This document shows, one piece after another, positions 1-64,000 of a stretch of 64,000 bases of DNA. Source of the stretch: an uncultured Acidobacteriota bacterium. Its GTDB lineage: Bacteria; Acidobacteriota; Terriglobia; Acidiferrales; UBA7541. The position numbers and the translations under genes were made by a program. The stretch covers positions 16,470-80,469 of the forward strand of contig CAWBIY010000001.1 in the NCBI GenBank assembly GCA_963788915.1, in the 5' to 3' direction. The notes under the pieces are model-generated. The model had not been told where the DNA came from. It searched no databases and saw only the letters and a list, made by a program, of their open reading frames with translations. The number at the start of each line of letters is the position of its first letter. Within the stretch, counting starts at the first letter, position 1.

Positions 1-1288
1 GAATCTCTTCGACGCGCGGGAGTTGCGCGGCGAGGGCGCGAAAAAGGCCGGATGCCCCGGCAGCGACCGAGAGACCAAGGACGGAGCCGATTAGAGCGAG
101 AAGAAACGTTTCCGTCAGCAATTGTCCGACGAGCGCACCGCGAGAAGCTCCCAGAGAGAAGCGAACGGAGATTTCGTGTTGACGCTGGGCGGCGCGAGAC
201 AAAAGGAGCGCAACAATATTCGTGCAGGCGATCAGCAAAAGCAGAGAGACAGAGCCGAAGAGCAGCCAGAGAGACCGGCGTGAATCCCCGACGGTGCTTT
301 CCTTGAGTGGCTGAATGCCAACGGAGAGACGCGCGTCGCTTTTCGGAAATTGTTGCCCCAGCTGAGCCTGCACGGTAGCCAGATTGGCGCGGGCTTGTTC
401 TACCATGACGCCGGACTTAAGACGACCAATCACCGTAAACCAGTTATTTTCCCGGGGCTCGCCGTAAGAAATGCCCGCAGGGATGGGGCACCACAAATCC
501 GCCTCACGATTTGGAAACAGGAAAGAGGCCGGCATTACGCCCACGATGGGGTACAGATGCCCATCAAGTCGCAGGTTTTTCCCGATGACGTATGGGTCAG
601 CGTTGAACCGGCGGCGCCAAAAACGGTCGCTAATAAGGACCGCATTCGGGCCGTTGAGGGCCTCCTCCTCCGGCATAAATTCCCGGCCCGGCGCGGGCAC
701 CACGCCCCAGACTTGAAAAAAACGCGGAGAAACCCAAGCACGCGTCACTTTCTCCGGCAGAGGGCCGGTGGATTCGGAGACGTCCTCGGTGTAGTAGCCG
801 GTGAGCGCTTGAAACGTGGAATTGAGACGATTCCAGTCCTCGAGACGCGCTGGAGCAACAAGGTTGAAAGGCCTCGGATTTTTCGGATCGTATTGGTCGA
901 TGCGCACCAGTTGATCGGCTTGTGGGAAAGGTAGCGGCTTCAAGAGGATGGCGTCGATGGCGGAGAAAACGGCGCTGTTGGCGCCAATGGCTAAAGCGAG
1001 AGTGAGGATGACGGTTAAGGAGAAAATGGGAGATTTACGGATGAAGCGGAAGGCGGATTTGAGATGGGCGAGAGTGCCGTCCAGGAGGTGGATGCGGTAG
1101 ACGTCGCGGACTTGTTCCTTCAGACTCTCGTGGCCGCCAAAATCGAGCTTGGCGCGCCGATGGGCTTCTTCGGGCGGCATGCCTGCCGCGATGTATTCCT
1201 CGGTGAGCTCGTCCATGTGGAAGCGAAGCTCGGAGTTCATTTGCTCATCGGAAGCGCGCTTGGGAAAAAGGGACTTCCACCAGGGCAT
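1..1288 (-). CDS. ABC transporter permease, ADOP (acidobacterial duplicated orphan permease)/MacB-FtsX family; 3' end runs off the window
   Basis: Manual translation from ATG 1288: MPWWKSLFPKRASDEQMNSELRFHMDEL...TLALAIGANSAVFSAIDAILLKPLPF...LLLLIACTNIVALLLSRAAQRQHEISVRFSLGASRG; lies directly downstream of PadR. Absent from the ORF track because there is no stop in the window. Confidence 0.92.
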   Translation of the reverse strand, partial: MPWWKSLFPKRASDEQMNSELRFHMDELTEEYIAAGMPPEEAHRRAKLDFGGHESLKEQVRDVYRIHLLDGTLAHLKSAFRFIRKSPIFSLTVILTLALAIGANSAVFSAIDAILLKPLPFPQADQLVRIDQYDPKNPRPFNLVAPARLEDWNRLNSTFQALTGYYTEDVSESTGPLPEKVTRAWVSPRFFQVWGVVPAPGREFMPEEEALNGPNAVLISDRFWRRRFNADPYVIGKNLRLDGHLYPIVGVMPASFLFPNREADLWCPIPAGISYGEPRENNWFTVIGRLKSGVMVEQARANLATVQAQLGQQFPKSDARLSVGIQPLKESTVGDSRRSLWLLFGSVSLLLLIACTNIVALLLSRAAQRQHEISVRFSLGASRGALVGQLLTETFLLALIGSVLGLSVAAGASGLFRALAAQLPRVEEI

Positions 1289-1297
1289 GACAGACTC

Positions 1298-1633
1298 CTA
1301 TTCCACGGTTTGCAGAATGTTGACCACCGCTCCTGCCAGCCTCTTCCAGTTCGATTCTTCGCTCGCCAGTTGCTTGCGGCCTTTCGGCGATAACTTGTAA
1401 AACTTCGCCTGCCGACCCTTTTCGGACTCGCCCCACTCAGCGGCAAGCCATCCTCGTTTTTCCAGGCGGTGCAAAGCGGGGTAGAGCGAACCTTGCTGCA
1501 CCTGAAGGACGTCTTGTGAGATTTGGCGGATACGGAGGGAGATACCGTAGCCATGCACGGGGCCCAGAGCGACGATTTTCAGGATGAGCATGTCCAGCGT
1601 TCCTTGGAGCAGGTCAGATTTTTCGATGGGCAT
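1298..1633 (-). CDS. PadR-family transcriptional regulator (acidobacterial type)
   Basis: LLQGTLDMLILK...HGYGI...QGSLYPALHRLE...W motif; canonical pairing with an ADOP permease. Confidence 0.95.
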   Translation of the reverse strand: MPIEKSDLLQGTLDMLILKIVALGPVHGYGISLRIRQISQDVLQVQQGSLYPALHRLEKRGWLAAEWGESEKGRQAKFYKLSPKGRKQLASEESNWKRLAGAVVNILQTVE

Positions 1634-1656
1634 TACGTCTCCTAGACAATCGACAT

Positions 1657-1685
1657 ATTAAAACGACGAATAGGTAGAATGTCAA
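1657..1685 (-). promoter_or_regulatory. Putative sigma70 promoter of the padR-permease operon
   Basis: TTGACA (1685-1680), 17-nt spacer, TTTAAT (1662-1657) on the minus strand. Confidence 0.55.
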
Positions 1686-1984
1686 GGAGAGAAGAAGCTG
1701 GCAAGCTCAACTCGGAAATTATCGGCCCGGTGAAAACGATCCAGCTATTGCCGAAGGCATTACATATCAGTTCGCTATGTTGCGTTTGGCGCGGCCGGTC
1801 GTGTTTTCAACGGCTGTCGCGACGGCCATTTGCACTTGCGCATTGCGGGCTTTGCTATCTGTCCAGAAACGGGGTCCGGGGAAGTTGGTACGCGTCGAGT
1901 CAACAAAGACAGATCGACTAAACTTTGCTCGCGGCGTTGCTGCAGCGTATCGTGTCTTCGTAACACGTCCTCACCCAGTTGTAG

Positions 1985-2737
1985 GTGAAAGTTCGGACTG
2001 AAAGGCCGTGCATGGCAGCCTCTCTAAAGGCCCGGATCGAAGCCAGCGAACCTGTGATGGTGCGCGTCCCAGGGGGTTGGTTCTGGATGGGCTGCGAAAT
2101 CGGGCGCGATGATGAAAAGCCTCTGCATCACGTCTGGGTGGATGCCTTCGAGCTTGCCGCTTACCAGGTCACGAACGAGGAGTACGCCTGCTTTCTTGCC
2201 GCAATGAGTTGTCCTCAGCCGTTTTGCTGGAACGATCCAAACTTCAATCACCCGAAGATGCCTGTCGTCGCGATATCGTGGCATGAGGCTGTGAAGTATT
2301 GCGAGTGGCTAAGTCGCACGACTTCCCAGTCCTATCGCTTGCCTAGCGAAGCCGAGTGGGAGCGCGCCGCTCGCGGCGGCGCCGAGGGTGCACTCTACTC
2401 GTGGGGAGACATGCCTCCCGAGCTGCTTCCCGATTACGCCCGGCGTTGGAAGAGTGGTCCTGAGCCGGTGGGTCTATATCCGCCAAACGCTTACGGGCTC
2501 TACAATCTGGGCGACAACGTGCACGAATGGTGTGTCGACTGGTACGACGCCGGATACTACAGCTACTCTCCCAAACGAAATCCGCAAGGGCCTGCCAACG
2601 CCGGTCGCCGAGCCTCGCGAGGTGGCTCCTGGCGGCACCACATCAAGGTTGCTCGCACTGCGGCGCGATCGAGTATTCCGCCAGAGTTCGAATACACCGA
2701 CTACGGTTTCAGAGTCGCGCGATCCTCGATCACCTGA
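1985..2737 (+). CDS. Formylglycine-generating-enzyme (FGE-sulfatase/SUMF1/EgtB-like) domain protein
   Basis: F.MG...DEKPLHHV, YRLPSEAEWERAARGG, NAYGLYNLGDNVHEWC, RGGSW, GFRVAR motifs; start may be a later ATG. Confidence 0.9.
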   Translation: MKVRTERPCMAASLKARIEASEPVMVRVPGGWFWMGCEIGRDDEKPLHHVWVDAFELAAYQVTNEEYACFLAAMSCPQPFCWNDPNFNHPKMPVVAISWHEAVKYCEWLSRTTSQSYRLPSEAEWERAARGGAEGALYSWGDMPPELLPDYARRWKSGPEPVGLYPPNAYGLYNLGDNVHEWCVDWYDAGYYSYSPKRNPQGPANAGRRASRGGSWRHHIKVARTAARSSIPPEFEYTDYGFRVARSSIT

Positions 2738-2814
2738 AACTGTTCTCGCGCCTTGCCTCGAAGACATCGCTCTCGAACGCCCATCATAATCGGGCAGGAC
2801 TGAAAAACACGCTC

Positions 2815-3192
2815 TCAGGGAAGTGATCCTCTTTCTGCGAGTTGGAGCTGGGGGAGAGGCGGTAGGGAAGGCTGCGGGACCGTTTCGAGGGCTTCGAGCC
2901 ATAGGCGGACAGCCGCGCGAAGCGGCGTGACAGCGATACCGGCGAAGGTCTCCGGATATCCGTCCAGACGGCGCAAGGCGGATCGCAACAGCGAGATGGT
3001 TCCGGCGCAGTTCCCGCGCTGAAAATGGTGGAAAGAAGCAGCGACCTGAATCAGCCCTTGCAGAAACGTCCTTTCCGGCTCTTGCGCCGCGAGCCACACC
3101 GATTCCCAATGTTCGTGAGCTTCGAAGAATGCGCCGGAATGAAAGCAGCGCAGGCCTTCGTGCAATTCTCCGTGGGTCCAATCGAGTGACAT
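2815..3192 (-). CDS. DUF309-family protein
   Basis: FFEAHEHWESVW...FLQGLIQVAASFHH motif; start set at ATG 3192. Confidence 0.85.
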   Translation of the reverse strand: MSLDWTHGELHEGLRCFHSGAFFEAHEHWESVWLAAQEPERTFLQGLIQVAASFHHFQRGNCAGTISLLRSALRRLDGYPETFAGIAVTPLRAAVRLWLEALETVPQPSLPPLPQLQLAERGSLP

Positions 3193-3439
3193 GGGGGCTG
3201 CGAAACGTGAATCAGTTTCGGCCGGCAGGAATCCTAGCAGGATGTGGAGCTCCTGCGTACCATGCAATGCTTGAGCAGCTGGTAGCCGCCGGTAGGCCAG
3301 CATCCCGGAAGGCGACTTCAAGCGCGCCACGGGAGACTCACGCGTGCGAGTAGCGTTACTCAAGTGGGTCGATTCCGAGTAGCCCGCCATCCGCCCGCAA
3401 TCGGTAGCAATAACCAATGGAGCTTCCAACTGCACAGAA

Positions 3440-3875
3440 GCGGACTTCTTTCCCTGAAAGAATCCAGCGGGCGTTCCGGGACAGGATTCAAGCACAGCCG
3501 GGTTCGGGGACTGCTGGTGATCAGTGAGATTGCATTGGCGGTGATATTGCTCGCCGGTGCTGCGCTGATGATTCGCACGTTTGCCGGGCTGCGCTCAGTC
3601 AAGTCGGGAATTGATCCTTCCAACGTGCTTACCCTGAGGACCGCGATTTCCGGGAGCCGCTACGGCAGCACCACGCAAGTGGAGAACATGGTGCGGCAGG
3701 CAACGGAACGCATCCAGGCCTTGCCGGGCGTTGGTGTAGCTGCCTGCGCGGTCTCTGTGCCGATGGACCAGGTGGGCATCGACTTGCCATTCAGCATTGA
3801 GGGCCATACGCCGAAGAGCGGCGAAAAATGGGAGGGCGACGAGTATTGGCGGTTTGTTTCGCCTGGATATTACCG
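3440..3875 (+). pseudogene. Internal fragment of a second ADOP-family permease
   Basis: SLKESSGRSGTG...RGLLVISEIALAVILLAGAALMIRTF...LPGV; neither end of the permease is present. Confidence 0.8.
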
Positions 3876-3931
3876 GCACCAAGGCCGCTTGGTCGCCGTG
3901 CGCACCATTCGCCTGCGCCTGTGAGATCCCG

Positions 3932-4615
3932 ATGCCGCACAAATTTGTCTCCCAAAGAACTCTTGTTACCGTGATGCGTGCGCTTCGAGATCATGGAACG
4001 GCCGCTGACGAATTGGAGGAGCCGCCCAATTTCGTCGAACTCCTCTACGCGAATGATTTCCCTGACTGGTTCGTCATCCACGCGAGGAGCGAATATAGTC
4101 TTGATTGGCGCGAGATTTTGCCCGCCGTACGCAACACACGGTTTTTCTTCCCTCACACCTACTTCGGCGGACCCGGGGCAAATATCACGGGGAAACAGTA
4201 TCTCAGCAAAGAGGAAGCAGCCGAGACAGGGGAGTGGCTTTTGCAGCGGCTCGCGGCGTTGGCGTCGACGCTTCCAGAAGGCGAGGAGGTCCAGCGGTCT
4301 CTGGAGCTTGACGGGTTTCAGGTCGATCAGAAAAGTCTTCGACTGATGCAGCTGGATTCGGTCACCAGCCAGAGGGAAGAGGAAGAACGCGTTGTCGCTC
4401 TCGTGAATCAGAGCGGTCTCCCGGATTCCGCCGTGATCTTGAGGCATTTGCGGGATGCGCGTGATCACTTTGTGCAACAGAAGGACCACTCATCGATCGG
4501 AGAAGCGCGGAATTTTGTACAACCGCTTCTTGACCGGTCGGTGCCGCGTGGGGGTTTCTCTCAGCGGGCAATCACCCGGGAATTCCGAATCGCGATGAGG
4601 CACGGATCGCGTTGA
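3932..4615 (+). CDS. Hypothetical protein, probably C-terminally truncated; weakly reminiscent of Abi-associated domains
   Basis: Long ORF with protein-like composition (SLELDGF...HLRDARDHF...EARNF); tail looks non-coding. Confidence 0.45.
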   Translation: MPHKFVSQRTLVTVMRALRDHGTAADELEEPPNFVELLYANDFPDWFVIHARSEYSLDWREILPAVRNTRFFFPHTYFGGPGANITGKQYLSKEEAAETGEWLLQRLAALASTLPEGEEVQRSLELDGFQVDQKSLRLMQLDSVTSQREEEERVVALVNQSGLPDSAVILRHLRDARDHFVQQKDHSSIGEARNFVQPLLDRSVPRGGFSQRAITREFRIAMRHGSR

Positions 4616-4883
4616 TCCTGAGTTTGGAGTTCGGCGTCATGCTTCTCCTGAAATTCTCGAATTGGAAATCGAACGCGTGCAGAAGCTTCAGTTGAAGCTA
4701 TAGGTAAGCGGCGACTGGAACTTATTGGGTGGACGTTCGGGTGGTGCTGGGGGGGCCGGCATGCACGATGCTGCCACAGGCGTATTTCAGAGTTGAGATG
4801 GCCGCGTGAGCTTGTGTGGCCGAGCGAGAATGGCTGGAACCACTCGTGCTATCCTTCCTCCCACGTTCGCTCAAGGGCATGCA

Positions 4884-5078
4884 ATGTTTCGGTCCGACCC
4901 CCTCGACCTTGGACCTCTCCGCGCACACGTCCGCGCGATGAATGATTCCGAACTCCTGCGATTCGGCCTCGCCGCCAGGCATGCGTGTGCACCGGACAAA
5001 AACCAAGGCAGACCACCACTCGTTCTTTTCTCTCAGCAACTTGAAGCCGCCGGAAGGAATGGTGCCGCCGGCGACTGA
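4884..5078 (+). pseudogene. Small helical protein family (LR..M.D.EL.RFG...EAR.EW.RR), copy 1
   Basis: LRAHVRAMNDSELLRFGLAAR; the conserved EARKEWCRRR tail is in another frame (2-nt shift near 5048). Confidence 0.55.
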
Positions 5079-5315
5079 CGGCTCTCTGAACAAATCGGTA
5101 TAACTCGGACAAAGCCAAACCGGCCACGACGACATACACGGTCACAGCAATGATGTTATCCACGAGACCCATCGCGCCCAGGGAGGCTTTGGACTTGCGC
5201 TTAGACCTGGCCCGCATATCCCCACGATACTGAAGCCGGGAATTGATGCTACTGGCCAAAGGGAGCATTTTGGGGCAATGCCGGGCGAGACTTTTCGAGT
5301 CTCAACTCGTGACGT

Positions 5316-5557
5316 TCAGCGTCTAGGTAGCACACTGAAACTGATTGCGACCCGTTGCTTTTTAGCCGGATGTCGCCGGCGCCACTCCGCCCTCGCCTCT
5401 TCAACTTCCACGAGGTATGGCACCGTCGCACAGAAGAAGTTCATCTTGGGGTCCGACAGCTTACGTGCTTGCTGCCCGAAACGGCGTGACTCAGGTCGGA
5501 CATTTGTCGTAAGCGTTCGCGGAGTTCTTCGGGGCTCTCTGGTCTTAGTTGAATCAA
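5316..5557 (-). pseudogene. Same small protein family, copy 2
   Basis: TTG start, IQLRPESPEELRERLRQMSDL, frameshift, then RRFGQQARKL...EEARAEWRRRHP. Confidence 0.6.
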
Positions 5558-5713
5558 GGCTGGCCTCCCTTGTTGTCATATTGGGGAGGAAACGGGACGA
5601 CAGAATAGCACGACCATCTGTGGGATGGGTGGGCGGACTGCGCTCCGTATACCCTTTTTGCCGCCGTCTGGAAAGTGCGTTACGACAAATTGAGTTAGAC
5701 TGATTTTAAGGGC

Positions 5714-6047
5714 ATGACTCTCAAGGATCTTGAAACTCGGATCGATCAGTTGGTTGCTCAGGCTGAGACGGCGTTAAGGAACGCCAGGGTCGGTCATTAT
5801 TCCCAGACCCCGGCCATGCAGCCTCAGGACTGGGCAGCACTCCGCGCAGCGGCGCTTGCGTTCATAGAATCAACCTTCGGGCGCGAGCACAGTTACTGCG
5901 GAGAATTTCACAAGAGAGTGGCCAGCGCCTGGGAGTCTGACGGGAAGGAACAAAGCGGCCCACGGCAAGTATTCCGAGTATACGATCGAACAGGTCGTTC
6001 TGATGCTTGCCGGCGTTCGCGATTTCATTTCTCGGATTCGACCCTGA
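5714..6047 (+). pseudogene. Internally deleted HEPN (DUF4145-like) protein
   Basis: N-terminus ...FIESTFGREHSY..F (5714-5945) joined out of frame to RNKAAHGKYSEYTIEQVVLMLAGVRDFISRIRP* (5946-6047), which carries an Rx4H HEPN motif. Confidence 0.6.
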
Positions 6048-7555
6048 ATTCATCCCTCCGGGCTCTCCTGCTCGCAGGTGTGTGTGTTGCGTTGCTGCTG
6101 ATTGCCTGCGGCAAGAAAGAAGCTACGCCACAAGGTACCGACCAGACCAAGCAACAAAGAGATGCCTCCGGTCCGACACGGTCCACTGCGACGAATGCTC
6201 TGTTGTTACCGCTTCACTTCGAGCACCACACCGCCGATCTCGACGAAATGGTGAAGAGGCGCAACATCCGTGCGCTTGTCATTCTTAATCCCATCGGCTT
6301 CTTTTATGACAAGGGACGGCCCCGAGGCGCCATCTATGAATCGCTGGAAGAGTTCCAGAGGTTTGCCAACAAGAAGCTTAAGACTGGACCCGTGCAGCTG
6401 AAAGTCACATACCTGCCGGTCGCACCGCCTCAAGCGGAAGCCGCCCTCAGCGAAGGAATGGGGGACTTCGTCGCGAACGCCATTGCTGTCACTCCTGAGC
6501 GTGAGAAGCGGTTTGCCTTTTCCGTCCCTATTCAGACCAATGTGACCTGGATCGTAGTGAGCGGACCCGGGTTCGGCTCGTTTTCCACCCTCGACGAACT
6601 TGCAGGGAAGGAAATCTATGTCAATCCGCTCACGCTCGCCTACCAGGAACTGCGGAAGTTGAACGACGCGCTGCAGAAAGCAGGCAAGACGCCTATACAC
6701 GTTCGGGAAGCTGACAAGAATCTTACCGACGACGATCTGGTCCAGATGGTCAACGCCGGCCTGATCCCCGCCACCATCACCACGCGGGAGCGCGCCGAAC
6801 TGTGGTCAAAGGTCTTCGATAATTTGAGGGCGTATCCCGACGTACCGCTCGTCACTGAGGGACAAACCGCGATGGTTATGCGCAAGAACAATCCCCAGCT
6901 CAAACAGCTTCTGGATGAATTCGTCGCCGGCCATGGAGTTGGTACGTCTTTTGGAAACACGCTTTTGCGTCGCTACCTGAAGAATACCAAGTGGGTGAAA
7001 AATTCCACCTCCGGCAAAGAGATGGAAAAGTTTCGTGCCACCATCGCGCTGTTTCAGAAATATGCCGCGCAATACGATTTTGATTACCTGATGCTGGCCG
7101 CACAAGGCTACCAGGAATCCATGCTGAACCAGAACCTGCGCAGCCGGCGGGGTGCGGTGGGCATCATGCAGGTCATGCCCAAATACGCCGCAGCCCCACC
7201 TATTAACATCGCCAACGTGGGCAGAACCGACGCCAACATTCACGCAGGGGTTAAGATGTTGCGCAACATCGCCGACACCTATTTCAGCGACCCCAAGCTG
7301 AATCCTGTCGACCGCACGATGTTCGTCTTTGCCAGCTACAATGCTGGCCCGACCCGCGTCGCCCGCCTGCGCAAGCAGGCCGCAGAACGCGGACTCAATC
7401 CTGATGTCTGGTTCGAAAACGTTGAACTGATAGCCGCCCAGGACATCGGGCAGGAAACCGTCACCTACGTCCGAAACATTTACAAATACTACGTAGCCTA
7501 CAAGCTGGCCGTCGAACAGACAGGGCTACGGCAGAAGACGGCGAAAGGCAAATGA
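6044..7555 (+). CDS. mltF: MltF-like membrane-bound lytic transglycosylase (substrate-binding domain + SLT domain), lipoprotein
   Basis: Lipobox LLIAC; SLT motifs YQESMLNQ, GAVGIMQVMP, ASYNAGP, ETVTYV; true start uncertain (possibly CTG 6044). Confidence 0.8.
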   Translation: MNSSLRALLLAGVCVALLLIACGKKEATPQGTDQTKQQRDASGPTRSTATNALLLPLHFEHHTADLDEMVKRRNIRALVILNPIGFFYDKGRPRGAIYESLEEFQRFANKKLKTGPVQLKVTYLPVAPPQAEAALSEGMGDFVANAIAVTPEREKRFAFSVPIQTNVTWIVVSGPGFGSFSTLDELAGKEIYVNPLTLAYQELRKLNDALQKAGKTPIHVREADKNLTDDDLVQMVNAGLIPATITTRERAELWSKVFDNLRAYPDVPLVTEGQTAMVMRKNNPQLKQLLDEFVAGHGVGTSFGNTLLRRYLKNTKWVKNSTSGKEMEKFRATIALFQKYAAQYDFDYLMLAAQGYQESMLNQNLRSRRGAVGIMQVMPKYAAAPPINIANVGRTDANIHAGVKMLRNIADTYFSDPKLNPVDRTMFVFASYNAGPTRVARLRKQAAERGLNPDVWFENVELIAAQDIGQETVTYVRNIYKYYVAYKLAVEQTGLRQKTAKGK

Positions 7556-7895
7556 CGCCCGGGTTCCTCGGCCCGCGCGGCGCGGATCGTTGGGCATGCG
7601 TAAACCGCAAGGGATCCGTCCCACATCAATTTCGATACTTGTTGTAACAAGGCGTTACACAAGTGATCGGGATTACTTGCTGGTTGGGGTGTTCATAGTG
7701 GTCACCGGAGTTTTGATTATCTTGGTTCTCCGGGAGGAGCGACGACGCCCTTTGAATCTGGCGGACCGGACAAAACACTCTCAGTCGCTCGGATTACTGT
7801 TGTTAACGGGCGATAGCGCTCACGACCCGGACTGGTTTCGGATTCTGGGCGGATGGCGGGCAACCCGGAGAGCGCCGGGATAAACCGGCATGTTG

Positions 7896-9897
7896 GTGTG
7901 TCCAAGGAAGGCTGGCGTATTCAGTGAGGAAGAGTCTCACCAGGGCAAAAGCCAGAGCCCTGTAGCTTGGATAGCAAGGAGGAAGGAAACTGAATCCTGA
8001 AAGCCTATCGACAAAGCCATCTCTCGGATGGTGAGCGAGTCATCGGGCCGTAACGAAAGTGAACGCAGAAATGGCCTCGAAACGGGAGCCCCAGAGGCCG
8101 AGCCTTCCTTCATGAGGCGAAGGCAACATGGATCGTCGCAGACTGACTGAAGCGGCGAGACACTCTGGCGGGGTTATAGCGACAGCACGATGACAAGGAT
8201 GCGCAAAGCAACTGGAGAAACCCTCCTCGTCCCGCTGAGAAATTGGTGGAGAAAAGGAAACCGTATAACCGGAGACACCGGGAAGTCGGTGGAACGACGA
8301 GAGGGTGGCGGAGGGGTCTGTAGTAGCTGCGAAGCGGGGTAATGCCCGTGGAGCGAAGAGACCCTGCTGTTTGCAACGACTCCAACAAAAAGGAAGGCAA
8401 GGGTGAGATGACAAAGGCACCCATCTGTTTGCAAGACCTGAGGAGGAGTCTATACGTCAAGGCGAAGGCTGAACCAACTTGGCGTTTCTGGGGACTGTAC
8501 GTTCATGTCTGCAAGATGGAAACGCTACACGAAGCCTACCAGGCGGCAAAGAAGAACAATGGAGCACCGGGAATTGACGGTGTCACGTTCGATGCCCATC
8601 AAAGAGGGTGGAGTGGAAAGTTTTCTTCGGCAGATTAAAGACGAATTAGTCTCAAACACGTATCGGCCCATGGGGTTACGAAAGAAGGAGATACCGAAGG
8701 ACGGCGGCAAAGTCCGCATTCTTTCGATTCCGTCAATTCGTGACCGTGTGGTCCAGGGAGCTCTTAAGCTCATTCTGGAACCGATCTTCGAAGCTGACTT
8801 TCAATCGGGATCGTATGGATATCGACCCAAACGAACTGCACATGAAGCGGTGAACCGCGTGGCACACGCAATCGTCGAGGAGAAGACTCGAATCATCGAC
8901 ATCGATCTCCGCGCCTACTTTGACAATGTTCAGCACTCGCTGCTGTTGGAGAAGGTAGCGCAAAGGATAAAGGATGGAGAGGTGATGCATCTTCTCAAGA
9001 TGATTGTGAAAGCGACGGGGAAGAAGGGAGTTCCGCAAGGTGGGGTGATATCGCCTTTGCTCAGCAACCTCTACCTCAACGAGGTGGATCGGATGCTAGA
9101 GAAGGCGACCGCTACCACGCGACGCGGAAAATACACCCACGTTCAATACGCACGTTTTGCGGATGACCTGGTGATATTGCTGGACTCCCATCCGCGGCAT
9201 GGATGGCTCGTGAAAGCGGTAGAAAAACGATTGCGAGAGGAGCTGGCCAAACTCAACGTGACGATCAATGAAGAGAAGAGTCGGACGGTGAATTTATCGA
9301 AGGGAGAAAGCTTCAGTTTCCTGGGCTTCGAATATCGTCTCATCTTAAGTCGCAATCAGATGTGGCGACCGCAGTACACGCCCAGGTTGAAGAAGCGTAA
9401 GGCGCTATTCGTAAAGCTCCGAGAGATCTTCCGACGATTCATGAGCCAACCCATGGAGCGAGTGATCGAGTTGATCAACCCGATGTTGCGGGGATGGGTG
9501 AACTACTTTGCAGTGGGGCACTCAAGCCGGTGCTTCGCGTTCGTCAAAGACTGGGTAGAGAAGAAGATTCGACGGCACCTGATGCGATCCCGGAAACGCC
9601 CAGGGTTCGGCTGGAAAAGGTGGAGTAAGACGTGGTTCTACGAGGGGCTGGGACTTTATAACGGTTACCGGCTTCACCGACTAGTACCACTGCCGAAAGC
9701 CTCTCCTGCTGGAGCGGTCTCATAACCCTTGACTAGAAGCGAGCAGGTAAGCCCATTGCTGGAAATCGGCACGATGGGTTTGATGAGGCGGGGGCTGGAA
9801 ACGAGCTTACGGTTCAGCTAGTGAGGCACTCCCAGAGGAAACGGGGAGCAACTGATAGGCTGCACCTTCGGAGTATCGCGCCAGTCCTCGACCCAAC
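7896..9897 (+). mobile_element. Inner group II intron 1, inserted in domain I of the outer intron
   Basis: Starts GTGTG, RT/maturase ORF, DV AAGCCCATTGCTGGAAATCGGCACGATGGGTTT (about 9749-9782), ends CCCAAC; removal restores the hairpin TG|TAGGG...CCCTACA. Confidence 0.88.
8408..9725 (+). pseudogene. ltrA: Group II intron reverse transcriptase/maturase (no En domain), +1 frameshift near 8597
   Basis: MTKAPICLQDLRR...GAPGIDGVTF / IPSIRDRVVQ, PQGGVISPLL, YARFADD, FLGF, LRGWVNYF. Confidence 0.88.
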
Positions 9898-10390
9898 TAG
9901 GGGATGCAAGAGCCCTACAGGAAAGGAAGTAGCGAATCCATCCTGACCTCGAGTCTTGCTGGGGACATCGCGAGGTGTCTCTTGAAGCGTAGACAGAGGC
10001 ATCGGTGGGCGGGGCGATTGAGCTGCGAAAAGCCCGTAGATCAGGATGCCGACTTCATTCCGAGTGAGAGGAAGGCAACACGGCAGCCACGCTAAACGCG
10101 AGTGGACTGTCGGTCCTGCGTAGTCTAAGAACCCGCGCACGCTGAGAAACAACATGCACGAGAACCGGGAGATCTCCAGCACGCCTTGGTCTGACGATCA
10201 AGGCCGGTCCGCGAAGGCCACAAGCCCCAATGCGGACAGGCACGTGCCGGAGAAGTCGGACGGTGTCGTTGTACCTGTGAACCAGCCGAACCAGGGAGGG
10301 AAACCTTCCGCGGAGGTTGGGGAGGGAAGGGCACAGACGAGGGAGAACATCGTTCAATCGCACAGGCACCCGACACAGAGCGGGAAGCGC

Positions 10391-11015
10391 ATGTCCCAGG
10401 GGTTGGACGGTGTGCGGAAGGCAGCAAAGGAGAGAAAGCAGGAGCGGTTCACCGCTTTGCTCCACCATCTCAATGTTGATCTACTCCGCGACAGCTTCTA
10501 CGCGCTTCAGCGTAAGGCTTCGCCCGGAGTAGACGGCGTAACGTGGCAGGAGTATGAAACCGGGCTGGAGGATCGACTCGTCGAAGCAGCGGGGAGAGGG
10601 AAAGCCAGAGACCTTCACGTTCCTGGGCTTCACCCACTTCTGTGGGCAGCGCCACACGAGCGGAACCTTCACCGTATGGCGGATTACTGCGAAAAAGCGA
10701 ATGGTTTCGAAGCTTAAAGCCATTAAGGTTGAGCTTCAACGCCGGATGCATGATCGCAACGCCGATGTTGGTGCTTGGCTCTGGAAAGTGGTGCTGGGAT
10801 ATTACCAATACCACGCTGTTCCTGGGAACACGACTCAGTTGCGCATCTTCAAACTTCGCGTGTGCAGGCTGTGGCAGAGTGTTCTGGTCCGCCGTAGTCA
10901 ACGCGCAAAGATGTGTTGGGAACGTTTTACCCCAGTCCTGAACCGGTGGATTCCTCCACCCCGAGTTCTGCACCCCTATCCTGACGCACGCTTTTACGCC
11001 ACTCATCCTTCGTAA
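10391..11015 (+). pseudogene. IEP of the outer intron with the RT core deleted
   Basis: N-terminus (RFTALLHH...ASPGVDGVTW...EDRLV) joined out of frame at about 10583 to the RT7/X region (ETFTFLGFTH...GYYQYHAVPGN...HPYP); no PQG or YADD motif. Confidence 0.85.
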
Positions 11016-11057
11016 GAGCCGTATGCGTGGACGCGCCAGTACGGATCTGTGCGGGGG

Positions 11058-11699
11058 TTGTGTCAAGACGACGCGAAAGCGTCATGCTGTACGAAAGATG
11101 AAGGTAGGCCCTTCGAAGTCGCCCTGTAGGGGGAGGCTTCAAACTGCCATAAGCTGCTTCGGTCAAAAGCCGTGGTGGTGAACGTTATGGTTAAAAGGCA
11201 TGACAGTCCGATCATGTCAAGTAGGAATAAGAGAGATGAGTGCAAACGAACCTCTGATGAAGCATCGAAAGGATCTACGACGACACCAAAACCGGAGTTT
11301 CCCCCGTGCTCTGGGAGCAGCATGGCAGATGCCTACGTACTGGCCATGCGGTGTCCGGTGTTCAGGAGGCATGACTCTTATTCGGGCTTTCGTACGGAAC
11401 TTGAGAACCTGTTCGGTGATGCTAAGGGAAAAGGCACAAGCGGAGGCCCCGCGAGGCTGAATGTACTGATGCGCCGACCAGGCTCGGACTGCTCCATAGT
11501 AGTGACGAAACGGAGTAATGTCCGTGGAGCGAAGGGAGCAGGTCACCCACGCTGGGATCGAGTCAACTGGAAACAGGAGGAACTCACTGTCCTGGCGGAA
11601 GGCGGTAGCTTTCACTGGGTGGCACGAGCCGTGTGACTGGAGACGGTCAAGCACGGATCTGTGAGGGCCTCGGGGTGAAATTCCCCGGGGCTACTCGGC
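11058..11699 (+). mobile_element. Inner group II intron 2, ORF-less (642 nt), inserted at the DV-DVI junction of the outer intron
   Basis: Starts TTGTG; DV GAGCCGTGTGACTGGAGACGGTCAAGCACGGATC at about 11626-11659; DVI CTCGGGGTGAAATTCCCCGGGGCTACTCGGC; flanks rejoin to a canonical DVI. Confidence 0.85.
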
Positions 11700-11740
11700 G
11701 CGATCAGCGATGGTCGTCCCTACCGCGACAGTAATTCTCA

Positions 11741-11770
11741 AGTCCTGGCAAATGTGCTTACCGGACAGGT
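11741..11770 (+). repeat. Dyad site, copy 1 (AGTCCTGGCAA-ATGTGC-TTACCGGACAGGT)
   Basis: Member of a dispersed repeat family; 11 nt downstream of the outer intron 3' end. Confidence 0.7.
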
Positions 11771-11893
11771 GACTTTAGCGACCCAAGCGGCGAGCCCGAC
11801 TAAGTTGGTCGTTCAGGCCCACACTTGCAGCGTCTCCACCAAACTGTTTGCTTGCCGGAGCGTGCAGGAGAACGGCGAGAGGGAGTACAGCGG

Positions 11894-12136
11894 TTAGCCG
11901 AATGCGATCATCAGAGCCTCGCGGCACGATTCGCTGGCCTGCTCATCGCTCACGTGCGTATAGATCATTGTGTTGGAAATGTTTTTGTGGCCCGCTCGTT
12001 TGGAGTATCCCGGTACAACGTACGTGTAGCTGGCTCCTGCGTCTTGGCGGTCAATTATTGTTACATCCATTTGGTTCGCGGATTTTCCCAAGCCGGCCAG
12101 AGCAAACAAGGTGAGAATCGCAGGAACGATCCTCAA
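11894..12136 (-). pseudogene. Chimera: secreted-protein N-terminus fused to a tyrosine-recombinase C-terminal tail
   Basis: Signal peptide + VTIIDRQD...YTYVVPGYS, then GHKNISNTMIYTHVSD (recombinase H...Y motif). Confidence 0.55.
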
Positions 12137-12279
12137 TACAGATTTGAGCGTTGGGCACCTCTCTGAAAATGATAGACCGAGCCCATTGAAACTAACGATA
12201 AGCGGATCATTAAGTGTCGTAAGAGGAAGCGGCTAAACCTTCCGTACCATTGCCGGCCGCTAACGCCGCGCATAGCTAA

Positions 12280-12630
12280 ATGATGCGCCTCGCGCTCATC
12301 TTGGCCTGTCTAGCGACGATAGCCGGAAGACTCGCCTATGCTGGCTACCGTGAACGCACGCCGAATCTCAAACCGGCTCGGGCTGCTTTTCAAGCCATAA
12401 ACACTCAGTATTTCGACGGTCAGTTGCCTACGCCGGTATTCCGCTATGCAGACTTGCCAGATGCGTTAGCGACAACGATTCAGGGAAGCGACGGACGTTT
12501 TCTAATTGAGCTTCGACCGGGCGTTGACCTGAGCGTGTTACGGCATGAGGCTTGTCACATCTTCACTTGGGACGAAGACGCGGACCACGGCCCTCAATGG
12601 GCTGCCTGTATGGAGCGATTCGCAAAATAG
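12280..12630 (+). CDS. Small secreted SprT-like zinc metalloprotein
   Basis: Signal peptide; IN..YFDGQLP; LRHEACH (HExxH); HGPQW. Confidence 0.7.
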   Translation: MMRLALILACLATIAGRLAYAGYRERTPNLKPARAAFQAINTQYFDGQLPTPVFRYADLPDALATTIQGSDGRFLIELRPGVDLSVLRHEACHIFTWDEDADHGPQWAACMERFAK

Positions 12631-12771
12631 GATGAGCGATTACCTGGATGACACTCCTTAGGAAAAGGAAGTCAGTGCCCGATTGGTCGCATTACCAGGA
12701 CAGATGCCGTATTAGGTCAGGTTGATTGGTTGGGGGCGTGTCGGTGTTTCGAGAACCGGCGCGTCCCGCTT

Positions 12772-13089
12772 TTACCCAAGAAGCTTACGTAACTTGCGTA
12801 CCGACTCTTCTGAAAACACACCCTGTGTCTCGTGGCCTTCGCTATCGCTCAATGTGTAGAAGATGGGAAAACTAATCTCGTTTAACGGTACATCGGGCGA
12901 GATTTGCCTGGGTTTCACCTTCCCGGCAGTGTCAAAGACAAACTCCATATCGATAAGAATTTGATCATTGATTTCCGTAATGAGGATGTGCAGGGGCGGC
13001 TTCAGGGTGCCATCTTCCACGGCAGCGTCGGTTTTTACCGCTATAGCAGTGAGAATCGTCTCCCAGCCTTCCGATTGTAATCTCGCCAT
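12772..13089 (-). CDS. Hypothetical protein
   Basis: 105-aa ORF with ATG and an upstream GGAGG. Confidence 0.5.
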   Translation of the reverse strand: MARLQSEGWETILTAIAVKTDAAVEDGTLKPPLHILITEINDQILIDMEFVFDTAGKVKPRQISPDVPLNEISFPIFYTLSDSEGHETQGVFSEESVRKLRKLLG

Positions 13090-13289
13090 CTGCTCACCTC
13101 CGGCACGTCCCGCTTACTGCTTACAACTGAAAGGGGCCCGGAGAAGATTTCTCAGACGCAATTCAAGGAAATTTATACTGAAACGATGGCAGAGTTCGTC
13201 CATTGATCGTAGGTTCGATCTTGACCGCGAGCGGTTGAAACCGTTGCTGTGGCTAAATCTCAGCGATGGGCCGCACGACGGATTCGAGA

Positions 13290-13796
13290 TTAGTGCTGTC
13301 GCTGCACCAATGGGATCTGCGATGCCAGTTGCAGGTCGATCAAGCTGCTTATGCGACGGTCGATCTGAAAGAAGGTGGCGGTCTTGGTCCCCGGCAGCAC
13401 GGTGCTGATGATCGGAACGTACTTGATGCGGAGCTGCGCAATAGACTCGTCCAAGGCCAATGAGCGATCGATTAAGCTCCTTGCCTGACCATCCGTCAAT
13501 GAACCGTAGTTCTGAGCGTACTCCTTGATCAAGGCGTACTTCTGATCGCCGACTTTCGTCATTTCCGCAGCGTACTGGTCATAAACCGGCCAGAATTTTG
13601 TCGCCTCCGCGTCTGTCAGGATTAAATTCGCCGCAACCAGCTGTTTTTTCCCCGACCGGAGATCCTGTCGCAATAGCTGGATATCCTGGTCGGTGACGGT
13701 TGGGGAATCCTTGCTGGCCGACGACTGGGCGTGCGCAGCTGGGACCACCAATACCCACGTGCTCGCCAAAACGACTGCAACGATTTTATTTCTCAT
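13290..13796 (-). CDS. Secreted helical protein (LT..EA.KFWP.Y..Y family); paralog of 53331-53879
   Basis: Signal peptide; LTDAEATKFWPVYDQY...LIDLQLASQIPL. Confidence 0.75.
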   Translation of the reverse strand: MRNKIVAVVLASTWVLVVPAAHAQSSASKDSPTVTDQDIQLLRQDLRSGKKQLVAANLILTDAEATKFWPVYDQYAAEMTKVGDQKYALIKEYAQNYGSLTDGQARSLIDRSLALDESIAQLRIKYVPIISTVLPGTKTATFFQIDRRISSLIDLQLASQIPLVQRQH

Positions 13797-14075
13797 ACCG
13801 GTCCTCCTCGAAACTAATCGAATGGACTCCCTCCTCTGAACATGTTGACTTTACGAATCTGAGGCTGCCACCAGGGGCCAGGTCGCCCAACTGTCAATAG
13901 TTACAGGCCATGGCGCTCGGTCAACAACGATGGAGACTGAAAGCCCGGCTCAGACATGAGCCAAATTGGCAGCGGTTTGGATGCCCACCGCCCTCGTTTG
14001 GCCGAGAAGGCTGTCAAAAGTGACAGTATTCGCAGCAGAGTCCTCTCCCCGAGCATCACTGCAGTGGGGGCATCC

Positions 14076-14720
14076 ATGCCACTACCGCGAGTCATACTCG
14101 CCGATGATCACACGATTCTTCTCGAGGCACTTCACAAGCTCTTAGAGCCCCATTGCGAAATTGTGGGCACTGTAGCGGATGGCCGCACTTTGCTGAAAAC
14201 CGCGCTGGAGCTTAAACCCGATGTGATCGTCGCGGACATCAGCATGCCGCTGATGAACGGTCTGGAAGCCGGGGCGCGATTGAAGGAAGCGCTGCCCAGA
14301 ATGAAGCTCATCTACTTGACAACGAAGGAGGACCCGGACTTAGCTGTGGAAGCCTTGCGCTGCGGGGCGTCCGGCCATCTATTGAAGACTTCCGCCGTCA
14401 AGGAATTGATTCGGGCCATCCAATTGGCACTCAAGGGAAAATCGTACGTTACACCGCAGATGGCGAGGAGAATGCAGAAGCCATTCAATAAGAATCCTAA
14501 CAACGGACCGAAAGCGCGCGCCAAGATCCTGACCGCTCGGCAACGGGAGGTCATGCAACTGTTGGCCAGGGGAAAATTCATGAGGGAAGTGGCCGGCGTC
14601 TTGAATGTGACTAAGCGGACTGTGGCATATCACAAGTATCACATCATGGAAGTACTGAATCTCAAGACGAATGCCGACTTCATTCGATTCGCCATCGAAT
14701 CACGGATTCTCAAACCCTGA
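14076..14720 (+). CDS. NarL/FixJ-family response regulator (REC + LuxR HTH)
   Basis: VILADDH, PDVIVADISMPLMNG, LTARQREVMQLLA, TV.YHKYHIM..L. Confidence 0.93.
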   Translation: MPLPRVILADDHTILLEALHKLLEPHCEIVGTVADGRTLLKTALELKPDVIVADISMPLMNGLEAGARLKEALPRMKLIYLTTKEDPDLAVEALRCGASGHLLKTSAVKELIRAIQLALKGKSYVTPQMARRMQKPFNKNPNNGPKARAKILTARQREVMQLLARGKFMREVAGVLNVTKRTVAYHKYHIMEVLNLKTNADFIRFAIESRILKP

Positions 14721-14926
14721 GATCTGCGCGCCCTGGTGGCCCAGACCACCGCGTACCAACTGACGGACACAGGACCGAGAGGTGTTACCAAGCCAAGACG
14801 GACGGTCGAGGTGAACCCCTTCGATGGAACCCCTACCCGACATGCAGAGTAATTCTCGAAATGCGGCGGCATCCACCAGAGCTTTCGTTTCGAAGAAAGG
14901 GCGAATTGTTTTGGAACTCCCGGGTA

Positions 14927-14959
14927 GGTCCTGGTAAACGCAGCGGTTACCGGACAAGT
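14927..14959 (+). repeat. Dyad site, copy 2 (GGTCCTGGTAAACGCAGCGGTTACCGGACAAGT)
   Basis: Same arms as copies 1 and 5, with a longer spacer. Confidence 0.7.
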
Positions 14960-15236
14960 CTGCCCGCACGAAGAATCAACAAGTTACACAGAACGTCACG
15001 AACCGATACCGAATGCTACAAGTGCAACGCCGACTTGCGCTTAACCGCGGGACACGAACGGCTGGTAGCACTCAGTAGGGCTCGGTGGTGGGCACAAGTT
15101 GAGGCGGAGTTGTTTCAAGCAAGAAGTCCCGCTCTGGCAATCTTGACAGTTTCCGCCAAGTTCATTCCCTGATTTAATTTGGTTCCCTCCGTGAAGAGGT
15201 TCTGAGATTTAGATCGAATGTTTCCGGGCCCGCGTT

Positions 15237-15968
15237 ATGGAAGTCACCAAATTCAGATCACGACTGTTTGTTGCACTGGAGCAGATGACGGTACATCTTC
15301 GTCAGCATACGCTCACCGTATTGGGAAGAAGTGTCGCCAGGAGTCGAAGACTCGAGGAAGCACTTCGCGGCAGCAAGAGCCCTTTGCGAAAGTTAGTAGC
15401 AATATCTCGCGATGCAATCGTTGCGACGAACGCCAAAATCGCCAGAGAACTGTTTATCGGGTTGGGACAGGTAGCGATACATCTTCTGCAAGCACAGAAC
15501 ATAGTCATGAGATTGGGAAGAAGTGTCGCTAGCAAACCCCGAAGACTACAGGAGGCACTCCGTGCAAGGGAGAATGATTTACAGACGTTACTCGTAAGCT
15601 CTCCCGATGCAATCGTCGTGACAAACTGTGACCGCCGTTTTGTTGCCGCAAATCCGAAGGGCCTCGATTTATTTGGCGTCTCAGAAACCAATATGAGGAA
15701 GTTCACCTTTGAGACCTTTCTTTGCCGCGGTCAAATTTCAGAATTCAAGGGACATGGTTCGCCTTTCAGAAGACGAAAGGTGAAGTATGGGAGATGCGAG
15801 ATTCGGCGTTTGGACGGAAGCCTGCGAGTCGCAGAGTGCCGTTTTTTCGCAAACTTTGTCCCTTTTCGACATCTATACAAGTTCCGTAACGTTATGGCAA
15901 CAAATCAATACCAGCCTGCCACACTGAGAACACCAGCTAGCACATGCCCAAAAACAAGGGGGTCTTAA
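15237..15968 (+). CDS. Orphan PAS-domain protein with a tandemly duplicated N-terminal segment
   Basis: Two copies of LF..L.Q...HL.Q...LGRSVA...RRL.EALR; PAS motif SSPDAIVV...FVAANPKGLDLFG. Confidence 0.65.
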   Translation: MEVTKFRSRLFVALEQMTVHLRQHTLTVLGRSVARSRRLEEALRGSKSPLRKLVAISRDAIVATNAKIARELFIGLGQVAIHLLQAQNIVMRLGRSVASKPRRLQEALRARENDLQTLLVSSPDAIVVTNCDRRFVAANPKGLDLFGVSETNMRKFTFETFLCRGQISEFKGHGSPFRRRKVKYGRCEIRRLDGSLRVAECRFFANFVPFRHLYKFRNVMATNQYQPATLRTPASTCPKTRGS

Positions 15969-16149
15969 TGGGTCGACGCAACACTCAGCTCGAACCCACC
16001 TTGCATTGAAAACAAAAGCTAAAATCGCTCGCTAGATTAGACCAGCCGGAAGGCTACCCTGGCCACAGACCGAGAGCCCCAAAGATTTGGTACCCACGTC
16101 GTAGAACTAGCAAGTAACGGGTCTCTCGCGCAAAAGTTGACCGGCGGCG

Positions 16150-16770
16150 TCAGGAAGATAGAGTTTTGAGCCATCCCACGAATCGCGCCCGATCTTCCTG
16201 CTCCATGGCTACGAACTTCACGCCCATGCCTTGTTTGGGACTACTTCTTTGGACAGCAGCACGAGCGCGAACTTCCCCTGTCGGCGCATCGAGCAGCAAC
16301 TGAATGAAGGTTCCCATTGCCGGCGGGCTTGGGGTAAGGATGAACAGTCCGCCCAACCCAAAGTTGTCTACCGCGGAGACCAGTCTCGTGTTGGAACTAT
16401 GCCAAGCGACGATCGTCCCTTTCGGGGCCGGAAGCCGAGGATAAACACGACGTTCACTGTCCTCGGCTAACATACCGGCAAAAGGGATGCGCTCCGACCC
16501 TCGGTGGCCAATAAGTAGCGCCAAGTCGGCAGCCATCGGAGCGGCACATTCGAAGCCAGAATAGGCTTCGATCAGGACCTTGGCGATCCGGGCGGCCCCT
16601 GGAGAAAAAAAGAAAAGTTGAGGTGAAACAACAACGCTAGTCGTGAAAATGGCTGCATCTGCGGGGATGCCGTTTGCCATAAACAGGTCTTCGAAGGCTT
16701 CCTGCAGCGAGAAACGCTTACCGGCGAGAACGTCCTCACCGGAGAGAGTCACTTTGTACCAGGACGCCAT
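16150..16770 (-). CDS. PilZ-domain protein with an N-terminal domain of unknown function
   Basis: ERRVYPR and DNFGLGGLFI (RxxxR and DxSxxG-like), GMGVKF. Confidence 0.75.
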   Translation of the reverse strand: MASWYKVTLSGEDVLAGKRFSLQEAFEDLFMANGIPADAAIFTTSVVVSPQLFFFSPGAARIAKVLIEAYSGFECAAPMAADLALLIGHRGSERIPFAGMLAEDSERRVYPRLPAPKGTIVAWHSSNTRLVSAVDNFGLGGLFILTPSPPAMGTFIQLLLDAPTGEVRARAAVQRSSPKQGMGVKFVAMEQEDRARFVGWLKTLSS

Positions 16771-17104
16771 AGCGACATTCCTCTTGAGCTATGACCGTAT
16801 CGGGTGTCGTGTTTCAGCGATCCATTTCTCTAAAACCAACTGATCCTTCTCTTCGATCTTGGTAAAGGCGACTCCCTTGCCGCCTCTTGCGTGAACATTA
16901 GGGCACTCGCTAGTCCGCTTGCGCTAGCGCGCTAGAGGCGCGCACGCACCGGATGTGCAGCAAATCTCTGCGCTGGAAGGGAGGAGTTGGGGAACATTTG
17001 GGTGTGTTCCCCGACTCCGGCGAGCTGTGCAAGGTCGGAGGTCGCACCGAACGCTCACCTGCGAACGCATGCTTAGCTGTTTAGACTTGGCCCCGTTCCT
17101 AAGC

Positions 17105-17124
17105 AACTAGGGGAATCCCTAGTT
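17105..17124. promoter_or_regulatory. Palindromic motif AACTAGGG-GAAT-CCCTAGTT (variants at 18585-18604 and 20344-20363)
   Basis: Perfect 8-bp arms; three intergenic copies within 3.3 kb. Confidence 0.5.
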
Positions 17125-17161
17125 TGCGCGCACGTCGTCCTATAGTTTCGACCCGTGATTG

Positions 17162-18058
17162 TTAGTCCCCGGCTAGCCCTTTGTTCAGCAGGACCTTGAC
17201 CTCAACGCGGCGGTTTTCTGCGCGTCCGGCCGCGGTCTCGTTCGAGGCTACTGGTGCCGCTTCACCCATGGCGCCTGGCGCCACAATGTGGCGGACCGGT
17301 ACGTTACAGTTCTGAAGCAAGAAGGCGATTACGTTCTGTGCGCGCTCCATGCTCAGATTCTGGTTCATTGCCGCGTTGCCGCTGGAATCCGCGAAACCCT
17401 TCACCTGAATGATGTACCCCTTGAGGTTGACGGCATTCTGGGCTAATTTCTTCAGCGCCTCTTGATCCGCTGCGGAGATGTCGCTGCTGGCGCTGGCAAA
17501 TTGGACAACCAGTTGAGCCTTGGTGTCGTAATCGCTCAATTCCGAGAAACGCTTGCTGGCTTCCGCGGCTTCCGCGGCGTTAGCGTCAATGGCCGCCTTG
17601 TTGGAAGCGATATTTTGCTTGTTCGCGTCGATGTTCCGCTCGTTTTCTTCAATATTCCGCTGATTGGCGGCTACTTTCTGTTCGGTGGGACTTAGACCTG
17701 CCTGGATCATCTCGGCCGTTTCTAAGTCGTCTCCATCGAAGGTAATGGATTTGGCAAGGACGTGCGTGGCGTCCTGGCTTGTGCCGTCAACCGAAACCTT
17801 AAGGCCGGGAATCAGCACAGCGGCAGACATTTGCTTTTTGCGAATGCCAAGCCCCTTCGGTTGCTGCACCTTGGTGTCGTCATCGAGAGTAACGGTCATC
17901 GTGCTTCCGTCGGTAGTCTTGAGGACAATCGTGTCGCCGGTACGAGCGGTGATCAGCCCCTTAGCCTTTGTCTTTTCGCCCTGTGCATAAGCCGAGAGCA
18001 GCGCCACAAAGCATACTGCCAGCAGGCCTACTACGATTCTCATTCGCTTGTTACGCAT
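17162..18058 (-). CDS. OmpA-family protein with an N-terminal OB-like domain
   Basis: Signal peptide; V.GFADSSG...NQNLSMERAQNV; ENRRVEV. Confidence 0.88.
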   Translation of the reverse strand: MRNKRMRIVVGLLAVCFVALLSAYAQGEKTKAKGLITARTGDTIVLKTTDGSTMTVTLDDDTKVQQPKGLGIRKKQMSAAVLIPGLKVSVDGTSQDATHVLAKSITFDGDDLETAEMIQAGLSPTEQKVAANQRNIEENERNIDANKQNIASNKAAIDANAAEAAEASKRFSELSDYDTKAQLVVQFASASSDISAADQEALKKLAQNAVNLKGYIIQVKGFADSSGNAAMNQNLSMERAQNVIAFLLQNCNVPVRHIVAPGAMGEAAPVASNETAAGRAENRRVEVKVLLNKGLAGD

Positions 18059-18232
18059 AGTGTTGTTTCTCCTTTCGGTCCTTGAACCATTCCCAAACGC
18101 GTCATCTACCCGTGCCCTCGACCTATATACTCAGACTAATCCGGGGTTAGGCCGCCATTTCGGCTCCCCCCGTCTGTGTCCTAAACGGCTCCTCCCTTTC
18201 GGAACCAGGGCCTGAGAAGTGTTTATGTCCGC

Positions 18233-18490
18233 CTAATTGGCCACGCACCGTGTGTGTAACGATATGGCGCTTTCCCGCGTACCGGTTTTCACAGACCATT
18301 CCCGTTTGAGGACAGATAGCGCGTTCAGCGCCTTAACCACCGCGCATCTCTCGTCTCGGTCGATCGCACTCTTGACTACACGGTTTGCGATCGCTAATTT
18401 TGCGTCTTCGATGCGATCGGTCATTCTATTGGGGTTGGTTTCGAGGACAGCGGCTTCGTACCATTTCGTCCAGTCATAATCTGCGTTCAC
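18233..18490 (-). CDS. Small acidobacterial hypothetical protein (W...Y.AAVLE...RI..A..AI..R family)
   Basis: WTKWYEAAVLETNP...RIEDAKLAIANR; upstream GGAG. Confidence 0.6.
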   Translation of the reverse strand: MNADYDWTKWYEAAVLETNPNRMTDRIEDAKLAIANRVVKSAIDRDERCAVVKALNALSVLKREWSVKTGTRESAISLHTRCVAN

Positions 18491-19004
18491 TGTCGTCTCC
18501 TTACTCTCAGCGCATAACGAGGTCGGTCAAGGCACACAAGTTATCCGTAGCGGCCTGACTTTATGTTTGGTTCGATCTTTGAACAACTAGGTGAATCCCT
18601 AGGTAGTGGTGGAGCAAGCGCGCGGCAATATCGAACCCTAACAGCCGAAAGGCCTCTCCGCTTCGGGTTTAAACATCCTGCATGAATTTGCCAGAAGATC
18701 TAAGAGTGAGGGCGACCTTTCCCGCCGACCGCGTATCTAACCCGATGACGGCACTCGCAGCAAATGACCTCTGGCTACAAATTTGCAGCGGCTGGCTTGA
18801 CTTGACGGGGATTGCCATTCTCGAAAAGGGTCGCTCTCGCAAAGAGAGCAGTCTATTTCCAGCCATCCGGTGGTTCAAGTCCAAGAACCGGGTCGTCGCT
18901 GCATGATATTTGCGATGGTCACACAACGGCTCGGTTCACCACTTGACCCGAGAGCTAGATACGATCATCCCGTAGGTAGCCGTTCAATCGGGGTCTCGCA
19001 AAAG

Positions 19005-19094
19005 AAATCGCCCAGCGGCGCATATTCCCTCCTAAACCCTCTCTGGGGGGTTCCTCAGGATGCGGACTTGCCGCCTAAAACCGCTGGGCGATTT
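19005..19094. repeat. Perfect 14-bp inverted repeat enclosing 62 nt
   Basis: AAATCGCCCAGCGG (19005-19018) and CCGCTGGGCGATTT (19081-19094). Confidence 0.7.
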
Positions 19095-19644
19095 CGCTTT
19101 TTCTTCACAACAAACAGCCACCACGATCCGCGAGAAGTTGACGGCGAATTACGACCTCGTTGGGCAGATCAGACTTTCTTAGCGACGAAACCCTGGTAAC
19201 TGGGTCGCGGCACAGCCGCCTGATGAGTTCTGTCAGTCTACTGGAGGAGAAAGCAGGAAGCAGTGAATACGGTCGACGAATTGAAGGGCAACTTGGATGG
19301 TGTTTGGATACTCGGCCAAGCCTTGAAGTTGGCATAAGCTGTGTCGATTCCGGGGTTTTTGGCTACAAGCCGAATCGACGGTCATCCGGTTGCGGCTGCC
19401 GATTGACCGAAAGACTTAACAGCCGCTACCTGGTCGTCCATGATCTCGAAGACCGTATACAGCCAAGCCGCCAACTCCACGAGGAACGATTGGATTGTTT
19501 AGATGGTGTTGCATCGACCAGTTGAGCTGGCACGGCTAATCAGAGTTAGTGGAAGCGGATGATGTGGACTGCTAGTTTTTGACAGTGCCAATGCCACGGT
19601 CCCCGGCGCACCATAAGCGACCGTGCTTTGTCCTAGGAGTCTAC

Positions 19645-20022
19645 ATGTAAAAGTCCCTAACTCTCCTCGCTGCCCTATTTCTATGTCTAACGGTCGCCGC
19701 CGCTGGCCCCAAACCGCAGTCAGGCAACATTCTTTCGCACACCTCTGTCGCGTGTGGTACAAAGAAATCCAAAAAACAGGACCTCGATCTGCTGTGCCAG
19801 CAGTATGTCGTCCGCTCCGGCACGACCGACTACACCATTCGTCAGCCGAAACCCTCCGAACAGGCCATTATTCCGCTAAACACAGCAATCGAGTTCAAGC
19901 TCGACAACAATAAAATGAAGTTCAAGGTCGACGGGAAATCGTTCGAATTCATCGTCATCTCCCAGGCCGCTGCATCTTCTTCCGCCGCCGCACCGGCCTC
20001 TTCCGCTCCTAATCATCAGTAG
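19645..20022 (+). pseudogene. Small secreted protein with TAA at codon 2
   Basis: AGGAG RBS, then ATG-TAA-KSLTLLAALFLCLTVAAA...SVACG...LLCQQYVVRSGTTDYTIRQ...*; otherwise open. Confidence 0.6.
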
Positions 20023-20116
20023 CTCGCGTGAACCGTCTCAGAAGGTGAGGAGAAGTGTCTTGGCGGCGTAACTTTCGCCTTGGATCGCAAATCCAAAAAC
20101 AGTTCGGCGAAAGTCA

Positions 20117-20185
20117 ACTCCTGTTAATGCGCAAACCGGACAAGTCCTCAGTACCCAAGTTACCGGTAACGCGACAAATCAGGAA
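20117..20185. repeat. Two dyad sites head to head (20117-20145 on +, 20157-20185 on -)
   Basis: ACTCCTGTTAATGCGCAAACCGGACAAGT and, on the minus strand, TTCCTGATTTGTCGCGTTACCGGTAACTT. Confidence 0.65.
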
Positions 20186-20415
20186 TTAGCCGGGGGTATG
20201 TGGAGCGGCACCACGTCGCCACCCTGCCAAGCGTGTTGTCAGTGCTCTCTGGAAAGTGCGTAGGGGAAACAAATGAGGGGACTTAGCTGGGTGGCCCCGA
20301 ACCTTTTGCTGTCAGCTTTGCCGTTACTTTACGAGTAGAGGAGGCCCAGGGGGATCCCTAGTTGCGCGCGAGCCACGCGCCGTCGTAAATATTGCCCGTA
20401 TCGGGGAGGTGCGAC

Positions 20416-20952
20416 ATGAATTGCTGGAAGCGAACTGCATTTTGGTGCATGACAATATTAGCCGTGGTCAGCCTTTCCACTTTGGCGCAAGCTCAAACAA
20501 ATCCGTTTACGAAGGCGCAGGTGGGCGACCGCATCCGTAAAGTGGAAGACGGCGTGGACCAATTCCAAAAGTATCTCGAAAACCGTGGACAAAACGCCAA
20601 GAACCGCGCCGACTCGGCACAAAGCAGCGGAGCGACAACGCGCCGCCAGCGTTCGGATTCAGCGAACACAGACGCTCGGACAAACCAAGCCAATCAAACA
20701 AAAGACGATCTCGAAAATGCCATGGACGATTTGAATCGCACAACAAACCGTCTTCGGCGCAAGTTCGACCCCACGTCGAATTATCTCGAAACAAAGGCAC
20801 AAATGGAGCAGGTCATGGACAGCGCACGCCGCGTGAATCAGGTGATGACCAAGGGGAATTACGGTAGTCAGGCAGAAAAATACTGGGCCGCTTTGCGCGC
20901 GAATATCAATGACCTTGCGCGATGCTACAACTTGACTCCCATGGGCGCGTAG
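20416..20952 (+). CDS. Secreted helical hypothetical protein
   Basis: GGAGG RBS, signal peptide (AQA), helical low-complexity body. Confidence 0.7.
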   Translation: MNCWKRTAFWCMTILAVVSLSTLAQAQTNPFTKAQVGDRIRKVEDGVDQFQKYLENRGQNAKNRADSAQSSGATTRRQRSDSANTDARTNQANQTKDDLENAMDDLNRTTNRLRRKFDPTSNYLETKAQMEQVMDSARRVNQVMTKGNYGSQAEKYWAALRANINDLARCYNLTPMGA

Positions 20953-20971
20953 GTCACCGAAAGTCTGATTA

Positions 20972-21515
20972 ACGCTGCCAGTTCAGACGGTCGATGCAAC
21001 ACTGGCTTGCAGTTTACTCGCCGGAGTCTGAAAACCTAAAGTCTGTCTAGCGCGCTGATTTAAGCGCAGTGCGACCCGATCGAGCTGTGCCTGAGAGTAG
21101 ACAGATAGGTTGGTTCCTCGCGGGAAGTATTGCCTTAAAAGGAGGTTGGTGTTTTCGTTCGTGCCGCGCTGCCAGGGACTTTGCGGATCGCAGAAATAGA
21201 CCTGCACATCCGTAGCTACCGTAAAGTCCTGGTGTCTCGCCATCTCCAGTCCGCGGTCCCACGTCAGCGAGCGCCGCAGGGTAGCGGGGAGTTTACGAAT
21301 ATGCCGACTCAATGCCGTCACCACCACTGCGGAGTCTTTGCTGGGCACCTTGATCAGCATGGCAAAGCGTGAATGACGCTCCACTAACGTCACGATGTGA
21401 CTGTTCCGTGAGCCGCTTAACAGATCGCCCTCCCAATGACCAGGGACCGCGCGGTCCGCAACTTCAGCGGGTCTTTCCCGGATCGAGATGGCTTTGGGAA
21501 TTTGACCGCGCGGGT
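20972..21515 (-). mobile_element. IS30-family transposase, 3' half only
   Basis: ISIRERPAEVADRAVPGHWEGD...TLVERHSR...PWQRGTNENTNLLLRQYFPRG...VASTV*. Confidence 0.85.
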
Positions 21516-21519
21516 GTCG

Positions 21520-22268
21520 GCATCGAGACCAGCAGCAGCGCTGATCACCATGTTGTGAAAGGACAGCTCGAACGGAAGAAGAAGCAGGTCGAGATTCGCG
21601 GGCTAAACAGAAATTATAATCACGATCTGAAAAATCTTTTCAAGGGAGCGGCGATCGTCGCCGCGACCAAGCCCGGTCCCTTCGCGGAGTTCTATGCGGA
21701 ATTGTTGGCTAAAGGCATGCGGCAGGAAATGGCGCGGCTGACCCTGGCCAGGAAGATTGCCACCATCGTTCTGATCGTGTGGAAGAGAGGAGTGCGCTTC
21801 GACGCCCAACATCTGAAACCACAAACAGCTTGAGTGTTTCTGAGCGCTTCCGCTCCATCCCGGGGATCTCTCTGGCGGTGGCCGTCAAGTTCTCGAGACA
21901 CTCTGGTTCGAGAGCAAGTCTCAGCCGATAAGTTAGACGCTGCGTGCTTCGCGCACCCAGTCTCACACCCGACGCTAGGCCCTCTCGGATAACCAGAAAA
22001 AGCTATGGGCCACGAGTCCCGGATAGAACTATGGTCGCCAACTGACCGAGATTCTGCTTTGCTGGTTTCGGGACTGACCGGCTTCGTTGCGAACCGGCAA
22101 TGAAAACCGCTGGTAGCGAAAACCCAAACCGCCGGGCCACCGTGTCCAGCAACCGAGCACCTGGCGCGGCAGGTCAGAACAGATCCTGCTCAATCAATTG
22201 GGCTGCGAAGCGAGAAAACGTCCAGCCATTAGAGATGTGTCTTTTCTTGACTTCTACCTTTATAGAAC
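21520..22268 (+). mobile_element. IS110-family element A, 5'-truncated (transposase tail 21520-21833, long 3' NCR, right end)
   Basis: RGLNRNYNHDLKNLFKGAA...ARKIA; ends CTTGACTTCTACCTTTATAG|AAC; highly similar to element B. Confidence 0.85.
21834..22265 (+). ncRNA. Putative bridge/seekRNA-encoding non-coding region of IS110 element A
   Basis: CCGATAAGTT (21925-21934) is the reverse complement of junction AACTTATCGG (22266-22275); ATAGAACT (22023-22030) equals the element end. Confidence 0.65.
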
Positions 22269-22280
22269 TTATCGGGAGTT

Positions 22281-22556
22281 AGGGGCCGGGGAGCGCGAGG
22301 ATACTGCGCCGTGCGGGAAGGCATCGCTGTGAAAACCGTGTGGCCAGGGCTTGCCATCCATACTGACTCCCCGATGAGTGCTGCCAGGATCGCGGAAGTG
22401 TTCGTCGAGCACCAACGATCCGGTTTGTGCGTCAAAGTTCCCAAGTCTTTGGCGCGGTAGGTTCGAACCGATCAGGCTCATTCACGTGGGCTGGGAAGCA
22501 AGAAAAGCTCGGGTCGATGCAGTTGTGTTTTTTCTTGACTTCCCGTTTTGTAGAAC
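22281..22556 (+). mobile_element. Right-end remnant of a related IS110 element (D)
   Basis: Ends GTGTTTTTTCTTGACTTCCCGTTTTGTAG|AACTTAGCAGG, homologous to the ends of A and B. Confidence 0.6.
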
Positions 22557-22978
22557 TTAGCAGGAACTGGCTTCTCGGGTGTGCGATCACCACGCATTTG
22601 CAGAATAAGTGCCTCAATGAAATATTCGACCCAGCTACGCAGCGTACCCTTGCCAATTTCCAACCCGTGCCAGAACTGCGGCATCGGGGTGGAGAATCTA
22701 AACGTAACATAGCTGCCCGCAGGCTGCGCCACAACGGATACGACGACACACTCTTGCGTCTGATCGTTGGCTTGGTTCGTTGCCATGATTCGCTGGCCGG
22801 GTTCGACACTACTCGCCATCCAGATCAATCCGCCAGTTTCATTGATGGAGATCGTAAAGGTCTCCTCGTAAAACGGATCGCCACCTAGCAGAGAGCCGTA
22901 GATGAACAAAGGGAGATGGGCAGCAATCCGGCTCGTCGCGCGGCGATCGGTGTGTTCGGCAGCGGATGTTTCCGTCAT
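22478..22978 (-). CDS. Degenerate PilZ-like protein; C-terminus runs into IS end D
   Basis: DRRATSR...EETFTISINETGGLI...FRFSTPMPQFW. Confidence 0.6.
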   Translation of the reverse strand: MTETSAAEHTDRRATSRIAAHLPLFIYGSLLGGDPFYEETFTISINETGGLIWMASSVEPGQRIMATNQANDQTQECVVVSVVAQPAGSYVTFRFSTPMPQFWHGLEIGKGTLRSWVEYFIEALILQMRGDRTPEKPVPAKFYKTGSQEKTQLHRPELFLLPSPRE

Positions 22979-23296
22979 TTTGGTGTCCTTGCGCTGGAGC
23001 GCAATAACTCGACTCAATTTACGGCGGCGTCCAAAGCAGGTCTACTGGTCGAAGGAACAGTTCGGAAAAAATTGGGTGGCAGGCCTTGAGCCGCGAGGAC
23101 TTCGGCCAAAGGCAGCCGAAAGCGATGGTACTCCAGGGACGTGGGACACATGGGCAGGCGAAAATACAAGTCGCACTGGCTGTTCGACCAGTTGAAGTTC
23201 CCCTGACGCTGAGAGACTATTCCGGCAGTTCTCCAGAATTCGAAGGATGACTCGCAACGGCCTTTATCAATGTGGATGGGGGACTAGGAGGGTCTA

Positions 23297-24613
23297 GTGT
23301 CATCTAGTCAGGTCGCACCCGCACAAAAACGGCGCAGCTCGCGCATTTCCAAAGCCATGATGCTGGCAGTGAAGAGCGTAGATACCTCCCGTCCACCCTA
23401 TCGGGAGGAAGTTACGACAGGCTCGATTAGTTGTCACGGTTGCACCTACAAGATGAGACATGAGCCTCGTCCTGGCGAGATGGTGGTTCTGGATACGGGA
23501 CTCTCGACAGGCCACTCTGGATTCCCCAGCATGGCACGGGTGAAATCGATACAGAGGCTAAACACCTCCAACGATCCAACGTACAACGTGGGCGTGGAGC
23601 TGGAAATCGCCGGCAATATCTGGGGGATTTCGTCACCGCCAGCAGATTGGTTTCCCCGGCAATCAGGCAATTTCGCAGAGTCCGCGAGTCACGGACGACA
23701 ATCGGGGCTCATAGCGCGGACCGAACCGCAACGGGCTCTGGCCCGGACCGAAGCTGCTACACCGGTTCCCGTCTTGAAGAAAAACGAGGCGGCCGCCGTA
23801 CTGTCACCTTGGTTTGCCAACCTGATGAACGCCTTAAGCAATCAGGTTCAAACAGCGGTCTGTGAAATTGCAGCAGCGACGTTAGCCGATGAAAGGAAAC
23901 GTCTGCTGGACGAGTTTCGTTTTCAGATTCAGAACGAGGCGATCGGAACGATTGAGCATGTGATCGCGACCTCGAAAGAGGAATTGGCCCGGCGCGGGCT
24001 GAAAGTACTGAGCGAGGGGGCGCAGGCCATCGTCAAAAACAGCCAAGGGAGCTTAGTTGGGGCTATCGAGCGACACCTTGAAAATGCCCAGCAGAACCTC
24101 GACACCATGGCGACTGGCACGGTTGAGCGGGTGGAACGCAACTTGGAAACCTCACGCACCAAAGCAACGGAGCGCTTCGTATTGCGGCTGCGAGAGCAGG
24201 TGGCGCCCGTGATGGAAGAAGCGAGAGCGGACTTTCAGAAACTGGTGGCATCTCAGACCGTTTTCAAGCAAGAATCGCAGGCAATTTACAGACGAGTCAC
24301 GGACCAACTGGAAAGTGACGCGAACGCACGATTGCTTCAGACTCACGACCAGTTGGAGAAAAACTCCACTTTCGTTGTGAACGAGTGTAACGAAAAGATG
24401 CTTGAGCTTTCGCAAGCGTTCGAGAAGATCACGCGAGATAGCGCACAGAACATGATCGCGTCGGCTACGGACCAAGGCAATAAGAACCTGGAAGAAAGAG
24501 CTGCCGAGATATCCAGCCATTTCACGGGTCAGTTGGAAGGCCATGTCCGCAGTTATCTCGAATTCATTGGGGAGTCGATTAGAGAGTTTCCAAAGAAACC
24601 TCCGGCCGCTTAA
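23297..24613 (+). CDS. PilZ-like N-terminal domain plus long coiled coil
   Basis: KRRSSR...SISCHGC...VGVELEIAGNIWGISSPPADW followed by a heptad-rich region. Confidence 0.7.
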   Translation: MSSSQVAPAQKRRSSRISKAMMLAVKSVDTSRPPYREEVTTGSISCHGCTYKMRHEPRPGEMVVLDTGLSTGHSGFPSMARVKSIQRLNTSNDPTYNVGVELEIAGNIWGISSPPADWFPRQSGNFAESASHGRQSGLIARTEPQRALARTEAATPVPVLKKNEAAAVLSPWFANLMNALSNQVQTAVCEIAAATLADERKRLLDEFRFQIQNEAIGTIEHVIATSKEELARRGLKVLSEGAQAIVKNSQGSLVGAIERHLENAQQNLDTMATGTVERVERNLETSRTKATERFVLRLREQVAPVMEEARADFQKLVASQTVFKQESQAIYRRVTDQLESDANARLLQTHDQLEKNSTFVVNECNEKMLELSQAFEKITRDSAQNMIASATDQGNKNLEERAAEISSHFTGQLEGHVRSYLEFIGESIREFPKKPPAA

Positions 24614-24736
24614 GGCCGTTTGTACTGCTGGGAGCCTCACCCTTGCGTCGTTGGCGGATGCAAGGGAGGGCGAATACCCGCGGAACTGATTTTCCGGCGA
24701 CGACCTTCTCGATCGCTCGCGCGACACGTTGAGGGT

Positions 24737-24960
24737 TTATTGCTCCAGGGGGCTAGTCTGAAATCTTCCCATGCCGCTTAGCTGTACGACGACAGTGCCT
24801 TCCTTCGCTGCCACAAAATGAGGAACGCCGGCGGGAATGATGATGAAACTACCTGCGGGGTAGCCAGTTAGCTTCGCTGAGTCGAATTTTGTTCCCTTGC
24901 CCAGATACCAAGTGCCTTCGATCACCGTCACTAGTTCGTACCATTTTGTGACGATGAGAA
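24737..24960 (-). pseudogene. C-terminal half of a cupin-domain protein
   Basis: ELVTVIEGTWYLG.G..FD...PAGSF..IPAGVPHF; N-terminus replaced next to dyad site copy 4. Confidence 0.6.
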
Positions 24961-24974
24961 GGCTAGCTGACCCT

Positions 24975-25003
24975 GTGCCTGGTAAACGCGAAACCGGAAA
25001 CTT
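24975..25003 (+). repeat. Dyad site, copy 4 (GTGCCTGGTAAACGCGAAACCGGAAACTT)
   Basis: Same family of arms. Confidence 0.65.
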
Positions 25004-25027
25004 GGGTTCCGGCAAGCAGATGGACGA

Positions 25028-25258
25028 CTACCGCAAAGCATTCCAAGCAAGAACGAGCACAACGAAAGCAAAAACCGCTCCCCAGGCAACGACGAAAGCC
25101 ATCAACACCTTTTTCGCCGGCTTTCGCCATACCTCCCTTTGCGGCTCACGAATGGATAGCAAGGCGTAGAACAGCAAGGGGAAGCCAAGTAATATTTTAG
25201 CCGCAGTCCACCAGTTTCCTCTGGTCATGAAAGGCAATGTACACCCGTTATTCTGCAA
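25028..25258 (-). CDS. Small two-TM hypothetical protein
   Basis: Two hydrophobic segments; lies between dyad sites 4 and 5. Confidence 0.4.
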   Translation of the reverse strand: MQNNGCTLPFMTRGNWWTAAKILLGFPLLFYALLSIREPQREVWRKPAKKVLMAFVVAWGAVFAFVVLVLAWNALR

Positions 25259-25292
25259 TCGGAAGAGCGGCCATCTGGAAGTCTCTCGCTCA

Positions 25293-25323
25293 AGTCCTGG
25301 TTAACGCGCAAACCGGACAAGTC
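25293..25323 (+). repeat. Dyad site, copy 5 (AGTCCTGGTTAACGCGCAAACCGGACAAGTC), abutting the right end of IS110 C
   Basis: GTCC(T)GGTT...AACCGGAC dyad. Confidence 0.75.
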
Positions 25324-26357
25324 CTATAAAAAGGAATGTCAAGATAAAAGCCCTCCCTTCCGGTCCGATGCCGGTCCTTTTCGCCTAGTTGGGCATTCAG
25401 CCCAACTGTTTGAACGTGCTCCCTCGAGGTTCCATTTCGCTGTCGTGACGGCGTCAATCGTTTTCTGAAACAACAAGCCTGACGGTTGTCCACGGGATGA
25501 GTGGCAACGCCTGGTCCTATTGGAGACTCGCGGCCTAGGGCTTTCTTCGATTGTCCGAGAGGGCCTAGGGTGGATTCGGAGACGCGCGGGCTTAAAGCAC
25601 GGGCCTGACTTGTCCGATGGATACTTCCCCTCGAAACCGAGCGTCTCAAGAAGCCGACGGCCACCGCCAGGAATGGTTCCCAGGAGGACCGGACTCTTTG
25701 CCAGAGACGCTCAAGCTGCTTGTGGTTTCAAATAGTTGGCGTCGAAACGGACCTCCTTGTTCCAGACGATCAACGTGATCGCGGCAATCTGCCTCGCCAA
25801 GGTCCGGCGCGCCATCGTGGGCTTCCTTCCTTTGGCCAACAAAGCCTCATAGAAATCGCGGAGTGGTCCACTACGGCTGCTGACTCTTGTTGCTGCACCC
25901 TTAGAGATATCTTTGAGGTCGTGGTTGTGGTCCTTATTGAGGCCACGCAGCGTTACCGATTTCTTGGAGCGATTTAGCTGTCCATCCACAAGGCGGTATG
26001 GCGCACTGTCATGCGTTTCTAATCCCAGACCACTGTAGGTCCACAGCTGTCGCTGGGTGCGGAATCGGTGGGGTGTCTGGAGGAGTGCGACCAACAGAGC
26101 TGACCGGATCGGACCGCTCCCCGGAATCAGGCGCAATAGTTTCCACGCCTTGTGTTTTCTGCTCTCGGCCAGGAGATCGCGTCGCACTTCCTGGCGCAAC
26201 AGCCGTAAGACATCGAGCTGTTGGTCGTAGTGTTCGGCGCGTCGCCGGACGCCGGCTTCGGTGATCTTGCTGAGCCATTCCGAACGGTGGCGTGGTGCAT
26301 ACACTTCGTTGCCGGCACACGGAATGCCCCAACTGCGATACAACGCCTTGAGCGCCT
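25321..26357 (-). mobile_element. IS110-family element C, 5'-truncated (transposase C-half 25711-26357, NCR 25324-25710)
   Basis: YRSWGIPCAG...QTPHRFRTQRQLWTYSGLG...ARQIA; right end CTTGACATTCCTTTTTATAG|GAC. Confidence 0.85.
25324..25710 (-). ncRNA. Putative bridge/seekRNA region of IS110 C
   Basis: CGGACAAGTC (25616-25607) is the reverse complement of junction GACTTGTCCG; ATAGGAC (25520-25514) equals the element end. Confidence 0.65.
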
Positions 26358-27735
26358 GGACTTTATCCACGGGCTTCGCGGAGAGTTGCAGGTCACTTTT
26401 GAAGAAGGAACCTGGGCGACCTGGTTGTACGATCTGCTGAAACCGCACGTAACGAAACTGGTGGTGTGCGATCCGCGGAAGAATAGCAGACAGGGGAATA
26501 AGAATGACCGGATCGATGCACGCGAGCTGTCCGACCGGTTGTACATGAACAAGCTCAGCTCGGTCTATCACGGCGGCGCAGGAGTCCGCACGCTGAAGGA
26601 ACTGGCACGCAGCTATCTGACCATCAGCAAAGATCTCGCACGAGTCATGACCCGGGTGAAGGCGATCTATCGCAGTTGGGGTATTCCTTGTGCCGGCAAG
26701 CAAGTCTATGCGCCGCGTCATCGTGCCGAGTGGCTGGCGAAGATCACCGAGGTGGGGGTGCTTCGCCGGGCCGAGTTTTACTACCAGCAACTCGATGCCC
26801 TGAGGTCGTTGCGCCACGAAGTACGGCGCGATCTGTTAGCCGAGAGTAAGAAGCACAAGGCGAGCGAAACTGCTCTGCCAGATCCCTTCGATCGGTCCGA
26901 TCCGGGCGGCGCTGTTGATCGCGCTGATCCAGACACCGCACCGCTTCCGCACCAAGCGACCACTCTGGAAATACAGCGGTTTTGCCATCGAAACGCACAG
27001 CAGTGCCGATTACCGTAAAGTCCAAGGACAGCTAGAACGAACCAAGAAGCAAGTTTCGGTTCGTGGACTCAACCGAGACTGCAATCACGATCTGAAGAAT
27101 CTGTTTAAGAGCGCCGCCACCATCGCTTCGGTCAAACCGGGTCCGTTCCAGGAGTTCTACGCGGCCTTGGTGGCCAAAGGGATGAGACCGGAGATGGCAC
27201 GCCTGACCCTGGCGAGAAAGATTGCCACGATCGTATTGATCGTATGGAAGAAAGGAGTGAGCTTCGACGCCAAATATCTGAAACCACAAACAGCTTGAGT
27301 GTCTCTGATCGAGTCCGCTCCATCCCGGGGATCTTCTCTGGCGGTGGCCGTCAGGTTCTCGAGACACTCTGGTTCGAGAGCGAGTCTCAGCTGATAAGTT
27401 AGGCGCTGCGTGCTTCGGGCACCTAGTCTCACAGCCGACCCTAGGCCCTCTCGGACAACCAGAAAAAGCTATGGGCCACGAGTCCCGGATAGAACTATGG
27501 TCGCCAAATTTGACCACGTTCTGCTTTGTTGGTTTCGGAACTGACAGGCTTCGTTGCGAAGAAGCGATGAAAACCGCTGGTAGAGAAAACCCCAACCGCT
27601 GGGCCACACTGCCCAGCAACCGAGCACTTGGTGCGGACGGTCAGAACAGATCCTGCTCCATCAAGTGGGCTGCGAAGCAAGAAAAATTCCGGCCAATGCA
27701 GAAGTGTTTTTTCTTGACTTCTACCTTTATAGAAC
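26358..27735 (+). mobile_element. IS110-family element B, 5'-truncated, transposase frameshifted near 26868
   Basis: VTFEEG...KNDRIDA (RuvC-like DEDD part), C-terminal domain, NCR, end CTTGACTTCTACCTTTATAG|AAC. Confidence 0.88.
27299..27732 (+). ncRNA. Putative bridge/seekRNA region of IS110 B
   Basis: CTGATAAGTT (27391-27400) is a 9/10 match to the reverse complement of junction AACTTACCAG; ATAGAACT at 27489-27496. Confidence 0.6.
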
Positions 27736-27932
27736 TTACCAGGACTTGAGAAGGTTCAGTCCGCTGGGAGCAACGTCAACCTCAGAGCGTCTTTCTCGAA
27801 ACCTCCGCGCTTCAGCCAGCAATCGACACTCCGCAAAATTGGCACTCTTCTCTGTGCAGCGGGGTTACATATTCCGTTACGGAAACTGACGGCTCGCGGC
27901 ATCCAATATCTTGCGTTCGCTATAATTAACGC

Positions 27933-28901
27933 GTGTCGAAACGCCATTGCACAAGCCGCGCTGAGTGGCGGCTTCAGACTGGAAAGCCCGCGGAGGCCCT
28001 TTCTGCACATTACCGACTCGACTGCGACTACGGAACCGCAGTCATAACTTGCTGGGAGGAAGCCGGGAGTGAGCCGATCTACGTGTGTGAAAGTCACGCG
28101 AAACAGCTGGGCCGCTCTCGCGATCATTGCCCGGACGTCCGCATCATAACGGCTCAATCGGACCACTGCGACAATCCGATAAAAGGTGAGGATCGAACCC
28201 CAAGTCAGGAGGTCGCTGAGATAAAGCCGAAGGGCTCCGCTTCGTCGGAAGCTGCGCGCAGTCTTGCGGATATAAAGGCTGGACGAGCAATGATCGATCC
28301 ATCCGTCAGATCCCCTGTCCGCGACCTGACATATGGAAATTCGGCAAAGGCTATGGTGGACGAAGCTATTTGGAATCTGGCAACCGGGGACTACCAGGTT
28401 TACAGAACCGCGCTACAGCAAGGGAAGTCCGCTAGCGAGGCGGCACAAGCCGCTGGCGGGCAGTTGGCGGTTATCCACCGTAAAATCAGCGATTACACGC
28501 TTAAACTAGAAGCTGTCCTCTCAGAATCAAAAGCTACAATCAATGTAGGAGAAGCCATAGATAAACCACTCGAACACGCCGTGCTTGAAATTATCAGCAG
28601 TGGCACAACGACCGACTCGGAAAAGGACGCTGCCATTGAGCAACTCGGTACGCTTCAAGAATGGGTTAAACACGGTCTGCGCGGAGACATAACTCCCCTG
28701 CAAGCGAACCGAATCATGCTGGCTATTGGTGACCGCCTAAACTGGGGAGGAACTACCGACGTTTCGGAGAAATCCAAGGCGGTCTATCGGGCGCTATACG
28801 GTAGCCTGAAAACTGCAATTCGTACCGCCGTTCCTGAGACGCAAAATCTTCACGATCGACTGACCAACTTGTACACGGCCAAGTCTGACTTGAAAGAGTA
28901 A
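27933..28901 (+). CDS. Hypothetical protein (Cys/His-rich N-terminus, helical C-terminus)
   Basis: 322-aa ORF; no recognisable family. Confidence 0.6.
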   Translation: MSKRHCTSRAEWRLQTGKPAEALSAHYRLDCDYGTAVITCWEEAGSEPIYVCESHAKQLGRSRDHCPDVRIITAQSDHCDNPIKGEDRTPSQEVAEIKPKGSASSEAARSLADIKAGRAMIDPSVRSPVRDLTYGNSAKAMVDEAIWNLATGDYQVYRTALQQGKSASEAAQAAGGQLAVIHRKISDYTLKLEAVLSESKATINVGEAIDKPLEHAVLEIISSGTTTDSEKDAAIEQLGTLQEWVKHGLRGDITPLQANRIMLAIGDRLNWGGTTDVSEKSKAVYRALYGSLKTAIRTAVPETQNLHDRLTNLYTAKSDLKE

Positions 28902-29389
28902 CCGCCACGACATCTCCGGCCGTTCGTACAGGTAGGCACGAGAGTTACATGGTGGAGAGAATGGGTTCTCAGCCGGGAGGACGAGATGATCACAGTAGTC
29001 GAAATCGTGGTCGGGCTGCTGATTTACACGGCTATCGCGAAATGGCGCAAGAGGCAGGAAGAAAAACAGGAGGATCAAGAATACGCGGCGGAACTCTCTC
29101 GAAACTGGGAGCGACACCCCTGGATGTACTCACACTGACCTGTTTGGACGCCGACCGGGTAAGAACGCGACGAGAAGACGGCGGCTGCCGCGACGACGCT
29201 CGTCTTAGTACCGCGCTTGGTCGAGCCCGACTTACCATCCAAGAGGTTCGAAAACCTAGACCACCGCGGGTCCCAGGACGGGGATTCATACAAGCGGCGC
29301 GTTCCTCAACTGGCGTTTGTTGTCAGTCTTTTTGACCACAGCCGTGCTGGGCCGTCTTTAAGGTTAATTCTTTGCTTTAATACCCAGGC

Positions 29390-29710
29390 TTGGTGTATGT
29401 TCCCAAAATGCTGCGACGGCGGTCGATATCGGCCAAGGTGTTGGTTCCGGTCATAGCTAGTATGCTCTTGTGCTGCATGGTGGCGTCTGAGCTCCCCGAA
29501 CTTCTGTCATTAACGGACAATGCCTCCAACGATTTCTCGATTCACAGATCTGATTCTGCGCCGATTTTGAGTGTTGCGAGTCAAACACCAATTCCGGTGG
29601 ATATGAGGGATTCCGAATCCGGCACGCACCTTTGCCGGGCCGGTACCTTTGGGCGTGCAAAGCCTTCTTCGTCTGAGTCGTTCGATCTTCACTCCGTTCT
29701 TCGCAGATAG
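29390..29710 (+). CDS. Small hypothetical protein
   Basis: Hydrophobic segment then ELPELLSLTDNASNDF. Confidence 0.4.
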   Translation: MVYVPKMLRRRSISAKVLVPVIASMLLCCMVASELPELLSLTDNASNDFSIHRSDSAPILSVASQTPIPVDMRDSESGTHLCRAGTFGRAKPSSSESFDLHSVLRR

Positions 29711-29858
29711 AGCTCCCCTCCCCGTATCTCAAGAAGCAGTCTCGACGCTCTAAGTTGCGGCGACTGTTGATTTGCACTGCGCTTTCAACCGGGAGGTTAT
29801 TCTTCCTGAGCGTCCACCCGTAAACTTCTACTCAACCGGAGCCGTGGGAGGGCAAGAG

Positions 29859-30098
29859 ATGTGTAAGTCATGCGGATCAAACTGGCAGAAGAAATTCACG
29901 GGAGAGATCGCCATCCATTTTCCCGGAGTGAAAGGTATTGAAAAGCCCATCGTCTGGGTCTTTCCGGACGTGTTGGTTTGCTTGAACTGTGGGAGCGCGG
30001 AATTTGCAGTCCCTGAAGCCGAATTGCGTGTACTTGTAACAGGTGAGACCGAGCAGCGGAAAGAGTTGCTCCTTGGATCATCGAAGCCGCACTTCTAG
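29859..30098 (+). CDS. Small CxxC...CxxC (zinc-ribbon-like) acidobacterial protein
   Basis: MCKSCGS...EIAIHFPG...LVCLNCGSAEF.VPE.ELR. Confidence 0.7.
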   Translation: MCKSCGSNWQKKFTGEIAIHFPGVKGIEKPIVWVFPDVLVCLNCGSAEFAVPEAELRVLVTGETEQRKELLLGSSKPHF

Positions 30099-30150
30099 CG
30101 CCCGCGAATCGCGAGATAACCGAAATACGGCGACATGGGCGGGCGCGGCG

Positions 30151-30290
30151 TTAGTGGTACCGACCTGCCGGATGATAGGAAATGAAGATATGCCCCGCCA
30201 GCGCCTCGCGAATGGCTGGTACGAGCTCAGTGATCATCCGGGACTTCACAACGTATCCTAAAGCACCCGCGTCATTTGCGAGTAGCCCTT
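30151..30290 (-). pseudogene. C-terminal fragment of a receiver (REC) domain
   Basis: AGALGYVVKSRMITELVPAIREALAGHIFIS. Confidence 0.55.
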
Positions 30291-30513
30291 GACTCGCTCC
30301 CAACTGGCCGCATGCGTACGCGTTGCGTCCAAAAAGGGCGAACGCGCGCATCATTCTGGTTCCGAATGAGTACGGCTCTTCGCGGCGACAGGGAGAGCCA
30401 TTTATGCATCACGCAACCCCCTAAGCCGCTCCTTTTCGCGGCGCGCTCCGTGTCCTATACGGCTAGGATGGTGCTGGCACAGCCCGACCGCGGTGGCTTG
30501 CAAGCAGCGACTT

Positions 30514-30800
30514 TTCACACGTTGCGCACATACTTAACTCCGCTCAACAAACTCCTGAAGGATTGGCTTAGGTCGTTTCCTAATGTGGGTCCGCTGCCAT
30601 GCATTCTTCAAGAAACAGTGGACTGGCTCAAAGATCTCAAAGATAAAGACAAAGCGAAGGAATCCTGTTTGGTACGCCGGTAGGGCCGACGCCGTCACCG
30701 GGCTGGCGAACGGCGGCGGAAACCCAGCGGTCTTGAAAACGTGCCGGAAATAATCGGGTTGAATGTTTTCAATCGCTTGCAGGGGTACTGGTTGGGGCAA
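30514..30800 (+). repeat. About 290-bp direct repeat, copy 1 (copy 2 about 35129-35410; partial copy 3 about 35935-36025)
   Basis: Shared blocks such as TGCATTCT(T/C)CAAGAAACAGTGGACTGGCTCAAAGAT and GGTACGCCGGTAGGGCCGACGCCGTCACCGGGCTGGCGAACGGCGGC. Confidence 0.9.
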
Positions 30801-30954
30801 TTTGGCAATCGTCTTTTTCCCGGCGTACTATTGGACTTTTTTCCGGGTCAGCTTTATTCTCAAACCCGCGAACTGCTTCAACCAGTCGATCGGTCACCTT
30901 TGTGACAAAGACAGGCCCCTCGACCCAAGTCCATCGAAAGAAGGCAAAAAATCG

Positions 30955-33900
30955 ATGAAGAATCTCGCGGTGTCCCTGTGTGCCCTCGCTGTTTCGCTCT
31001 TCGGTGGAATGACCGTTGATGCTCAGATCACCACGGTAGCGGGCGGCGGCCCGCCGACCACGGGCACGACGGTGAACAAGACCGGCACGAGTATCGGCGC
31101 CCCAGCTGCCGTTCGCCAAGACCATTTGGGTAACACCTACATTCTGGACAACGATTTAGGTCGCGTCTTCAAGGTCGATGCGATGGGCCACCTGACCCTC
31201 TTCGCTGGCAACGGCACAGTCGGGTACAACGGCGACAACATACCAGCCGTGAGTGCCGCCATGGACGGCCCCAGCGGCCTGTGCATCGACGCCAACAACA
31301 ACGTCTATATAGCCGATTCCGATAACGCGATCGTGCGCGAGGTCGTGGTGGCAACCGGAATGATCCACACGGTTGCCGGTATGCCAATGGAAACCAACTT
31401 CACCTACGGCGGCGACGGCGGGCTCGCCACCAGTGCCAACCTCCACTTCCCGGATGGCTGCTCGTTCGACAGTCGCGGAAACCTGTACATCGCCGACCGC
31501 GGCAACAACGCCATTCGTATCGTGATTCTCGGCACCCCGACTGCTGCCTTTCCTACGGTGGGCAATATTTATCGCTTTGCTGGCGCAAACCCCGCTGCTA
31601 ACCCCGCTCCTCCTCCTGCTCTCCTCCCGCCCGCTCCAGGCTATGGCCCTGACAACACTCCGGCGATCGGCGCGGCCCTCAACGGCCCTTTTGACGTGTT
31701 CGTGGATACCGCCGACAACGTCTTCATCGCCGATCTTGGCAACCCCGGTACAACCTCGAATAACGTCGTCCGCGAGGTTCCTGCAACAACACCCCAGACT
31801 TTTCCGTTCGTCATGGCCGTCGGCAACATCTACACGGTGGCGGGCATGCATGGGCAAAGCGGAGCTGCTACTTCCGGCGTCCCCGCCACTATGGCGAAAT
31901 TGAACGGGCCTGAGGGCATCTTTGTCGACATACATCAAAACCTGTTCTTCGTTGACGTCGGCAACCAGGTGGTCCGCGAAGTCGCCGGCCCAACGCCATC
32001 CGCCGGGATGACCGCAGGAGACATCTACACGATCGCTGGCAACGCTAGTAAAGGATATGCAGGCGACGGCGGCGTGGCAATCAGCGCCAGTCTCGCCAAC
32101 CCGGCCGGTTCCTTCGTTGACGCCACTGGATCCGTTTTCATCGCCGACGAAAGCAATACGCGCATTCGCCAAGTCACTTCCACCACTGCCAACTACACCA
32201 CGGAAACCATCAGTACCTGGGCTGGCAATGGCTCCATTTCCTTCTTCAACGCCGCGCCCGCTACCGCTGGCCAGCTCGACGCGCCGGCCGGCCTCGCGGT
32301 CGACGCGACGGGCGACCTGGCCATCGCCGATGTGGGCTTCCAAGGCGAGCAGAGCTTGATTCGTAAAGTTGCAACTCCGATCGCGAGCGGCGCTCTCAGC
32401 ACCCTCGTCGGTTCACCCGGATTCAACGGATTCGTGAACGCCACGAACACCGGCTTTCCCAATTACGTGGAAAACGATGCCATCGGCGTCGCTTTCGATT
32501 CTTCCGGAAACCTGTACATCGCTGACACCGGTAACTGCATCGTCCGCAAGCTCTCTGCCGGAGTCATGACCACTGTGGCGGGCGTGGAACCTACCATTGA
32601 TGTGGCCAATCCACCGAATAGCACGCCCAACTGCGGATTTGCAGCCCAAGGCGGAGCCGCCGTCGGCACCCTGCTGGGCGCTGTCAACAGCGTCGCGCTC
32701 GACGCTACCGGCGACATTTTCTTCTCCGACGCCACCAACAACATGATCTGGGAAGTTCCCAAGAATACCGCGGGCACCATGACTGCTGGCAACGCCTACG
32801 TCATCGCTGGCGTACAGGACACCACCGGCTCGTTTGGTGGCGAGGCCGGCGCCGCTGTGAATGCCCATTTCAATAAACCCACAGGTGTTTCCTTCGACGT
32901 CTACGGAAATCTGTTCATCGCCGACACTGGCAACAACATCATCCGCGAAATTCCGGCCGACAATACCGCCGGGAAGACCGCCGGCTTCATCTACACCGTC
33001 GCCGGAGACAAGGCCGGCCAAACCGCAGGGTACGCCGGTAACGGCGGTGTGGCCACAGCCGCAAAATTGAACGCGCCATTCACGATGGTGGTCGACAATG
33101 CCGAGGACATCTTCATCGCCGACACGAATAACCACGTCATCCGCGAAGTAGCCGGCACGACGGCCGGCGGCAAGACCGCGGGCGACATCTACACCGTAGT
33201 GGGCACGAACGTCGCTGGTTTCACCGGCGATGGTGGCCCTGCGGCCACTGCTGAGCTTAATGCCCCGCAAGGCTTGGCGCTCGATGGAGCTGGCGATCTG
33301 TTGATCGGCGATTCCCAGAACATTCGCGTACGCAGTGTCGCGGGCATCGCGAACGTAGCGGCGGTTCCCGTAGCCAGCTTCCAACCGTCCAATCTGACTT
33401 TCACGGCCCAACCGCTGACCGTCAAGTCGACCGCTCAGGTGGTTACTCTGACCAATAACGGCGGCACCATGCTAACGGGCATTGCCATCACCCTCGGTGG
33501 CACAAATGCGGCTAACTTCGCCGACACAACTACCTGCACCGCCGCACTCGCCGCTGGCGCCAACTGCACTATTAGCGTGACCTTTACACCCACTGTGGTC
33601 GGCCCCGCGTCTGCCACGCTATCCATCGCGGACAACGCCGTTGGCAGCCCTCAAACAATCGCGCTCACCGGAACCGGCCAGCTCGGTTCTCCCACAGACG
33701 TTGTAACTCCCAATCCGATTGCGTTCACTACCCCGCAACTCGTCGGTGTCGCCTCTGCGGCACTTCCCGTCACCCTGAGCAACGGGGGCACCGGTGCCCT
33801 GGTAATTTCCAGCATTACCTTCGGCGGCGCGAATACCACCGACTTCACTCAAACCAACAATTGCGGCACAACCGTGGCCGCCGGCGCCACTTGCACCATT

Positions 33901-34935
33901 AACGTCGTCTTTAACCCGACCTCGGTGACACCGCCCGCGCGTGCCGCCACGTTGATCCTCACAGACGATGCCGCGAACAGCCCGCAAAGCGTACCCGTTA
34001 CCGGCAACGCCATCGCTCCGGCCATCAGCATCACTCCCGCCAGCCTGACCTTTGCCAGTCAGACGGTGAAAACTCAGTCGGCGCCTCAGACGGTCACCAT
34101 CAAGAATACGGGCACCGGGCCCTTATCCTTCACCGGTACCGGCATCACCATCGCCGGTGCCAACGCTGCTGACTTTGCTATCGTCGGCGCGGGCGATACG
34201 TGTTCCCCTCCCCTGGCCGCGGGTGCGACGTGCAGCTTCAACGTCGTCTACAATCCAGCCGCAGCCGGGACAAGCACCGCGACGATCGTTGTGGCTGACA
34301 GCGTTCCATCCAGCCCGCAACTGATCCCCTTGAGCGGCACAGCCACGGCTACGCCCCCAACGCTGGCCTTAACCTTTGGTCCCGCTGCTGGCGCCTCGCC
34401 ATCACAAACCGTTACCGCCGGCCAGACGGCCACTTATATGTTGCAAATCGGCGCGAACGTGAATGCCAGCGTAACCTTCAGTTGCTCTGGCGCTCCGACG
34501 GCTGCGACGTGCCCTGCTCCGGCCACCGTCGCATTGACTGCCAATACACCGGCTCCCGTCGCCGTTACCGTGTCGACCACCGCCCGCAGCATGCTGGCAC
34601 CGCAATCGGAACCCGCGACCAGGATGCAACCTCCCGTCGCGCTCCAGATGTTGCCGCTCTCCGTGCTGGCCATGCTCCTGTTGATCATCACCTTGCTGGC
34701 CGCAACACAGAGTCCGGCAGGACGCCTGCGCTTCGCCCGCGTAGCACTCTCTGCCTGCCTCGTGCTGATGCCCATCGTCGCCGCTACGCTAATGGGCGGT
34801 TGCGGCGGCGGAAGCTCCAGCCCACCGCCACCACCACCAGTCACCGGAACGCCCGCTGGCACCTACATGATCACCGTCACGGCAACCTCCGGCAGCACCA
34901 CGGCAACGACTCAGTTGACGCTGGTCGTGCAGTAG
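30955..34935 (+). CDS. Large surface protein: signal peptide, many NHL repeats, three ASPM-SPD-2-Hydin/choice-of-anchor-D-like Ig domains, C-terminal TM segments and acidobacterial GCGGG...TYxITVTATSG tail
   Basis: Repeated L..P.G..vD..GNlyIAD..N..IR.V and G..GDGG.A..A.L units; LTF..Q......Q.VTL.N.G repeats. Confidence 0.88.
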   Translation: MKNLAVSLCALAVSLFGGMTVDAQITTVAGGGPPTTGTTVNKTGTSIGAPAAVRQDHLGNTYILDNDLGRVFKVDAMGHLTLFAGNGTVGYNGDNIPAVSAAMDGPSGLCIDANNNVYIADSDNAIVREVVVATGMIHTVAGMPMETNFTYGGDGGLATSANLHFPDGCSFDSRGNLYIADRGNNAIRIVILGTPTAAFPTVGNIYRFAGANPAANPAPPPALLPPAPGYGPDNTPAIGAALNGPFDVFVDTADNVFIADLGNPGTTSNNVVREVPATTPQTFPFVMAVGNIYTVAGMHGQSGAATSGVPATMAKLNGPEGIFVDIHQNLFFVDVGNQVVREVAGPTPSAGMTAGDIYTIAGNASKGYAGDGGVAISASLANPAGSFVDATGSVFIADESNTRIRQVTSTTANYTTETISTWAGNGSISFFNAAPATAGQLDAPAGLAVDATGDLAIADVGFQGEQSLIRKVATPIASGALSTLVGSPGFNGFVNATNTGFPNYVENDAIGVAFDSSGNLYIADTGNCIVRKLSAGVMTTVAGVEPTIDVANPPNSTPNCGFAAQGGAAVGTLLGAVNSVALDATGDIFFSDATNNMIWEVPKNTAGTMTAGNAYVIAGVQDTTGSFGGEAGAAVNAHFNKPTGVSFDVYGNLFIADTGNNIIREIPADNTAGKTAGFIYTVAGDKAGQTAGYAGNGGVATAAKLNAPFTMVVDNAEDIFIADTNNHVIREVAGTTAGGKTAGDIYTVVGTNVAGFTGDGGPAATAELNAPQGLALDGAGDLLIGDSQNIRVRSVAGIANVAAVPVASFQPSNLTFTAQPLTVKSTAQVVTLTNNGGTMLTGIAITLGGTNAANFADTTTCTAALAAGANCTISVTFTPTVVGPASATLSIADNAVGSPQTIALTGTGQLGSPTDVVTPNPIAFTTPQLVGVASAALPVTLSNGGTGALVISSITFGGANTTDFTQTNNCGTTVAAGATCTINVVFNPTSVTPPARAATLILTDDAANSPQSVPVTGNAIAPAISITPASLTFASQTVKTQSAPQTVTIKNTGTGPLSFTGTGITIAGANAADFAIVGAGDTCSPPLAAGATCSFNVVYNPAAAGTSTATIVVADSVPSSPQLIPLSGTATATPPTLALTFGPAAGASPSQTVTAGQTATYMLQIGANVNASVTFSCSGAPTAATCPAPATVALTANTPAPVAVTVSTTARSMLAPQSEPATRMQPPVALQMLPLSVLAMLLLIITLLAATQSPAGRLRFARVALSACLVLMPIVAATLMGGCGGGSSSPPPPPPVTGTPAGTYMITVTATSGSTTATTQLTLVVQ

Positions 34936-35128
34936 CCCAACCAGCGGCATCCCTGCGATGCCCACACACTCTCTCTCCAGCGGCGCCTTTCGCAACCATG
35001 CGGAAGGCGCCGCTGCCTTTTAGCCATCCACCCGCCGTTAATTTAGCCAACGCACCTGTAGCCGCCCTCTTTTACCCTGAGCTTTGAAAGGCCGAGAGGG
35101 GAGGGGGGTTTAGAGCAATCAGCCACGT

Positions 35129-35410
35129 TCCACACGTTGCGGATCTACCTAACACCGCTACACAAACTCCTAAAGGAGTGGCTCAGGGCTTTTCCAAATG
35201 TGGGTCCGCTGCCCTGCATTCTCCAAGAAACAGTGGACTGGCTCAAAGATGAAGACAAGAGCGAAGGAATCCTGGTCGGTACGCCGGTAGGGCCGACGCC
35301 GTCACCGGGCTGGCGAACGGCGGCAGAAACCCGGCGGTCTTGAAAACGTGTCGAAAAAAATCGGTTGATGTTTTCACTGGCTTGGATAGGTACTAGCTGG
35401 GACGACTTGG
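35129..35410 (+). repeat. About 290-bp direct repeat, copy 2
   Basis: Aligns with 30514-30800. Confidence 0.9.
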
Positions 35411-35502
35411 CATGATTCGGCAGCGTCGGTACGAAGTTGGGAGCAGTTCAACCTTCTCACACGGACAATTTATCCCGCGAAACTAAGCATTAGGGAACTG
35501 GC

Positions 35503-35778
35503 CTATTCAGGTTGCGGCTTCTTGGACCAAAAGTCGCCGGAAGTCATCACCGGAACGATCTCAAAATCGATCAGGTCCTCCCAGCGGTTGAGCCAAGGTC
35601 TTAGTAATTCCAGGTGTGGCGCTTCCACGATCTGGAAGCAGCGAGCGCCCGTCGCATCTAACCAGCTCGCATGGTACGCAATGTCGTCCGGCATCATTCG
35701 GCCGTTGCGCCTGAAGCGCTCTCCCACAAGCTCGGGATCGCCATGTTTGAAGTGCTCGATGACCATGAACAGCGGCAT
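35503..35778 (-). CDS. DUF3303-family protein
   Basis: LFMVIEHF...GR..PD......SW......RCFQ..E......W...W.DL..FEIVPV. Confidence 0.75.
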   Translation of the reverse strand: MPLFMVIEHFKHGDPELVGERFRRNGRMMPDDIAYHASWLDATGARCFQIVEAPHLELLRPWLNRWEDLIDFEIVPVMTSGDFWSKKPQPE

Positions 35779-36483
35779 GGGCAGAAGTCTACACGAAAGG
35801 CCCGCGCCCAGAGTATCCATAGCGCCGCACAATCAACGTCAACCCGAGATTTGAGATACGCAGAGTCAGAACCTAGGTCCGGCACCATCGCGAACGCAAT
35901 CCCAAGCTTCCTGTCGAGTACGACAGAAAACCGACCGTCTTGAAAACGTGCCGGAAACAATCGGGTTGAATGGTTTCAATCGCTTGCATAGGTATTGGCC
36001 GGGGCGACTTGGCCTGATTCGGGCGGCGTCGGCGCGAAATTGGGCAACGATTTGGGCAACCCGACAATTCGCTGAATTGTCCACGGTTGGTACCCGTCGA
36101 AAAAGCGGTTTCCCAGAACAAGTTAGCACGGCGGGCTTTTCTGGATAACACAATCAATATGGGGTAGGGACCCCTATTCTCGCGTTTAGCTGGCACGGCT
36201 TGGAGGCTCAAGCGGTTTCCTTGGCTGGGCTTCTCTTTTTGAGAGAGAACAATCCCGCAGTTTTCGATGCGTTGGTCACGTTCTTTCTCCAAAGCAACCA
36301 TCCGATTGAATTGTGACTATCTGATCGGATAGCTGGCGGTTTTTGTCGGCCGCGTAGCAATTCAAACGAAACCCTTGCCACTCAGCTATTTCCGTGAGAT
36401 ATGGAGGTACCGAAACTCTCGTTCGGCCCTGGCACAAGAATGCATACCTACACATGTGAGTTAGGTTCGCTAGGAGGATTACG

Positions 36484-36687
36484 ATGAGCGACGAAGTCAA
36501 GAACGTGGAAAACGAAGCACCGAAGGTGGAATCATCCGCACCGGAATCTGAACTGAAAGAGAACGAACTTGAAAAGGTCACAGGTGGGTTAAATCTTACG
36601 CCCCCTTCTGGCACGGCAACCGAGTCGCTGAAGAATCAGCATTTGAACAAGGCAAGCGACGATTGGGAGAGCCCGTTACAATCCTGA
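36484..36687 (+). CDS. Small peptide with a double-glycine-type leader (putative bacteriocin/RiPP precursor)
   Basis: AGGAGG RBS; acidic leader ending ELKENELEKVTGG. Confidence 0.6.
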   Translation: MSDEVKNVENEAPKVESSAPESELKENELEKVTGGLNLTPPSGTATESLKNQHLNKASDDWESPLQS

Positions 36688-36759
36688 CTATGCTGTAGCC
36701 CACTGCTCTTTCTCTCGGGTTAGAGCGAGCTAGGACAAGTGTTCCTAGAGACGGTGCAT

Positions 36760-37690
36760 GAACGCGGTCCGCCTCACCCCAGAGAAACCGCAACAGCGGG
36801 TTGCCTTGTTTACTCAGCCCCCCGAGCCGCTGTCGCCCTCCACTAGAATATTCACGTGGAATCATTCCCACATAACTAGCCAGGGCCTTGCTGTCTGCGA
36901 ATCGGGCGGGATCGCCCAGAAATACCTCGGTCGCCAACGCTGTGATCGGCCCCACTCCGGGATGGCTCATCAGCAGCCGTGCTCCGGGACGTTTGCAGGC
37001 TTGCTCCTCGACGCGCTGGTTCAGTTTCGCGATCTCCGCTTCGAACTTCTCGTACAGCGCCTGCAGCTCACTCCGCCGATAGGCGGTATGAGGCGCCAAC
37101 GACAACGATGCGATCCTGCTTTGCCCATCGTGGCTCCACAGGGCCGTGCCTCGCCGTAGGCCATTCGCTAGGGCAATGGACTGCAACGCATTTTGTATTC
37201 GCGTCCGCATGCGGACCCACTGATGACGATGCCGCAACAAGGCCCGCAGATCCTGTAGCTCCTTCGAAGGCAACCAGATTGCCGGAAAGCGGCCTTCCAC
37301 CAGCATCTGCAGAATCAACTCCGCATCTCGCCGATCATTTTTCTGCTTCCGCGGCGCGGCTGCGCGAATCTGTGCTGGATGGCCGACCCGGCATTCGATT
37401 CCCAGTTCTTCCATGAGATTCAAAAACCACTGCATCGATCCGTGGCTTCGATGCCCACTCGCGCCGGGCGTGGTAGCGAGGAATAAAACTCCCGCACGTT
37501 GTCGCCTTCGTGCTGGAGAGTCACCTCCAGTACCTCTCCCGTTGTGGTGTCCAACATCGCCAACGTTTGCTGGCGAGCGTGCAAATCACATCCTATAATT
37601 CGCATCTCGGCCTCCTTCGGTCCGAGCACTGTAGGGTGCACACCGAACAGCTTACTCGGGCCGTCGCGAGGCCGGCGTCGTTATGGCATC
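36760..37690 (-). mobile_element. IS110-family (IS1111-type) element E: left end and frameshifted, 3'-truncated transposase
   Basis: MRIIGCDLHARQQT (first catalytic D), KQKNDRRDA, SSGGRQRLG.LSKQG; subterminal IR 37670-37683. Confidence 0.88.
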
Positions 37691-38226
37691 AACCGGACAT
37701 CGCTAACAATGTCGGTCCTGTCAAACACTTTTTGAGCACACTTCTCAATTCACTTATAAGAGTTTTTTCCTCCCCTTCCTTGCTGTCTTTCTGATCGGCG
37801 CCTGCAAGCACGGCTCGTTCGTAATCTAGCGGTCGGTTTCAGTCCGACCCAAACATCTCGTGTGCTGAGCAGCGCGTTGTTCAGGAGGGTTAGAGTCCCT
37901 CTGGTGCTCGAATGAGGAGCGCCATATCCAAGAAAGTGGGGGTAATTCCTCGCTGGCCGGAGGAAGTGGAAGGTATGGAGACGTCTAGGCAGCGAGCCCT
38001 CATTATCAGTACGTCGTTATTACAGTGTCGGTGTCAGAGTTTGAAATGCAAAAGGAGTTGGACAAACACGCTTCGGAGGGATGAGAACTTGTTTCGCCAC
38101 TGTATACGGATCGGTTGTATCTAATTTTCCGCAAAGAGGCGCGTTGACTCCACAGTGCCGTAATCTCGTCGGTGTAATGCGGCGACACGCTGCCAGCGAC
38201 TTAGCGGTGTAGGTCATAGTGGTGTA

Positions 38227-38254
38227 GTGCCTGATAAACGCTAATCGGACAAGT
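38227..38254 (+). repeat. Dyad site, copy 6 (GTGCCTGATAAACGCTAATCGGACAAGT)
   Basis: Same family; just downstream of the CPBP gene. Confidence 0.65.
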
Positions 38255-38288
38255 GCCCATTCGCCCCGCCACATCGACTTTCTTCGTT

Positions 38289-39146
38289 TCAGGTGCTAAT
38301 CGCATTTGTGGTGTTTCTCAGCGTTTGCTTTCGCATATCGTTCAGGAAGTACGCGGCAGAGGCGCAGAGCAGCGCAAGCGAAATCCACGAAATGCGCGAC
38401 GCGTGGAATCCGAACGTATCGGTTCCACCGAGAACCCCTGACGGGACAATGTCCTTCGAGTTGTTGATCGCCGCATGCAGCAGCATCGTCAAGAGCAGGC
38501 TGCCGTTGGTGCGCGCGTACAGCCAAGCGAACGCCACGGACATCGCGGTCACCTGCAGCACGAATACCGGAAAGGCCTGCCGATAGGAATCGCCGTCACG
38601 AATGAAAAACTGCGGCAGATGCCATACGCCCCAGATGAACCCGAGCAGCACACTCGCGCTTCCCAGTCCGAAACGATCCGCCAGTCGGGGAAGGGCATAG
38701 CCGCGCCAACCGATCTCCTCTCCGCCCTGAAACGGGGTCGAAAATGCGATGGCAAACGGAATCAGGTACCACTGCGAGGTGTCAAAGCGCGGCCATGAAC
38801 TGGTTGAGGCACGGTAAATCATTGCAGCGGTTAGCTTAAGCGCAATCATGAATCCAAGTGCGAAGACGTAGTACTTCGCGGCGACGCTCCACCTCGTAAT
38901 TCTACGAAGGAGCGCGATCACGCCCGAGCGGCCCTCTGCGCGGAACGTAACCGCGAGCGCCGCCAATGCCGGAGCGAACGCCCCGAGCAGGATCAAGGCG
39001 CCCCCCAACGGCGAGCCTGCCGGTATCGGCACGACGGCGACGGTAAAGAAACAAATCCACATCAGCGCGAACGCCAGCGCGAAGAACACAAACAGCGAAC
39101 TGGCTGACGAAACGTGCACCGTCGGTTCGAGGGACTCGGCAATCAT
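38289..39146 (-). CDS. CPBP-family intramembrane glutamic endopeptidase (CAAX protease/Abi)
   Basis: GEEIGWRGYALPRL, WGVWHLP, LHAAIN motifs; multi-TM. Confidence 0.92.
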   Translation of the reverse strand: MIAESLEPTVHVSSASSLFVFFALAFALMWICFFTVAVVPIPAGSPLGGALILLGAFAPALAALAVTFRAEGRSGVIALLRRITRWSVAAKYYVFALGFMIALKLTAAMIYRASTSSWPRFDTSQWYLIPFAIAFSTPFQGGEEIGWRGYALPRLADRFGLGSASVLLGFIWGVWHLPQFFIRDGDSYRQAFPVFVLQVTAMSVAFAWLYARTNGSLLLTMLLHAAINNSKDIVPSGVLGGTDTFGFHASRISWISLALLCASAAYFLNDMRKQTLRNTTNAIST

Positions 39147-39252
39147 GCAAGCAGCCTCAGATGTGAGGGAAAGATGCCGCGCGGGGCAAGGAACAAACTA
39201 TACCACTCCTCAGAGGCAGCGAAGCCTGCGCAGTCAGTGCCTGGTAAACGCG

Positions 39253-39512
39253 GTATCTCTAACGAGGCCGGCCGTGTCAAGAGTGTTTTCTCTTCTTTTT
39301 TACCAAAACTCGGACACACTTCTCCTTCGGCGCATGAAGTGCGTCTTTTTCTGCCGCTTCTGTTCATCGGTGTCACCCTAATCTGCTCAGCCCGTTTACG
39401 ATCATCAACTCAGTGTTGCCACCAAACATCTCTTCGATCACCATCGACCATGATGAGTTATGCGAACTCCCCATTCCTAAAGGGAGGCGGGTAACCTAAT
39501 CAACCGGACCCG
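39253..39512 (-). mobile_element. Right end and 3' non-coding region of an IS1111-type element, joined to the left half of a dyad site (39237-39252)
   Basis: IR TAACGAGGCCGGCC (39260-39273) matches the element-E IR at 13/14; -35 TTGACA next to it; ATCAACCGGAC (39499-39509) equals the element-E left junction (37688-37698). Confidence 0.7.
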
Positions 39513-39513
39513 C

Positions 39514-40668
39514 GTGATCAAGCCCAGTGACGGTAGTCCATCGCGGACCGTCTGGGTCGGTCGTTGGCGAGAAGATGAAATCGTCGACGGGCGCACCAGG
39601 AGAGTTCGCAGATCCGAAGTACTCGGGGAGAAGAAGGAGGGCGATCTTCCCACTCGGGCGCTTGCGAGGCGCAGACTCGAAGAACGGCTAGCTGTTGTAA
39701 ATGACCCTTCCTATCGGGCGAGGCCATCATCGACGTTCGCAGAATTCGCAAAGCGTTGGGAAGCTCTCGTAGTCATCCAACACAAACCATCAACCCAGGT
39801 GAACCTTCGTAGCCATCTGCGGAGATACATCACGCCGTTTTTTGGGCGGTCGGCGGTGCGAGACGTGAGACCTGATACGGTTCAGCAGTTCGTCTCCAGC
39901 ATCAAAGCTGGCCCCAAAACGGTGCGAAATATCTACGTCACACTGCAGATGATGTGGAAGTCGGCTTCGCGCCTGGCAGTACGTTGCGCACGACGCTCTC
40001 GATGGCGTTGTGTTACCCAAGAGACGCACACCTCGCCGATTCTTTTTCACACAGGATGAAGTGACTCGCATTCTGGCGAACGCGGAGGAGCCGTACCGAA
40101 CTTTTTATTGGCTCGCCGCGGAACTCGGATTGCGCGCCGGCGAAATATGCGGTTTGCGTCTTGAGGATCTAGACCTCGAAGTCGGACTGGTTCACGTGAG
40201 GCAGAGCGCCTGGCGGGGTAACTACAAGAGCCCAAGACCCCCAACGCCACGCGCTCGCTAGCTATCTCACCGAACCTCGTCGAGCACTTGCGGCGGTTCA
40301 TCGAGAAGTGGCGACCCAATGCGAGCGGCCTGCTGTTCGCCTCGCGAAACGGGACGCCTTTCGACCAGAACCTACTCGTGAAGCGAAAGCTGCGCCCGCT
40401 CCTCGAGAGGTTAAGCATCCCACGCTGCGGCCTTCACGCCTTCCGGCACTTCTCGGCGTCGATGATGGACCGGCTCAATACGCCGCTGAAATTGCGGCAG
40501 CAACGGCTGGGACACGACGATGCTGAAATGACTCTAGGCGTATACAGTCACGTGGCGAAGGAGGACGACATTCGGGTAGCGGCTCAGTTGGGAGAAATTC
40601 TGGACCCTTCTGGACCTTTCCTGAAAAACAAAGGGCCTGTCCCCGGTGGACAAGCCCTTGTGAATTAA
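39514..40668 (+). pseudogene. int: Phage-type tyrosine integrase with two frameshifts (about 39967 and 40220) and a lost N-terminus
   Basis: VWVGRWRED arm domain; AAELGLRAGEICGL (R), GLHAFRH (HxxR), LGHDDAEMTLGVYSH (H, Y). Confidence 0.88.
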
Positions 40669-40678
40669 TCACCTAGAA

Positions 40679-40724
40679 TGGTTGCGGGGGTCAGATTTGA
40701 ACTGACGACCTTCGGGTTATGAGC
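40679..40724 (-). tRNA. 3' half (46 nt) of initiator tRNA-Met (CAT); att-site duplication, not a full gene
   Basis: GCTCATAACCCGAAGGTCGTCAGTTCAAATCTGACCCCCGCAACCA; the 5' half is absent. Confidence 0.9.
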
Positions 40725-41019
40725 AATGAGGCCCAACACTAAGTGCTTTCGAATCAATCGCCCCGAAGGCCCAAATTAGCTCCCATGACCGATTCTGGTC
40801 GGCGAAGTGCAATCGCGGAAAGGAGTTAGCTCGATCCAAAGTTTGTCCGCTTATCCGCAATTTGAGTGGTCTCCAAAAACCCGGTTTGGCAATTTGTTGG
40901 CACGCAGTGTCGGTTGGGTCCGTGCTGGTGGTGCGACTGGAGCATGAGAGGGAATCCGGTCCCGCCTTCATGCAATCGGTCGTTGTTGCTGTGTCTGGCC
41001 AAAAACTAGAATCACACAG

Positions 41020-41136
41020 AGCACGGTTAGTGCGATATTTTCGCGGTCGTTCGCCGAAGCGGCGAAGTTCCAGATTGGACATCTCGCGTAGGCGCTTCCG
41101 GAGTTCTTCGGGGCTTTCTGGTTTGAGGCTAATCAT
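41020..41136 (-). pseudogene. Small protein family copy 3, 3'-truncated
   Basis: MISLKPESPEELRKRLREMSNLELRRFGE; near-identical to copy 2 including upstream sequence. Confidence 0.6.
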
Positions 41137-41225
41137 TGAATCCTCCAGTTGGAGGAAACGGGAGGACAGGATAGCACTGCGGTGGTCAGCGGGAATGCTT
41201 ACAATCGAACGGTGGAGACAATAAA

Positions 41226-41750
41226 ATGCGAACCTTCCTGCGCGGACTTCTCACCGGGTCTTTGGTAGTTTCCGCTCTGGTTGCGATGCCGCAATCAAGA
41301 GAGCGAGAAACCCTCAACATCGGAACTGATTTAACTCTCGGAATGTCGGAAGACGCCGCAATCAAGAAACTTGCCGAGTCCGGTCAAAACCCTCGAAAGA
41401 TAGCAACGCCCCAAGGTTTGCGGGACAAGGGCATCACATCCGTGTGGGGCTTGGATGACGGCGTCATTTCGTTTGCGGCAGGGAAGTTGGCGATAATCAC
41501 GAAGCACCTGCTTCCATCGAACGGGGATGAAGTCGAGTTCGGCAGGCAGCTATACTTTGCGATGCGGGATTTGGAACTCGAAGGGGATTCTCATTGCTCG
41601 ATTGCAACGGAGGCCGCTGAGGTACCTGACTATTCCACGAAGACAAGCAAGCTACAGTGTGGGAAAAAGACCATCCTAATCGAATTGCGAAAGTTCCAGA
41701 AGAACGCTGAGACGGTTCAATTAGACGAGGGGTTAGGTGGGACGCCGTGA
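41226..41750 (+). CDS. Secreted hypothetical protein
   Basis: Signal peptide; 174 aa. Confidence 0.65.
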   Translation: MRTFLRGLLTGSLVVSALVAMPQSRERETLNIGTDLTLGMSEDAAIKKLAESGQNPRKIATPQGLRDKGITSVWGLDDGVISFAAGKLAIITKHLLPSNGDEVEFGRQLYFAMRDLELEGDSHCSIATEAAEVPDYSTKTSKLQCGKKTILIELRKFQKNAETVQLDEGLGGTP

Positions 41751-41906
41751 AGAGCCAAGGCTCTTGCTCAGATTGTTTCTTCTACTCTTGTTCGCCGCAA
41801 TCACTACGTCGGCACTGCTGCCACACCGCTAAGTCCGCAGAGACGGAGATTCCACGCGCTGCTGTGGAAGAGCTTTTCTCAGACGTTGGGAAGTTAAGGC
41901 AGGCTG

Positions 41907-42830
41907 CTAGTTTGGCGATTTTGGTCTGTCCTGAGGCAGACCGCGAAACAGGTCTGCATTAGGCAACTTCATAGCCGCGATAGTTTCAAAGATGTACTGC
42001 GCTGGTGTCATGCCAGACACATCGAAGCCTAGAAAAGATATGGATTGTAAGCCCAGCAACGCAACTCTGCCGCCGCCGAAGCTCGCATTGTTTGCACCCT
42101 CTGGGATGTAAAAAATTGGTGAACCACTGTTACGGGGCAGAAGGTTAATCGATAGGAACCACAATTTTATCTGCGTAGCTTCGCCATCTTTCACACAAGG
42201 GCAAGGCACCAGTTCGTCTGGTTTGATAGATAGCCGAATTTCAGAACCGGATAATTTCTCTTGACGCCAGGGTACGGCAGCAACAAACCAGCAGACATTA
42301 CTGGGTCGCTGGGAACTCGCTTATTCGCTTCTTCTTCTGTCGCAAAGTCTGAGATGCTAAGCGTTCTGATATCATAATCCTCTGTCATCTTTGGCTGCAA
42401 AAACACTACTGCAACATCAACGTTCTCATCAGTGTGATGCAGCCACGTTTCGTTCAAGACCAGTTTTACTGGTGAAAAATCAAGACCCGAATCGTCTTTC
42501 TTCGGGTCATAGGTTTTCTTGTTCATTCTCAGATAGAGCCATTGAGGTTGAGAATCTAGGCAGTGTGCCCAAGCGGGGTCAACGATGTGTCGGGCTGTTA
42601 TCAACAGAGTGTAGTGGCTGTTAGCGGAAGACTGCAGGGGAACGCTGACTAGGAAGCCCGTACCAAGTATGCGCTTCGGGTCTGCCTGTTTTCCTTCGTT
42701 GTCACCGCCATAGAGGTACACAACGGCCTTCATGATGCCTTCGGTGTTGGCGTTGACGCTAGCGGGCGCAGGCTGTCCAACCCAAAGAGCGAGGAACAGA
42801 AATAGAAACACTCTTTTCACGATACGGAGT
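41907..42830 (-). pseudogene. Trypsin-like (S1) serine protease, frameshifted near 42200
   Basis: GTGFLV, ITARH (His), VDVAVV (Asp), then in the next frame RNSGSP (Ser motif, G to R). Confidence 0.7.
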
Positions 42831-42972
42831 GATAACACACAACACATCGCACAACAAAGGCAAAATTCCCGGCCACTGCGAAGAGCAGCCGGGCCGATTC
42901 TTTTTAAGGTCCGTTTCTGGAAACGCAGCGTTGCGCGGCTGCACCCATAGGTGAGCGAATCCATCAAGCAGT

Positions 42973-43155
42973 TCATTTCGCGGGATAGTTCTTCTCGATC
43001 TTCCGCATGATCTCTTCCGCCTTGCTGATCGCGTCGGTGATGATGATCTCCCGCGCCGGGCAAGGCCGCGTGATTCCTTGAGCTTCCAGTTCTGAGAATT
43101 TGCGGGCGGCTAAAATCGTGGCCGCGAACAGTACGGCGAACTTGCGGTCTTCCAT
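42973..43155 (-). CDS. Small hypothetical protein preceded by a LexA-type box
   Basis: RKFAVLFAATILAARK...DAISKAEEIMRKIE. Confidence 0.6.
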   Translation of the reverse strand: MEDRKFAVLFAATILAARKFSELEAQGITRPCPAREIIITDAISKAEEIMRKIEKNYPAK

Positions 43156-43174
43156 GACGACCGCATCCTATCAT

Positions 43175-43189
43175 GTTCGCCTTTTGTTC
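43175..43189. promoter_or_regulatory. Acidobacterial/alphaproteobacterial LexA (SOS) box
   Basis: GTTC-GCCTTTT-GTTC, 20 nt upstream of ATG 43155. Confidence 0.6.
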
Positions 43190-43353
43190 GCCACAGTCAA
43201 TCTTTCACGAGGACCCAGCGTGCTGTTCGAACTGAAGCATCGGCTTCCGTTCGCTAGCACATCCGCATCACGCAGCTTTATCTTGCAGAGACGGATCGAT
43301 ACTCGTCTGACCCCATATTGACAGGCCGAAACGAACAGCGTAACGTTACACCG

Positions 43354-43371
43354 TATTCGCGTATGCGAATA
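43354..43371. promoter_or_regulatory. Palindrome TATTCGC-N4-GCGAATA, candidate ArsR operator (also 44290-44307 and 47913-47932)
   Basis: Three copies, each in a promoter region of the ars/pstS cluster. Confidence 0.6.
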
Positions 43372-43414
43372 TAGAAATGGTTCCCACCGTTGAACGCTAG
43401 GCAGGTGAAATCTT

Positions 43415-43933
43415 ATGGTGCAACGTTACAACGTGCTCTTCCTGTGTACGGGAAACTCGGCTCGTTCGATCATGGCCGAAGCGATCATGAACTATAAGGG
43501 GCGACCTAACTTTATCGCCCACAGTGCAGGAAGTCATCCCACCGGTTCCGTTCATCCGCAGGCCATCCGACAACTTGAAATGGCTCATCTGTCCACAGTT
43601 GGCCTACGCAGTAAAGACTGGCTGGAATTTGCCGAACCCGGTTCGCCAGAATTGCACTTCGTGTTCACGGTTTGTGACTCCGCCGCGCAAGAGGGTTGCC
43701 CAGTATGGCCGGGTCAGCCGATGACTGCTCATTGGGGGGTGCCTGACCCCGCTGCCGTCAAGGGAACCCCGGAGCAGATTGAACGTGCTTTTCGCGATGC
43801 CTTTATGATTCTCGACCGCAGAATTTCGCTGCTCTTGTGCTTGCCGCTCGTTAGTCTGGACAAACTCGCCATCCAGAAGGAGATCGACCGAATTGGCAAG
43901 CAAACGGACACTGCCGCATCGGCAAAGTCCTAG
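43415..43933 (+). CDS. arsC: Arsenate reductase, LMW-PTP (thioredoxin) type
   Basis: LFLCTGNSARS, TVCD..A...CP.WPG, HWG..DP. Confidence 0.92.
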   Translation: MVQRYNVLFLCTGNSARSIMAEAIMNYKGRPNFIAHSAGSHPTGSVHPQAIRQLEMAHLSTVGLRSKDWLEFAEPGSPELHFVFTVCDSAAQEGCPVWPGQPMTAHWGVPDPAAVKGTPEQIERAFRDAFMILDRRISLLLCLPLVSLDKLAIQKEIDRIGKQTDTAASAKS

Positions 43934-44280
43934 CGAGGGCAGCAACCGCCTGAGCGCCTGAGCTTCGCCGCACCTTTTGTGTCCCGACCCATCTCAGGAA
44001 CGGAGCCGAAACAATCTCCAAGGCAGTCCAAGAGCTTGCGATGGAACACAGACTTGGGGGAAGACAGCTTGTAGAAGTTCCATAAGCCATTCTTTCGAGT
44101 CGTCACCAACCCTGTTTTGCGGAGATAAGCGAGATGCCGGGAGGCGGTTGGCTGAGGAACGCGGAGAATCGTCACGAGATCGCCGACGCAAAACTCTCCA
44201 TCCCGCAGCAGATGCAGGATGCGAAGCCGCGTTGGATCGGAAAACGCTCGAAACATAATATTGACTTGAGTTCTCGCCAT
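43930..44280 (-). CDS. arsR: ArsR/SmtB-family repressor
   Basis: FRAFSDPTRLRILHLL...CVGDL...SRHLAYLR; C-terminal CC. Confidence 0.9.
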   Translation of the reverse strand: MARTQVNIMFRAFSDPTRLRILHLLRDGEFCVGDLVTILRVPQPTASRHLAYLRKTGLVTTRKNGLWNFYKLSSPKSVFHRKLLDCLGDCFGSVPEMGRDTKGAAKLRRSGGCCPR

Positions 44281-44330
44281 TAGCTTATATATTCGCCTTC
44301 GCGATTGTATCTGACACCGGGAGATTTTCG

Positions 44331-45080
44331 TTGAGTAACGCCAAAGCCAGCCCGCAGTCTAAACCAAGTGTCGCCCTGGCCAAACGAGTAACCTCCGAAG
44401 CGCTGGGCACGGGGCTTCTCGTGGCAACGGTCGTCGGGTCTGGCATCATGGCCGAACGGCTTTGCGGTGGAAACGTCGGTCTGGCTTTGCTGGCGAACAC
44501 CTTGGCAACAGGCGCGGCACTAATCGCGCTGATTCTGACATTCGGCCCCATTTCCGGGGCTCACTTCAATCCGGTCGTAACCATTGCGGACGCTCTAGAG
44601 CGCGGGATCACATGGAGCGAGGTCCCTGCCTACATCGTCGCGCAAGTCCTAGGTGGCATAGGTGGAACGGTGTGTGCGCACATGATGTTTGGACTGCCTG
44701 TGGTTACTCTGTCGCAGCACGCTCGCAGCGGCCCGGCGCAAATCTTTAGTGAATTTGTTGCGACATTTGGATTGTTATCCGTGATTTGGGGGTGTTCGCG
44801 GTTTCGTTCCAGCGTTGTTGCGTTCGCCGTTGGAAGCTACATTACGGCTGCCTACTGGTTCACAGCTTCGACTTCGTTCGCCAATCCTGCAGTAACGATA
44901 GCGAGAGCCCTGAGTGATACTTTCGCCGGGATCAGGCCAGCCGATGTTGGAGGATTCATTCTCGCGCAGCTCGTTGGAGGAATCGCTGCCACGCTGCTGT
45001 TCCGGTGGCTGGCCCCTGGGCTTGTCGCTGACGCGGAAGCTGTGGTGATTCCTCACGGCGCAACTAGGGAGATCGATTGA
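44331..45080 (+). CDS. MIP/aquaporin-family channel in an ars operon (AqpS-like arsenite channel)
   Basis: SGAHFNP.VT and SFANPAVT (NPA-like) motifs. Confidence 0.88.
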   Translation: MSNAKASPQSKPSVALAKRVTSEALGTGLLVATVVGSGIMAERLCGGNVGLALLANTLATGAALIALILTFGPISGAHFNPVVTIADALERGITWSEVPAYIVAQVLGGIGGTVCAHMMFGLPVVTLSQHARSGPAQIFSEFVATFGLLSVIWGCSRFRSSVVAFAVGSYITAAYWFTASTSFANPAVTIARALSDTFAGIRPADVGGFILAQLVGGIAATLLFRWLAPGLVADAEAVVIPHGATREID

Positions 45081-45487
45081 GCATGGACATCGTCTTGTTT
45101 GCTTGCGTGCATAATGCTGGACGTTCACAAATGGCGGCAGCTTGGTTTAATCGGCTGGCTGACCCTACAAAAGCCAGAGCCATCTCAGCGGGAACGCAGC
45201 CAGGTCAACGAGTCCATCCAGAGGTAGTGCAAGCCATGCGTGAGGCGGGCATCGACCTCTCCGCTTTGAAGCCACAATTGTTAACAGAAGAACTGGCCAA
45301 ACAAGCAACCCTGCTCGTCACGATGGGATGTGGTGATGCCTGTCCTTTCGTTCCTGGTTTTAAAAAGATCGATTGGGACCTTCGCGATCCCAAAAATCAG
45401 TCAATTGTCGTAGTTCGTCAAATTCGGGATCAAATCTATCAGCAGGTCTTCCAGCTAGTCTCGGAAAGAAACTGGGCTAAACCATAA
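45077..45487 (+). CDS. arsC: Arsenate reductase, LMW-PTP type (second copy)
   Basis: LFACVHNAGRSQMA, TMGCGDACP. Confidence 0.92.
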   Translation: MSMDIVLFACVHNAGRSQMAAAWFNRLADPTKARAISAGTQPGQRVHPEVVQAMREAGIDLSALKPQLLTEELAKQATLLVTMGCGDACPFVPGFKKIDWDLRDPKNQSIVVVRQIRDQIYQQVFQLVSERNWAKP

Positions 45488-45525
45488 GCCTTGACATCTT
45501 TCTATATTTCCAGTAGTGTGGAAAT

Positions 45526-45870
45526 ATGAAGCGACCAGACCTATCCGAAGTAGCAAGATTTGCCGACATGTTCTCGGCGATGGGCACAGAAGCCCGTCTT
45601 CGCATCATGCAACTTCTAATGACAGCAGAGCCTGTCGGACTTGTTGTCGGCGACATTCAATCAGAGTTGGAAATTCCAAACTCCACGCTGTCCCATCACC
45701 TGGACAAACTCAAGAACGAAGGTCTCGTCACGGTGCGCCGTGAGGGAACCTACTTGTGGTACCGCGCAAACACAGACGCGCTCAAAGACCTTCTCGGGTT
45801 TCTGTACGCCGAGTGCTGCACTCGCAATCGGGTCGTCGCACCGAAAGAAATCATCTCAATTTCAAAGTGA
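45526..45870 (+). CDS. arsR: ArsR-family repressor (C-terminal ECC type)
   Basis: RLRIMQLL...STLSHHL..L...GLV...FLYAECC. Confidence 0.9.
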
Positions 45871-45883
45871 AAAGGAGAACCCA

Positions 45884-46747
45884 ATGAGTTCGGATATCAA
45901 GACAGTTGTGAAAGAGAAATACGGCGCAGCCGCAACACGCGCTGCTTCGGGGCTAGGCTCCTCATGTTGTGGCACGAGTCCCGCGTCCACCATCGAAGGA
46001 TGCGACCCGATCACGTCCAATCTGTATGGCGAAGGTGAAGCTGGCTCCGTTCCAGAAGCCGCCCTTCGAGCCTCTCTAGGCTGCGGCAACCCCACTGCAC
46101 TCGCGAAACTTGAACCTGGCGAAACTGTTCTCGACCTCGGGTCTGGCGGCGGCATTGACGTTCTTCTTTCCGCTAAGCGCGTCGGTCCCACAGGTAAGGC
46201 TTACGGGCTTGATATGACCGATGAAATGCTCGCGCTCGCCGCAGAAAACAAACGCAAATCGGGGCTCACCAATGTGGAGTTCCTCAAGGGCGAAATAGAA
46301 AACGTCCCACTGCCCGACAACACAGTGGACGTAATCATCTCGAACTGCGTCATCAATCTTTCGGGCGACAAGGATCGGGTACTCCGCGAAGCCTTCCGTG
46401 TCCTGAAGCCGGGTGGTCGCTTCGCAATCTCGGATGTCGTGGTGCGTGGCGAAGTGCCAGAGCAAATTCGGAAAAGCATGGAATTGTGGGTTGGGTGCGT
46501 GGCCGGCGCTTTGTCCGACACCGAGTATCAGGAGAAGCTCGCTGCGGCGGGATTCGAGTCCATCGACATTGAAGCCACACGCGTGTACAACGTGGATGAT
46601 GCGAGCGAATTTCTCCGTGCGGCGGGCATCGATGCGGCAACGATTGCCCCCAAGGTACAGGACAAGTTCATCAGCGCGTTTGTACGTGCCAAGAAGCCCG
46701 TAGCAGCGCAGGCATGCTGCGGTCCGACGTGCTGTGCGGCAAGCTAA
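45884..46747 (+). CDS. arsM: Arsenite S-adenosylmethionine methyltransferase
   Basis: [30 protein letters not shown]; terminal CCGPTCC. Confidence 0.93.
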
Positions 46748-46748
46748 G

Positions 46749-47852
46749 TCATTTGAGAGGTTGGCCCGCCACCGTTAGACCTGTCAGCAAGCTGAGGTCT
46801 TGCTGTTGCAGGGACTTCGGCAGCTTCGCGTAGTCAAGACTCTCGGCGGAATCTTGGCCTGTAGTGACAGCGTACTGCACGAAGTCTCTAACGGCGCGGC
46901 GCTCGTCGGGGTCAGAGCCATCCTTAGGAACGAGCAAGAACGTCAAACCCGACATTGGATAGGCGTCTTTGGCTGTCGCAGGTGGGTCTACAATCGGTGT
47001 GCGAGCATCTTTCGACAAGGCATCGCTAAACGCTTCAATCGCGGCGGTCGTGCTGGACGGAGCAGGAGCGACAAAAGTTCCGGCGCGATTCTGCACTAGC
47101 GCGACCGGAAGGTTGTTTTCTTTAGCGTAATTCAGTTCCGCGTAACCGATAGTGCCGGAATTCTGTTTCACGAAGTCGATTACGCCTTTGCTGCCGTCCG
47201 CTCCAATACCAACAGGCCACGACACCGACAGCCCTTGGCCCGCCTTTCGCGACCAGTCTGGACTGACTTTAGCGAGGTAACTGCTGAGAATACTAGTCGT
47301 GCCGCTGCCATCCGACCGATGTACGACGATGATTGCGGCTATCGGCAACTTGACTCCCGGATTGTCCTTCTCAATCGCAGGGTCTTGCCAGCTAATGATG
47401 GTACCTAGAAAAATTCCCGCTAGAGTCGAAGCACTGAAACGAAGGGGGCTCTTCATCTCAGGCAGATTGTAGATGGCGCAGACTGGTCCTGCGGTCACCG
47501 GAACTTGGATGACCGGATACATTTGGCTGATCTGGTTGTCACTGAGCGGCGCATCGCTAGCAGCGATCTCTAGAATGCTTTTTCGTAGTTCACTGAGTCC
47601 CGCACCGCTTCCAATGGGTCGGTAGTTAATCATCGTGCTAGGGTGGACTTGCTGATACGTCTTGATCCAGTTTGTCATGATCGGAGCGATGAACGTGCTT
47701 CCCGCCGCACCGATGGCGGTCTTCACCGTAGTGGAGGTCGCGAAGTCTTTCTCCGCGACCGCTTCTTCGCCTCTTGAGTTACAGGCGACGAGCGAGAAAG
47801 AAGTTAGGACAAGATAAGCGACAACAAATATGGACGCTTTCCGATTTGGCAT
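46749..47852 (-). CDS. pstS: Phosphate ABC transporter substrate-binding lipoprotein (orphan)
   Basis: Lipobox SLVAC; GAAGSTF, GSGAG, RSDGSGTT, YP..GLT. Confidence 0.92.
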   Translation of the reverse strand: MPNRKASIFVVAYLVLTSFSLVACNSRGEEAVAEKDFATSTTVKTAIGAAGSTFIAPIMTNWIKTYQQVHPSTMINYRPIGSGAGLSELRKSILEIAASDAPLSDNQISQMYPVIQVPVTAGPVCAIYNLPEMKSPLRFSASTLAGIFLGTIISWQDPAIEKDNPGVKLPIAAIIVVHRSDGSGTTSILSSYLAKVSPDWSRKAGQGLSVSWPVGIGADGSKGVIDFVKQNSGTIGYAELNYAKENNLPVALVQNRAGTFVAPAPSSTTAAIEAFSDALSKDARTPIVDPPATAKDAYPMSGLTFLLVPKDGSDPDERRAVRDFVQYAVTTGQDSAESLDYAKLPKSLQQQDLSLLTGLTVAGQPLK

Positions 47853-48028
47853 TGCAAACCTCCTCGGCAGGACCCCAGTCGCGAGGCACTGCCAGCGACG
47901 GGCATAATACATATATTCGCCTCAGCGAATATTAAAGGTATGTTACAGAGCGGCGCAGCCCGTGGAGTTTATTTCGAATGCTCACCGAACCTACGAGATT
48001 GGACTGCCTTATTTGATAAAATAGAAGC

Positions 48029-48637
48029 GTGCTTCCGTCGATTTCACCCTCCAAGCTCGCTAGATCGCTCGAACCCTTCGATGATCCGGCGTGGCTCTTC
48101 GAACTGAAGCACGACGGATTCCGGTCCCTCGCCTACATCGGGGACGGTAAATGCCGCTTGGTCTCACGGCATCGGAACGTTTACAAGAGCTTCGAGACCC
48201 TCCGAGATGCCCTGTCCAGTCTCAAGGCGAAGACTGCGATCTTAGACGGAGAGATCGTCGCCCTCGATACCAGCGGTGTGAGCCAATTCAAGGGGCTTCT
48301 ATATCGTCGCGGGAGAGCAGTGTTCTTCGCGTTCGATCTTGTATGGCTGGACGGCGTGGACTTGCGCCAGACTCCACTCATCGAGCGTAAAAAGAAACTG
48401 CGGAAGCTCATCGAGCGCAGCCAGTGCTCTGAGGTTCTTTACGCGCAGCACATCGAGCGGAATGGCAAGCTGCTCTTCGAGGAAGTTTGCGAACGGAATC
48501 TAGAGGGGATGGTCGCCAAGAGGCGGATGAGCGTGTACGCGGAGCATGGCTGGCTCAAGATCAAGAATACGAAGTATACGCAGGCGGAAGGGCGGAACGA
48601 TATGTTCAAGACGTTTCAACGACGTACGCTCCCCTGA
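48029..48637 (+). CDS. ATP-dependent DNA ligase adenylation domain (LigD-ligase-like, no OB domain)
   Basis: FELKHDGFR (KxDG), ILDGEIV, FAFDL, EGMVAK, WLKIK. Confidence 0.85.
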   Translation: MLPSISPSKLARSLEPFDDPAWLFELKHDGFRSLAYIGDGKCRLVSRHRNVYKSFETLRDALSSLKAKTAILDGEIVALDTSGVSQFKGLLYRRGRAVFFAFDLVWLDGVDLRQTPLIERKKKLRKLIERSQCSEVLYAQHIERNGKLLFEEVCERNLEGMVAKRRMSVYAEHGWLKIKNTKYTQAEGRNDMFKTFQRRTLP

Positions 48638-49034
48638 TGGCGTTGCCAGTTTCACGCAGCGTCAGTATAAAGACATGATTGAGGAACAGGCGACCACGAA
48701 CGGCTAAGTCTTTCTAGGATTGCTGCACGCGCATCCGCAATCTTGAGAGTCATTGTAGCGGCAATTGCGGAGAAGAATGCCGTTCGCCAAACGGACGAGG
48801 AGCTATCGCTCATAAAGCCTTCTTTCAGAGTTCCGAGTTCAGCTTAACCGTACGCCAACGTACAGCAAATAGATACCTGCAACAGGCCGCCCGTTTCCGC
48901 CCATAAACCTTGAAGAAACTGGGAGCCGCAAGGCCGCGTTGAGTAGCCGAAATCTGCTGCTATCTAACGTACGGTATCGTACAATCCCCCCAGTAAAAAA
49001 CCGCAATATTGAGCAAGCAAGAAATCGGAGGTCC

Positions 49035-49751
49035 ATGAAAAACATCATTGGTGGACACCGTCTGAAAAACACAATCTTGCTCGCGCTTCCAGATAGCGAG
49101 CGTGCCGCGATTTTCCCCAAGCCAGAATTTGTGTCGTTGCCCTCACTCACCGTACTGGCCGAGAAGGGAGCACCCATAAAGTTCGCCTATTTCGTGAATG
49201 CTGGTTTAGCCTCCATCGTTAGCAATATGGCCAACAATAAGACGATAGAGGTGGGCGTGTGCGGAACGGAAGGTTTCGTCGGACTGCCTCTGACGGTGGG
49301 ATTCTCAACTAGCTACTCGCGTGCTTATGCAGGTAGTAGGAAACGCTTTCAGAATAAACGCCAAAGATCTTGTCCTCATCCTTCGGCAGTGTCCAAGTCT
49401 TGCGATTTCGTTGCAAAGATTCTCGCAAGAAATAGCATTGCAATCGGCTCAGCTGGCGGCGTGTAATCGTCAGCATAATGTGGACGAGAGGCTGGCCAGA
49501 TGGCTTCTGATGTCACAAGAACGCTTACGGGGCGACTCTATACCACTTACCTAAGAAGCCTTCTCTCACATACTCGGTACTCGCAGGCCACTGTTACCGA
49601 ATCTTTAAGCGCCCTGCAAAGAGCCGGGCTCATTACTTGCAAGCGCGGCACTGTAAAGATTGCAAATCGCCTTCGCCTAGAAGAAGCTGCGTGCGAGTGC
49701 TACGAAACAATGACTCGCCAAGTCAAAAAGTGGCACGTCGAGACCGCGTAA
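49035..49751 (+). pseudogene. Crp/Fnr-family regulator split by frameshifts
   Basis: N..L.ALP...YF...G.AS...EVG..G.EG in frame 1; AACNRQH.V.ERLARWLLM in frame 2; HTH tail in frame 3. Confidence 0.85.
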
Positions 49752-50177
49752 CTAGACGGGACTATTTCACCTAACCGCCAATGCACGACGCAGCGTTTCT
49801 TTCAGTCCTTGCGGCTTGAGCACAAGAGCGTTCCAAAGCGAACAGTTTTGTTGCTTCCTGCATGCCATCCTCTTTGAGATGAAGATCGGAGACCTGACCA
49901 AAAAACAATTGTCCGCTGTTCCTTGCCGACGTGTGGCGTTCCTGTCGGGAGCCGTTGTCTACTATATTCGGGTGGCCTACGCATCGAACCGCACACGAAC
50001 AGGAAGCTTAATGCGTCGGAAGTTAACGAACGGGAAGAAGGTCGCATGAAAACGCGACGCTAGCCGAGGGTCTGCAACTACCTGAAAGACCCGATTGTCT
50101 TTTTAAATTTCTATTGGTACGGTACCGTACTCGCGGTGCTCTCCAGCGTTTTGGCTGTCACCCGTCCGAGGTGACAG

Positions 50178-50369
50178 ATGCCCAGGTAGGTTCTGCTTTG
50201 TGGGAGATGCGGTCAAGAATTTGCGCATTCTCAAATTAGCGACGTGGGGATGTACAGCATATTCTGGACCGCAAAACCAGAAGTTCCGGAAACTGGCGTT
50301 GCGTGCGTCTGCCCAATGTGTGGACACAGCGGAATATATAAGCGCACGGATCTTTTGTATCGAGCTTAA
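50178..50369 (+). pseudogene. Small zinc-ribbon protein with TAG at codon 4
   Basis: MPR*VLLCGRCGQEFAHSQI...KPE.PETG..C.CPMCGHSGIYKRTDL.YR*. Confidence 0.5.
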
Positions 50370-50378
50370 AATCGATCT

Positions 50379-50777
50379 TCACTTCTGATCTTTTGTCTTT
50401 GAAGTCGTTTCTTCAGACTCGGCCTCAATTGTGACTTCGACGTCGGCTCCCAACTTCAGCCCTACGGTGTCACCGTTTGAGTTCTCCAACTTATTCTCGA
50501 TGCGAATCTCCCGATAAAGGTCTTCCGCACCATGCACTGAGATTTGGGCCTTTTCCGGTTCGTCTGGCGCGATGGCCGGGATAATTTTTTCCACCGTTCC
50601 GGGCAAGGTTACGGTGGGCTTTTCCTCAGTTGGTTTTCCCACACTTCCTCCGATCCGCTTGCAGGATATTGCATTGACCTTGGGCCGAGCCTTCAATCCG
50701 ATCAAGTTCTGGTGCCTTGGAGTATCATCCTCGTTTGGTCGCGGAAGTGAAATACCTATGATCCCGCCCTTCGACAT
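50379..50777 (-). CDS. Small acidobacterial hypothetical protein
   Basis: TLPGTVEKII...EKAQISV.GA.DLYREIRIEN; start probably internal. Confidence 0.6.
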   Translation of the reverse strand: MSKGGIIGISLPRPNEDDTPRHQNLIGLKARPKVNAISCKRIGGSVGKPTEEKPTVTLPGTVEKIIPAIAPDEPEKAQISVHGAEDLYREIRIENKLENSNGDTVGLKLGADVEVTIEAESEETTSKTKDQK

Positions 50778-51064
50778 TTTTCACATCGCTGACAGCGGTG
50801 TTCTCGTCAGGTTGGAGAGTGCTTCAAGTCTCGATGGCGCGATTCGCTCGCATTCACATCATCGGTGGCTTAAACCCCGGCGAATATTTTGTTCAGAGCT
50901 TGCGAACAAATCACAGGATGAAAATCGTGGTCATGCCTAACGAAAGAAGATCTTCTCCTGAGCCGTGATGTGTGACGTCGCTTGGGGGGCGCTTCGTTAC
51001 GGATGCCGCCGAAGGACCTGAACTTCGCGATTTGCAAAACGCAAGCCCATGTTGAACCGCCCCG

Positions 51065-51370
51065 TCAGGGCGTCGCGGAATAGCTTAGCGGCCGGAAGCT
51101 AGCCAGAGCCTTGGTCTCGTCCTCGAAGCTCGGGATGGTATCGAGGAGGCGAAACACGTCTAGCACCTCAAGCACCCGGCCGCGCGGACAAAGCAATTTT
51201 AGATCGCCAGCCTGGCGTTTGAGGGAAACGTACGTCTCGATAATGATGCTGACACCGGAACTGTCCACTTGGGTGAGATTGGCCAGATTGAGCAAGACCT
51301 TGCGGACACCATTGGCGAGGAGTTCTTGTAGACGGCTGCTCAGCAGTTCGCTCTCGCCGCCATTGATGGT
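51065..51370 (-). pseudogene. STAS-domain anti-sigma-factor antagonist, 5'-truncated
   Basis: KVLLNLANLTQVDSSG...LKL...V.EVL...RL. Confidence 0.75.
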
Positions 51371-51451
51371 CGATTCGTTTCATAACGTCGCGAGCAGACC
51401 ATAATTACGTCCGATAGCTGATACTCTCTGGGGCAACGGAAAGGAGGAGAG

Positions 51452-51769
51452 ATGAATTGGGCTATTCTCGTTGTTGCCGGAATTTTTGAGGTTGGATGGG
51501 CCATCGGGCTGAAATACACCGAAGGCTTCACCCGACTGTGGCCTAGCGTCTGGACAGTTCTAGCAATGATCATCAGCCTTGGACTACTAGGCATCGCCAT
51601 GAAGACACTTCCTGTCGGCACGGCCTACAGCGTTTGGGTTGGAGTGGGAGCTGTCGGCACGGTCGTATTAGGGATTGTGCTGCTTGGAGAGTCGGCGAGC
51701 CTGGCTCGGGTGATCAGTGTTTCTCTCATAGTCGCGGGCATTGTGGGCCTCAAGCTCTCAACCCCCTAG
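51452..51769 (+). CDS. sugE: SMR-family transporter, Gdx/SugE subtype
   Basis: [18 protein letters not shown]; LPVGTAY.VW.G.G. Confidence 0.9.
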
Positions 51770-51904
51770 ACTGGGACCTTGACTAGATGCTCCGGGCACC
51801 GACATTGGTTGCTGAAGGCAGAACTCTTGGCGCGGCTCTCAAAACTTCATCTAGCAGTGTTCACACCCGTCTTCGAGTCATTCGCACGACCACTGACGAT
51901 TCGG

Positions 51905-52654
51905 TCAGCTTACGAAGTCCACGACGCCATTCGCGAGGTTGTACATCGCACCGGTGATCTGGATCGATCCTTTCTTCTCCAGATCCGCCAATACTGGGCT
52001 TCGCCGCCGAATGTTTTCGATTGCCAATTTGACATTGGTTCGGGCGACCGCGTCGACGTAAGCCGGATTCTTGCTGGACTTCTCGCCTTCAAACTTGGTT
52101 TCCGGAATGGCCGGTTTGATCCTCGCCAACAATCCCGTGAGATTGCCTAATACCACGTCATCGATTGCGCCCTTTATTGCGCCGCAGGCCGTATGTCCCA
52201 AGACTAAGACGAGCTTAGATCCCGAGACAGCGCATGCAAACTCCATGCTCCCAAGCTGGTCATCGTTGACCACATTGCCGGCCACGCGCCCATTGAACGT
52301 GTCGCCGATCCCAGCGTCGAAAATGATTTCCGCAGGCACCCGGGAGTCGACGCATCCAAGGATTATCGCCGCGGGATACTGGCCGGCAGCACTTGAGCGT
52401 TTTTCAGCTAAGTAATCCCGAGGAGCCATCTTGCCCGTACGAAATCGCTCATTCCCCTTCTTCAATTCGTCTATGACCTGCGACGGCGTCATGCTGTCAC
52501 GTTGCTCTTTTGTCAGCGACCCACTCATACTCGCCGCAAGTTGCATAGACCAGGAGCCAAGTGGACTGATGGCGCAGGCGCCGAGAGCCGTGCCGAGAAA
52601 TCTACGGCGATCCAGAGCCGAAGTGTGAAGAGATGCTCCCAACGTTTTTTTCAT
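51905..52654 (-). CDS. Beta-carbonic anhydrase with a Tat signal peptide
   Basis: RRRFLG; GCVDSRVP; GHTACGA. Confidence 0.92.
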   Translation of the reverse strand: MKKTLGASLHTSALDRRRFLGTALGACAISPLGSWSMQLAASMSGSLTKEQRDSMTPSQVIDELKKGNERFRTGKMAPRDYLAEKRSSAAGQYPAAIILGCVDSRVPAEIIFDAGIGDTFNGRVAGNVVNDDQLGSMEFACAVSGSKLVLVLGHTACGAIKGAIDDVVLGNLTGLLARIKPAIPETKFEGEKSSKNPAYVDAVARTNVKLAIENIRRRSPVLADLEKKGSIQITGAMYNLANGVVDFVS

Positions 52655-52698
52655 GATGTCCTCCCTAATTGAAGATTGAGGGTGGCCTGTCGTCGCGA

Positions 52699-53307
52699 CT
52701 AGCCTGCGACGGGCAAGGCCACGGGTTGCTCGAGACGAAATTCGAGTAAAGACTCGCTCGGAATCTGGAGTTGCTGTCCCTTCTTGGAGGCAGCAACCGC
52801 CGTACCGGTGGCGGCGCCAGCAGCAGCGCCGATGCCCGCACCTTTTCCACCTCCGGCAATGCCACCGATCAGCGCGCCCAAACCCGCGCCGCCAACCACC
52901 TTCTTTGCGGTGTTGCCACCCTCGCCCTTGCCCTTTAGCTCATAGGTGCTGGTCAGAAGCGGATAGGCCGTGCCGTTGATCACGATATCGGTCAGCTCCA
53001 GGGTGAGCTCGGAACTACCGGACATCCGGCCTGCGGAGGAGGCTTGCGCGAGGCGTCCGTAAATGGTCGTGCCGCGTGGGGCGACCACTTGGTCTTCGGC
53101 CTGGAGATTGGTTTCCAGTGTAGCGGTGAAACGAAGGCCGGCTTTTTGCTTGGAAGAGTCAATCGCGTCGACGGTACGGATCAAGATGCGCGTTCCTGCG
53201 GGAACGGTAATCCGTTTCTTGGTCTGCGGCGGCGCACTCGAGGAGTTTGGATAGAAAGCCAGAATTGCGAGGGATAAAGTCAAAGCCCCAAAAAGTACCT
53301 TTCGCAT
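52699..53307 (-). CDS. Secreted protein with a glycine-zipper region
   Basis: ITVPAGTRI.IR...GGAGLGALIGGIAGGGKGAGIGAAAGAATG. Confidence 0.75.
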   Translation of the reverse strand: MRKVLFGALTLSLAILAFYPNSSSAPPQTKKRITVPAGTRILIRTVDAIDSSKQKAGLRFTATLETNLQAEDQVVAPRGTTIYGRLAQASSAGRMSGSSELTLELTDIVINGTAYPLLTSTYELKGKGEGGNTAKKVVGGAGLGALIGGIAGGGKGAGIGAAAGAATGTAVAASKKGQQLQIPSESLLEFRLEQPVALPVAG

Positions 53308-53330
53308 GTGTATGTCCTCCCGCCCTTGAC

Positions 53331-53879
53331 TCAGGAACCCTGCCCGACGATGGGCAGAGATGAATCGATTTGGAGATCAATGATCAAGAGCAATTGGTGT
53401 TCGATTTGGGCGAAGCGTGCCGCGGTGACTCCGCCGAGAGCCAGCTTAACCTTCTCATATGTGGCAGCTAGGAGTTCTGTACGTTCTTTCTGGAAGGCCA
53501 CGGATTTCTGAATCAGGCGGTCCGCTTCTTCGTCGGTCAAATCGTTGTAGCTGTGGGCATATTGCTTGATGTTTTCGATCCGCTGGTCGTTTAGCTTGGC
53601 GAGAGCCACAGCGTAGTCACTGTAGATGGGCCAGAATTTGGCGGCGTCGGCAGCGCTGAGCAGCATCATCGAGCCCATGATTTCATCCTTCTGCTGGCGA
53701 ACGTCCTCGCGCAGGAGGTCGATGTAAGACTGCATATTTTCCTTTTGTGCGTCGGCTTCGGAAGGGACTGTGGCCTTGCTGGTGGTCTTTTGGGTTGTTG
53801 TTTGCGTGTGGCCAGATCGTGGCGACCCAAGTACAAGGACAAAGAGAGTCGCCAGTAACATGCGGATTACGAGTTTCAT
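53331..53879 (-). CDS. Secreted helical protein; paralog of 13290-13796
   Basis: LSAADAAKFWPIYSDY...IIDLQIDSSLPI. Confidence 0.75.
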   Translation of the reverse strand: MKLVIRMLLATLFVLVLGSPRSGHTQTTTQKTTSKATVPSEADAQKENMQSYIDLLREDVRQQKDEIMGSMMLLSAADAAKFWPIYSDYAVALAKLNDQRIENIKQYAHSYNDLTDEEADRLIQKSVAFQKERTELLAATYEKVKLALGGVTAARFAQIEHQLLLIIDLQIDSSLPIVGQGS

Positions 53880-54134
53880 ATCGATTATCCTTTCGCTTAA
53901 TTTCTCAACGAAGAACTTGCGCAGGCCGAACGCGCGTTTCCTTTTTGGCCGCTCCAACCCAGACGCTATCCCGGATGGCACAGCGCCGCAAGTAGAACAA
54001 ATCAGGGGCGTCGCGGCGACCGTCAAATGAAGAGCGTCGGCAGGAATACAGGATTCAGAAATTTCATGGCTTCTTGTCCTTTCGAAGTTGCCTACCCATG
54101 AATCAGCGCAGCTTCCGAAGGGTCCGACGAAGAA

Positions 54135-55142
54135 TCACTTGGCTGCGGGCACCCATACGTTGTCGGGGGCCAGAATTTCGGCGTTGTCGACTTCCGTCTG
54201 GATATTGACGCGCTGGAAACCAGCTTTTTTCTTGGGAGTCGCCAGGAAGACCAGGTAATACTGATTGTCGAGAGCCTTCTGTAAGCGATCTAGATACGGC
54301 TTAAAGCTGACTAGCGTTGAAGTGCCGAGCGAATAGCATTCTCCTCCCGTTTCATTCGCGATCTTGGTAAGTCCGCCGAGTCCAAGCTGTAGGTCCCAAG
54401 AGCTTCGTCCTGCGCGCCCTACTCCCTGTGAATAGATGGAGTGGACGATAACGTTGTACCGTTGGCTGATTTCGCTGGCCGAGACCGCATCTTGACTTAT
54501 TGTCGGCATACTGTGATACATGGGTTCGATCCCGAACCCAGGCCCAAGCTGCGCGGCTGTAGGTTTCTCACCACGAAGCCGATCGATTCCATCACTCACC
54601 ATTAAGACTTCGCGACGCACGTTTTGTTGTGGCCAACCCTTTACGACGCTTATGAGTGAGAGATAAGGGCTGTCCATCGCTGAGACGCCGCCACGAGGTA
54701 GCCGAATTGCCTTGATGGCTTGCTCGTGATCCGCGCTGAAATTCTGCAGCATATTAACGGTCGCGTTCGACATGTAGCCGACCGCTACTACCGTCGACGC
54801 CGGCTGCGCCTTGATGAATTCCTTCACGTCATTGAGATTGTTTCCAACTGCCTGTGTGCTTAGCGTGTCGTCGATCAGAATCATCAGTTGAAGCGCAGCG
54901 TTATCTCCCTGCGCGGGAATTAATTGGGTCACTTGCAGGAACGTTTTACCCTGCTTTACCTTCACTTCCTCCGGTTTTAGACGAGGGACCTCGCTGTCAC
55001 TTCGTAGTGCCATGTCGGTGATTACAACGTGAACTTGCGCTGTGCTAGGAGCAGCCTTTTCCTGAGCGCTCACAAACAGACCGCTTAAGGCCAGGACACA
55101 GAGAACGCCAAGTCGGGCAAGGACCAGCATGCGGGCTTGCAT
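54135..55142 (-). CDS. Secreted VWA-like protein (acidobacterial type)
   Basis: ILIDD.LS, LMVSDG.D, IANETGG, QYYLVF. Confidence 0.7.
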   Translation of the reverse strand: MQARMLVLARLGVLCVLALSGLFVSAQEKAAPSTAQVHVVITDMALRSDSEVPRLKPEEVKVKQGKTFLQVTQLIPAQGDNAALQLMILIDDTLSTQAVGNNLNDVKEFIKAQPASTVVAVGYMSNATVNMLQNFSADHEQAIKAIRLPRGGVSAMDSPYLSLISVVKGWPQQNVRREVLMVSDGIDRLRGEKPTAAQLGPGFGIEPMYHSMPTISQDAVSASEISQRYNVIVHSIYSQGVGRAGRSSWDLQLGLGGLTKIANETGGECYSLGTSTLVSFKPYLDRLQKALDNQYYLVFLATPKKKAGFQRVNIQTEVDNAEILAPDNVWVPAAK

Positions 55143-55248
55143 GATGTTACCTCCAGGAAGGTACACTCTCGCCGATTGGAACTCGCACCGGTCGAGCAAA
55201 AAGGCCTAGTGATGGCGGGATGATAGGTTGCTCGAAAAAAGAAGTCAA

Positions 55249-55266
55249 GGAATACGAAATGACATA
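55249..55266. repeat. 18-bp target-site duplication, left copy (right copy 56812-56829)
   Basis: GGAATACGAAATGACATA identical on both sides of the IS. Confidence 0.95.
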
Positions 55267-56811
55267 TGTCAAACCTCTTTAGAAATGTCCCCTTCCTTAC
55301 CTCATTAGAAGCGTCCCCTTTTCTTTGCTCTGGTGGTGTCGTTGGAGTGTCCGCCGGAACGAAGCCCTGCGCCGCGGTTTGCGCGGCGCGTTTAGGGCGA
55401 AGTGGAGGCGGATACTCCAACGAGTCGTGATACCTGCGATCGATCCAACCTCTGCAAATTCATTCTCCGCTCATAACCTTGCCGCCAGGGATGATCCCCG
55501 GTCGGCTTACTTCCCGGGTGCTTAACTGGCTGGCGTTCCCCAACCGCTGTGTTCCTGACTGCGGGAGGTCGAACTTTCAAGTCTTCATACTCGATGCCTT
55601 CTCCGCGATAGTGCACCTCCACCGCTCCGTCCTCCCACTCGCAGATCAACGCTCTAGCCTGCGTCGGCCCGTAGCGCTGGTTCTTAGGCTGGAGCTGCAG
55701 AAAATGCCCGCGGTACTGCACCACCCAATCGTTGCTGATCCATCGTTCCGTCTCTAAACGAAAAACCTCTCGAAGCTTTGCCGGGCTGGGCGTCCGAACG
55801 TGATAGTTCTCGGGGCGCGTCGCTGCCCTCGCAAAACGGCGGTTGTGCTCCGGAAGATATTCTGCTTCCAGATACGCATTCGTGGCCTCCTAGCTCTGGA
55901 TGCCTCTGCGTCGCAGTTTCTTGACCAGCCGGTCCTGATGCACGCCGTTGTTTCGCTCTACTCGCCCTTTCGCTTGCGGTGAACTGGCTGCAATTATGCG
56001 TATCTCTAATCGTTCACACATGCGGCCAAACTGCGTGGTGGCCGCCTTTCCTCGCAGTCGCTCTCTCTCCGTCGGCTCGCGCTTATACACATTCTTCCAA
56101 TCGGTGTACAACGCCCGCGGTACCCCATACTTCTCCATCCACGTTCGCAGCACTCCGACCGCTGCCCAGATCGTTTCCTGCTGCCCCAGACGCGAACAGG
56201 TGGTCCCCGTGGCGTCATCCACCATATTCATCAGACAGCCCCGAGGTCCACGTTCCTCGAACCAAGCGTGAAAGCTCCCATCCAGCTGTACCAAGTCGCC
56301 AAAGTGCGGCCGCCGTGCCCTCCGCTTCCGGTGGGCTTTCCGTCTCCGCCTGCGGCTCCATAATCCCTCCGCCAGCATCCAGCGTCGCAACGTCTCCTCG
56401 CCCACTTCCAGCCCATCCTCGTCCGCCAAATGCTCCGCTGCCAGCGTCGGCCCAAAGCGCTCCTGTTCCGTCCCGGAATACTTCTCCCGGATGAGCTGCA
56501 ACACCTTCCGTCGGAGGTTCTCTGGCTTCGCGCGGTTCGATCCTCTCCCCGCACTGCGGTGCTTAAGTCCCTTGGCTCCTTCCCGTCGATAGCGCTGCCA
56601 CAGTCGCTTGGTCTGCCGATAACTCAGCTCCAACATCTTTGCTGCGTCTACCAGCCTCAGCGTCTTACTCTTCACTCGCCCCAGCACTTCCGCTCGTCGA
56701 AGTTCCCTCGTACTCATCGCTGTCCTCTTCAACCGGACCTCCTCAGGAGGTCGCAGTGTAGGGGACATTTCTAATGGGGGCTGAAGGGGACACTATCAAA
56801 GAGGTTCAACA
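55267..56811 (-). mobile_element. IS1202-family (formerly ISNCY) insertion sequence
   Basis: TGT...ACA ends with about 28-bp imperfect IRs; DDE transposase; long direct repeat. Confidence 0.85.
55392..56717 (-). pseudogene. DDE transposase with an in-frame TAG at 55890-55892
   Basis: HTH; VQLDGS.H.WFE, VDDATG, YTD, SPQAKGRVER; frame continues past the stop (EYLPEHNRRF...). Confidence 0.85.
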
Positions 56812-56841
56812 GGAATACGAAATGACATAGTATGAGGCGCC

Positions 56842-57741
56842 TTGTTGGGCGAGGAGGTAACCACCAGATGCCCGAGAACGCGCAAGGGCGCACGGATTCC
56901 AACAGGAGACAATTTCTTCAGATGGCTCTTTCAGAATCGGTGGAGAAGTCCGGTGGGAATTTCAATAAATAGGGTTCAACACCAGTGGTTTCTACCTGGG
57001 TTCTGCTGGAATGCGTTGCGAAACCCGCATTGGGGGGTTCTGCTTGCAATAGTGTTCTGTTGTGTGGCGGTTGTCCCGGCCAGAGCACAGCAACAACAAC
57101 CTCCTGAGGATCCGGAAGATGAGAAGCAGATCGGGCTCTGGCTCGATCAGGGGATTTCCGCCGGTCTTTCGACTAACAAATCTCTTGAAGTTGAATTTCA
57201 TGAACGGTTCGATGAAGGAGCTTCCAATCTGTTCGAGTACTTCGTTCAGGGCGGTGTTGCATTCCGTCTGCGGCCGTGGGTTACCGTGATACCGATTTAT
57301 CGTTATCAGCGCTTTCCTGGAAATCCCACGGTCGCTTACGAAAATCGACTACAGCTCAATATCACGCTGAGCACATCGCGGGGCGCGTGGCGGCCAAGCC
57401 TGCGCACACTGATTGAGGGCCGCTTTCCGGATAACCGCACGGCCTCGGCACGCCTTCGATTTCGTCCGGGCGTCGACTATACATTGCCACTGCGGATGGC
57501 GCGGCGCCCCGTGCTGGTCGTGAGCAATGAGTTCTTCATTGTCCCTGGAACCAATAGCTTTGCCGCTGGTGGCAGTTTTACGCAGAACCGCTTTCAAGTG
57601 GGAGTCCGGCTGCCAATCACAGATTCCTTTTCCATTCGGCCTTATTACTTATTGCAGTCAGTGAATCTGCCTAAGGGCTGGGAAACCAACGAAATTGTTG
57701 GCATCTCGATGGCCATTAAGGTCGCCAGCAAGAGTAAGTGA
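56842..57741 (+). CDS. DUF2490-like outer-membrane beta-barrel protein
   Basis: Alternating beta-strand pattern; ENRL, RLRFR, NEFF, QNRFQVG; true start probably internal. Confidence 0.7.
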   Translation: MLGEEVTTRCPRTRKGARIPTGDNFFRWLFQNRWRSPVGISINRVQHQWFLPGFCWNALRNPHWGVLLAIVFCCVAVVPARAQQQQPPEDPEDEKQIGLWLDQGISAGLSTNKSLEVEFHERFDEGASNLFEYFVQGGVAFRLRPWVTVIPIYRYQRFPGNPTVAYENRLQLNITLSTSRGAWRPSLRTLIEGRFPDNRTASARLRFRPGVDYTLPLRMARRPVLVVSNEFFIVPGTNSFAAGGSFTQNRFQVGVRLPITDSFSIRPYYLLQSVNLPKGWETNEIVGISMAIKVASKSK

Positions 57742-58150
57742 GGGTTTAACTGTTTCCTAAGGCAGGTTCTGTCCGCTCGAGGTGAACGCGAAATGACGAC
57801 GAAGCCGATGTCCTTGCAGCGCGCTAGCTATATCGGGGCTGCTTTCTCGCTGCTGGGTTTCTCATTCCATTGTGGTTTTGCGGCCCGGAGCGATTTCGTT
57901 CGCTTTTCGAAGCCCGAGCTGCTCACCGCCCGCAGCACAGCAGCGACAGGACACCTTTTTGACGGAATTCATTTTCGGTTACACCAAAAATAATTAGCGA
58001 CAACTGAATAAGGAACTTTTCCTTTTGACGTTTATCGGGCACATGGGGCGATACTTGTCAATGAGAACAGTTATACTACACTCTGCAGCTGATAAGATCC
58101 TGCTAGCAAACGAAACTCAGACAGAGTCAGCAAAGGCTGATGTGCGATCG

Positions 58151-59860
58151 ATGCGCCGCCAAATCTCTACTGCTTCTGCGTTCCTATTGGTCTTCACGTG
58201 GGTGGCATGTAGCACTTCAGGCGACTCGGCAAAAACTGGCCCTATGGCAGCTCAGAAGGCTGCGCTGAGCGCCGAGACTGCGAGGGCCGTGGGCGTCGCG
58301 CTGCGTCCGCTCATCGCTTCCGCCAAACTGGAAAGCCTGCGTTGGCCAGACTTCCATGACGTCAGTGGCGACGCCGGGGAATTCTATCAGGGTCGCTCCT
58401 ACACTCCCGCTTGGGTTGACCGAACAGGGTCGACCTCACAGGCGAGGGTTGTCATTTCCATCCTGCAAAAGGCAGTCCAAAAAGGCCTAAACCTTGAAGA
58501 TTACGATGCCTCGAAGTGGCAGGGCCGCGAGGAAGCTCTCGCCGGCACGCCAACGGCGGAAGCAATCGCGAAATTTGATCTCGCGCTAACTGTATCCATG
58601 CTTCGCTACGTCTCGGCACTGAATATGGGGCGGATTAACCCAAGGCATCTTAAGTTCAACCTCGATTTGAATCATAGAAGAACGGACTTGGCCGAATTTC
58701 TCGCACAGATTTCTCAGGTGACAGATATCGTACCGCTGCTAGATGAAGTGGAGCCCCAAGAAGACGGCTACGCGCGTTCCGCCGAAGCCTTGCGGACGTA
58801 TATCGCACTGGCGCAACAGGAGACTGGAGTGAAGCTGCCTGTTCCAGACAAGCAAGTAACTCCTGGCGGTAGCTATGCCGGGACGGCGCTCCTTGTAGCA
58901 AAACTCAAGCTGGCGGGAGATCTTTCCCCGACTGCGAGCTTACCTGACGGATCGACGAAATATGAAGGCGATGTTGTGGAGGCAGTGAAGAGCTTTCAGC
59001 TTCGCCACGGCCTGACGGCGACTGGAAGTCTGGGATCAGAAACTGTCAAACAACTTAACGTGCCGCTGGCAGATCGCGTTCGCCAACTTCAATTTTCACT
59101 GGAGCGCTGGAGGTGGTTTCCTCACGAGATCGCGACGCCATTGATCGTCGTAAACGTGCCGGCCTTCCGTCTGTACGGGTTCGACGAACCGCACCACATC
59201 GCCTTGAAAATGAATGTAGTAGTCGGCAAGGCCATGCGCTCGGAAACGCCCGTGTTTATCGGAAACATGACCTACTTAGTTTTCCGCCCCGACTGGGGGG
59301 TTCCGCCGAGCATTGCGCGCAGGGAAATTGTCCCGCCGTTAGAAAAAGACCCTGCATACCTCTCCAAAAACGGATATGACCTCTTCGATCCGAGCGGCAA
59401 AGTCTTAAGCACCGGGAATGTAACCCCCGAGGATATTCAACTTCTCCGGGCGGGAAAGTTATCCGTCCGACAGCGTCCCGGCCCGATGAATGCTTTGGGC
59501 GGTGTGAAATTCATGTTCCCCAATCAGTACATGGTCTACCTGCATGATACGCCCAAGACCGAATTGTTCTCTCGTTCGCGTCGTGACTTCAGTTACGGCT
59601 GCATTCGTGTTGAAGATCCTCCGGCGCTGGCTGCGTGGGTACTGCGAGCCAGGCCGGAGTGGACTCCCGAACGAATCCTTGCAGCCATGAACGGAGAAAA
59701 AAGTGTACAAGTGAATTTAGGCTCACCAATTCCGGTGCTGATTCTGTATGTCACTGCGAGAGTGGATGAAAACGGTAGCGCTGATTTCTACGACGACATT
59801 TATGGGCATGATGCTAGGCTTGCGCAGGCCCTCGCCAAAGGATATCCCTATCCCCGGTAG
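58151..59860 (+). CDS. L,D-transpeptidase, YcbB/LdtD family, with PG-binding domain
   Basis: AVKSFQLRHGL..TG; VNVPAF.L; KFMFPN...YLHDTP; SYGCIRV (H to Y in the usual SHGC motif). Confidence 0.9.
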   Translation: MRRQISTASAFLLVFTWVACSTSGDSAKTGPMAAQKAALSAETARAVGVALRPLIASAKLESLRWPDFHDVSGDAGEFYQGRSYTPAWVDRTGSTSQARVVISILQKAVQKGLNLEDYDASKWQGREEALAGTPTAEAIAKFDLALTVSMLRYVSALNMGRINPRHLKFNLDLNHRRTDLAEFLAQISQVTDIVPLLDEVEPQEDGYARSAEALRTYIALAQQETGVKLPVPDKQVTPGGSYAGTALLVAKLKLAGDLSPTASLPDGSTKYEGDVVEAVKSFQLRHGLTATGSLGSETVKQLNVPLADRVRQLQFSLERWRWFPHEIATPLIVVNVPAFRLYGFDEPHHIALKMNVVVGKAMRSETPVFIGNMTYLVFRPDWGVPPSIARREIVPPLEKDPAYLSKNGYDLFDPSGKVLSTGNVTPEDIQLLRAGKLSVRQRPGPMNALGGVKFMFPNQYMVYLHDTPKTELFSRSRRDFSYGCIRVEDPPALAAWVLRARPEWTPERILAAMNGEKSVQVNLGSPIPVLILYVTARVDENGSADFYDDIYGHDARLAQALAKGYPYPR

Positions 59861-60071
59861 TCCGAGCGCCAGCTCGCATTCCATGGCTCCGGTACTGGCG
59901 TCCACTTGAGTTTGCCCCAGAGCTGTGGTGGTGGTCCAAGCGCAGCACGGGCATGGCTTTTAATGGCAGCGGCGCGAGTCTGCAGGTCCTCAAATGGCGC
60001 TTACTACTTGTGCGGTCACAGGGTCCTAGAGAATTACAGTAGGAGATTAAGGTGCGGCGGGGAGGAAGATC

Positions 60072-62828
60072 ATGCTTACGGCAGAACAGCAGCGGTTAGA
60101 TGATGCGCGACTGGAAAAATTTGCGTGGAAGAAATGGGGACCCTATCTCAGTGAACGACAGTGGGGCACGGTCCGCGAGGACTATAGCGAGAACGGTGAC
60201 GCCTGGAATTTTTTCACCCATGATCAGGCTCGATCGCGAGCCTACCGTTGGGGGGAAGACGGATTAGCCGGCATTTCCGATGACAAACAACACCTCTGCT
60301 TTGCGCTGGCGTTATGGAACGGCAAGGATCCAATCCTGAAGGAACGCCTCTTCGGATTGACCAACAGCGAGGGCAACCACGGAGAGGATGTAAAGGAGTA
60401 CTACTTCTACCTCGACAGCACCCCGACGCACTCCTACATGAAGTATCTTTACAAGTACCCGCAGGCGGCGTATCCCTACGCCGATCTAGTGGCGACGAAT
60501 CGGCGTCGTTCCAAGAACGAGATGGAGTATGAACTGCTCGACACCGGTGTCTTCGAGGAGGACCGGTATTTCGATGTCTTTGTGGAATATGCTAAAGACG
60601 GACCGGAAGACATCCTTGTGCGAATCACTGCAGCCAACCGAGGACCCGGGGCGGCAGAACTGCATCTGTTGCCGACGTTGTGGTTTAGGAATGATTGGTC
60701 ACCGTGGATTGCCGAATCAAATAGGGCTCCTAAGAAACCAAACCTCAGTCAGATCGAGGCATCGGCGGGCACGAGTGCGGTTGCAGCGACGCACCCGCTG
60801 CTCGGAGAATTCGTCCTTTCCTGCGAAAGCGAGGTGCCGCTGTTCTTCACCGAGAATGAAACTAACCACGAGCGGCTTTTCCCTGGTCAAAAGAACGAGA
60901 GCCGCTACGTCAAGGACGGCATCAACGACTACGTGCTGCAGGGTAACCAGGGTGCGGTGAACCCTGGAAAGCTAGGCACCAAAGTTGCAGCGCACTATCG
61001 ACTGATGGTGGGTCCCCGACAGTCAGCCGCAGTGCGGCTGCGTCTGACCAACCAGACCGATGCAGGTAAGAGTGGAACAAGCAAAACCACCGCATCCAGC
61101 TTCGGCACAGAGTTTGACAGGATCCTGACCGCTCGGATTCAGGAGGCAGATGACTTCTACCGTTCTGTGACGCCACCTTCGGTCTCCCCGGACGCGGCCA
61201 AGGTGATGCGCCAGGCTATCGCCGGCATGCTCTGGAGCAAGCAGTTCTTCTTCTTTGACGGCGATAACTGGCTAGACGAGCACAAGTCCAACCCACTCCA
61301 TACCGGATATCGAAATTCCCGGAACTCGGAGTGGTACCACTTGCTGAACCAGGACATCATCTCCATGCCCGACAAGTGGGAATACCCTTGGTACGCGGCC
61401 TGGGACCTGGCTTTCCACACGCTCCCGCTCTCCATCGTTGATCCTGACTTCGCCAAGGAACAGATGGAGCTGATGCTCCGCGCCCTCTACTTGCACCCCA
61501 ACGGCCAGATGCCCGCATACGAGTGGAATTTCAGCGACGTTAACCCCCCAGTCCACGCTTTCGCGACTCTCTTTTTGCACAGGACCGAACAGGCCCTACA
61601 CGGCAAGACAGACCTCGATTTCCTTAAGACGACGTTCAGGAAGCTATTGATGAACTTCACCTGGTGGGTGAACCGCAAGGACCGTTTCGGCAAGAACGTG
61701 TTCGAGGGGGGCTTTCTCGGCCTCGACAACATCGGCGTGTTCGATCGCAGCGCGCCGCTTCCCACCGGCGGCCATCTGGAGCAAGCAGACGGCACAGCGT
61801 GGATGGCCCTTTTCACACAGAACATGATTGAGCTCGCATTTGAACTTACCCTCCATGACCCCACCTACGAGGACATGATCACGAAGTTCGTCGAGCACTT
61901 GTTCTACATCGGCGCAGCCATGAACCAGCCCGGTCAAGACGGGATGTGGGACGAGGAGGACGGTTTCTACTACGATCTGCTGCGGCTCCCGGACGGCAGC
62001 GCGACGCGTCTCAAGGTCCGCTCGATGGTCGGACTCCTGCCCGTATGCGCGACGACAATTGTCGAGGCCAGTGCCCGAGAGCGCGCTCCGCGAGCAACTG
62101 TCCAGCTCGAGGCACGTCGGCGTCGGATGCCCGAACTCCTGAAGTACATGCATCCCACGGGCCCGGGACACTTTGGCGTGGCGGAGAGGGGGATTATGGC
62201 TCTAGTGAACCAGGAGCGGCTCCGCCGGATCCTTACAAAGATGCTCGACGAAAACGAGTTCTTGAGCCCTTATGGCATCCGCTCGCTTTCCAAGTTCCAC
62301 GAGCAACACCCGTACATCTTCCATTCGGGTGGCCAGGAGCACCGAGTGGATTACCTGCCGGCAGAGTCCAACACGGGCATGTTCGGCGGGAATTCCAACT
62401 GGCGCGGTCCGGTCTGGATGCCGGTGAATGCGCTCATCATCCGGGCGCTGCTGAACTTCTATTTGTACTATGGCGACAGCTTCAAAATTGAGTGTCCCAC
62501 AGGGTCCGGCAAGCTGATGAACCTCTTTGAGGTCAGCAAGGAGATCGCGAACCGACTCACCCGGATCTTCTTGCGCGACGACCATGGCCGGCGACCCGTC
62601 TATGGCGGCACGGAAAAGTTCCAGAGCGATCCGTTCTGGCGAGACAACATCTACTTCTTTGAATTCTTCCATGGCGACAATGGTGCCGGGTTGGGCGCCA
62701 GTCACCAGACCGGCTGGACCGGACTCGTGGCCAAGATCATCCAGATCTACGGATTCATTGATGCCAAGCGGCTGCTGGAAGTAGGCAGACAGGCCGGGAT
62801 CACTGAGAAAGCTCGCGCCGCTGGGTAG
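60072..62828 (+). CDS. MGH1-like (GH63-related) glycoside hydrolase
   Basis: [47 protein letters not shown]. Confidence 0.9.
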
Positions 62829-62956
62829 AAAGGGCGAGAGGAATAAGCCGAACGGAGGGGAGGGCGGCCCGTTTCCTTAGGTCAATGACTTGGCCTGCGA
62901 CGCGACACTATCGTGACGGTGCTGGCGTCGGGAGTTAGCCGTGCTCTCGCCGCAGA

Positions 62957-63568
62957 CTATTGTTTAAAAACTGGGGGAGGCCCGCTGACTCGTTTTCCCT
63001 TGAGGTCGACACTCACCTCGACGCGGTCGGCAATCTTGATGAAGGGAATGCCGCTGTTCATACCAAACTCCTTGCGGTCGAAGGCCATTGTCCCTGTAAC
63101 GCTACCCACACCTTTCCCTCTGTCGGGAGTCGTAAACGCCAGCGTCTCGGGCTTGGCGACCCCACGGATAGTGAACGTTCCTGGGAGTTCAAATGTGGTC
63201 GGACCAGTCTGCACGACCTTGTCTGAGTGAAACGTGATGTATGGGTCATCTTTGGCGTTGAAGAAGTCTTTGCTTCGCAACTTGCCATCCTTCGTCCCGC
63301 TTCCGGTATTCACACTGTCAGCGTGAATCTTGATGTCCAGAACGCCAGTCGTACCATCCGTAGACGGAAATGTGAGCGTAGCCTCCCATTTGTCGAATTT
63401 GCCCTCGATAGCCACCGATGCCTTAACGGAGAAGTGAACGGCGCTTCCTTCTTGCTCAATTACGAAAACAGGGACTTGTGCTTGAGTCAATGACGGGATC
63501 AGGGCAGACGCTAAGAGGCAAAGGACCGCTATCGGCAGATTGCTCCGTGTGAACTTTTCTTGCTTCAT
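62957..63568 (-). CDS. YceI-family protein
   Basis: S.V.FSV...G.F; SVNTG....D..LRS.DFF; FDRKEFG. Confidence 0.88.
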   Translation of the reverse strand: MKQEKFTRSNLPIAVLCLLASALIPSLTQAQVPVFVIEQEGSAVHFSVKASVAIEGKFDKWEATLTFPSTDGTTGVLDIKIHADSVNTGSGTKDGKLRSKDFFNAKDDPYITFHSDKVVQTGPTTFELPGTFTIRGVAKPETLAFTTPDRGKGVGSVTGTMAFDRKEFGMNSGIPFIKIADRVEVSVDLKGKRVSGPPPVFKQ

Positions 63569-63792
63569 CTATGTTCCTCCTCAAATTGGTGGTTTGGTTC
63601 AGCGGCGTATACTTCCGCTCCGGGCCTAGCAATTTTAGGCAAAGCAAACGCGGGCGGACAGGAAATGACAGGCGAAAATAACAGTGTGCCTCGTCGTTTG
63701 ACCCGTTTGCAAGGGCGACCCTACGCCGTAACCCCGGCGAGACTCAAAGGAACGGGTTGCACCTCAACTCCATCCCGAATTGGTTTCCGGTG

Positions 63793-64000
63793 CTAACGCT
63801 CAATGCGACCCTTCAACAACAGTCTTTTTATTTCATCCTTACCCAAAATCTCAATCAGTCCTTTAGCAAAAAAGAACGGAATTAACACCACAAACATAAG
63901 CAGCATGGTAGCGAAGACATCCCTTGGGTCCGCTACCGTTTCGGAAAAGCTTGCGGCAAAAGACTGACCGTGCCAGACCTTGACCAACGCTTCCTCAAGA
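63793..64000 (-). CDS. Membrane protein, C-terminal part (5' end outside the window)
   Basis: Hydrophobic ...MFVVLIPFFFAKGL.EILG ending at the stop at 63793. Confidence 0.5.
   Translation of the reverse strand, partial: LEEALVKVWHGQSFAASFSETVADPRDVFATMLLMFVVLIPFFFAKGLIEILGKDEIKRLLLKGRIER

Follow-up and report, generated by a model that had tools for sequence, protein, structure and literature searches.

The window analysed here, a 64,000-nucleotide stretch of DNA from an uncultured Acidobacteriota bacterium, contains a composite of three group II introns that was very probably built by successive site-specific retrohoming. The outer intron, designated B, occupies positions 7870-11729 (3,860 nt including the inserts, 1,216 nt without them). 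Two further introns lie inside it: intron A, of 2,002 nt (7896-9897), in a domain I hairpin, and the ORF-less intron C, of 642 nt (11058-11699), in the 5' strand of domain VI. A and C are positioned side by side within B, giving a nesting depth of two. An initial annotation had recognised three group II introns, two of them within the third, as the Rfam models and empty sites described below also indicate, but its term "triple-nested" is incorrect because neither inner intron lies inside the other. None of the three carries a full-length IEP: the core of the B protein is deleted, the A protein is frameshifted and C has no ORF. The features of the locus are as follows.

7856-7869, + strand: target of B in the 5' exon, with IBS2 GCGGGC (7856-7861) and IBS1 CCGGA (7865-7869)
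7870-11729, + strand: outer intron B, own parts 7870-7895, 9898-11057 and 11700-11729
7873-7889, + strand: first stem-loop of B, GCCGG-GAUAAA-CCGGC (fold)
7889-7895, + strand: IBS1 for A, CAUGUUG, overlapping the 5' strand of the second hairpin of B (A-family EBS1-IBS1 covariation)
7896-9897, + strand: inner intron A, 2,002 nt, GUGUG...CCCAAC (empty-site joint 7895 to 9898 in DNA contigs)
8108-8114, + strand: EBS1 of A, CUUCAUG, in a hairpin loop (covariation), with a short EBS2 near 8083 and EBS3 (A) at 8176
8408-9725, + strand: IEP of A, 438 aa if read through (Pfam and read-through translation)
9748-9782, + strand: domain V of A (fold; compensatory changes)
9785-9897, + strand: domain VI of A, ~110 nt, an extended arm with bulged branch A 9891 (covariation consensus)
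9909-10133, + strand: domain I core of B (Rfam D1D4-6, 159.9 bits), with EBS2 GCCCGU at 10032-10037 and EBS1 UCCGAG at 10059-10064
10154-11015, + strand: IEP remnant of B, comprising the N-terminal part to ~10584, a 702-nt deletion with change of frame, and RT7/thumb-X
11016-11047, + strand: domain V of B (fold)
11050-11057, + strand: 5' strand of domain VI of B (fold of the rejoined sequence), in which CGGGGG (11052-11057) is the IBS1 for C
11058-11699, + strand: inner intron C, 642 nt, ORF-less, UUGUGUC...CUACUCGGC (empty-site joint 11057 to 11700)
11301-11306, + strand: putative EBS1 of C, CCCCCG, in the loop of the hairpin CCGGAG...CUCUGG (complementarity)
11626-11699, + strand: domains V (11626-11659) and VI (11663-11699) of C, with bulged A 11693 (RF00029, 48.1 bits; fold)
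11700-11729, + strand: remainder of domain VI of B, with bulged branch A 11722 and 3' end ...GAC (fold)

Boundaries of the composite and condition of its reading frames

Three different Rfam D1-D4 models match the + strand: D1D4-4 within A (7922-8058, 106.6 bits), D1D4-6 within B (9909-10133) and D1D4-2 within C (11100-11222, 104.9 bits). A DV/DVI match is located at 11624-11699, and a second one, weak and interrupted, at 11014-11077 (31 bits). Soil-metagenome DNA contigs join 7895 directly to 9898, skipping 2002 nt (GT..AC), and 11057 to 11700, skipping 642 nt (TT..GC), and so represent A-empty and C-empty sites. Additionally, both sites are uninterrupted in more than 50 B copies from Acidobacteriota genomes, where they read ...CATGTTG/TAGGGGATGCAAGAGCCCTACA... 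at the A site and ...GTGCGGGGG/GCGATCAGCGATGGTCGTCCCTACCGCGAC at the C site (the slash marks the insertion point). These contigs and copies prove both inner boundaries. The inner introns lie wholly inside B and their precise removal restores the B sequence; both the lengths and the restored sequences agree with those first proposed.

The B family comprises 80 genome loci, all of them in Acidobacteriota, with a canonical length of 1,918 nt, and these loci fix both ends of B as well as both insertion points. The 5' end lies at 7870 (GAGCG), as determined by alignment of 53 copies with 53 different upstream flanks. The previously suggested start at 7877, for which the 5' end was called unclear, was rejected on this alignment as 7 nt too far downstream. 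The 3' end, ...CCCUACCGCGAC, was set by ~40 copies with different downstream flanks and by the loose ends of metagenome contigs. GAGCG agrees with GUGYG at four of five positions and is carried by 39 of the 53 copies at distinct sites (GUGCG by 12 and GGGCG by 2), so that the variant start is compatible with mobility. The non-canonical boundaries reported for the locus are genuine, in the form UUGUG...GGC for C and GAGCG for B.

B lacks an En domain and has IIB-like EBS1 and EBS2, and its ribozyme parts share 91-95% identity with full-length copies. Across 52 B copies, flank positions -1 to -3 and -9 to -13 covary with two intron segments, which establishes EBS1-IBS1 and EBS2-IBS2 pairing with the 5' exon, and the flank in the window matches the EBS1 and EBS2 of its own intron (UCCG/CGGA and GCCCGU/GCGGGC). 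The first stem-loop is paired in 98.9% of cells among 19 distinct copies, though it is almost invariant; the second hairpin, UG/UAGGG...CCCUACA, is 98.5% paired, and the changes seen in it are wobbles only. Against RF00029, B copies without insertions reach 42-44 bits, past the gathering score, compared with 31 bits for B in the window, and its domain V differs from the consensus of 28 family copies in the loop and the 2-nt bulge. Positions 11700-11729 are identical to the family consensus. With C removed, the DV-DVI region of B takes the canonical fold, in which the bulged A is the seventh nucleotide counted from the 3' end.

B is intergenic and lies downstream of an MltF-like gene. No ORF conserved across the exon junction was found at 8 loci examined for a conserved-gene target, no second B homing site was found in the window, and no inverted repeats were found in the flanks. 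The 64-kb window holds no RT besides those of the nest.

The absence of an intact maturase, as initially annotated, was confirmed in the sense that no IEP is full-length. In a tblastn search with the intact 530-aa ORF of locus L019, residues 1-158 and 388-530 matched B and residues 156-387 were absent; the 702 missing nucleotides are those of the RT core that had been described as lost. The 3' ORF of the remnant (10554-11015, 153 aa) keeps the thumb/X region, and metagenome contigs contain the intact continuation of the B IEP past 10584. In A, an extra C at 8595-8597 (GAT GCC C ATC) breaks the frame after codon 63. This +1 C, which had been flagged near 8597 for checking against reads, is also present in an independent assembly (L161) and in metagenome contigs X1 and X2, while A copies without it occur in RNA runs and at locus L005. 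The description of the A protein as frameshifted holds for the first 63 codons only: the downstream ORF (8505-9725) retains complete RVT_1 and GIIM domains, covering RT1-7 and X, in one frame of 388-406 aa. Intact IEPs are present in relatives of both introns (L005 for A, L019 for B). The A and B proteins are 28-29% identical to each other. Sequence matches in the PDB only confirm group II RTs, and an attempt to place A, B and C in the named classes (A-F, CL, ML or g1-g6) yielded no assignment. No ORF was found in C, in agreement with the annotation of this intron as having no IEP.

Inner introns and their targets

Intron A has the GUGYG-type start (GUGUG), domain V, domain VI with a bulged A, and AY-type end (AAC) of a group II intron, and is 94% identical to a copy at the identical site in another MAG (L005). 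Domain V shows compensatory changes in 8 of 13 pairs among 17 family members, and domains V and VI together show 21 such pairs in these relatives; in the consensus structure A 9891, seven positions in when counted from the 3' end, is the one A left unpaired. The hairpin that it interrupts, TGTAGGG...CCCTACA, had been taken for the first of domain I but is the second, following GCCGG-GAUAAA-CCGGC, and the insertion point lies after the second base pair at its foot. The exon pairings of A were located by mutual information between flank positions -1 to -7, -9, -10 and +1 and the alignment columns of 59 A-family copies. The EBS1 so located forms only 5 of 7 pairs with CAUGUUG in the window, with U.U at -2 and -3, and all 7 with CAUGAAG and CAUGGAG sites (G.U at -3 for CAUGGAG). 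The segment CAACAUG (8124-8130) was considered as an alternative EBS1, being complementary to the 5' exon at 7 of 7 positions. It was rejected because covariation places EBS1 at 8108-8114 and because the strand (consensus GCAGCAUGG) is conserved regardless of target.

Intron C has a domain I core, domain V, and domain VI with a bulged A. Its ends, UUGUGUC...CUCGGC for the inserted segment, depart from GUGYG and AY, while C-like relatives that encode an IEP start with GUGCG and end with CUCGAC. C is nevertheless classed as a group II intron on the basis of its DV/DVI, its D1D4-2 match, its EBS1 and its evident mobility. The putative EBS1 is complementary at 6 of 6 positions to the last six nucleotides of the 5' exon (CGGGGG, 11052-11057), so that the pairing would end exactly at the DNA boundary, and its loop is homologous to a loop of the C-like relatives. 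C had been placed at the DV-DVI junction; the insertion point, as judged from the fold, is not at the junction itself but 8 nt inside domain VI. Near-identical copies of C (at most 1 difference) occur in metagenome contigs within other B variants and with other flanks, and B copies whose domain VI differs by five indels carry nearly identical C introns.

The suggestion that the three introns represent different lineages agrees with the three Rfam D1-D4 types and with the 28-29% identity of the A and B IEPs, but is qualified by a 53-nt DIII-like motif, ~85% identical, that C shares with the A family. C-like introns with an IEP were found in other MAGs (L030 and L031) at 67-68% nucleotide identity. 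Considering the 5/7 EBS1 pairing of A, the termini of C and the bulge and loop of domain V in B, some or all three introns may be inactive at this locus.

Recurrent homing and probable origin of the nest

Approximately 160 related copies were compared, and nesting was found to be routine in this Acidobacteriota lineage. A-type introns interrupt the domain I hairpin of B-type introns in 9 copies and lie directly after DV of another intron in at least 10, and C was found in at least three B contexts among metagenome contigs. Other lineages occupy the DVI of B at L010, L029, L059, L061, L003 and L034; in the 5' strand of the branch-point helix, a stretch of 8 nt takes insertions from at least three lineages, and the L003 relative carries a nest of depth three. 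The same family recurs at the same position in different copies of the host intron. Judged from these sequence comparisons, A-type and C-type introns home repeatedly into B-type introns, and a sublineage of the A family appears to use the conserved B hairpin motif as its homing site. A broader reading, which is conceivable although we stop just short of favouring it, is that an Acidobacteriota intron community parasitises group II introns, with separate lineages specialised on conserved helices in the ribozyme of a different intron family, and that an ORF-less intron with non-canonical ends (UU+GUGUC and GGC) is still homing with an IEP supplied in trans. Such a community, put forward with the same reserve, would target the second hairpin of domain I, the junction between DV and DVI and, in the branch helix, the 5' strand.

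In the proposed history, a B-type intron would first have entered a matching intergenic target downstream of the MltF-like gene. An A-type intron would then have entered the 5' strand of the second domain I hairpin of B, and the ORF-less C-type intron the 5' strand of B domain VI, its EBS1 recognising CGGGGG. Loss of 702 nt from the RT of B and the +1 frameshift in A would probably have come later. With its IEPs degenerate, the copy would be non-autonomous, and any splicing would need IEPs from other copies in the cell.

If splicing does occur, C would have to leave first, freeing and rebuilding the branch-point helix of B; A would probably leave before domain I becomes native, and only then could B be excised. 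The dependence of outer folding on removal of C is well motivated: the IBS1 of C, CGGGGG, is at the same time the 5' strand of the B branch helix, so the two pairings are predicted to be mutually exclusive. A corresponding dependence on removal of A is a weak proposition, as the rest of the A-bearing hairpin is predicted to be able to form. In RNA runs the joints 7895 to 9898 and 11057 to 11700 were both seen, together with unjoined forms. Since the same joints exist as DNA, those in the RNA runs are equally explained by empty-site B copies, and RNA depth over the flanks of the locus itself was zero.

The nest could have arisen by homing and yet be a dead relic, decaying intergenic DNA in which none of the three ribozymes now splices. 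This appears rather doubtful. In its favour, the B RT core is deleted and its frame broken, the A IEP is frameshifted, two U.U mismatches stand beside the splice site in the A EBS1-IBS1 pairing, C has UUGUG and GGC in place of GUGYG and AY, and the domain V loop and bulge of B are off the consensus of 28 copies. Moreover, because the nest is intergenic, there would be no selection for splicing. However, C occurs with at most 1 difference in a diverged B variant and with other flanks, as expected if an element with precisely these ends had moved recently. EBS1 and EBS2 of B still fit the exons, the B ribozyme parts remain 91-95% identical to full-length copies, and the A ribozyme is 94% identical to the L005 copy, in which the IEP is intact.

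It is unlikely that the composite (B with A, or B with C) moves as a unit, the outer intron folding, splicing and reverse-splicing with an inner intron aboard so that inner-first splicing is not required. B with A is present at two genomic sites with different flanks, the window and L005, and the divergence between these two copies is about as large in A (94% identity) as in B (94-95%). In addition, the hairpin that A enters at its foot is predicted to be able to form over the rest of its length, and it is recognised that a composite twintron may be retromobile (PMC2882425). Against this, A-type introns are also present in that hairpin in B-like hosts that share no more than 70-76% identity with B of the window, and the full pairing of a single A-family EBS1 with both CAUGAAG and CAUGGAG targets fits independent homing. 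The near-identity of C in B copies whose DVI differs by five indels is the pattern that Mohr et al. describe for recent independent insertion (PMC2882425), and the IBS1 of C competes with the B branch helix.

An assembly artefact, in which repeated intron fragments were chained wrongly, is negligible as an explanation: all three families are multicopy in soil metagenomes, which may invite chimeric assembly, and metagenome depth is 30-300 over the introns against ~5 over the flanks, but an independent ENA assembly (L161, a 34-kb contig) equals window positions 3290-18068 over 14.8 kb with 7 differences and carries the whole nest with the same +1 C, A occupies the same site in another MAG (L005), and metagenome contigs span flank/B (7663-7886), B/A (7866-8066) and, with 0 differences each, B/C (10639-11078) and C/B/flank (11678-11914). 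Successive site-specific homing remains the preferred account of the nest.

Relation to known nested introns

Nesting of group II introns is already known, and the Acidobacteriota locus is like the Methanosarcina arrays and the Thermosynechococcus twintrons. In Methanosarcina acetivorans, up to five introns are nested (Dai & Zimmerly 2003, summarised in PMC4424553). The two systems have in common repeated site-specific homing into group II introns, with the host intron serving as a lasting homing site, a mixture of ORF-less and RT-encoding introns, and flanking exons without host coding sequence. The locus in the window differs in its bacterial host and in its depth of two. The homing sites also differ, being ribozyme helices here (the DI hairpin and the DVI 5' strand) and located in intron ORFs in the archaeon.

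In the twintrons of Thermosynechococcus elongatus, TeI3 lies inside TeI4 (PMC2882425). There, as here, the inner intron is ORF-less (its mobilisation being in trans), its copies are identical although those of the outer intron have diverged, and landing in another mobile intron is a route to proliferation. Unlike the Acidobacteriota nest, the TeI3/TeI4 insertion lies in DIV between two start codons and leaves the catalytic core untouched, and its inner and outer introns are close relatives, whereas three Rfam D1-D4 types and IEPs of about 28-30% identity are combined here.

Inner-first sequential splicing was shown in vivo for a Trichodesmium twintron (PMC4424553, PMC4649490). As in this and the Euglena chloroplast twintrons, the inner introns break functional domains of the outer one, and inner-first splicing would be expected. 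Those twintrons reside in genes that are essential or conserved, and selection for splicing maintains them, whereas the present nest is intergenic and has degenerate IEPs.

The termini of C resemble those of C.te.I1, in which the 5' splice site has moved upstream of GUGYG (PMC4024640; PMC4424553), in that the C segment begins two nucleotides (UU) upstream of a GUGUC that falls on the GUGYG position when C is aligned with its relatives. Compared with such altered-termini introns, the putative shift in C is 2 nt and the 3' end is GGC rather than GAC. Alternatively to a shifted splice site, the extra UU could have been added without a template when C originally inserted.

The current view of group II intron biology is unchanged by this locus. 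Nested introns show where selfish ribozymes find safe landing sites: another intron is a harmless, multicopy and self-renewing target. With the locus and its ~160 relatives, this pattern, known from one archaeon and several cyanobacteria, now includes soil Acidobacteriota, in which the favoured targets are conserved helices of the host ribozyme. The material offers a natural test of how far domains I and VI tolerate disruption, and of whether mobility is possible with non-canonical intron termini.

Extent and integrity of the nested introns

Three different group II D1-D4 models of Rfam were matched on the + strand of the window, one in the core of each intron:

7922-8058, + strand: D1D4-4, core of inner intron A
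9909-10133, + strand: D1D4-6, core of outer intron B
11100-11222, + strand: D1D4-2, core of inner intron C
11624-11699, + strand: domain V/VI of C (48 bits)
11014-11077, + strand: second domain V/VI (31 bits, below threshold)

Pfam matched RVT_1 and GIIM in the ORF at 8505-9725 and nothing in the remaining ORFs.

Joints were sought in Logan contigs from four soil metagenomes. DNA contigs joined 7895 to 9898, skipping 2,002 nt (GT..AC), and 11057 to 11700, skipping 642 nt (TT..GC); insertion-bearing contigs co-occurred in runs that also hold such empty-site contigs. When the C-terminal region of the outer intron-encoded protein (IEP) was searched against a set with a single genome for each species, 80 B loci were recovered, all from Acidobacteriota, mostly MAGs of Terriglobales, Acidoferrales and Bryobacterales, and including Edaphobacter modestus and Tunturiibacter gelidiferens. 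The canonical B length was 1,918 nt, and both inner sites were unbroken in more than 50 copies (A, ...CAUGUUG|UAGGGGAUGCAAGAGCCCUACA...; C, ...GUGCGGGGG|GCGAUCAGCGAUGGUCGUCCCUACCGCGAC). Empty-site contigs and uninterrupted copies together place A at 7896-9897 and C at 11058-11699, exactly as the initial annotation proposed.

The outer start required correction. Fifty-three B copies with 53 different upstream flanks were all alike from GAGCG, GUGCG or GGGCG onward (39, 12 and 2 distinct sites, respectively), which puts the 5' end at 7870, 7 nt upstream of the earlier assignment. About 40 copies finish in ...CCCUACCGCGAC and then diverge, at window position 11729. With both ends mapped, B spans 7870-11729 and has 1,216 nt of its own sequence. 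GAGCG (window 7870-7874) is the commonest start, and B-family introns can evidently move with an A at intron position 2.

The nest is not an assembly artefact. Every junction was spanned by metagenome contigs, and a 34 kb contig from an independent ENA assembly (L161), which differs from window 3290-18068 by five substitutions and two indels of one base each, carried the identical set of three introns and the identical +1 C. Misassembly was thus not borne out. Intron A was also found at the identical site, with 94% identity, in another MAG (L005).

Ribozyme structures and encoded proteins

Intron A interrupts the 5' strand of a 7-bp stem of B, UG|UAGGG...CCCUACA, after the second nucleotide of that strand. 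Pairing of the stem reaches 98.5% over 19 distinct copies, the only changes being wobbles; this is the second stem-loop of domain I, following GCCGG-GAUAAA-CCGGC, and not the first as originally described. With A present, the greater part of the hairpin remains able to form. In B DVI, intron C separates two G residues midway along the 5' strand, three bp above the branch-point bulge in the fold. Because this strand is also the IBS1 of C, exon binding by C and formation of the B branch helix are mutually exclusive, and C would therefore be expected to leave first.

Three complete DI-DVI sets, whose absence the initial annotation had named as refuting, were recovered as far as the tools can tell. 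Intron A has the D1D4-4 core, a DV (9748-9782) and a 110-nt DVI (9785-9897), with 21 pairs showing compensatory changes in 17 relatives and one unpaired A (9891) at the seventh position counted from the 3' end. Intron B has the D1D4-6 core and, with C removed in silico, folds into a canonical DV and DVI with a bulged A at 11722; the C-free DV-DVI sequence is identical to copies above the RF00029 gathering score, and the loop and a 2-nt bulge of DV differ from the consensus of 28 copies. Intron C has the D1D4-2 core, a DIII-like motif common to the A family (11485-11537) and a bulged A at 11693 in DVI.

The earlier statement that no maturase is intact is strictly correct, as the IEP is partly deleted in B, frameshifted in A and absent from C, and no other RT was found in the 64-kb window; it nevertheless hides the fact that the defect in A is a single base. 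An extra C in GAT GCC C ATC (8595-8597) cuts the first 63 codons off from the remaining 375, which hold complete RVT_1 and GIIM domains. Copies of A without the extra C were present in four RNA runs, and the L005 copy has an uninterrupted IEP 91% identical to the protein of A. Compared with a 530-aa ORF at a related locus (L019), the B protein lacks residues 156-387 (702 nt) and its two remnants lie in different frames; the remnant ORF at 10554-11015 (153 aa, own ATG) covers only RT7 and thumb/X.

Target recognition

In B, EBS1 (UCCGAG, 10059-10064) covaries with flank positions -1 to -3 and EBS2 (GCCCGU, 10032-10037) with -9 to -13, pairing being kept in the variants CCACC/GGUG, UCUUC/GAAGA and CCGAC/GUCG. 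The window flank fits both (IBS2 GCGGGC, 7856-7861; IBS1 CCGGA, 7865-7869), which indicates that B arrived through ordinary retrohoming. Similarity among B targets extends beyond the IBS: many loci (window 7840-7869 and 11730-11800; L001, L004, L014, L015, L019, L026 and L074) have a semi-conserved element of ~60 nt, ..GGCGGATGACGGGCAAACCGGA|AGTTATC..GTCGGATTAGTACCGAC.., followed by a small hairpin. As no ORF was conserved across the exon junction in the eight loci compared, the element may be a non-coding repeat in these genomes. A 97-aa ORF (7590-7883) without a Pfam match runs into B and is probably not a gene, but the position of its stop coincides with the B insertion point; without B, it would stop two codons beyond the junction (..GGWRATRK*).

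Searching metagenomes with the read-through IEP of A gave 80 further loci, and covariation was assessed on the 59 copies with resolved 5' ends. EBS1, the hairpin loop 8108-8114 (CUUCAUG), covaries with flank positions -1 to -7, a short EBS2 near 8083 with -9 and -10, and EBS3 (8176) with +1. EBS1 pairs 7/7 with CAUGAAG (locus L082) and CAUGGAG (L083, L085) but only 5/7 with the CAUGUUG of the window's B subfamily, leaving U.U at -2 and -3. A conserved A-family strand at 8118-8136 (consensus GAAGGCAGCAUGGA; window CAACAUG) is complementary to this CAUGUUG and showed no covariation with targets.

For C, whose recovered relatives are only 67-70% identical, a putative EBS1 (CCCCCG, hairpin loop 11301-11306) was assigned by complementarity to the final six nucleotides of the exon (CGGGGG, 11052-11057). 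Intron C, with at most one difference, was also found in a B variant with five DVI indels and another downstream flank (sequencing-run contigs X1, X2) and again beside a third flank (X3). Identical inner and diverged outer introns were taken by Mohr et al. as recent independent insertion (PMC2882425), and the C copies show this pattern, being near-identical within diverged outer introns.

IEP-carrying C-like introns interrupt B-type RT genes precisely within the codons for YADD at two loci (L030, 375-2262; L031, 2960-4856); their removal at GAT GAC A|GUGCG...CUCGAC|TT GTG restores the RT frame. A ~440-nt ORF-less C relative on the minus strand of L055 (~9237-9680) has D1D4-2 and DV/DVI matches and large internal deletions. 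In a soil metatranscriptome (X37), contig depth was ~2,600 on the D1D4-2 core (11108-11200) versus ~20-100 elsewhere in C; this sample is rich in RNAs of many related introns that carry the D1D4-2 domain I motif.

Nesting across the lineage

At least 15 of the 80 B loci hold another element inside B:

Elements inserted in B
B-like intron of ~1.95 kb in B DVI: L010, L029, L059, L061
831-nt ORF-less intron directly after B DV: L034, L003
Other insertions: B positions 123, 288, 402, 600 and ~1000

The B-like introns in DVI (L010, 3752-5691; L029, L059 and L061, ~5458-7410) have a diverged D1D4-6 and occupy the G-run of B DVI. Three lineages, namely this intron, the 831-nt intron and C, thus insert within 8 nt in B. 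Locus L003 (25-3612) is itself a three-level nest, in which B holds the 831-nt intron directly after DV and an A-like intron of 2,003 nt in turn interrupts the 831-nt intron immediately behind the DV of the latter; in L034 (5467-6297) the 831-nt intron has this site empty (GTACGGAA|TGATAGG).

The B-type hairpin houses 9 of the 59 A-family copies, and at least 10 copies immediately follow DV of some other intron. Some copies interrupt domain I of a further A-type intron at the GGGCCGUAA motif (L116, L123 and L084, 3' flank), and one (L142) immediately follows the 3' end of an A-type intron, so the A family also invades itself.

Twintrons are known from Euglena chloroplasts and several bacteria. 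In Methanosarcina acetivorans up to five introns are nested through repeated homing into introns, and the exons are non-coding (PMC4424553); Thermosynechococcus carries ORF-less TeI3 introns inside TeI4 (PMC2882425), and a Trichodesmium twintron splices sequentially (PMC4649490). Shifted 5' splice sites were already known (PMC4024640). Our literature search returned no paper combining Acidobacteria, group II introns and twintrons. The nested arrangement is real and was well described initially. Nested group II introns were already known, and the added value here is comparative: homing takes place at conserved helices of the ribozyme, and nesting is commonplace in this lineage of bacteria.

What the first reader, a model, noticed from the sequence alone, without database searches (positions are those of the whole stretch)
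11741..39252. Dispersed ~30-bp dyad sites punctuate the island and attract several mobile elements: possible undescribed cassette/recombination-site system
Seen: seven intact copies of (A/G)(G/T)(T/G)CCTG(G/A)TAA-spacer-(T/A)(T/A)ACCGGA(C/A)AAGT at 11741, 14927, 20117, 20157 (-), 24975, 25293 and 38227. Half sites cut by IS ends lie at 22266, 22554, 27733, 37691 and 39237. All are in intergenic or gene-breakpoint positions left of the tRNA att site; by eye I found none right of 40.7 kb. The arms form an imperfect inverted repeat (GTCC-T-GGTAA / TTACC-GGAC) with one unpaired T and a 6-9-nt spacer. Known: XerCD dif/pdif sites are 11-6-11 dyads with inner TAA/TTA edges, integron attC sites fold into hairpins with extrahelical bases, and both are known safe-harbour targets of IS1111-type elements (attC also of group IIC introns). 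Inference: this is a recombination-site family delimiting gene modules in Acidobacteria. The unrelated small genes and truncated fragments between sites, a tyrosine-recombinase tail near copy 1 and the integrase at 39.5 kb fit that idea.
Basis: partly seen in the sequence, partly recalled or inferred. Interest (0 to 1): 0.85.

Follow-up and report, generated by a model that had tools for sequence, protein, structure and literature searches.

The report
Acidobacterial repeat targeted by RNA-guided IS
The ~30-bp sites are real copies of a short repeat found across soil Acidobacteriota, and it attracts insertion sequences because their guide RNAs are complementary to it; nothing tested here shows that it is a new gene-cassette recombination site.

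Summary
The window has 8 full units (9 pattern matches against 1.0 expected by chance) plus 5-6 IS-cut half units. All lie between 11.7 and 39.3 kb.

The unit belongs to a repeat family found in over 100 Acidobacteriota MAG tiles. Its full form is a ~85-nt head-to-head doublet: an L unit, a loop and an inverted R unit. Elements are intergenic and cluster in local arrays. Within an array they are almost always co-oriented.

Three lineages of IS1111-type (IS110-family) elements insert at three fixed positions in the unit. Their 3' non-coding region carries guide segments that covary copy by copy with the flanking unit sequence. One insertion has an empty site in a sister contig. This explains why the sites attract these IS elements.

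No test supports a recombination-site or cassette system. Unit spacing varies, there is no dif or attC signature, no recombinase is associated, and genes show no orientation relative to the sites. A REP-RAYT link was also tested and not found.

My best reading is a REP/BIME-like interspersed repeat used as an RNA-guided landing pad. The co-oriented, island-like arrays remain unexplained and keep a minority cassette reading alive.

The parts
11740..11771 (+). Unit 1, degenerate L-type (AAGTCCTGGCAAATGTGCTTACCGGACAGGTG). It lies about 18 nt 3' of a group II intron end.
12672..12703 (-). It reads as an R-type unit, so it has the same polarity as the others.
14926..14960 (+). Unit, L-type, the best-conserved arms in the window. 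It lies 205 nt downstream of a response-regulator gene.
20112..20191 (+). The only complete doublet in the window: L unit 20116-20146 (+), a 10-nt loop, and R unit 20157-20187 (-).
   Evidence: covariance model 48 bits; the fold is degenerate
21513..22268 (+). IS1111-type element B, a 3' fragment whose right end finishes in AAC at 22266-22268. Its guide CCGATAAGTT at 21925-21934 is the exact reverse complement of the junction AAC|TTATCGG.
22269..22282 (-). Distal part of an R unit, cut by IS B.
22449..22556 (+). Short 3'-end fragment of a B-like IS. It is followed at 22557-22570 by the distal part of another R unit.
24974..25004 (+). Unit, L-type.
25292..25322 (+). Unit, L-type, directly abutted by the right end of IS type A.
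25323..26353 (-). IS1111-type element A, the 3' ~1 kb with its right end at 25323. Its guide ATCGGACAAGT lies at 25608-25618 (-).
26356..27735 (+). IS1111-type element B, truncated at its 5' end. Its guide CTGATAAGTT at 27391-27400 matches the junction AAC|TTACCAG at 9 of 10 positions.
27736..27750 (-). Distal part of an R unit, cut by IS B. Together with 25292-25322 it probably formed a doublet before the IS insertions.
36758..36768 (+). Left part of a degenerate L unit split by IS C. It is contiguous with 37691-37702 in the sister contig L195.
36769..37690 (-). IS1111-type element C, a 922-bp copy lacking its 3' part (transposase ORF 36596-37435 by ORF call). It is absent from L195 and from a contig of run X3.
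37691..37702 (+). Right part (AACCGGACATCG) of the L unit split by IS C.
38226..38255 (+). Unit, L-type, about 30 nt downstream of the stop codon of a CAAX-protease gene.
39236..39254 (+). Left half of an L unit (AGTGCCTGGTAAACGCGGT), cut by the right end of IS C.
39255..39509 (-). IS1111-type element C, a 3' fragment with its right end at 39255. It contains GTCCGGTTGAT, which equals the left flank plus the first 3 nt of the left end seen at 37691.
39514..40727 (+). Context at the edge of the site-bearing region: a frameshifted phage-type integrase pseudogene, followed by a ~47-nt tRNA 3' fragment on the minus strand at 40681-40727.

Best explanation
The sites are copies of a short interspersed repeat specific to Acidobacteriota.

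**The repeat.** A unit has two conserved blocks, (Y)A(R)NT-CCTG-NTWA and AYCGGACAAGT, separated by a 5-10-nt spacer. The spacer comes in two conserved flavours: L (ACGCGnn) and R (GTCGGAT or GTCGCGT). The complete element is a ~85-nt head-to-head L-loop-R doublet that can fold as a long hairpin. Many copies are solo or decayed units.

**Where it sits.** The repeat is intergenic and somewhat enriched at the 3' ends of genes. It accumulates in local arrays inside flexible regions.

**What it resembles.** It behaves like a REP/BIME-type non-autonomous repeat. Copies at different loci and in different genomes share arbitrary loop variants, so they descend from one another by copying. That step is inferred, and the enzyme that copies them is unknown.

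**Why mobile elements gather there (shown in silico).** At least three lineages of IS1111-type RNA-guided insertion sequences carry two guide segments in their 3' non-coding RNA, complementary to the two strands of the unit around their own insertion point. Type A inserts before TTGTCCGG, type B between CGAC and TAATCAGG of R units, and type C between AACGCG and AACCGGACA of L units. A conserved, multi-copy, non-essential sequence makes a safe landing pad.

The 11.7-39.3 kb stretch of the window is such an array. It has since been riddled with decayed IS copies, and it lies beside an integrase pseudogene.
For: **The family is real and lineage-wide.**
About 104 are in Acidobacteriota MAGs, on several contigs per genome.
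- The consensus and doublet architecture come from 128 strict hits and 32 doublets.

**Position.**
- 194 of 225 units lie outside long ORFs. Contexts are convergent 49, tandem 95, divergent 24.

**Copies related by descent.**
- Loop subfamilies recur within and between genomes, for example GGGTTTTAGTACCCAG, GTACTAGCCCGGA and GAAATCGGCCCAAAACCA.

**RNA-guided targeting.**
- Complete 1.57-1.61-kb elements carry an IS110-family transposase (NF033542, 239 bits). They have short subterminal inverted repeats, a 3-nt right extension and a ~440-nt 3' non-coding region. These are the IS1111 features described in PMC11187229.
- The guide covaries with each copy's own flank: CCGATTAGTT with AAC|TAATCGG, CTGGTTAGTT with AAC|TAACCAG, CCGATAAGTT with AAC|TTATCGG, CTGATTAGTT with AAC|TAATCAG. 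In type A, CGGACAAGTC pairs with GAC|TTGTCCG, and the second guide GGACCCA or GTACCCA equals the left flank.
- The window's own copies match at 10/10 and 9/10 positions, and type C at 11/11.
- The guide region folds into a conserved stem with compensatory pairs.
- Thirty-one junctions at the same positions were counted across tiles and window.
- Empty-site proof: L195 lacks the 922-bp IS C copy and shows an uninterrupted ATGAACGCGGT|AACCGGACA. The same joint appears in run X3.

**Precedent.** REPs are known IS110/IS1111 targets (PMC1525189, PMC11187229).
Against: - The repeat lacks features of classical REPs. It has no GTAG or CGTC tag.
- It has no association with RAYT genes. Eighty RAYT-homolog loci (281 kb) contain no unit, and the RAYT genes carry their own, different terminal repeats.
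- L and R arms show no compensatory covariation: 79.9% of cells pair against 80.3% in shuffles. The hairpin may therefore be incidental.
- The strong co-orientation of elements within arrays is not expected for REPs or MITEs. Fifty-five tiles are pure against 5 mixed, and 49 of 50 adjacent typed singles agree.
- The apparent restriction to one to three regions per genome is also unexpected.
- The exact sequence is conserved across many species, and doublets lie just upstream of conserved kinase promoters. Both could mean host function rather than selfish spread.
Confidence: 0.6

Rival explanations
1. The units are core sites of an undescribed site-specific recombination (cassette or module) system. 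A recombinase acting on co-oriented units inserts and excises the gene modules between them, in the manner of integron attC, pdif modules or tandem accretion at an att site.
For: - Arrays place an element in nearly every intergenic gap between unrelated single genes.
- Elements are co-oriented within arrays, independent of gene direction and of local GC skew. Neighbouring tiles mostly share polarity.
- The doublet has a two-stem, internal-loop, variable-apical-loop layout that superficially recalls attC.
- Arrays look island-like.
- A 4.4-kb three-gene block starting 13 nt from a unit is replaced by 33 nt in other soil populations.
- A DinB-family gene flanked by units occurs in three different contexts.
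Against: - No recombinase family is associated with the units. IS110-family transposases occur in 29 of 113 tiles, against 5 tiles for the largest integrase cluster.
- None of the tyrosine recombinases checked reaches a curated integron-integrase or Xer cut-off. The L086 and L041 genes have an N-terminus I recognise from memory as IS91-associated, and L027 carries a confirmed Y2 transposase beside such a gene.
- Block spacing varies from 22 to 27 nt in the window.
- The AAC/GTT pair of attC is not conserved, and there is no similarity to dif.
- Genes are not oriented relative to the sites.
- The only indel seen is bounded by a unit on one side only and has filler DNA.
- No unit-to-unit excision joint has real support in metagenome contigs.
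- Loop subfamilies indicate that the doublet itself is what gets copied.
Confidence: 0.12
2. The unit is a host cis-acting site, kept by selection rather than by copying. It could be the binding site of a regulator or nucleoid protein, or a transcript-end or insulator element. The IS elements simply exploit it.
For: - Exact 27-mers are conserved across many species while the flanks diverge.
- Some units sit at orthologous positions, for example L068/L074 and L068/L101.
- Doublets lie a short, variable distance upstream of a conserved TTGACT-N17-TAAGAT promoter of Ser/Thr-kinase paralogs. Units also lie 5-180 nt upstream of all 6 PadR genes that have a unit nearby.
- There is no covariation that would indicate a structural RNA or single-stranded DNA constraint. 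That fits recognition as double-stranded sequence.
Against: - Arbitrary loop variants are shared among unrelated loci and genomes.
- Solo and truncated copies are abundant.
- Units occur at both the 5' and 3' sides of genes and in both gene orientations.
- They cluster in mobile-element-rich regions and are absent from 36 kb of ordinary genes in the window.
- The genes next to units have no common function.
Confidence: 0.15
3. The units are the terminal repeats of a conventional transposon, and the doublets are its miniature (MITE) derivatives, mobilised in trans by a transposase encoded elsewhere.
For: - The doublet has inverted termini (CTAAGTCCTG ... CAGGACTTAG) and a short interior.
- Subfamilies exist.
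- The distribution is local and patchy.
- Several transposase types are nearby: rve/IS30-like, IS91-like and RAYT.
Against: - No target-site duplication of 2-8 bp appears at any offset around 32 doublets.
- No transposase gene is flanked by two inverted units in any tile.
- The rve and IS91 genes are not bounded by units.
- Co-orientation within arrays is unexpected for cut-and-paste MITEs.
Confidence: 0.1

Closest known systems
REP / BIME elements of Enterobacteria and Pseudomonas, and REPIN doublets
   Same: - Short (~30 nt), imperfectly palindromic and intergenic.
- Two unit subtypes in inverted orientation, separated by a few conserved linker types. This is the BIME logic of Y/Z REPs with defined linkers (from my own knowledge).
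- Doublets that form long hairpins, with solo units as apparent remnants, as described for REPINs (PMC3337134 abstract).
- Specific targets of IS110/IS1111 elements (PMC1525189, PMC11187229).
   Different: - No GTAG or CGTC tag.
- No flanking of RAYT genes.
- No compensatory changes between the two arms.
- Apparently few, island-like arrays per genome rather than hundreds of dispersed copies.
- Near-complete co-orientation within an array.
- The same consensus is shared across many species and genera.
IS1111-family elements with seekRNA (ISPa11 on P. aeruginosa REP; ISKpn4 and ISPst6 on attC; IS4321/IS5075 on Tn21 inverted repeats), and IS110-family bridge-RNA elements such as IS621 and ISPpu10
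   Same: - DEDD transposase.
- Long 3' non-coding region.
- Short subterminal inverted repeats and a 3-nt right extension.
- Two guide segments, the first complementary to the top strand and the second matching it.
- Orientation-specific insertion at one position of a repeated, potentially folded sequence.
   Different: - These are new lineages in Acidobacteriota.
- Three lineages have partitioned one repeat into three insertion points.
- One copy (36769-37690) is a 3'-truncated element still flanked by both intact target halves.
Integron attC sites and CALIN arrays
   Same: - Imperfect palindromes of 60-140 nt between unrelated genes.
- Co-oriented within arrays.
- Two stems, an unpaired internal region and a variable apical loop.
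- Known IS1111 targets.
   Different: - No conserved RYYYAAC / GTTRRRY pair.
- Genes are not co-oriented with the sites.
- No integron integrase in any tile or in the window.
- Most copies are solo 30-nt units, too short to be an attC.
XerCD dif and pdif modules
   Same: Two ~11-nt arms with inner TAA/TTA edges around a short spacer, and sites that flank gene modules.
   Different: - Spacer length varies.
- There is no sequence similarity to dif (my own knowledge of the consensus).
- pdif sites alternate in orientation around modules, whereas these sites are co-oriented.
- No plasmid context.

Membership tests
IS1111 family (for the IS elements at the sites) | DEDD (IS110-family) transposase | tested here: met
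   Pfam DEDD_Tnp_IS110 plus Transposase_20, and NCBIfam NF033542 at 239 and 164 bits against a cut-off of 140.
IS1111 family (for the IS elements at the sites) | Long non-coding region downstream of the transposase gene, subterminal inverted repeats, and a 3-bp right extension (PMC11187229) | tested here: met
   The 3' non-coding region is about 440 nt. The left end TATAAAAGGG pairs with the right end CCCTTTATA, and the right extension is AAC or GAC.
IS1111 family (for the IS elements at the sites) | seekRNA with a top-strand complement followed by a bottom-strand complement of the target | tested here: met
   Guides covary with flanks copy by copy, and the fold is conserved with compensatory pairs. 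Expression of the RNA was not tested.
REP / REPIN-RAYT system | Short intergenic imperfect palindrome occurring as inverted doublets | tested here: met
REP / REPIN-RAYT system | GTAG (or CGTC) tetranucleotide tag at one end (PMC3733652) | tested here: not met
   The position-specific counts give YA-R-N-T before CCTG, with no GTAG consensus.
REP / REPIN-RAYT system | Cognate RAYT gene flanked by the repeats | tested here: not met
   Three tiles have a bona fide RAYT (NF047646, 115 bits) 91-690 nt from a unit, but only on one side and with different terminal repeats of its own. Eighty RAYT-homolog loci contain no unit. A different, unsampled RAYT clade is not excluded.
REP / REPIN-RAYT system | Hundreds of dispersed copies per genome | tested here: inconclusive
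Integron attC | Conserved R'' RYYYAAC and R' GTTRRRY boxes | tested here: not met
   C at -2, as the AAC triplet needs, occurs in only 32 of 140 units, so AAC in under a quarter. The facing sequence in R units is CGAC-TAATC.
Integron attC | Cassette ORFs co-oriented with the sites, and an intI gene at the array end | tested here: not met
   Genes on the 5' side split 93 to 78 and on the 3' side 81 to 101. No integrase reaches the integron-integrase cut-off.
XerCD dif / pdif | Two 11-bp arms around a fixed 6-bp (6-8) central region, with sequence related to dif | tested here: not met
   The CCTG-to-CGG span is 22-27 nt in the window copies and 24-31 nt in strict hits. No dif-like arms were seen by eye.
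XerCD dif / pdif | Recombination by XerC/XerD | not testable with these tools
   This needs EMSA or recombination assays.
MITE | Terminal inverted repeats plus a target-site duplication | tested here: not met
   Inverted termini are present, but no duplication of 2-8 bp appears at any offset around 32 doublets.
Known structured RNA (Rfam) | Match to a curated covariance model | tested here: not met
   Nothing matched over units in the window at gathering thresholds or in three dense tiles at E up to 1.

The most novel reading that the evidence does not exclude
The co-oriented arrays are the product of a directional DNA-processing mechanism that has not been described for this kind of site. Each array has one element per intergenic gap, separates unrelated genes, and appears to occupy only one to three regions per genome. 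The mechanism could be a recombinase-driven cassette or accretion system with a new site type. It could also be a strand-specific, replication-coupled copying mechanism that builds flexible gene arrays in Acidobacteriota. In either case the IS1111 elements would be secondary parasites of those sites.
Probability: 0.15. Interest if true: 0.85.

Novelty: new variant of a known kind. Interest (0 to 1): 0.5.

Why it matters
Acidobacteriota are among the most abundant soil bacteria, and almost nothing is known about their repeats or how their genomes change.

- **A defined repeat family.** This work defines a lineage-wide repeat family with a consensus, a doublet architecture and subfamilies.
- **A natural case of guide-RNA partitioning.** Three RNA-guided IS1111 lineages have tuned their guides to three different positions of one repeat. 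This is a ready-made set of guide-target pairs with natural reprogramming.
- **A practical marker.** The repeat marks flexible regions in MAGs and explains assembly breaks there.
- **An open question.** If the co-oriented arrays prove to be recombination-built, that would be a new way of assembling gene arrays.

Tried and rejected
1. **tRNA att site.** ARAGORN and Rfam find no tRNA, only a 3' fragment.
2. **Group II introns as users of the site.** The intron end near copy 1 lies 18 nt away from the unit. The extra intron in strain L001 sits at 18073/18074 with no unit nearby. The conserved 20-mer upstream of some units is not an intron end.
3. **The motif as part of the IS itself.** Rejected. 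The flank differs when the IS sits elsewhere (L081), complete doublets exist without an IS, and an empty site is available.
4. **REPtron (RAYT) link.** Three RAYT genes lie near units, but 80 RAYT loci contain none.
5. **Rfam families and viral contigs.** No matches over units in Rfam; no match in viral contigs.
6. **Target-site duplications.** None.
7. **Hairpin covariation.** None beyond column composition.
8. **Polarity against replication.** No correlation with tile GC skew (56 concordant, 50 discordant) or with gene direction. GC skew is very weak in these genomes, so this test has little power.
9. **Integron integrase or Xer next to arrays.** Not found.
10. **Unit-bounded modules in different contexts.** Only one weak case, a DinB-family gene.
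11. **Unit-to-unit deletion joints in soil metagenome contigs.** None convincing. The 20182-to-25302 joint rests on 20 nt of repeat.
12. **Source organism.** Looking up two proteins from the right-hand half of the window (60072-62828 and 46749-47912) to identify the source genome found nothing on record.

Full report
**1. Observation**

The seven listed copies are at the stated coordinates. Half-site scans and a two-block PWM recover them plus an eighth, degenerate copy on the minus strand at 12672-12703. Full units score 22-33. Everything else scores 19 or less and consists of half units next to IS ends.

The loose pattern CCTGNNWWN{5,13}WYCGGNNA gives 9 matches against 1.0 +/- 0.92 in shuffles. 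A profile HMM and a covariance model find nothing convincing outside 11.7-39.3 kb.

Three details of the finding do not hold. There is no tRNA gene, only a ~47-nt 3' fragment at 40681-40727. The integrase at 39.5-40.7 kb is frameshifted. No recombinase remnant was found near copy 1.

**2. The family outside the window**

About 104 are from Acidobacteriota MAGs: Acidiferrales, Acidoferrum, Sulfotelmatobacter, Terracidiphilus, Pyrinomonadaceae and Solibacter. About six of the rest look like chance hits.

Aligned hits show a conserved unit, (G)(S)YYA-R-N-T CCTG-N-T-W-A / spacer / A-Y-CGGACAAGT. In 46 of 128 strict hits an inverted partner follows after a 10-20-nt loop. The partner has the same arms but a different spacer: GTCGGAT or GTCGCGT instead of ACGCGnn.

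The complete element is therefore an L-loop-R doublet of about 85 nt. The window's copies at 20117 (+) and 20157 (-) form such a doublet. Well-kept doublets fold as long hairpins (-21 to -25 kcal/mol, z -5.7 to -7.2). Single units do not fold reliably, and the window doublet is decayed.

L and R arms do not covary: 79.9% of cells pair against 80.3% in shuffles. Loops fall into a few subfamilies that recur at unrelated loci and in different genomes. I read this as descent by copying. There is no target-site duplication, no Rfam match over the units and no hit in viral contigs.

**3. Context and arrays**

Units are intergenic. Convergent contexts outnumber divergent ones two to one.

The only gene family clearly enriched nearby is the IS110-family transposase, in 29 of 113 tiles. 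The other recurrent neighbours are large paralogous Acidobacterial families: Ser/Thr kinases with beta-propellers, MacB/FtsX permeases with PadR, histidine kinases, and short-chain dehydrogenases.

A profile HMM finds 327 units in the tiles, up to 12-13 per 8 kb. In dense tiles nearly every intergenic gap holds an element, and the genes between them are unrelated.

Hits from one genome fall on several contigs but often within 8-50 kb of each other. Long stretches of the same contigs have none.

I define polarity from unit strand and L/R type. By that measure 55 multi-element tiles are uniform and 5 mixed, and 49 of 50 adjacent typed singles agree. All window units share one polarity. Polarity does not follow tile GC skew or gene direction. 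This co-orientation is unexplained.

**4. Why mobile elements sit at the sites**

Self-comparison and comparison with the tiles resolve the IS debris into three element types.

Complete copies of types A (1612 bp) and B (about 1580 bp) have:
- the left end CGCAATATAAAAGGG;
- the right end CCTTTATAG plus AAC or GAC;
- a 364-377-aa longest reading frame for the IS110-family transposase;
- a ~440-nt 3' non-coding region.

These are the IS1111-family features described by Siddiquee et al. (PMC11187229).

Type B always lies between ...CCGGTTAyCCGAC and TAATCAGGAGTT of an R unit. Type A lies in front of TTGTCCGG. Type C lies between AACGCG(G) and AACCGGACA of an L unit. Thirty-one such junctions were counted.

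In the 3' non-coding region, a segment after GAGTCTCAG is the reverse complement of the last 3 nt of the IS plus the first 7 nt of the right flank. It changes with the flank in each copy:

| Guide segment | Junction it matches |
|---|---|
| CCGATTAGTT | AAC\|TAATCGG |
| CTGGTTAGTT | AAC\|TAACCAG |
| CCGATAAGTT | AAC\|TTATCGG |
| CTGATTAGTT | AAC\|TAATCAG |
| CGGACAAGTC (type A) | GAC\|TTGTCCG |

A second segment equals the left flank: GGACCCA or GTACCCA in type A, and ACGCGAC in type B.

The window's own copies match at 10/10 positions (21925-21934 with the junction at 22266) and 9/10 (27391-27400 with 27733). Type C carries GTCCGGTTGAT, which is identical to the left flank plus the first left-end bases at 37691.

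The guide region folds into a conserved stem with compensatory changes, and the guides lie in internal loops.

A second contig from the same sample (L195) is 99.9% identical to window 37691-49142 and then continues at 36768. It lacks the 922-bp type C copy and shows the uninterrupted site GCATGAACGCGGT|AACCGGACATCG. A contig of run X3 shows the same joint.

The attraction of these IS elements is thus explained by RNA-guided targeting. This is known biology (PMC11208160, PMC11187229, PMC1525189), seen here in new lineages.

Group II introns in the window are not inserted in units. An IS91-type element abuts a truncated unit in one tile.

**5. What the repeat itself is**

*RAYT.* I tested the REP-RAYT model. 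Three tiles have a genuine RAYT (NF047646) 91-690 nt from a unit. However, the unit is on one side only, the RAYTs have other terminal repeats, and 80 homologous RAYT loci from metagenomes contain no unit. There is no GTAG tag. Membership in the RAYT-REP family is therefore not met, although the behaviour is REP/BIME-like.

*Integron attC.* This fails on the AAC/GTT boxes, on gene orientation and on the integrase.

*dif/pdif.* This fails on spacer constancy and sequence.

*MITE.* This fails on target-site duplication and on the absence of a parent transposon.

*Host function.* A host-function reading has some support. The sequence is conserved across species, and doublets lie a short, variable distance upstream of a conserved promoter of kinase paralogs. 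The shared loop variants and the many decayed solo copies argue for copying instead.

*Cassettes.* The cassette reading keeps indirect support from the co-oriented arrays. There is also one 4.4-kb strain-level replacement (12717-17145) that starts 13 nt from a unit, though it has no unit at its other end.

**6. Verdict**

The claim of a new recombination-site or cassette system is not supported by any test I could run. It is also not excluded, because the array co-orientation and island-like distribution have no explanation yet.

I classify the finding as a new variant of a known kind: an interspersed palindromic repeat that serves as a landing pad for RNA-guided IS elements. Interest is moderate.

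Noticed in passing
window 7900-11722; L001 8069-9985: Group II intron pieces of three Rfam D1-D4 classes, one RT/maturase ORF (8505-9725) and a domain V at 11624-11699 look like nested or tandem introns. The near-identical contig L001 carries an additional 1917-bp group II intron with a 492-aa RT, inserted at window 18073/18074 just upstream of the ribosome-binding site of the OmpA-like gene.
   Followed up: partly
window 12717-17145: In contigs of three soil metagenome runs (X1, X3, X5), this 4429-bp block (response regulator, PAS protein, PilZ protein and unit 14926-14960) is replaced by 33 nt (ACCTCACTTAATGGGATGGGTTCGCGCCCACTC). The left edge lies 13 nt from the unit at 12672-12703, and the right edge 16 nt past the OmpA stop codon.
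   Followed up: partly
window 15400-16063 and 19499-19960: Both stretches have very high depth in soil metagenome contigs, and many contigs join ~15985-16063 directly to ~19499-19506. They look like the two parts of a multi-copy element that is split in the window by 3.5 kb carrying the PilZ and OmpA-like genes. Its nature was not determined.
   Followed up: no
window 36769-37690: The type C IS copy lacks its 3' ~500 bp (the end of the transposase gene, the seekRNA region and the right end). Even so, it is flanked by both intact halves of its target and is precisely absent in L195. Either a truncated derivative moved, or a deletion ended exactly at the IS-flank junction.
   Followed up: partly
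window 39500-46000: Runs X2, X3 and X5 hold the region left of 39.2 kb but almost nothing from 39.5-46 kb, apart from the tRNA-like fragment. The DNA right of the integrase pseudogene (arsenic-resistance-like genes, phosphate-binding proteins) is therefore the strain-specific part in those populations.
   Followed up: no
window 30763-34935; L195 14343-17644: The 1390-aa NHL/teneurin-like repeat protein gene is only about 79% identical over 2.6 kb in the sister contig and is split there into two genes (376 and 481 aa). Flanking DNA is 96-99.9% identical.
   Followed up: no
L010, L011, L027, L036, L101 (and a similar sequence at window 7866-7885): A conserved ~20-nt sequence, GACGGGCAACCCGGAAGTAA, ends 5-7 nt upstream of L units in at least five tiles. 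In L096 it replaces the CCTG arm. It may be the end of another element that uses the unit, or an optional third module of the repeat. It is not a group II intron end by Rfam.
   Followed up: partly
L027 6181-7884; L041 4728-6900; L092; L086 4293-5173: An IS91-family element (Y2 rolling-circle transposase with zinc-binding domain) paired with a Xer-like tyrosine recombinase recurs in unit-rich tiles. In L041 its end abuts a truncated L unit (...CGTAGCC|TTCAAACGCC...).
   Followed up: partly
L024 7183-7701; L045 7536-8000; L110 4319-4801: Bona fide REP-associated tyrosine transposase genes lie 91-690 nt from units in three tiles, always with the unit on the 3' side. This is more than chance would suggest, but homologous RAYT loci elsewhere lack units.
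   Followed up: yes
L038, L042, L049, L098, L103, L104, L108 (upstream of Ser/Thr kinase genes): Paralogous or orthologous kinase genes share a promoter-like TTGACTT-N17-TAAGAT about 10 nt from the start codon. A doublet lies a short, variable distance upstream of the -35 box, usually in the same polarity relative to the gene (14 of 16).
   Followed up: partly
L052 921-976 (-): A type-P5 twister ribozyme match (46.7 bits against a gathering score of 37.6) occurs in an Acidoferrum MAG tile.
   Followed up: no
L013, L061, L113: True units, with typical flanks and loops, occur on contigs binned as Eremiobacterota (Baltobacteraceae) and Dormiibacterota. This reflects either mis-binning or horizontal spread of the repeat.
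   Followed up: no

What the first reader, a model, noticed from the sequence alone, without database searches (positions are those of the whole stretch)
21834..27742. Natural guide/target covariation in three IS110 copies (bridge/seekRNA programming visible in sequence)
Seen: each right junction reads element end-core-flank, and each 3' NCR holds two matching segments at homologous positions. A: junction ATAG-AAC-TTATCGG; NCR CCGATAAGTT (10/10 reverse complement) and ATAGAACT. B: ATAG-AAC-TTACCAG; NCR CTGATAAGTT (9/10) and ATAGAACT. C (minus strand): ATAG-GAC-TTGTCCG; NCR CGGACAAGTC (10/10) and ATAGGAC. When the core changes from AAC to GAC, both segments change with it. Known: in IS110 bridge RNAs the left guides share sequence with the top strand and the right guides are complementary to it, which is the pattern of a right target guide and left donor guide here. 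Inference: a programmable recombinase family whose guides were retuned to different parts of the same dyad site (left arm for A/B/D, right arm for C).
Basis: partly seen in the sequence, partly recalled or inferred. Interest (0 to 1): 0.8.

Follow-up and report, generated by a model that had tools for sequence, protein, structure and literature searches.

The report
Guide RNAs of decayed IS110/IS1111 elements
Four broken copies of an RNA-guided (bridge/seekRNA-type) insertion sequence still carry short guide segments that match the DNA they landed in, a correct and well-supported reading of a mechanism already described in 2024.

Summary
In copies A, B and C a 10-nt segment about 92 nt into the 3' non-coding region is the reverse complement of the right junction (10/10, 9/10, 10/10). 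A 7-nt segment at about nt 190 repeats the element end.

I collected 160 related loci from Acidobacteriota genomes and soil metagenomes. Across them the first segment co-varies with the right flank: 95 insertion events, 27 guide variants, 5.8 of 7 matches against 3.9±0.1 when guides and flanks are re-paired at random. I also found the missing left target guide about 40 nt downstream (4.0 of 5 against 2.5±0.1).

Both target guides sit on opposite sides of an internal loop, in a structure supported by compensatory changes. Their order (top-strand match 5', bottom-strand match 3') is the one published for IS1111 seekRNAs.

- The core is AC, not AAC/GAC. The A/G is the last donor base, and a handshake-like base in the target loop tracks it.
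- The two lineages hit two direct sub-sites 17 bp apart in one REP-like repeat, not the two arms of a dyad.
- All window copies are truncated relics.
- No right donor guide was found.

Verdict: a new, divergent member of a known kind. Interest is moderate to low.

The parts
21527..21833 (+). Copy A: remnant of the transposase gene (about the last 100 codons and the stop). The 5' side is cut off next to an rve integrase fragment.
   Evidence: Translation (GIETSSSAD...KPQTA*) aligns with the C-terminus of 353-aa homologues. The start coordinate is approximate.
21834..22266 (+). Copy A: complete 3' non-coding region (433 nt) ending in the left donor arm ...CCTTTATAGA. The subterminal inverted repeat CCTTTATA is at 22257-22264.
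21907..21989 (+). Copy A: target-binding loop module. Basal stem UUCGAGAG/CUCUCGGA, 5' loop side with the right target guide (RTG), apical hairpin 21943-21957, 3' loop side with the left target guide (LTG).
   Evidence: Consensus fold and pair counts.
21925..21934 (+). Copy A: right target guide CCGATAA, core complement GU, handshake-like U.
   Evidence: 10/10 reverse complement of A|AC|TTATCGG. The column co-varies with the right flank.
21965..21973 (+). Copy A: left target guide (AC)ACCCG plus core AC. It predicts a left flank ...ACCCG|AC. The left junction is lost in the window.
   Evidence: Mutual information and permutation tests on related loci. Coordinates.
22023..22029 (+). Copy A: left donor guide ATAGA plus core AC, in a single-stranded linker of a multiloop.
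   Evidence: Identical to the element end ATAGA|AC. Unpaired in the consensus fold.
22267..22275 (+). Copy A: core AC (22267-22268) and right target TTATCGG.
22449..22563 (+). Copy D: solo 3' end fragment (about 105 nt, ...TTTTGTAGA), core AC at 22555-22556, right target TTAGCAG.
   Evidence: Repeat family D3, alignment.
25711..26353 (-). Copy C: transposase remnant (about the last 214 codons, C-type lineage). The N-terminal RuvC half is missing.
   Evidence: Full-length C-type relatives are 355 aa.
25323..25710 (-). Copy C: 3' non-coding region (388 nt) ending ...TTTTTATAGG.
25607..25617 (-). Copy C: right target guide UCGGACAA, core complement GU, handshake-like C.
   Evidence: CGGACAAGTC is the reverse complement of G|AC|TTGTCCG.
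25570..25578 (-). Copy C: left target guide (CG)AAUCC plus core AC. It predicts a left flank ...AATCC|AC.
   Evidence: C-type relatives show LT ...AATCC|AC|ACATTATAAAAGG.
25514..25520 (-). Copy C: left donor guide ATAGG plus AC.
25295..25322 (-). Copy C: core AC and the REP-like target ACTTGTCCGGTTTGCGCGTTAACCAGGA. It also contains an unoccupied, degenerate A/B-type sub-site.
26356..27298 (+). Copy B: transposase remnant from codon ~41 to the stop. It lacks the first catalytic Asp and has a frameshift near 26866. It abuts copy C head to head.
   Evidence: 98% identical to P0001 after read-through.
27299..27733 (+). Copy B: complete 3' non-coding region (435 nt).
27391..27400 (+). Copy B: right target guide CUGAUAA, GU, U.
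   Evidence: 9/10 to A|AC|TTACCAG.
27431..27439 (+). Copy B: left target guide (AC)AGCCG plus AC.
27489..27495 (+). Copy B: left donor guide ATAGA plus AC.
27734..27742 (+). Copy B: core AC and right target TTACCAG, followed by GACTTG of the REP-like repeat.

Best explanation
The region holds four decayed copies of an IS110-superfamily insertion sequence with IS1111-type organisation. Intact relatives have a ~95-nt left end, a 353-355-aa DEDD/Ser transposase, a ~430-nt right end, 8-9-bp subterminal inverted repeats and a core dinucleotide AC.

The first ~260 nt of the right end encode a bridge/seek RNA. One internal loop, closed by a conserved basal stem and an apical hairpin, carries two target guides:
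- On its 3' side is a left target guide: about 5 nt identical to the top strand of the left flank, then AC.

About 50 nt further on, in a multiloop linker, a 7-nt left donor guide (AUAG[A/G]AC) repeats the element's right end plus core.

Shown here: the anatomy, the covariation of both target guides with their flanks, the conserved scaffold around fast-changing guide positions, and the position of the guides outside conserved helices.

Inferred from the published IS621 and IS1111 work: the RNA is bound by the transposase, pairs with both strands of target and donor, and directs strand exchange at AC.

Two lineages are present. A/B/D have donor end ATAGA and guides for ...CCG|AC|TTAYCRG. C has donor end ATAGG and guides for ...TCC|AC|TTGTCCGG. 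Their guides address two similar sub-sites 17 bp apart in the same REP-like repeat. Other relatives have been retargeted to unrelated sites (AATGTTAC, CGCTACGA, TGGCCGA).

The window copies cannot transpose by themselves. Each lacks its left end and an intact transposase.
For: Family:
- PF01548 and PF02371 hits on the window fragments and on thousands of 353-aa homologues from Acidobacteriota.
- NCBIfam 'IS110 family RNA-guided transposase' is the best model, though below its cutoff.
- Weak match to the IS621 transposase in the PDB.

Boundaries and core:
- 82 left and 95 right junctions.
- A head-to-tail tandem reading ...TTTTATAGA-AC-GCGATATAAAAGG.

Right target guide:
- 95 distinct insertion events and 27 guide variants give 5.80/7 matches to the own flank. 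Re-pairing gives 3.90±0.11, with a maximum of 4.31 in 5000 permutations.
- Counting each distinct guide once gives 5.85 against 3.63±0.22.
- Within the A/B lineage alone: 5.9 against 4.57±0.13.

Left target guide:
- Found blind by mutual information.
- 4.0/5 identity to the own left flank against 2.51±0.11.

Structure (52 sequences):
- 41 pairs, 95.8% of cells paired against 33-48% in slid controls.
- 14 pairs with compensatory changes.
- Guide columns lie outside all helices.

Conservation in the A/B lineage: scaffold 92% pairwise identity, ORF 82.5%, guide columns 75%.

Order of the guides (top-strand match 5' of bottom-strand match) and a module length of about 83-90 nt agree with IS1111 seekRNAs of 82-96 nt (PMC11187229; PMC13604230).

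Handshake-like base: U with LD-1 A in 68 elements and C with LD-1 G in 53, while LT-1 is G or C respectively. The mechanism is described in PMC11208158.

The family's NCR is present in soil metatranscriptomes.
Against: - No right donor guide could be found by complementarity or covariation.
- The left donor guide is supported by only one covarying position, a lineage-level A/G change. Single-sequence thermodynamic folds pair it partly (unpaired probability 0.17-0.24).
- Covariation inside the C lineage alone is weak for the right guide: 5.73 against 5.38±0.10, with a permutation maximum of 5.77.
- Rfam has no matching family.
- No RNA ends, transposase binding or transposition were observed. 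The metatranscriptome depth profile is mirrored by DNA metagenomes, so it shows presence only.
- No circle junction was seen in metagenome contigs.
- The transposase is very divergent: about 26% identity to plasmid-borne IS110-family genes and below the NCBIfam cutoff.
Confidence: 0.9

Rival explanations
1. The 'flank' is really part of the element. The complementarity is then a long-range intramolecular stem (RNA or single-stranded DNA) between an internal segment and the element's own terminus, kept by ordinary compensatory evolution.
For: The match always starts at the terminus, includes the last element base, and co-varies as a stem would.
Against: - Similarity between copies stops 7-10 nt past the core.
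- Copies with identical NCRs in one genome (CAWIAI, L026-L044) sit in flanks that differ by 1-2 bases from the guide.
- The flank continues into a REP-like repeat that also occurs without any element, in the window at 38254, 20145 and 14959.
- A tandem dimer joins ATAGA-AC directly to the left end.
- A second segment matches the left flank in the same sense, which a stem with the right terminus cannot explain.
Confidence: 0.02
2. This is passive homology. The non-coding region once captured a piece of the REP-like repeat, or recombined with it, so the short matches are leftovers without a guiding role. Target choice would be made by the protein.
For: Most targets belong to one repeat family. 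Both A/B and C guides resemble each other and the repeat.
Against: - Only 7-10 nt match, in exact register with the core.
- The matches are split between two sides of a conserved structured loop.
- Relatives with the same scaffold carry guides for unrelated, non-REP sites and are found exactly there: GUAACAUU at AATGTTAC, UCGUAGCG at CGCTACGA, UCGGCCA at TGGCCGA.
- Guide columns are the least conserved positions inside the most conserved stretch.
- The mechanism is experimentally established for IS1111 and IS110 relatives (PMC11187229, PMC11208160).
Confidence: 0.04
3. The guide modules in the window are still in use. The truncated copies, whose RNA regions are complete, would supply bridge RNAs in trans to an intact transposase encoded elsewhere in the genome.
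For: - A, B and C keep complete RNA regions while their genes are destroyed.
- A and B are 95% identical over 21869-22041 but 76% over the ORF remnant.
- Orphan copies of the ISPpu9 small RNA gene are reported in Pseudomonas putida (abstract of PMC12288879).
Against: - The higher conservation of the RNA scaffold is a property of the whole family, active copies included. It needs no selection on the relics.
- Copy C carries a substitution that breaks an apical-hairpin pair.
- No intact copy and no left end occur in the 64-kb window.
- No expression data exist for this genome.
Confidence: 0.1

Closest known systems
IS1111-family seekRNA elements (ISEc11, ISPa11, ISKpn4, ISPst6; Siddiquee et al. 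2024, PMC11187229)
   Same: - Long non-coding region downstream of the transposase gene.
- Subterminal inverted repeats.
- A compact RNA module (82-96 nt there, about 83-90 nt here) holding one segment complementary to the top strand 5' of one complementary to the bottom strand, with the two overlapping at the insertion point.
- Transposase length of about 340-355 aa.
- A REP-type target, as for ISPa11.
   Different: - The transposase is only distantly related: about 26% identity to plasmid-borne IS110-family genes and below the NCBIfam cutoff.
- The catalytic-serine motif reads G[FL]x[IL]xxxxSA instead of GLxPxxxxS(T)G.
- The host phylum is Acidobacteriota.
- The core is AC.
- No experimental RNA data exist. 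Phylogenetic placement inside the IS1111 clade was not tested.
IS621 bridge RNA (IS110 group; Durrant et al. 2024, PMC11208160; Hiraizumi et al. 2024, PMC11208158)
   Same: - Guides on the two sides of an internal loop pair with opposite strands of the target.
[quoted passage not shown]
- A donor guide repeats the element end.
- A base next to the target guide's core complement matches the donor rather than the target (handshake guide).
   Different: - The RNA is in the right end, not the left end.
- The order of guides in the target loop is reversed (RTG 5', LTG 3').
- The donor guide sits in a multiloop linker, as Durrant et al. note for many IS1111 members.
- No right donor guide was found.
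- The core is AC instead of CT.
- The subterminal inverted repeats are long.
REP-targeting IS110/IS1111 elements (IS621, ISPa11, ISPpu9/ISPpu10; PMC12288879)
   Same: Site- and orientation-specific insertion into repetitive extragenic palindromic-like repeats, with many genomic copies.
   Different: Here two sister lineages occupy two neighbouring sub-sites of one repeat and can sit in tandem in the same repeat copy (L135, L158).

Membership tests
IS110 superfamily (DEDD/Ser RNA-guided transposases) | N-terminal RuvC-like DEDD domain (PF01548) and C-terminal Tnp domain (PF02371) with a catalytic serine | tested here: met
   - Both Pfam domains are present in all 120 listed full-length homologues.
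- Window fragments: PF01548 E=1.9e-6 (28.2 bits, just under the cutoff of 29) on B. PF02371 passes on B and C.
- The serine aligns with IS621 S241 in a variant ...SA motif (alignment A3).
- NCBIfam NF033542 is the top hit but scores 106-129 bits against a cutoff of 140.
IS110 superfamily (DEDD/Ser RNA-guided transposases) | Insertion without target duplication; the same short core at both junctions | tested here: met
   AC lies at both junctions in the 82 elements with both ends, and a single AC lies at the tandem junction. No empty/occupied pair of the same locus was obtained.
IS1111 group | Longer non-coding region downstream of the transposase gene | tested here: met
   About 430-465 nt downstream against about 95 nt upstream.
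IS1111 group | Subterminal inverted repeats of 7-17 bp | tested here: met
   Left ...GCAA-TATAAAAGG, right CCTTT(T)ATA-GA: 8-9 bp, set 4 and 2 nt in from the core.
IS1111 group | Transposase clusters phylogenetically with IS1111-type transposases | not tested
   No reference set of ISfinder transposases was available. The best plasmid-borne relatives reach only about 26% identity.
Bridge RNA / seekRNA | [quoted passage not shown] | tested here: met
Bridge RNA / seekRNA | Guide segments lie in loops of a conserved structured RNA | tested here: met
   Consensus structure with 14 compensatory pairs, and the guides lie outside all helices. Single-sequence folds are ambiguous for the donor guide.
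Bridge RNA / seekRNA | Donor-binding guides for both donor arms (LDG and RDG) | tested here: inconclusive
   An LDG candidate is present and conserved, with one covarying position. No RDG was found.
Bridge RNA / seekRNA | The RNA is made, binds the transposase and is required for transposition | not testable with these tools
   The only evidence is presence of the family's NCR in soil metatranscriptome contigs. DNA runs give the same depth profile.
Rfam RNA families | Match to a curated covariance model | tested here: not met
   No hit at E<=1 in 20000-29000.

The most novel reading that the evidence does not exclude
This divergent Acidobacteriota lineage may read its donor only half by RNA. 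A 7-nt left donor guide plus a one-base handshake would be used, while the right donor arm is recognised through the subterminal inverted repeat by the protein, with no right donor guide. That would be a simpler donor-recognition mode than the four-guide IS621 bridge RNA.
Probability: 0.15. Interest if true: 0.5.

Novelty: new member of a known kind. Interest (0 to 1): 0.3.

Why it matters
It shows that bridge/seekRNA programming can be read directly from raw sequence, even in dead copies. It also adds a large, well-sampled and very divergent Acidobacteriota family with at least 27 natural right-guide variants, including retargeting to non-REP sites. The IS1111-type target loop (RTG 5', LTG 3', one-base handshake) is defined in this family at single-nucleotide resolution.

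For specialists this is a useful natural data set on guide length, mismatch tolerance and IS1111-type donor recognition. It does not change what is known about the mechanism.

Tried and rejected
- Rfam scan of 20000-29000 at E<=1: nothing.
- Scan of viral contigs with a protein alignment: no relatives.
- Search for left ends in the window: none.
- Search for a right donor guide: 5- and 6-mer complementarity to LD-core-RD in both lineages, then lineage-specific RD variants. It gave only non-homologous or non-covarying hits, such as CGTTCT in the A/B lineage.
- Motif AGUCYC as a marker of a fourth guide: the fourth occurrence, near the start of the NCR, is not followed by anything donor-like.
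- Whole-set mutual information was dominated by the A/B versus C split, so it had to be redone within lineages.
- Metatranscriptome depth as evidence for a discrete RNA: rejected, because DNA metagenomes show the same bump over the conserved scaffold.
- Circle junctions or empty sites in metagenome contigs: none seen.
- Single-sequence MFE folds: over-paired and not decisive.

Full report
**What is there**

The stretch 21500-27750 holds four fragments of one insertion-sequence family.

- Copy A (21527-22266, +) is the last ~100 codons of the transposase gene plus a complete 433-nt 3' non-coding region (NCR).
- Copy D (22449-22554, +) is only the last ~105 nt of an element.
- Copy C (25323-26353, -) has the last ~214 codons plus a 388-nt NCR.
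- Copy B (26356-27733, +) runs from codon ~41 to the end, with a frameshift near 26866, plus a 435-nt NCR.

B and C abut head to head within about 3 nt. A is cut off next to an rve integrase fragment. No left end of the family occurs anywhere in the 64-kb window.

The gene fragments hit PF01548 (DEDD_Tnp_IS110) and PF02371. A read-through of B is 98% identical to 353-aa proteins that carry both domains. Thousands of such proteins exist in soil metagenomes and Acidobacteriota MAGs.

**The observation**

| Copy | Junction | 10-nt segment | Match | 7-nt segment |
|---|---|---|---|---|
| A | A\|AC\|TTATCGG | CCGATAAGTT, 21925-21934 | 10/10 | ATAGAAC, 22023-22029 |
| B | A\|AC\|TTACCAG | CTGATAAGTT, 27391-27400 | 9/10 | ATAGAAC, 27489-27495 |
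| C (minus) | G\|AC\|TTGTCCG | CGGACAAGTC, within 25617-25607 | 10/10 | ATAGGAC, 25520-25514 |

In 5000 shuffles of each NCR, an equally good hit anywhere occurred in 0, 0.7% and 0.04% of cases. The 7-mer occurred in about 2%. The hits lie at homologous alignment positions.

**More copies**

One scan of species-representative genomes gave 80 loci with full-length elements in Acidobacteriota MAGs. One scan of metagenome contigs with the C-type protein gave 80 more.

In these loci the element runs from [left flank]-AC-GCAATATAAAAGGGCGCCCC... (A/B lineage) or -AC-ACATTATAAAAGG... (C lineage) to ...TCTTGAC(N)CCTTTTATAG[A/G]-AC-[right flank].

A head-to-tail tandem in L064 reads ...CCTTTTATAGA-AC-GCGATATAAAAGG. 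This fixes the core as the dinucleotide AC. The base before it (A in A/B/D, G in C) is therefore the last base of the element's right end. On the left side the base before AC is G (A/B lineage) or mostly C (C lineage), and it comes from the target.

**Guide-flank covariation**

The segment after the conserved ...AGUCUCAG / ...AGUAUCCA changes from element to element, and the right flank changes with it. Examples:

- CUGUGAA with TTCACAG
- CUGGUAA with TTACCAG
- CCGAUUA with TAATCGG
- UAGAAAU with ATTTCTA
- UCGUACAA with TTGTACGA
- CCGGUAAA with TTTACCGG

Some guides address sites outside the usual repeat:

- GUAACAUU with AATGTTAC
- UCGUAGCG with CGCTACGA
- UCGGCCA with TGGCCGA

Over 95 distinct events and 27 guide variants, 5.80 of 7 positions match the element's own flank. 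Re-pairing guides and flanks gives 3.90±0.11, with a maximum of 4.31 in 5000 permutations. Counting each distinct guide once gives 5.85 against 3.63±0.22.

Within the A/B lineage alone the result is 5.9 against 4.57±0.13. Within the less variable C lineage it is 5.73 against 5.38±0.10, which is weak.

**The second target guide**

I computed mutual information within lineages between NCR columns and flank positions. Besides the known segment, this picked out columns about 40 nt downstream (about 65 columns in the gapped alignment) that are identical in sense to left-flank positions -1 to -5.

Read out, this is ...GUCUCAC-A[NNNN]G-AC-CCUAG in the A/B lineage and ...GUCUCCG-[NNNNN]-AC-CCUAU in the C lineage. 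Examples:

- ACGCG with ...TTACGCG|AC
- AGACG with ...AAGACG|AC
- AGGCG with ...TAGGCG|AC
- ACGCC with ...TACGCC|AC
- AUUUU with ...ACTTT|AC
- UAAAC with ...CGTAAAC|AC

Identity to the own left flank is 4.0 of 5 against 2.51±0.11 re-paired. Both lineages are separately above all 2000 permutations.

In the window these left target guides are at 21965-21973 (A), 27431-27439 (B) and 25578-25570 (C). Their left junctions are lost.

**Structure**

RNAalifold was run on 52 non-redundant sequences, and I added the visible apical hairpin. The result is 41 pairs in 8 helices:

- 95.8% of cells are paired, against 33-48% when partners are slid by 1-3 columns.
- 14 pairs carry compensatory changes.
- No shuffle reached the observed values.

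The target module is a basal stem (UUCGAGAG...GUC / G[GU]C...CUCUCGGA), then a 5' loop side with the right target guide, an apical hairpin (CGUGC-loop-GCACG), and a 3' loop side with the left target guide.

The AUAG[A/G]AC segment lies in a single-stranded linker of a multiloop closed by an outer stem. Durrant et al. note this arrangement for many IS1111 members (PMC11208160).

Single-sequence minimum-energy folds do pair the donor segment partly, but those pairs have no covariation support.

In the A/B lineage the scaffold is more conserved (92%) than the adjacent ORF (82.5%). The guide columns are the least conserved (75%).

**Comparison with what is known**

The order found here, with the top-strand match 5' and the bottom-strand match 3', is the order reported for IS1111 seekRNAs. 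It is the reverse of IS110-type elements (PMC11187229, abstract and section 9). The 83-90-nt module matches the 82-96-nt short seekRNAs. The downstream NCR and the 8-9-bp subterminal inverted repeats are IS1111-group traits.

The base 3' of the right guide's GU is U where the element end is ...A, and C where it is ...G (68 and 53 elements). The target base at that place is G or C. Pairing with the non-cognate donor but not the cognate target is the property of the IS621 handshake guide (PMC11208158).

It is essentially one lineage-level change, with one exception (L156), so it is suggestive only.

**The target**

Most insertions are in a REP-like imperfect palindrome of about 65-90 bp. Target logos:

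- A/B lineage: ttTCCGntaAccCG|AC|TtAtCaGGantTgg
- C lineage: gaatCC|AC|TTGTCCGgTaacc

The C-type right target overlaps the A/B-type left target. In L135 and L158 a C-type right end is followed by AC-TTGTCCGGTAACCCG-AC and then an A/B-type left end.

The two lineages therefore use two similar sub-sites (ACTTGTCCGG and ACTTACCAGG) in direct orientation, 17 bp apart, in one arm of the repeat. They do not use the two arms of a dyad. Uninterrupted, diverged copies of the repeat lie in the window at 38254, 20145 and 14959 on the minus strand.

**What remains open**

- No right donor guide was found.
- The donor guide rests on conservation, position and one covarying base. There is also one element (L157) in which the core position changed together in the right target guide (GU to AU) and the donor guide (AC to AU).
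- The family's NCR is present in soil metatranscriptomes. DNA metagenomes give the same depth profile, so this shows presence only.
- The transposase is remote from characterised members: about 26% identity to plasmid-borne IS110-family genes, below the NCBIfam cutoff, with an SA variant of the serine motif. Its place in the IS1111 clade was not tested.

**Verdict**

It is a new, divergent member of the known bridge/seekRNA-guided IS110/IS1111 kind. It is useful as a natural data set but not surprising to a specialist.

Noticed in passing
window 20983-21500 (-): A fragment of an rve (integrase core) transposase gene abuts the point where copy A is truncated. The region is a graveyard of nested or broken mobile elements.
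   Followed up: partly
window 26353-26356: Copies C (minus) and B (plus) are joined head to head within about 3 nt, at non-homologous positions of their genes (codon ~140 and codon ~41). The origin of this junction is unexplained.
   Followed up: partly
window 30500-30757 and 35115-35364: A ~260-nt direct repeat (89% identical) lies upstream and downstream of a 1390-aa ORF (30763-34935) with NHL, ASH/Ig-like and CARDB domains. It may be a shared leader of paralogous genes.
   Followed up: partly
window 38254, 20145, 14959 (minus strand): Uninterrupted, diverged copies of the REP-like repeat that the element family targets. The copy at 20145 shows both arms of the palindrome.
   Followed up: partly
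L157:1-1879: In this element the core complement in the right target guide reads AU instead of GU, and the donor guide reads AUAGGAU instead of AUAGGAC. The junction DNA still reads AC. This is a coordinated change of one core position in two guides.
   Followed up: no
L064:3990-4015: Head-to-tail tandem of two elements sharing a single AC (..TTTTATAGA-AC-GCGATATAAAAGG). It has the sequence expected of a circle junction.
   Followed up: yes
L135:1428-3037: An element with an A/B-type left end and left flank but a C-type right end, guides and right flank. It is an apparent inter-lineage hybrid.
   Followed up: no
L006, L054, L074 right junctions; metagenome run X48: In three genomes and one metagenome the element ends ...TATAG and is followed by the same foreign sequence, TCA[C/T/G]AATGGAATGACCGGCT, instead of A-AC-target. 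Another element may insert at this element's end.
   Followed up: no
L013, L014, L031, L044, L056 left flanks; L079 right flank: The recurrent flank GTTGCGTCGACCCATTGAGACCAC lies just after what looks like the 3' end of an IS30-like transposase gene. This is a second, non-REP insertion context used repeatedly.
   Followed up: no
window 21917-21922, 21959-21964, 22015-22020 (and the same places in B and C): The motif AGUCYC followed by 2-3 nt precedes each of the three guide segments (RTG, LTG, LDG). It could be a protein-recognition or positioning element.
   Followed up: partly
window 23297-24613 (+): A 438-aa ORF between the element copies has no Pfam match. Its C-terminal two thirds look like low-complexity helical repeats.
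   Followed up: no

What the first reader, a model, noticed from the sequence alone, without database searches (positions are those of the whole stretch)
37670..39512. A second, IS1111-type subfamily targets the spacer of the same dyad site
Seen: the element-E left junction reads (plus strand) IR-TG-GCATC-AACCGGACA, i.e. the right arm of the site. A right end at 39253 reads CCTGGTAAACGCG-GTATC-TC-IR, i.e. the left arm. Joining them gives CCTGGTAAACGCGG(C/T)ATCAACCGG, the same length as copy 2. The orphan NCR contains ATCAACCGGAC (39499-39509), identical to the left junction (37688-37698) and oriented as a left target guide. The two ends are in right-end-then-left-end order around the CPBP gene. 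Inference: independent convergence of a second IS110 lineage on this site, from two insertions or a rearrangement, which supports the site being a conserved, frequent target.
Basis: partly seen in the sequence, partly recalled or inferred. Interest (0 to 1): 0.65.

Follow-up and report, generated by a model that had tools for sequence, protein, structure and literature searches.

The report
Two dead fragments of RNA-guided IS
The two "ends" around the CPBP gene are broken pieces of one ordinary RNA-guided (IS1111-type, seekRNA) insertion sequence that always lands at the same point inside a repeated 30-bp palindrome, which is a known kind of element and target choice, seen here in soil Acidobacteriota.

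Summary
36763-37689 (element E) is the 5' two-thirds of an IS110-family element. 39257-39509 is the right end plus the first ~250 nt of the 3' non-coding region (NCR) of the same IS variant. Both are ~98.5% identical to one intact copy in another Acidobacteriota MAG.

The intact element (reference C10:707409-708826, ~1.4 kb) has the IS1111-family hallmarks:
- a 14-bp subterminal inverted repeat with 6- and 3-bp extensions;
- a long NCR downstream of the transposase gene;
- a stem / internal-loop / hairpin RNA motif whose two loop strands match the two flanks.

Across 5 copies in this genome and 71 in other genomes, the two guide segments covary with the flanks (8.6 of 11 positions against 7.1 and 7.9 in cross-lineage permutations; 0 of 2000 permutations reached the observed value). 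Insertion is at an AT in the spacer of the dyad, CCTGRTWAACGCGGT-AT-CAACCGGACAAGT. An identical unoccupied site exists at C12:749949.

Both window fragments are dead. E lacks its 3' end and NCR. The orphan NCR keeps only one of the two guides. They most likely come from two same-orientation insertions that were later truncated, but a single-copy rearrangement is not excluded.

This is a new member of a known kind and of low interest.

The parts
36763..37687 (-). Element E, the 5' fragment of the IS. It holds the left-end extension (37684-37687), the subterminal IR GGCCGGCGTCGTTA (37670-37683), and the transposase gene from ATG 37605 to about codon 293. There is a 1-nt CCC>CC difference near 37437. 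The last ~69 codons, the whole 3' NCR and the right end are missing.
   Evidence: Pfam PF01548 and PF02371 match the ORF. The fragment is 94% identical to C10:707902-708832 and 98.6% identical to L005. The alignment shows homology starting at 36763 and the 1-nt gap.
37688..37698 (+). AT crossover dinucleotide (37688-37689) plus a 9-bp remnant of the dyad's right arm, CAACCGGAC. This is the target half matched by guide 2.
   Evidence: All left-end flanks in the genome read (G/A)C-AT-CAA(C/T)C(G/A)G. The consensus of 48 copies in other genomes agrees.
37699..37859 (-). Right end and first ~160 nt of the NCR of a different IS1111-type lineage, 'F' (sTIR TAACAATGTCGG at 37704-37715). It shares the same dyad arm, so E and F sit 9 bp apart.
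   Evidence: The genome holds 13 F right ends, all preceded by TTACCGGAC-AT. F left ends are followed by AT-CAAGT. The F transposase is 45% identical to the E-type transposase.
37860..37987 (+). First 128 nt of a group II intron inserted in the F NCR, truncated here.
   Evidence: It is 100% identical to four other copies at the same point of F. The intact copy on C5 encodes RVT_1 plus GIIM.
38230..38258 (+). Intact, unoccupied dyad site: CCTGATAAACGCTAATCGGACAAGT.
   Evidence: nhmmer E = 4.7e-6.
38289..39146 (-). CPBP / Rce1-like intramembrane protease gene (285 aa). It is ordinary cargo of the island and not part of the IS.
   Evidence: Pfam PF02517, E = 5e-18. No DNA orthologue was found in 40 relatives.
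39237..39256 (+). Left arm of a dyad (GTGCCTGGTAAACGCGGT) plus the AT crossover dinucleotide (39255-39256).
   Evidence: The same left flank lies next to the right ends of the other copies.
39257..39509 (-). Orphan right end. It holds the 3-bp extension CTC, the subterminal IR TAACGAGGCCGGCC (39260-39273) and ~235 nt of the 3' NCR. It ends at the guide-2 DNA, ATCAACCGG(AC), at 39499-39509. Guide 1, the apical hairpin, the 5' strand of the closing stems and the transposase gene are missing.
   Evidence: It is 98% identical to C11:27065-27339, 98.4% to L005 and 89% to the C10 copy.
39514..40668 (+). Tyrosine-recombinase (phage-type integrase) gene split over three frames. It is followed at about 40676-40725 (minus strand) by a tRNA 3' half-like fragment, which marks the island boundary.
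   Evidence: Pfam PF14659 and PF00589. ARAGORN finds no whole tRNA. The fragment was read directly from the sequence.

Best explanation
The region holds two non-overlapping, defective pieces of one variant of an IS1111-family (IS110 superfamily, DEDD transposase) insertion sequence.

How the intact element works. It is ~1.4 kb. Near the end of, and just after, its transposase gene it encodes a seekRNA/bridge-RNA-like motif. Two closing stems enclose an internal loop, and the two strands of that loop are guides. Guide 1 (5' strand, e.g. AACGCCGUAU) is complementary to the top strand of the right target half. Guide 2 (3' strand, CCGGUUGAU) is complementary to the bottom strand of the left target half. 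The two guides overlap on an AT, where strand exchange takes place. The preferred target is the spacer of a REP-like ~30-bp dyad, CCTGRTWAACGCGGT-AT-CAACCGGACAAGT.

What is in the window. One copy inserted next to an already (or later) resident F-type IS at the dyad at 37690. Another copy inserted in the same orientation at a dyad at 39240. Later deletions removed the 3' third of the first copy and everything beyond guide 2 of the second. Neither piece can move or make a complete guide RNA.

Shown versus inferred.
- Shown: homology, ends, flanks, guide/flank covariation and stem covariation.
- Inferred: that the RNA is made, that it binds the transposase, that a circular intermediate forms, and the order of events.
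For: - Family: NCBIfam NF033542 'IS110 family RNA-guided transposase' scores 218 bits against a cut-off of 140. Pfam PF01548 and PF02371 also match.
- Anatomy of the intact copies.
- Flanks: every E-type, T2 and T3 end in the genome abuts a dyad half.
- Empty sites: there are five unoccupied GCGGTATCAAYCGG dyads, including an exact match to the joined junctions.
- Guide/flank matches: 7-12 nt in each of the 5 full copies, except one flank of C12_2341.
- Other genomes: 74 copies were parsed. 71 of the 74 have AT after the right end.
- Permutation test: the 71 copies with complete flanks fall into 27 guide classes. Own-guide matches are 8.62 and 8.65 of 11. Cross-class permutations give 7.14 (maximum 7.66) and 7.88 (maximum 8.17) in 2000 runs. 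Class consensus flanks follow guide changes such as ATAGGGCG, ATTGCGCG, ATGGCCGG and ATAACGCG.
- RNA structure: the consensus fold has compensatory changes in both closing stems and in the apical hairpin.
- Guide order: it is the one reported for IS1111-family seekRNAs (PMC11187229).
- Same variant: E and the orphan both have L005 as best match, at 98.6% and 98.4%.
Against: - No RNA, circle junction or transposition was observed, and Rfam has no model that hits the NCR.
- Only about 11 T1-compatible dyads (occupied plus empty) were seen in 7.8 Mb. Two hits 1.57 kb apart is therefore a coincidence, unless insertions cluster in this island.
- The window orphan and the C11 orphan are cut within 3 nt of each other, which random deletion does not predict.
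The truncation junctions and the CCC>CC frameshift therefore rest on a MAG assembly.
Confidence: 0.82

Rival explanations
1. One insertion, later rearranged. A single IS copy and the 1.57-kb CPBP segment were tandemly duplicated, or existed as a circular cointegrate that was reopened inside the transposase gene. The outer parts were then lost, which left LE-flank...flank-RE in permuted order.
For: E and the orphan do not overlap, belong to the same variant (best hit L005 for both), and together lack only ~240 bp of the IS. A duplication junction at 37987/37988 would also explain why the group II intron is cut there.
Against: This rival needs as many events as two insertions do. No duplicated unique sequence is seen on either side of the pieces. 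Dyads are dense in this island: five score in the nhmmer census within window 11733-38267. A second compatible site nearby is therefore plausible.
Confidence: 0.3
2. The orphan is not a random wreck. The DNA that encodes guide 2 (CCGGTTG-AT) mimics the left target half plus the crossover dinucleotide. The transposase/seekRNA complex recombined there, either with the true left junction or through a mini-circle. This produced a 250-bp 'guide-2-to-right-end' module comparable to the ssr9/MITEPpu9 modules of ISPpu9.
For: Two orphans that are 98% identical but have different flanks on both sides end within 3 nt of each other at the outer border of guide 2 (window ...ATCAACCGGAC|, C11 ...ATCAACCG|). 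Modular circles and solo sRNA modules are documented for ISPpu9 (PMC12288879).
Against: Beyond the guide, the adjoining DNA does not look like the dyad arm: the window reads ...ACCCGCG where ...ACAAGT is expected, and C11 shows no resemblance. Other truncated copies end at many different positions (query positions 142, 219, 307, 315, 332, 426). The AC after CCGG also occurs inside the T3 NCR.
Confidence: 0.1
3. Assembly artefact. The IS-internal breakpoints at 36763 and 39509, and the frameshift, are mis-joins or homopolymer errors in a long-read MAG, and the real genome has one or two intact IS copies here.
For: The genome is a 12-contig MAG that is 92.6% complete. The frameshift is a CCC>CC run-length difference. 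The neighbouring integrase is also split over three frames.
Against: Mis-joins in repeats normally happen inside shared sequence, not at a repeat/unique boundary in the middle of an IS. Similar truncated copies are found on other contigs and in other genomes.
Confidence: 0.06

Closest known systems
IS1111-family seekRNA elements (ISEc11, ISKpn4, ISPa11, ISPst6; Siddiquee et al. 2024, PMC11187229)
   Same: DEDD transposase. Subterminal IR with 6-7 and 3 bp extensions. Long NCR downstream of tnp. Short RNA with a top-strand complement followed by a bottom-strand match. Natural re-direction by base changes in the guides. No target duplication beyond the shared crossover bases.
   Different: Only ~26% amino-acid identity to IS4321/IS5075-type transposases. 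The host is Acidobacteriota (Ca. Acidoferrales). The guide loop overlaps the last codons of tnp. The target is a REP-like dyad of this lineage. Nothing has been tested experimentally.
IS4321 / IS5075 and the IS1111-attC group (Partridge & Hall 2003; Post & Hall 2009, as cited in PMC11187229)
   Same: IS1111-type elements that insert at one fixed position and orientation inside a short inverted-repeat structure that is itself repeated in the genome or mobilome.
   Different: Those elements target the 38-bp IRs of Tn21-family transposons or integron attC sites. Here the target is a ~30-bp chromosomal dyad with about 90 copies, and no link to a transposon end or an integron has been shown.
ISPpu9 / ISPpu10 and MITEPpu9 of Pseudomonas putida KT2440 (PMC12288879)
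   Same: Several IS110-family lineages in one genome all land in REP/BIME palindromes. There are transposase-less modules and solo RNA-gene copies.
   Different: ISPpu9 is IS110-type with its bridge RNA upstream. Its solo modules have both end boxes and form circles. The window orphan has only a right end. The F-type MITEs elsewhere in this genome are the better parallel.
IS621 bridge RNA system (PDB 8WT6; Durrant et al. 2024, from my own knowledge)
   Same: An internal-loop RNA with left and right target guides that meet at a core dinucleotide. The natural target is a REP.
   Different: IS621 has a 5' NCR, no subterminal IR and a CT core. Only the C-terminal domain of its transposase aligns with this one (residues 179-323, E = 9e-10).

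Membership tests
IS1111 family (within the IS110 group) | DEDD (RuvC-like) N-terminal domain plus PF02371 C-terminal domain transposase | tested here: met
   PF01548 and PF02371 match the E ORF. NF033542 scores 218 bits against a cut-off of 140 on the intact C10 copy.
IS1111 family (within the IS110 group) | Subterminal inverted repeats of about 11-13 bp, perfect or near-perfect | tested here: met
   TAACGA(G/C)GCCGGCC at both ends, 13 of 14 positions matching. The repeat is conserved in 74 copies from other genomes.
IS1111 family (within the IS110 group) | Asymmetric terminal extensions: 7 (or 6) bp on the left and 3 bp on the right | tested here: met
   ATG(C/T)CA (6 bp) lies before the left IR and GAG (3 bp) after the right IR, if the shared AT is assigned to the left end. 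The rule is taken from PMC11187229.
IS1111 family (within the IS110 group) | Long non-coding region downstream of tnp | tested here: met
   About 45 bp lie between the left IR and the start codon, against about 240 nt from the stop codon to the right end. The guide loop overlaps the last ~15 codons.
IS1111 family (within the IS110 group) | seekRNA with a top-strand complement 5' of the bottom-strand match, both matching the target | tested here: met
   The sequence order is as required, the guides covary with the flanks, and the stems covary. The RNA itself was not observed.
IS1111 family (within the IS110 group) | Transposase related over its full length to IS1111-type transposases | tested here: inconclusive
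   It aligns to IS5075/IS4321 transposases over residues 39-328 at 26% identity, E about 1e-6. It aligns to IS621 only over 179-323. No phylogeny was made.
IS1111 family (within the IS110 group) | Movement through a circular intermediate, with insertion dependent on the seekRNA | not testable with these tools
   This needs PCR for a circle junction and a mini-IS assay.
REP / BIME-like repeats (the target) | Short imperfect palindrome in many, mostly intergenic, copies, often in inverted pairs | tested here: met
   The strict pattern finds 44 copies and nhmmer finds 92. Inverted pairs such as AATCGGAAACTTG-N15-ACTTGTCCGGT are common. The window copies lie between ORFs. Intergenic position was not checked genome-wide.
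REP / BIME-like repeats (the target) | Associated RAYT (Y1 transposase) that recognises the repeat | tested here: inconclusive
   The genome has four PF01797 matches. No link between them and the dyad was examined.
Integron attC site (target of the IS1111-attC subgroup) | 50-150-bp site with R''/L''-L'/R' boxes, next to cassettes and an IntI integrase | not tested
   This was only considered. The dyad is ~30 bp and the neighbouring recombinase gives generic Phage_integrase matches. IntI-specific features were not examined.

The most novel reading that the evidence does not exclude
The DNA that encodes a target guide is itself a half-copy of the target. The IS recombinase would occasionally use it as a pseudo-junction and shed 250-bp 'guide-2-to-right-end' modules such as the window orphan and its twin on C11. 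That would be a built-in, guide-dependent decay or modularisation route for seekRNA elements.
Probability: 0.1. Interest if true: 0.55.

Novelty: new member of a known kind. Interest (0 to 1): 0.25.

Why it matters
The finding adds an unnamed IS1111-type family to the catalogue, with at least four related species in this genome: T1 (= E-type), T2, T3 and F. Relatives of its transposase were found at 343 places in genomes that are almost all Acidobacteriota MAGs.

It also provides a clean natural series of guide/target re-programming, with 27 guide classes. One case is a mirror-image switch to the other half of the same palindrome.

For annotation, 36763-37689 and 39257-39509 should be marked as IS remnants. 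The CPBP gene should not be read as IS cargo.

The finding does not change what is known about how these elements work.

Tried and rejected
- Rfam: no family matches the NCR, either in the window (E up to 1) or in the intact copy.
- Ancestral locus: none was found. There is no DNA match to the CPBP segment in 40 relatives.
- Truncation at guide 2 in the genus: a search with RE+NCR+tnp 3' end gave many hits ending at query position ~250. These reflect divergence of the guides between lineages, not truncation, so they do not support a hotspot.
- Promoter: no outward promoter from the orphan right end towards CPBP was predicted.
- Deletion between the flank and guide 2 as direct repeats: rejected as unsupported, because the DNA beyond the guide is not dyad-like.
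- attC/integron reading: considered but not pursued.
- Own errors: alignment A1 contained a wrongly chosen first sequence and was discarded for A2. The last count was mis-indexed and is replaced, which gives 32 of 48 copies with an L-arm-like flank, 33 with an R-arm-like flank and 24 with both.
Full report
**What is at the coordinates**

On the plus strand the finding's left junction reads ...CGCGA-GGCCGGCGTCGTTA(37670-37683)-TG-GC-AT-CAACCGGAC-AT-CGC-TAACAATG... Its right junction reads ...GTGCCTGGTAAACGCG(to 39252)-GT-AT-CTC-TAACGAGGCCGGCC(39260-39273).... The two 14-bp blocks are inverted repeats with one mismatch.

Left of the first junction, on the minus strand, lies an IS110-family transposase gene (Pfam PF01548 and PF02371). 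It is split into ORFs 37420-37641 and 36596-37435. Between the junctions lie an Rce1-like CPBP protease gene (38289-39146, minus strand) and an intact dyad at 38230. Right of the second junction a phage-type integrase gene, split over three frames, starts at 39514.

The 11-mer ATCAACCGGAC occurs exactly at 37688 and 39499. The left-arm motif is over-represented in the window, with 7 matches against 1.5 expected.

**The two pieces are parts of one IS type**

The window is C1:16470-80469 of a 7.8-Mb, 12-contig genome.
- BLAST against the whole genome shows that 36769-37697 is 94% identical to C10:707902-708832, and 39240-39507 is 89% identical to C10:707392-707662. That second segment lies immediately downstream of the same transposase gene.
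- A pairwise alignment shows that E's homology begins at 36763 and runs to the left end. It has a one-base gap (CCC>CC) that causes the frameshift.
- The intact copy is about 1.4 kb. In window orientation it reads right end, ~240-nt NCR, transposase gene (362 aa, minus strand), ~45 nt, left end.
- E is therefore the 5' two-thirds of the element, and 39257-39509 is the right end plus most of the 3' NCR. About 240 bp of the element, holding the last ~69 codons, are present in neither piece.
- Both pieces have the same best match among 81 full-length copies: L005, from another Acidobacteriota MAG, at 98.6% and 98.4%.

**Family**

The intact transposase scores 218 bits on NCBIfam NF033542, 'IS110 family RNA-guided transposase' (cut-off 140). 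It aligns with IS5075/IS4321 transposases over residues 39-328 at 26% identity. It aligns with IS621 only in the C-terminal domain.

Siddiquee et al. (PMC11187229) define the IS1111 family by four features:
- subterminal IRs of 11-13 bp;
- extensions of 7 or 6 bp on the left and 3 bp on the right;
- an NCR downstream of tnp;

All four are met here. The extensions are ATG(C/T)CA and GAG.

**Target**

Every end of this IS and of its two sister species in the genome (T2 at 80% and T3 at 76% aa identity) abuts a half of the same dyad. The right-end side reads ...CCTGGTWAACGCSGT-AT-, and the left-end side reads -AT-CAAYCRGA(C/A)A....

The junctions of E and the orphan, once joined, are found uninterrupted at C12:749949 (GTCCTGGTAAACGCGGTATCAACCGGACAAGT). 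Four further unoccupied GCGGTATCAAYCGG dyads also exist.

A scan of one genome per species found 343 places that encode a relative of the transposase. Almost all of the 80 loci kept are Acidobacteriota MAGs (many labelled Acidoferrales); one is labelled Dormiibacterota.
- In 74 parsed copies, the right end is followed by AT in 71.
- The joined consensus for 48 T1-like copies is CCTGATTAACGCGGTATCAACCGGA.AAGTG.
- Of those 48, 32 have an L-arm-like flank, 33 an R-arm-like flank, and 24 have both.

The dyad itself has 44 strict copies and 92 nhmmer copies in this genome. It often occurs in inverted pairs, so it behaves like a REP/BIME family. Four Y1-transposase genes exist, but no link to the dyad was examined.

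**Guide RNA**

In the orientation of the transposase gene, the end of the ORF and the start of the NCR read:

GCGGGGAUGCC-AGAAACGCCGUAU-GGUGCGAAAAGUCACC-GGCCGGUUGAUUA-GGCUACCCGC

RNAalifold on 35 distinct copies gives two closing stems, an internal loop and an apical hairpin. Compensatory changes occur in each stem. One pair is G-C in 27 copies and A-U in 6, and there are single double-changes elsewhere.

The 5' loop strand equals the DNA left of the right end, so it is the complement of the top strand of the right target half. The 3' loop strand equals the top strand of the left target half. The two overlap on AT.
- Within this genome, T1 has ...CCGGUUGAU with flank CCGGTTGAT. T2 has ...CUGAUUGAU with flank CTGATTGAT.
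- T1's guide 1, AACGCCGUAU, matches its unusual flank AACGCCGTAT. T3's AAACGCGGUUU matches AAACGCGGTTT.
- Over the 71 foreign copies with complete flanks (27 guide classes), own-guide matches average 8.62 and 8.65 of 11. Guides drawn from other classes give 7.14 and 7.88, and none of 2000 permutations reached the observed values.
- Class consensus flanks follow the guide changes (ATAGGGCG, ATTGCGCG, ATGGCCGG, ATAACGCG).
- T2-like elements use the mirror half of the same palindrome, CCTGATTG-AT-AACGCGG....

This is the natural re-programming described for seekRNAs and bridge RNAs. The RNA itself, its binding to the transposase and a circular intermediate are inferred, not shown. Rfam has no matching family.

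**State of the window copies**

The orphan keeps the right end, the distal NCR, the second hairpin, the 3' strands of the closing stems and guide 2 (ATCAACCGG at 39499-39507). It lacks the apical hairpin, guide 1 and the 5' strands of the stems. E lacks the whole NCR and the C-terminus of the transposase. No partner end lies in the right order for either piece. The ends face away from the CPBP segment, so that segment is not a composite or cargo unit.

The 9 bp between E's left end and the next AT (CAACCGGAC) are also the left-hand target of a different IS1111-type species, F. F's right end starts at 37701, so one dyad was hit twice, 9 bp apart.
- F has 13 right ends in the genome, all preceded by TTACCGGAC-AT.
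- There are 17 unoccupied ACCGGACATCAAGT sites.
- F has transposase-less MITE derivatives.
- Its transposase is 45% identical to the E type.

The other IS110-type transposase in the window (25711-26817) shares only 28% identity over 106 aa with the E type. Its 'TATAAAAGGG' ends lie just outside the dyad in 10 copies. Several lineages therefore do use this repeat, as ISPpu9 and ISPpu10 use REPs in P. putida (PMC12288879).

**History**

The order on the plus strand is [tnp'-LE]-right arm ... left arm-[RE-NCR']. This cannot come from an insertion into one IS copy. The simplest route is two same-orientation insertions into two dyads 1.57 kb apart, each later truncated (my estimate 0.55-0.6).

A tandem duplication or a reopened circular cointegrate of one IS plus the CPBP segment needs a similar number of events. 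It would also explain the cut intron at 37987 (about 0.3).

One oddity remains. The window orphan and a 98%-identical orphan on C11, with unrelated flanks, are cut within 3 nt of each other at the outer edge of guide 2. A recombination at this target-mimicking DNA is conceivable. However, the adjoining DNA is not dyad-like, and other truncated copies end at many positions.

**Verdict**

The object is a decayed pair of fragments of a new but typical IS1111-family, seekRNA-guided IS that targets a REP-like dyad. It is a new member of a known kind and of low interest.

Noticed in passing
window 37699-37859; also C12:1794712-1795082 and C7:1023268-1023642 of the genome: A second IS1111-type species, 'F' (sTIR TAACAATGTCGG). 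It targets TTACCGGAC-AT-CAAGT, the right arm of a dyad variant. There are 13 right ends and 17 empty sites. It has ~370-bp transposase-less derivatives that keep both ends and the whole guide-RNA gene.
   Followed up: partly
window 37860-37987; intact copy at L092 (C5:65824 onward): A group II intron (RVT_1 plus GIIM ORF) sits at exactly the same point of the F NCR (CAAACATCTC^GTGTG) in five copies that are 100% identical over the first 135 nt. This suggests an intron that homes into, or spreads with, an IS non-coding region. The window copy is cut after 128 nt.
   Followed up: partly
window 39499-39509 and C11:27065-27070: Two 98%-identical orphan right-end fragments with unrelated flanks are truncated within 3 nt of each other, at the DNA that encodes guide 2.
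   Followed up: partly
window 36484-36687 (+): A 67-aa ORF with an acidic leader ending ...ELEKVTGG, a double-glycine-like motif as in bacteriocin or lanthipeptide precursors. It has no Pfam match.
   Followed up: no
window 19506-19547 and 20961-21002: 42-nt inverted repeats (GTGTTGCATCGACC...) of another repeated element also abut dyad arms, here and at several places in the genome. The order of the ends again looks 'inside-out'.
   Followed up: no
window 25322-25341, 27715-27735; 16 places in the genome: Ends reading TATAAA(A/G)GGG..GTCAAGA, from a distant IS110-type element, lie directly after ACCGGACAAGTCC in 10 copies or after ...AAGCGCGTTC in 4 copies. This is a third insertion position relative to the dyad.
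   Followed up: partly
window 40676-40725 (-): A tRNA 3' half-like fragment (anticodon loop CTCATAA through ...CCCCGCAACCA) lies just past the integrase gene. ARAGORN calls no whole tRNA, so it looks like the att remnant that bounds the island.
   Followed up: no
window 37437; window 39514-40668: The frameshift in E is a CCC>CC run-length difference, and the integrase is split over three frames. In a long-read MAG these may be sequencing errors rather than real pseudogenisation.
   Followed up: no
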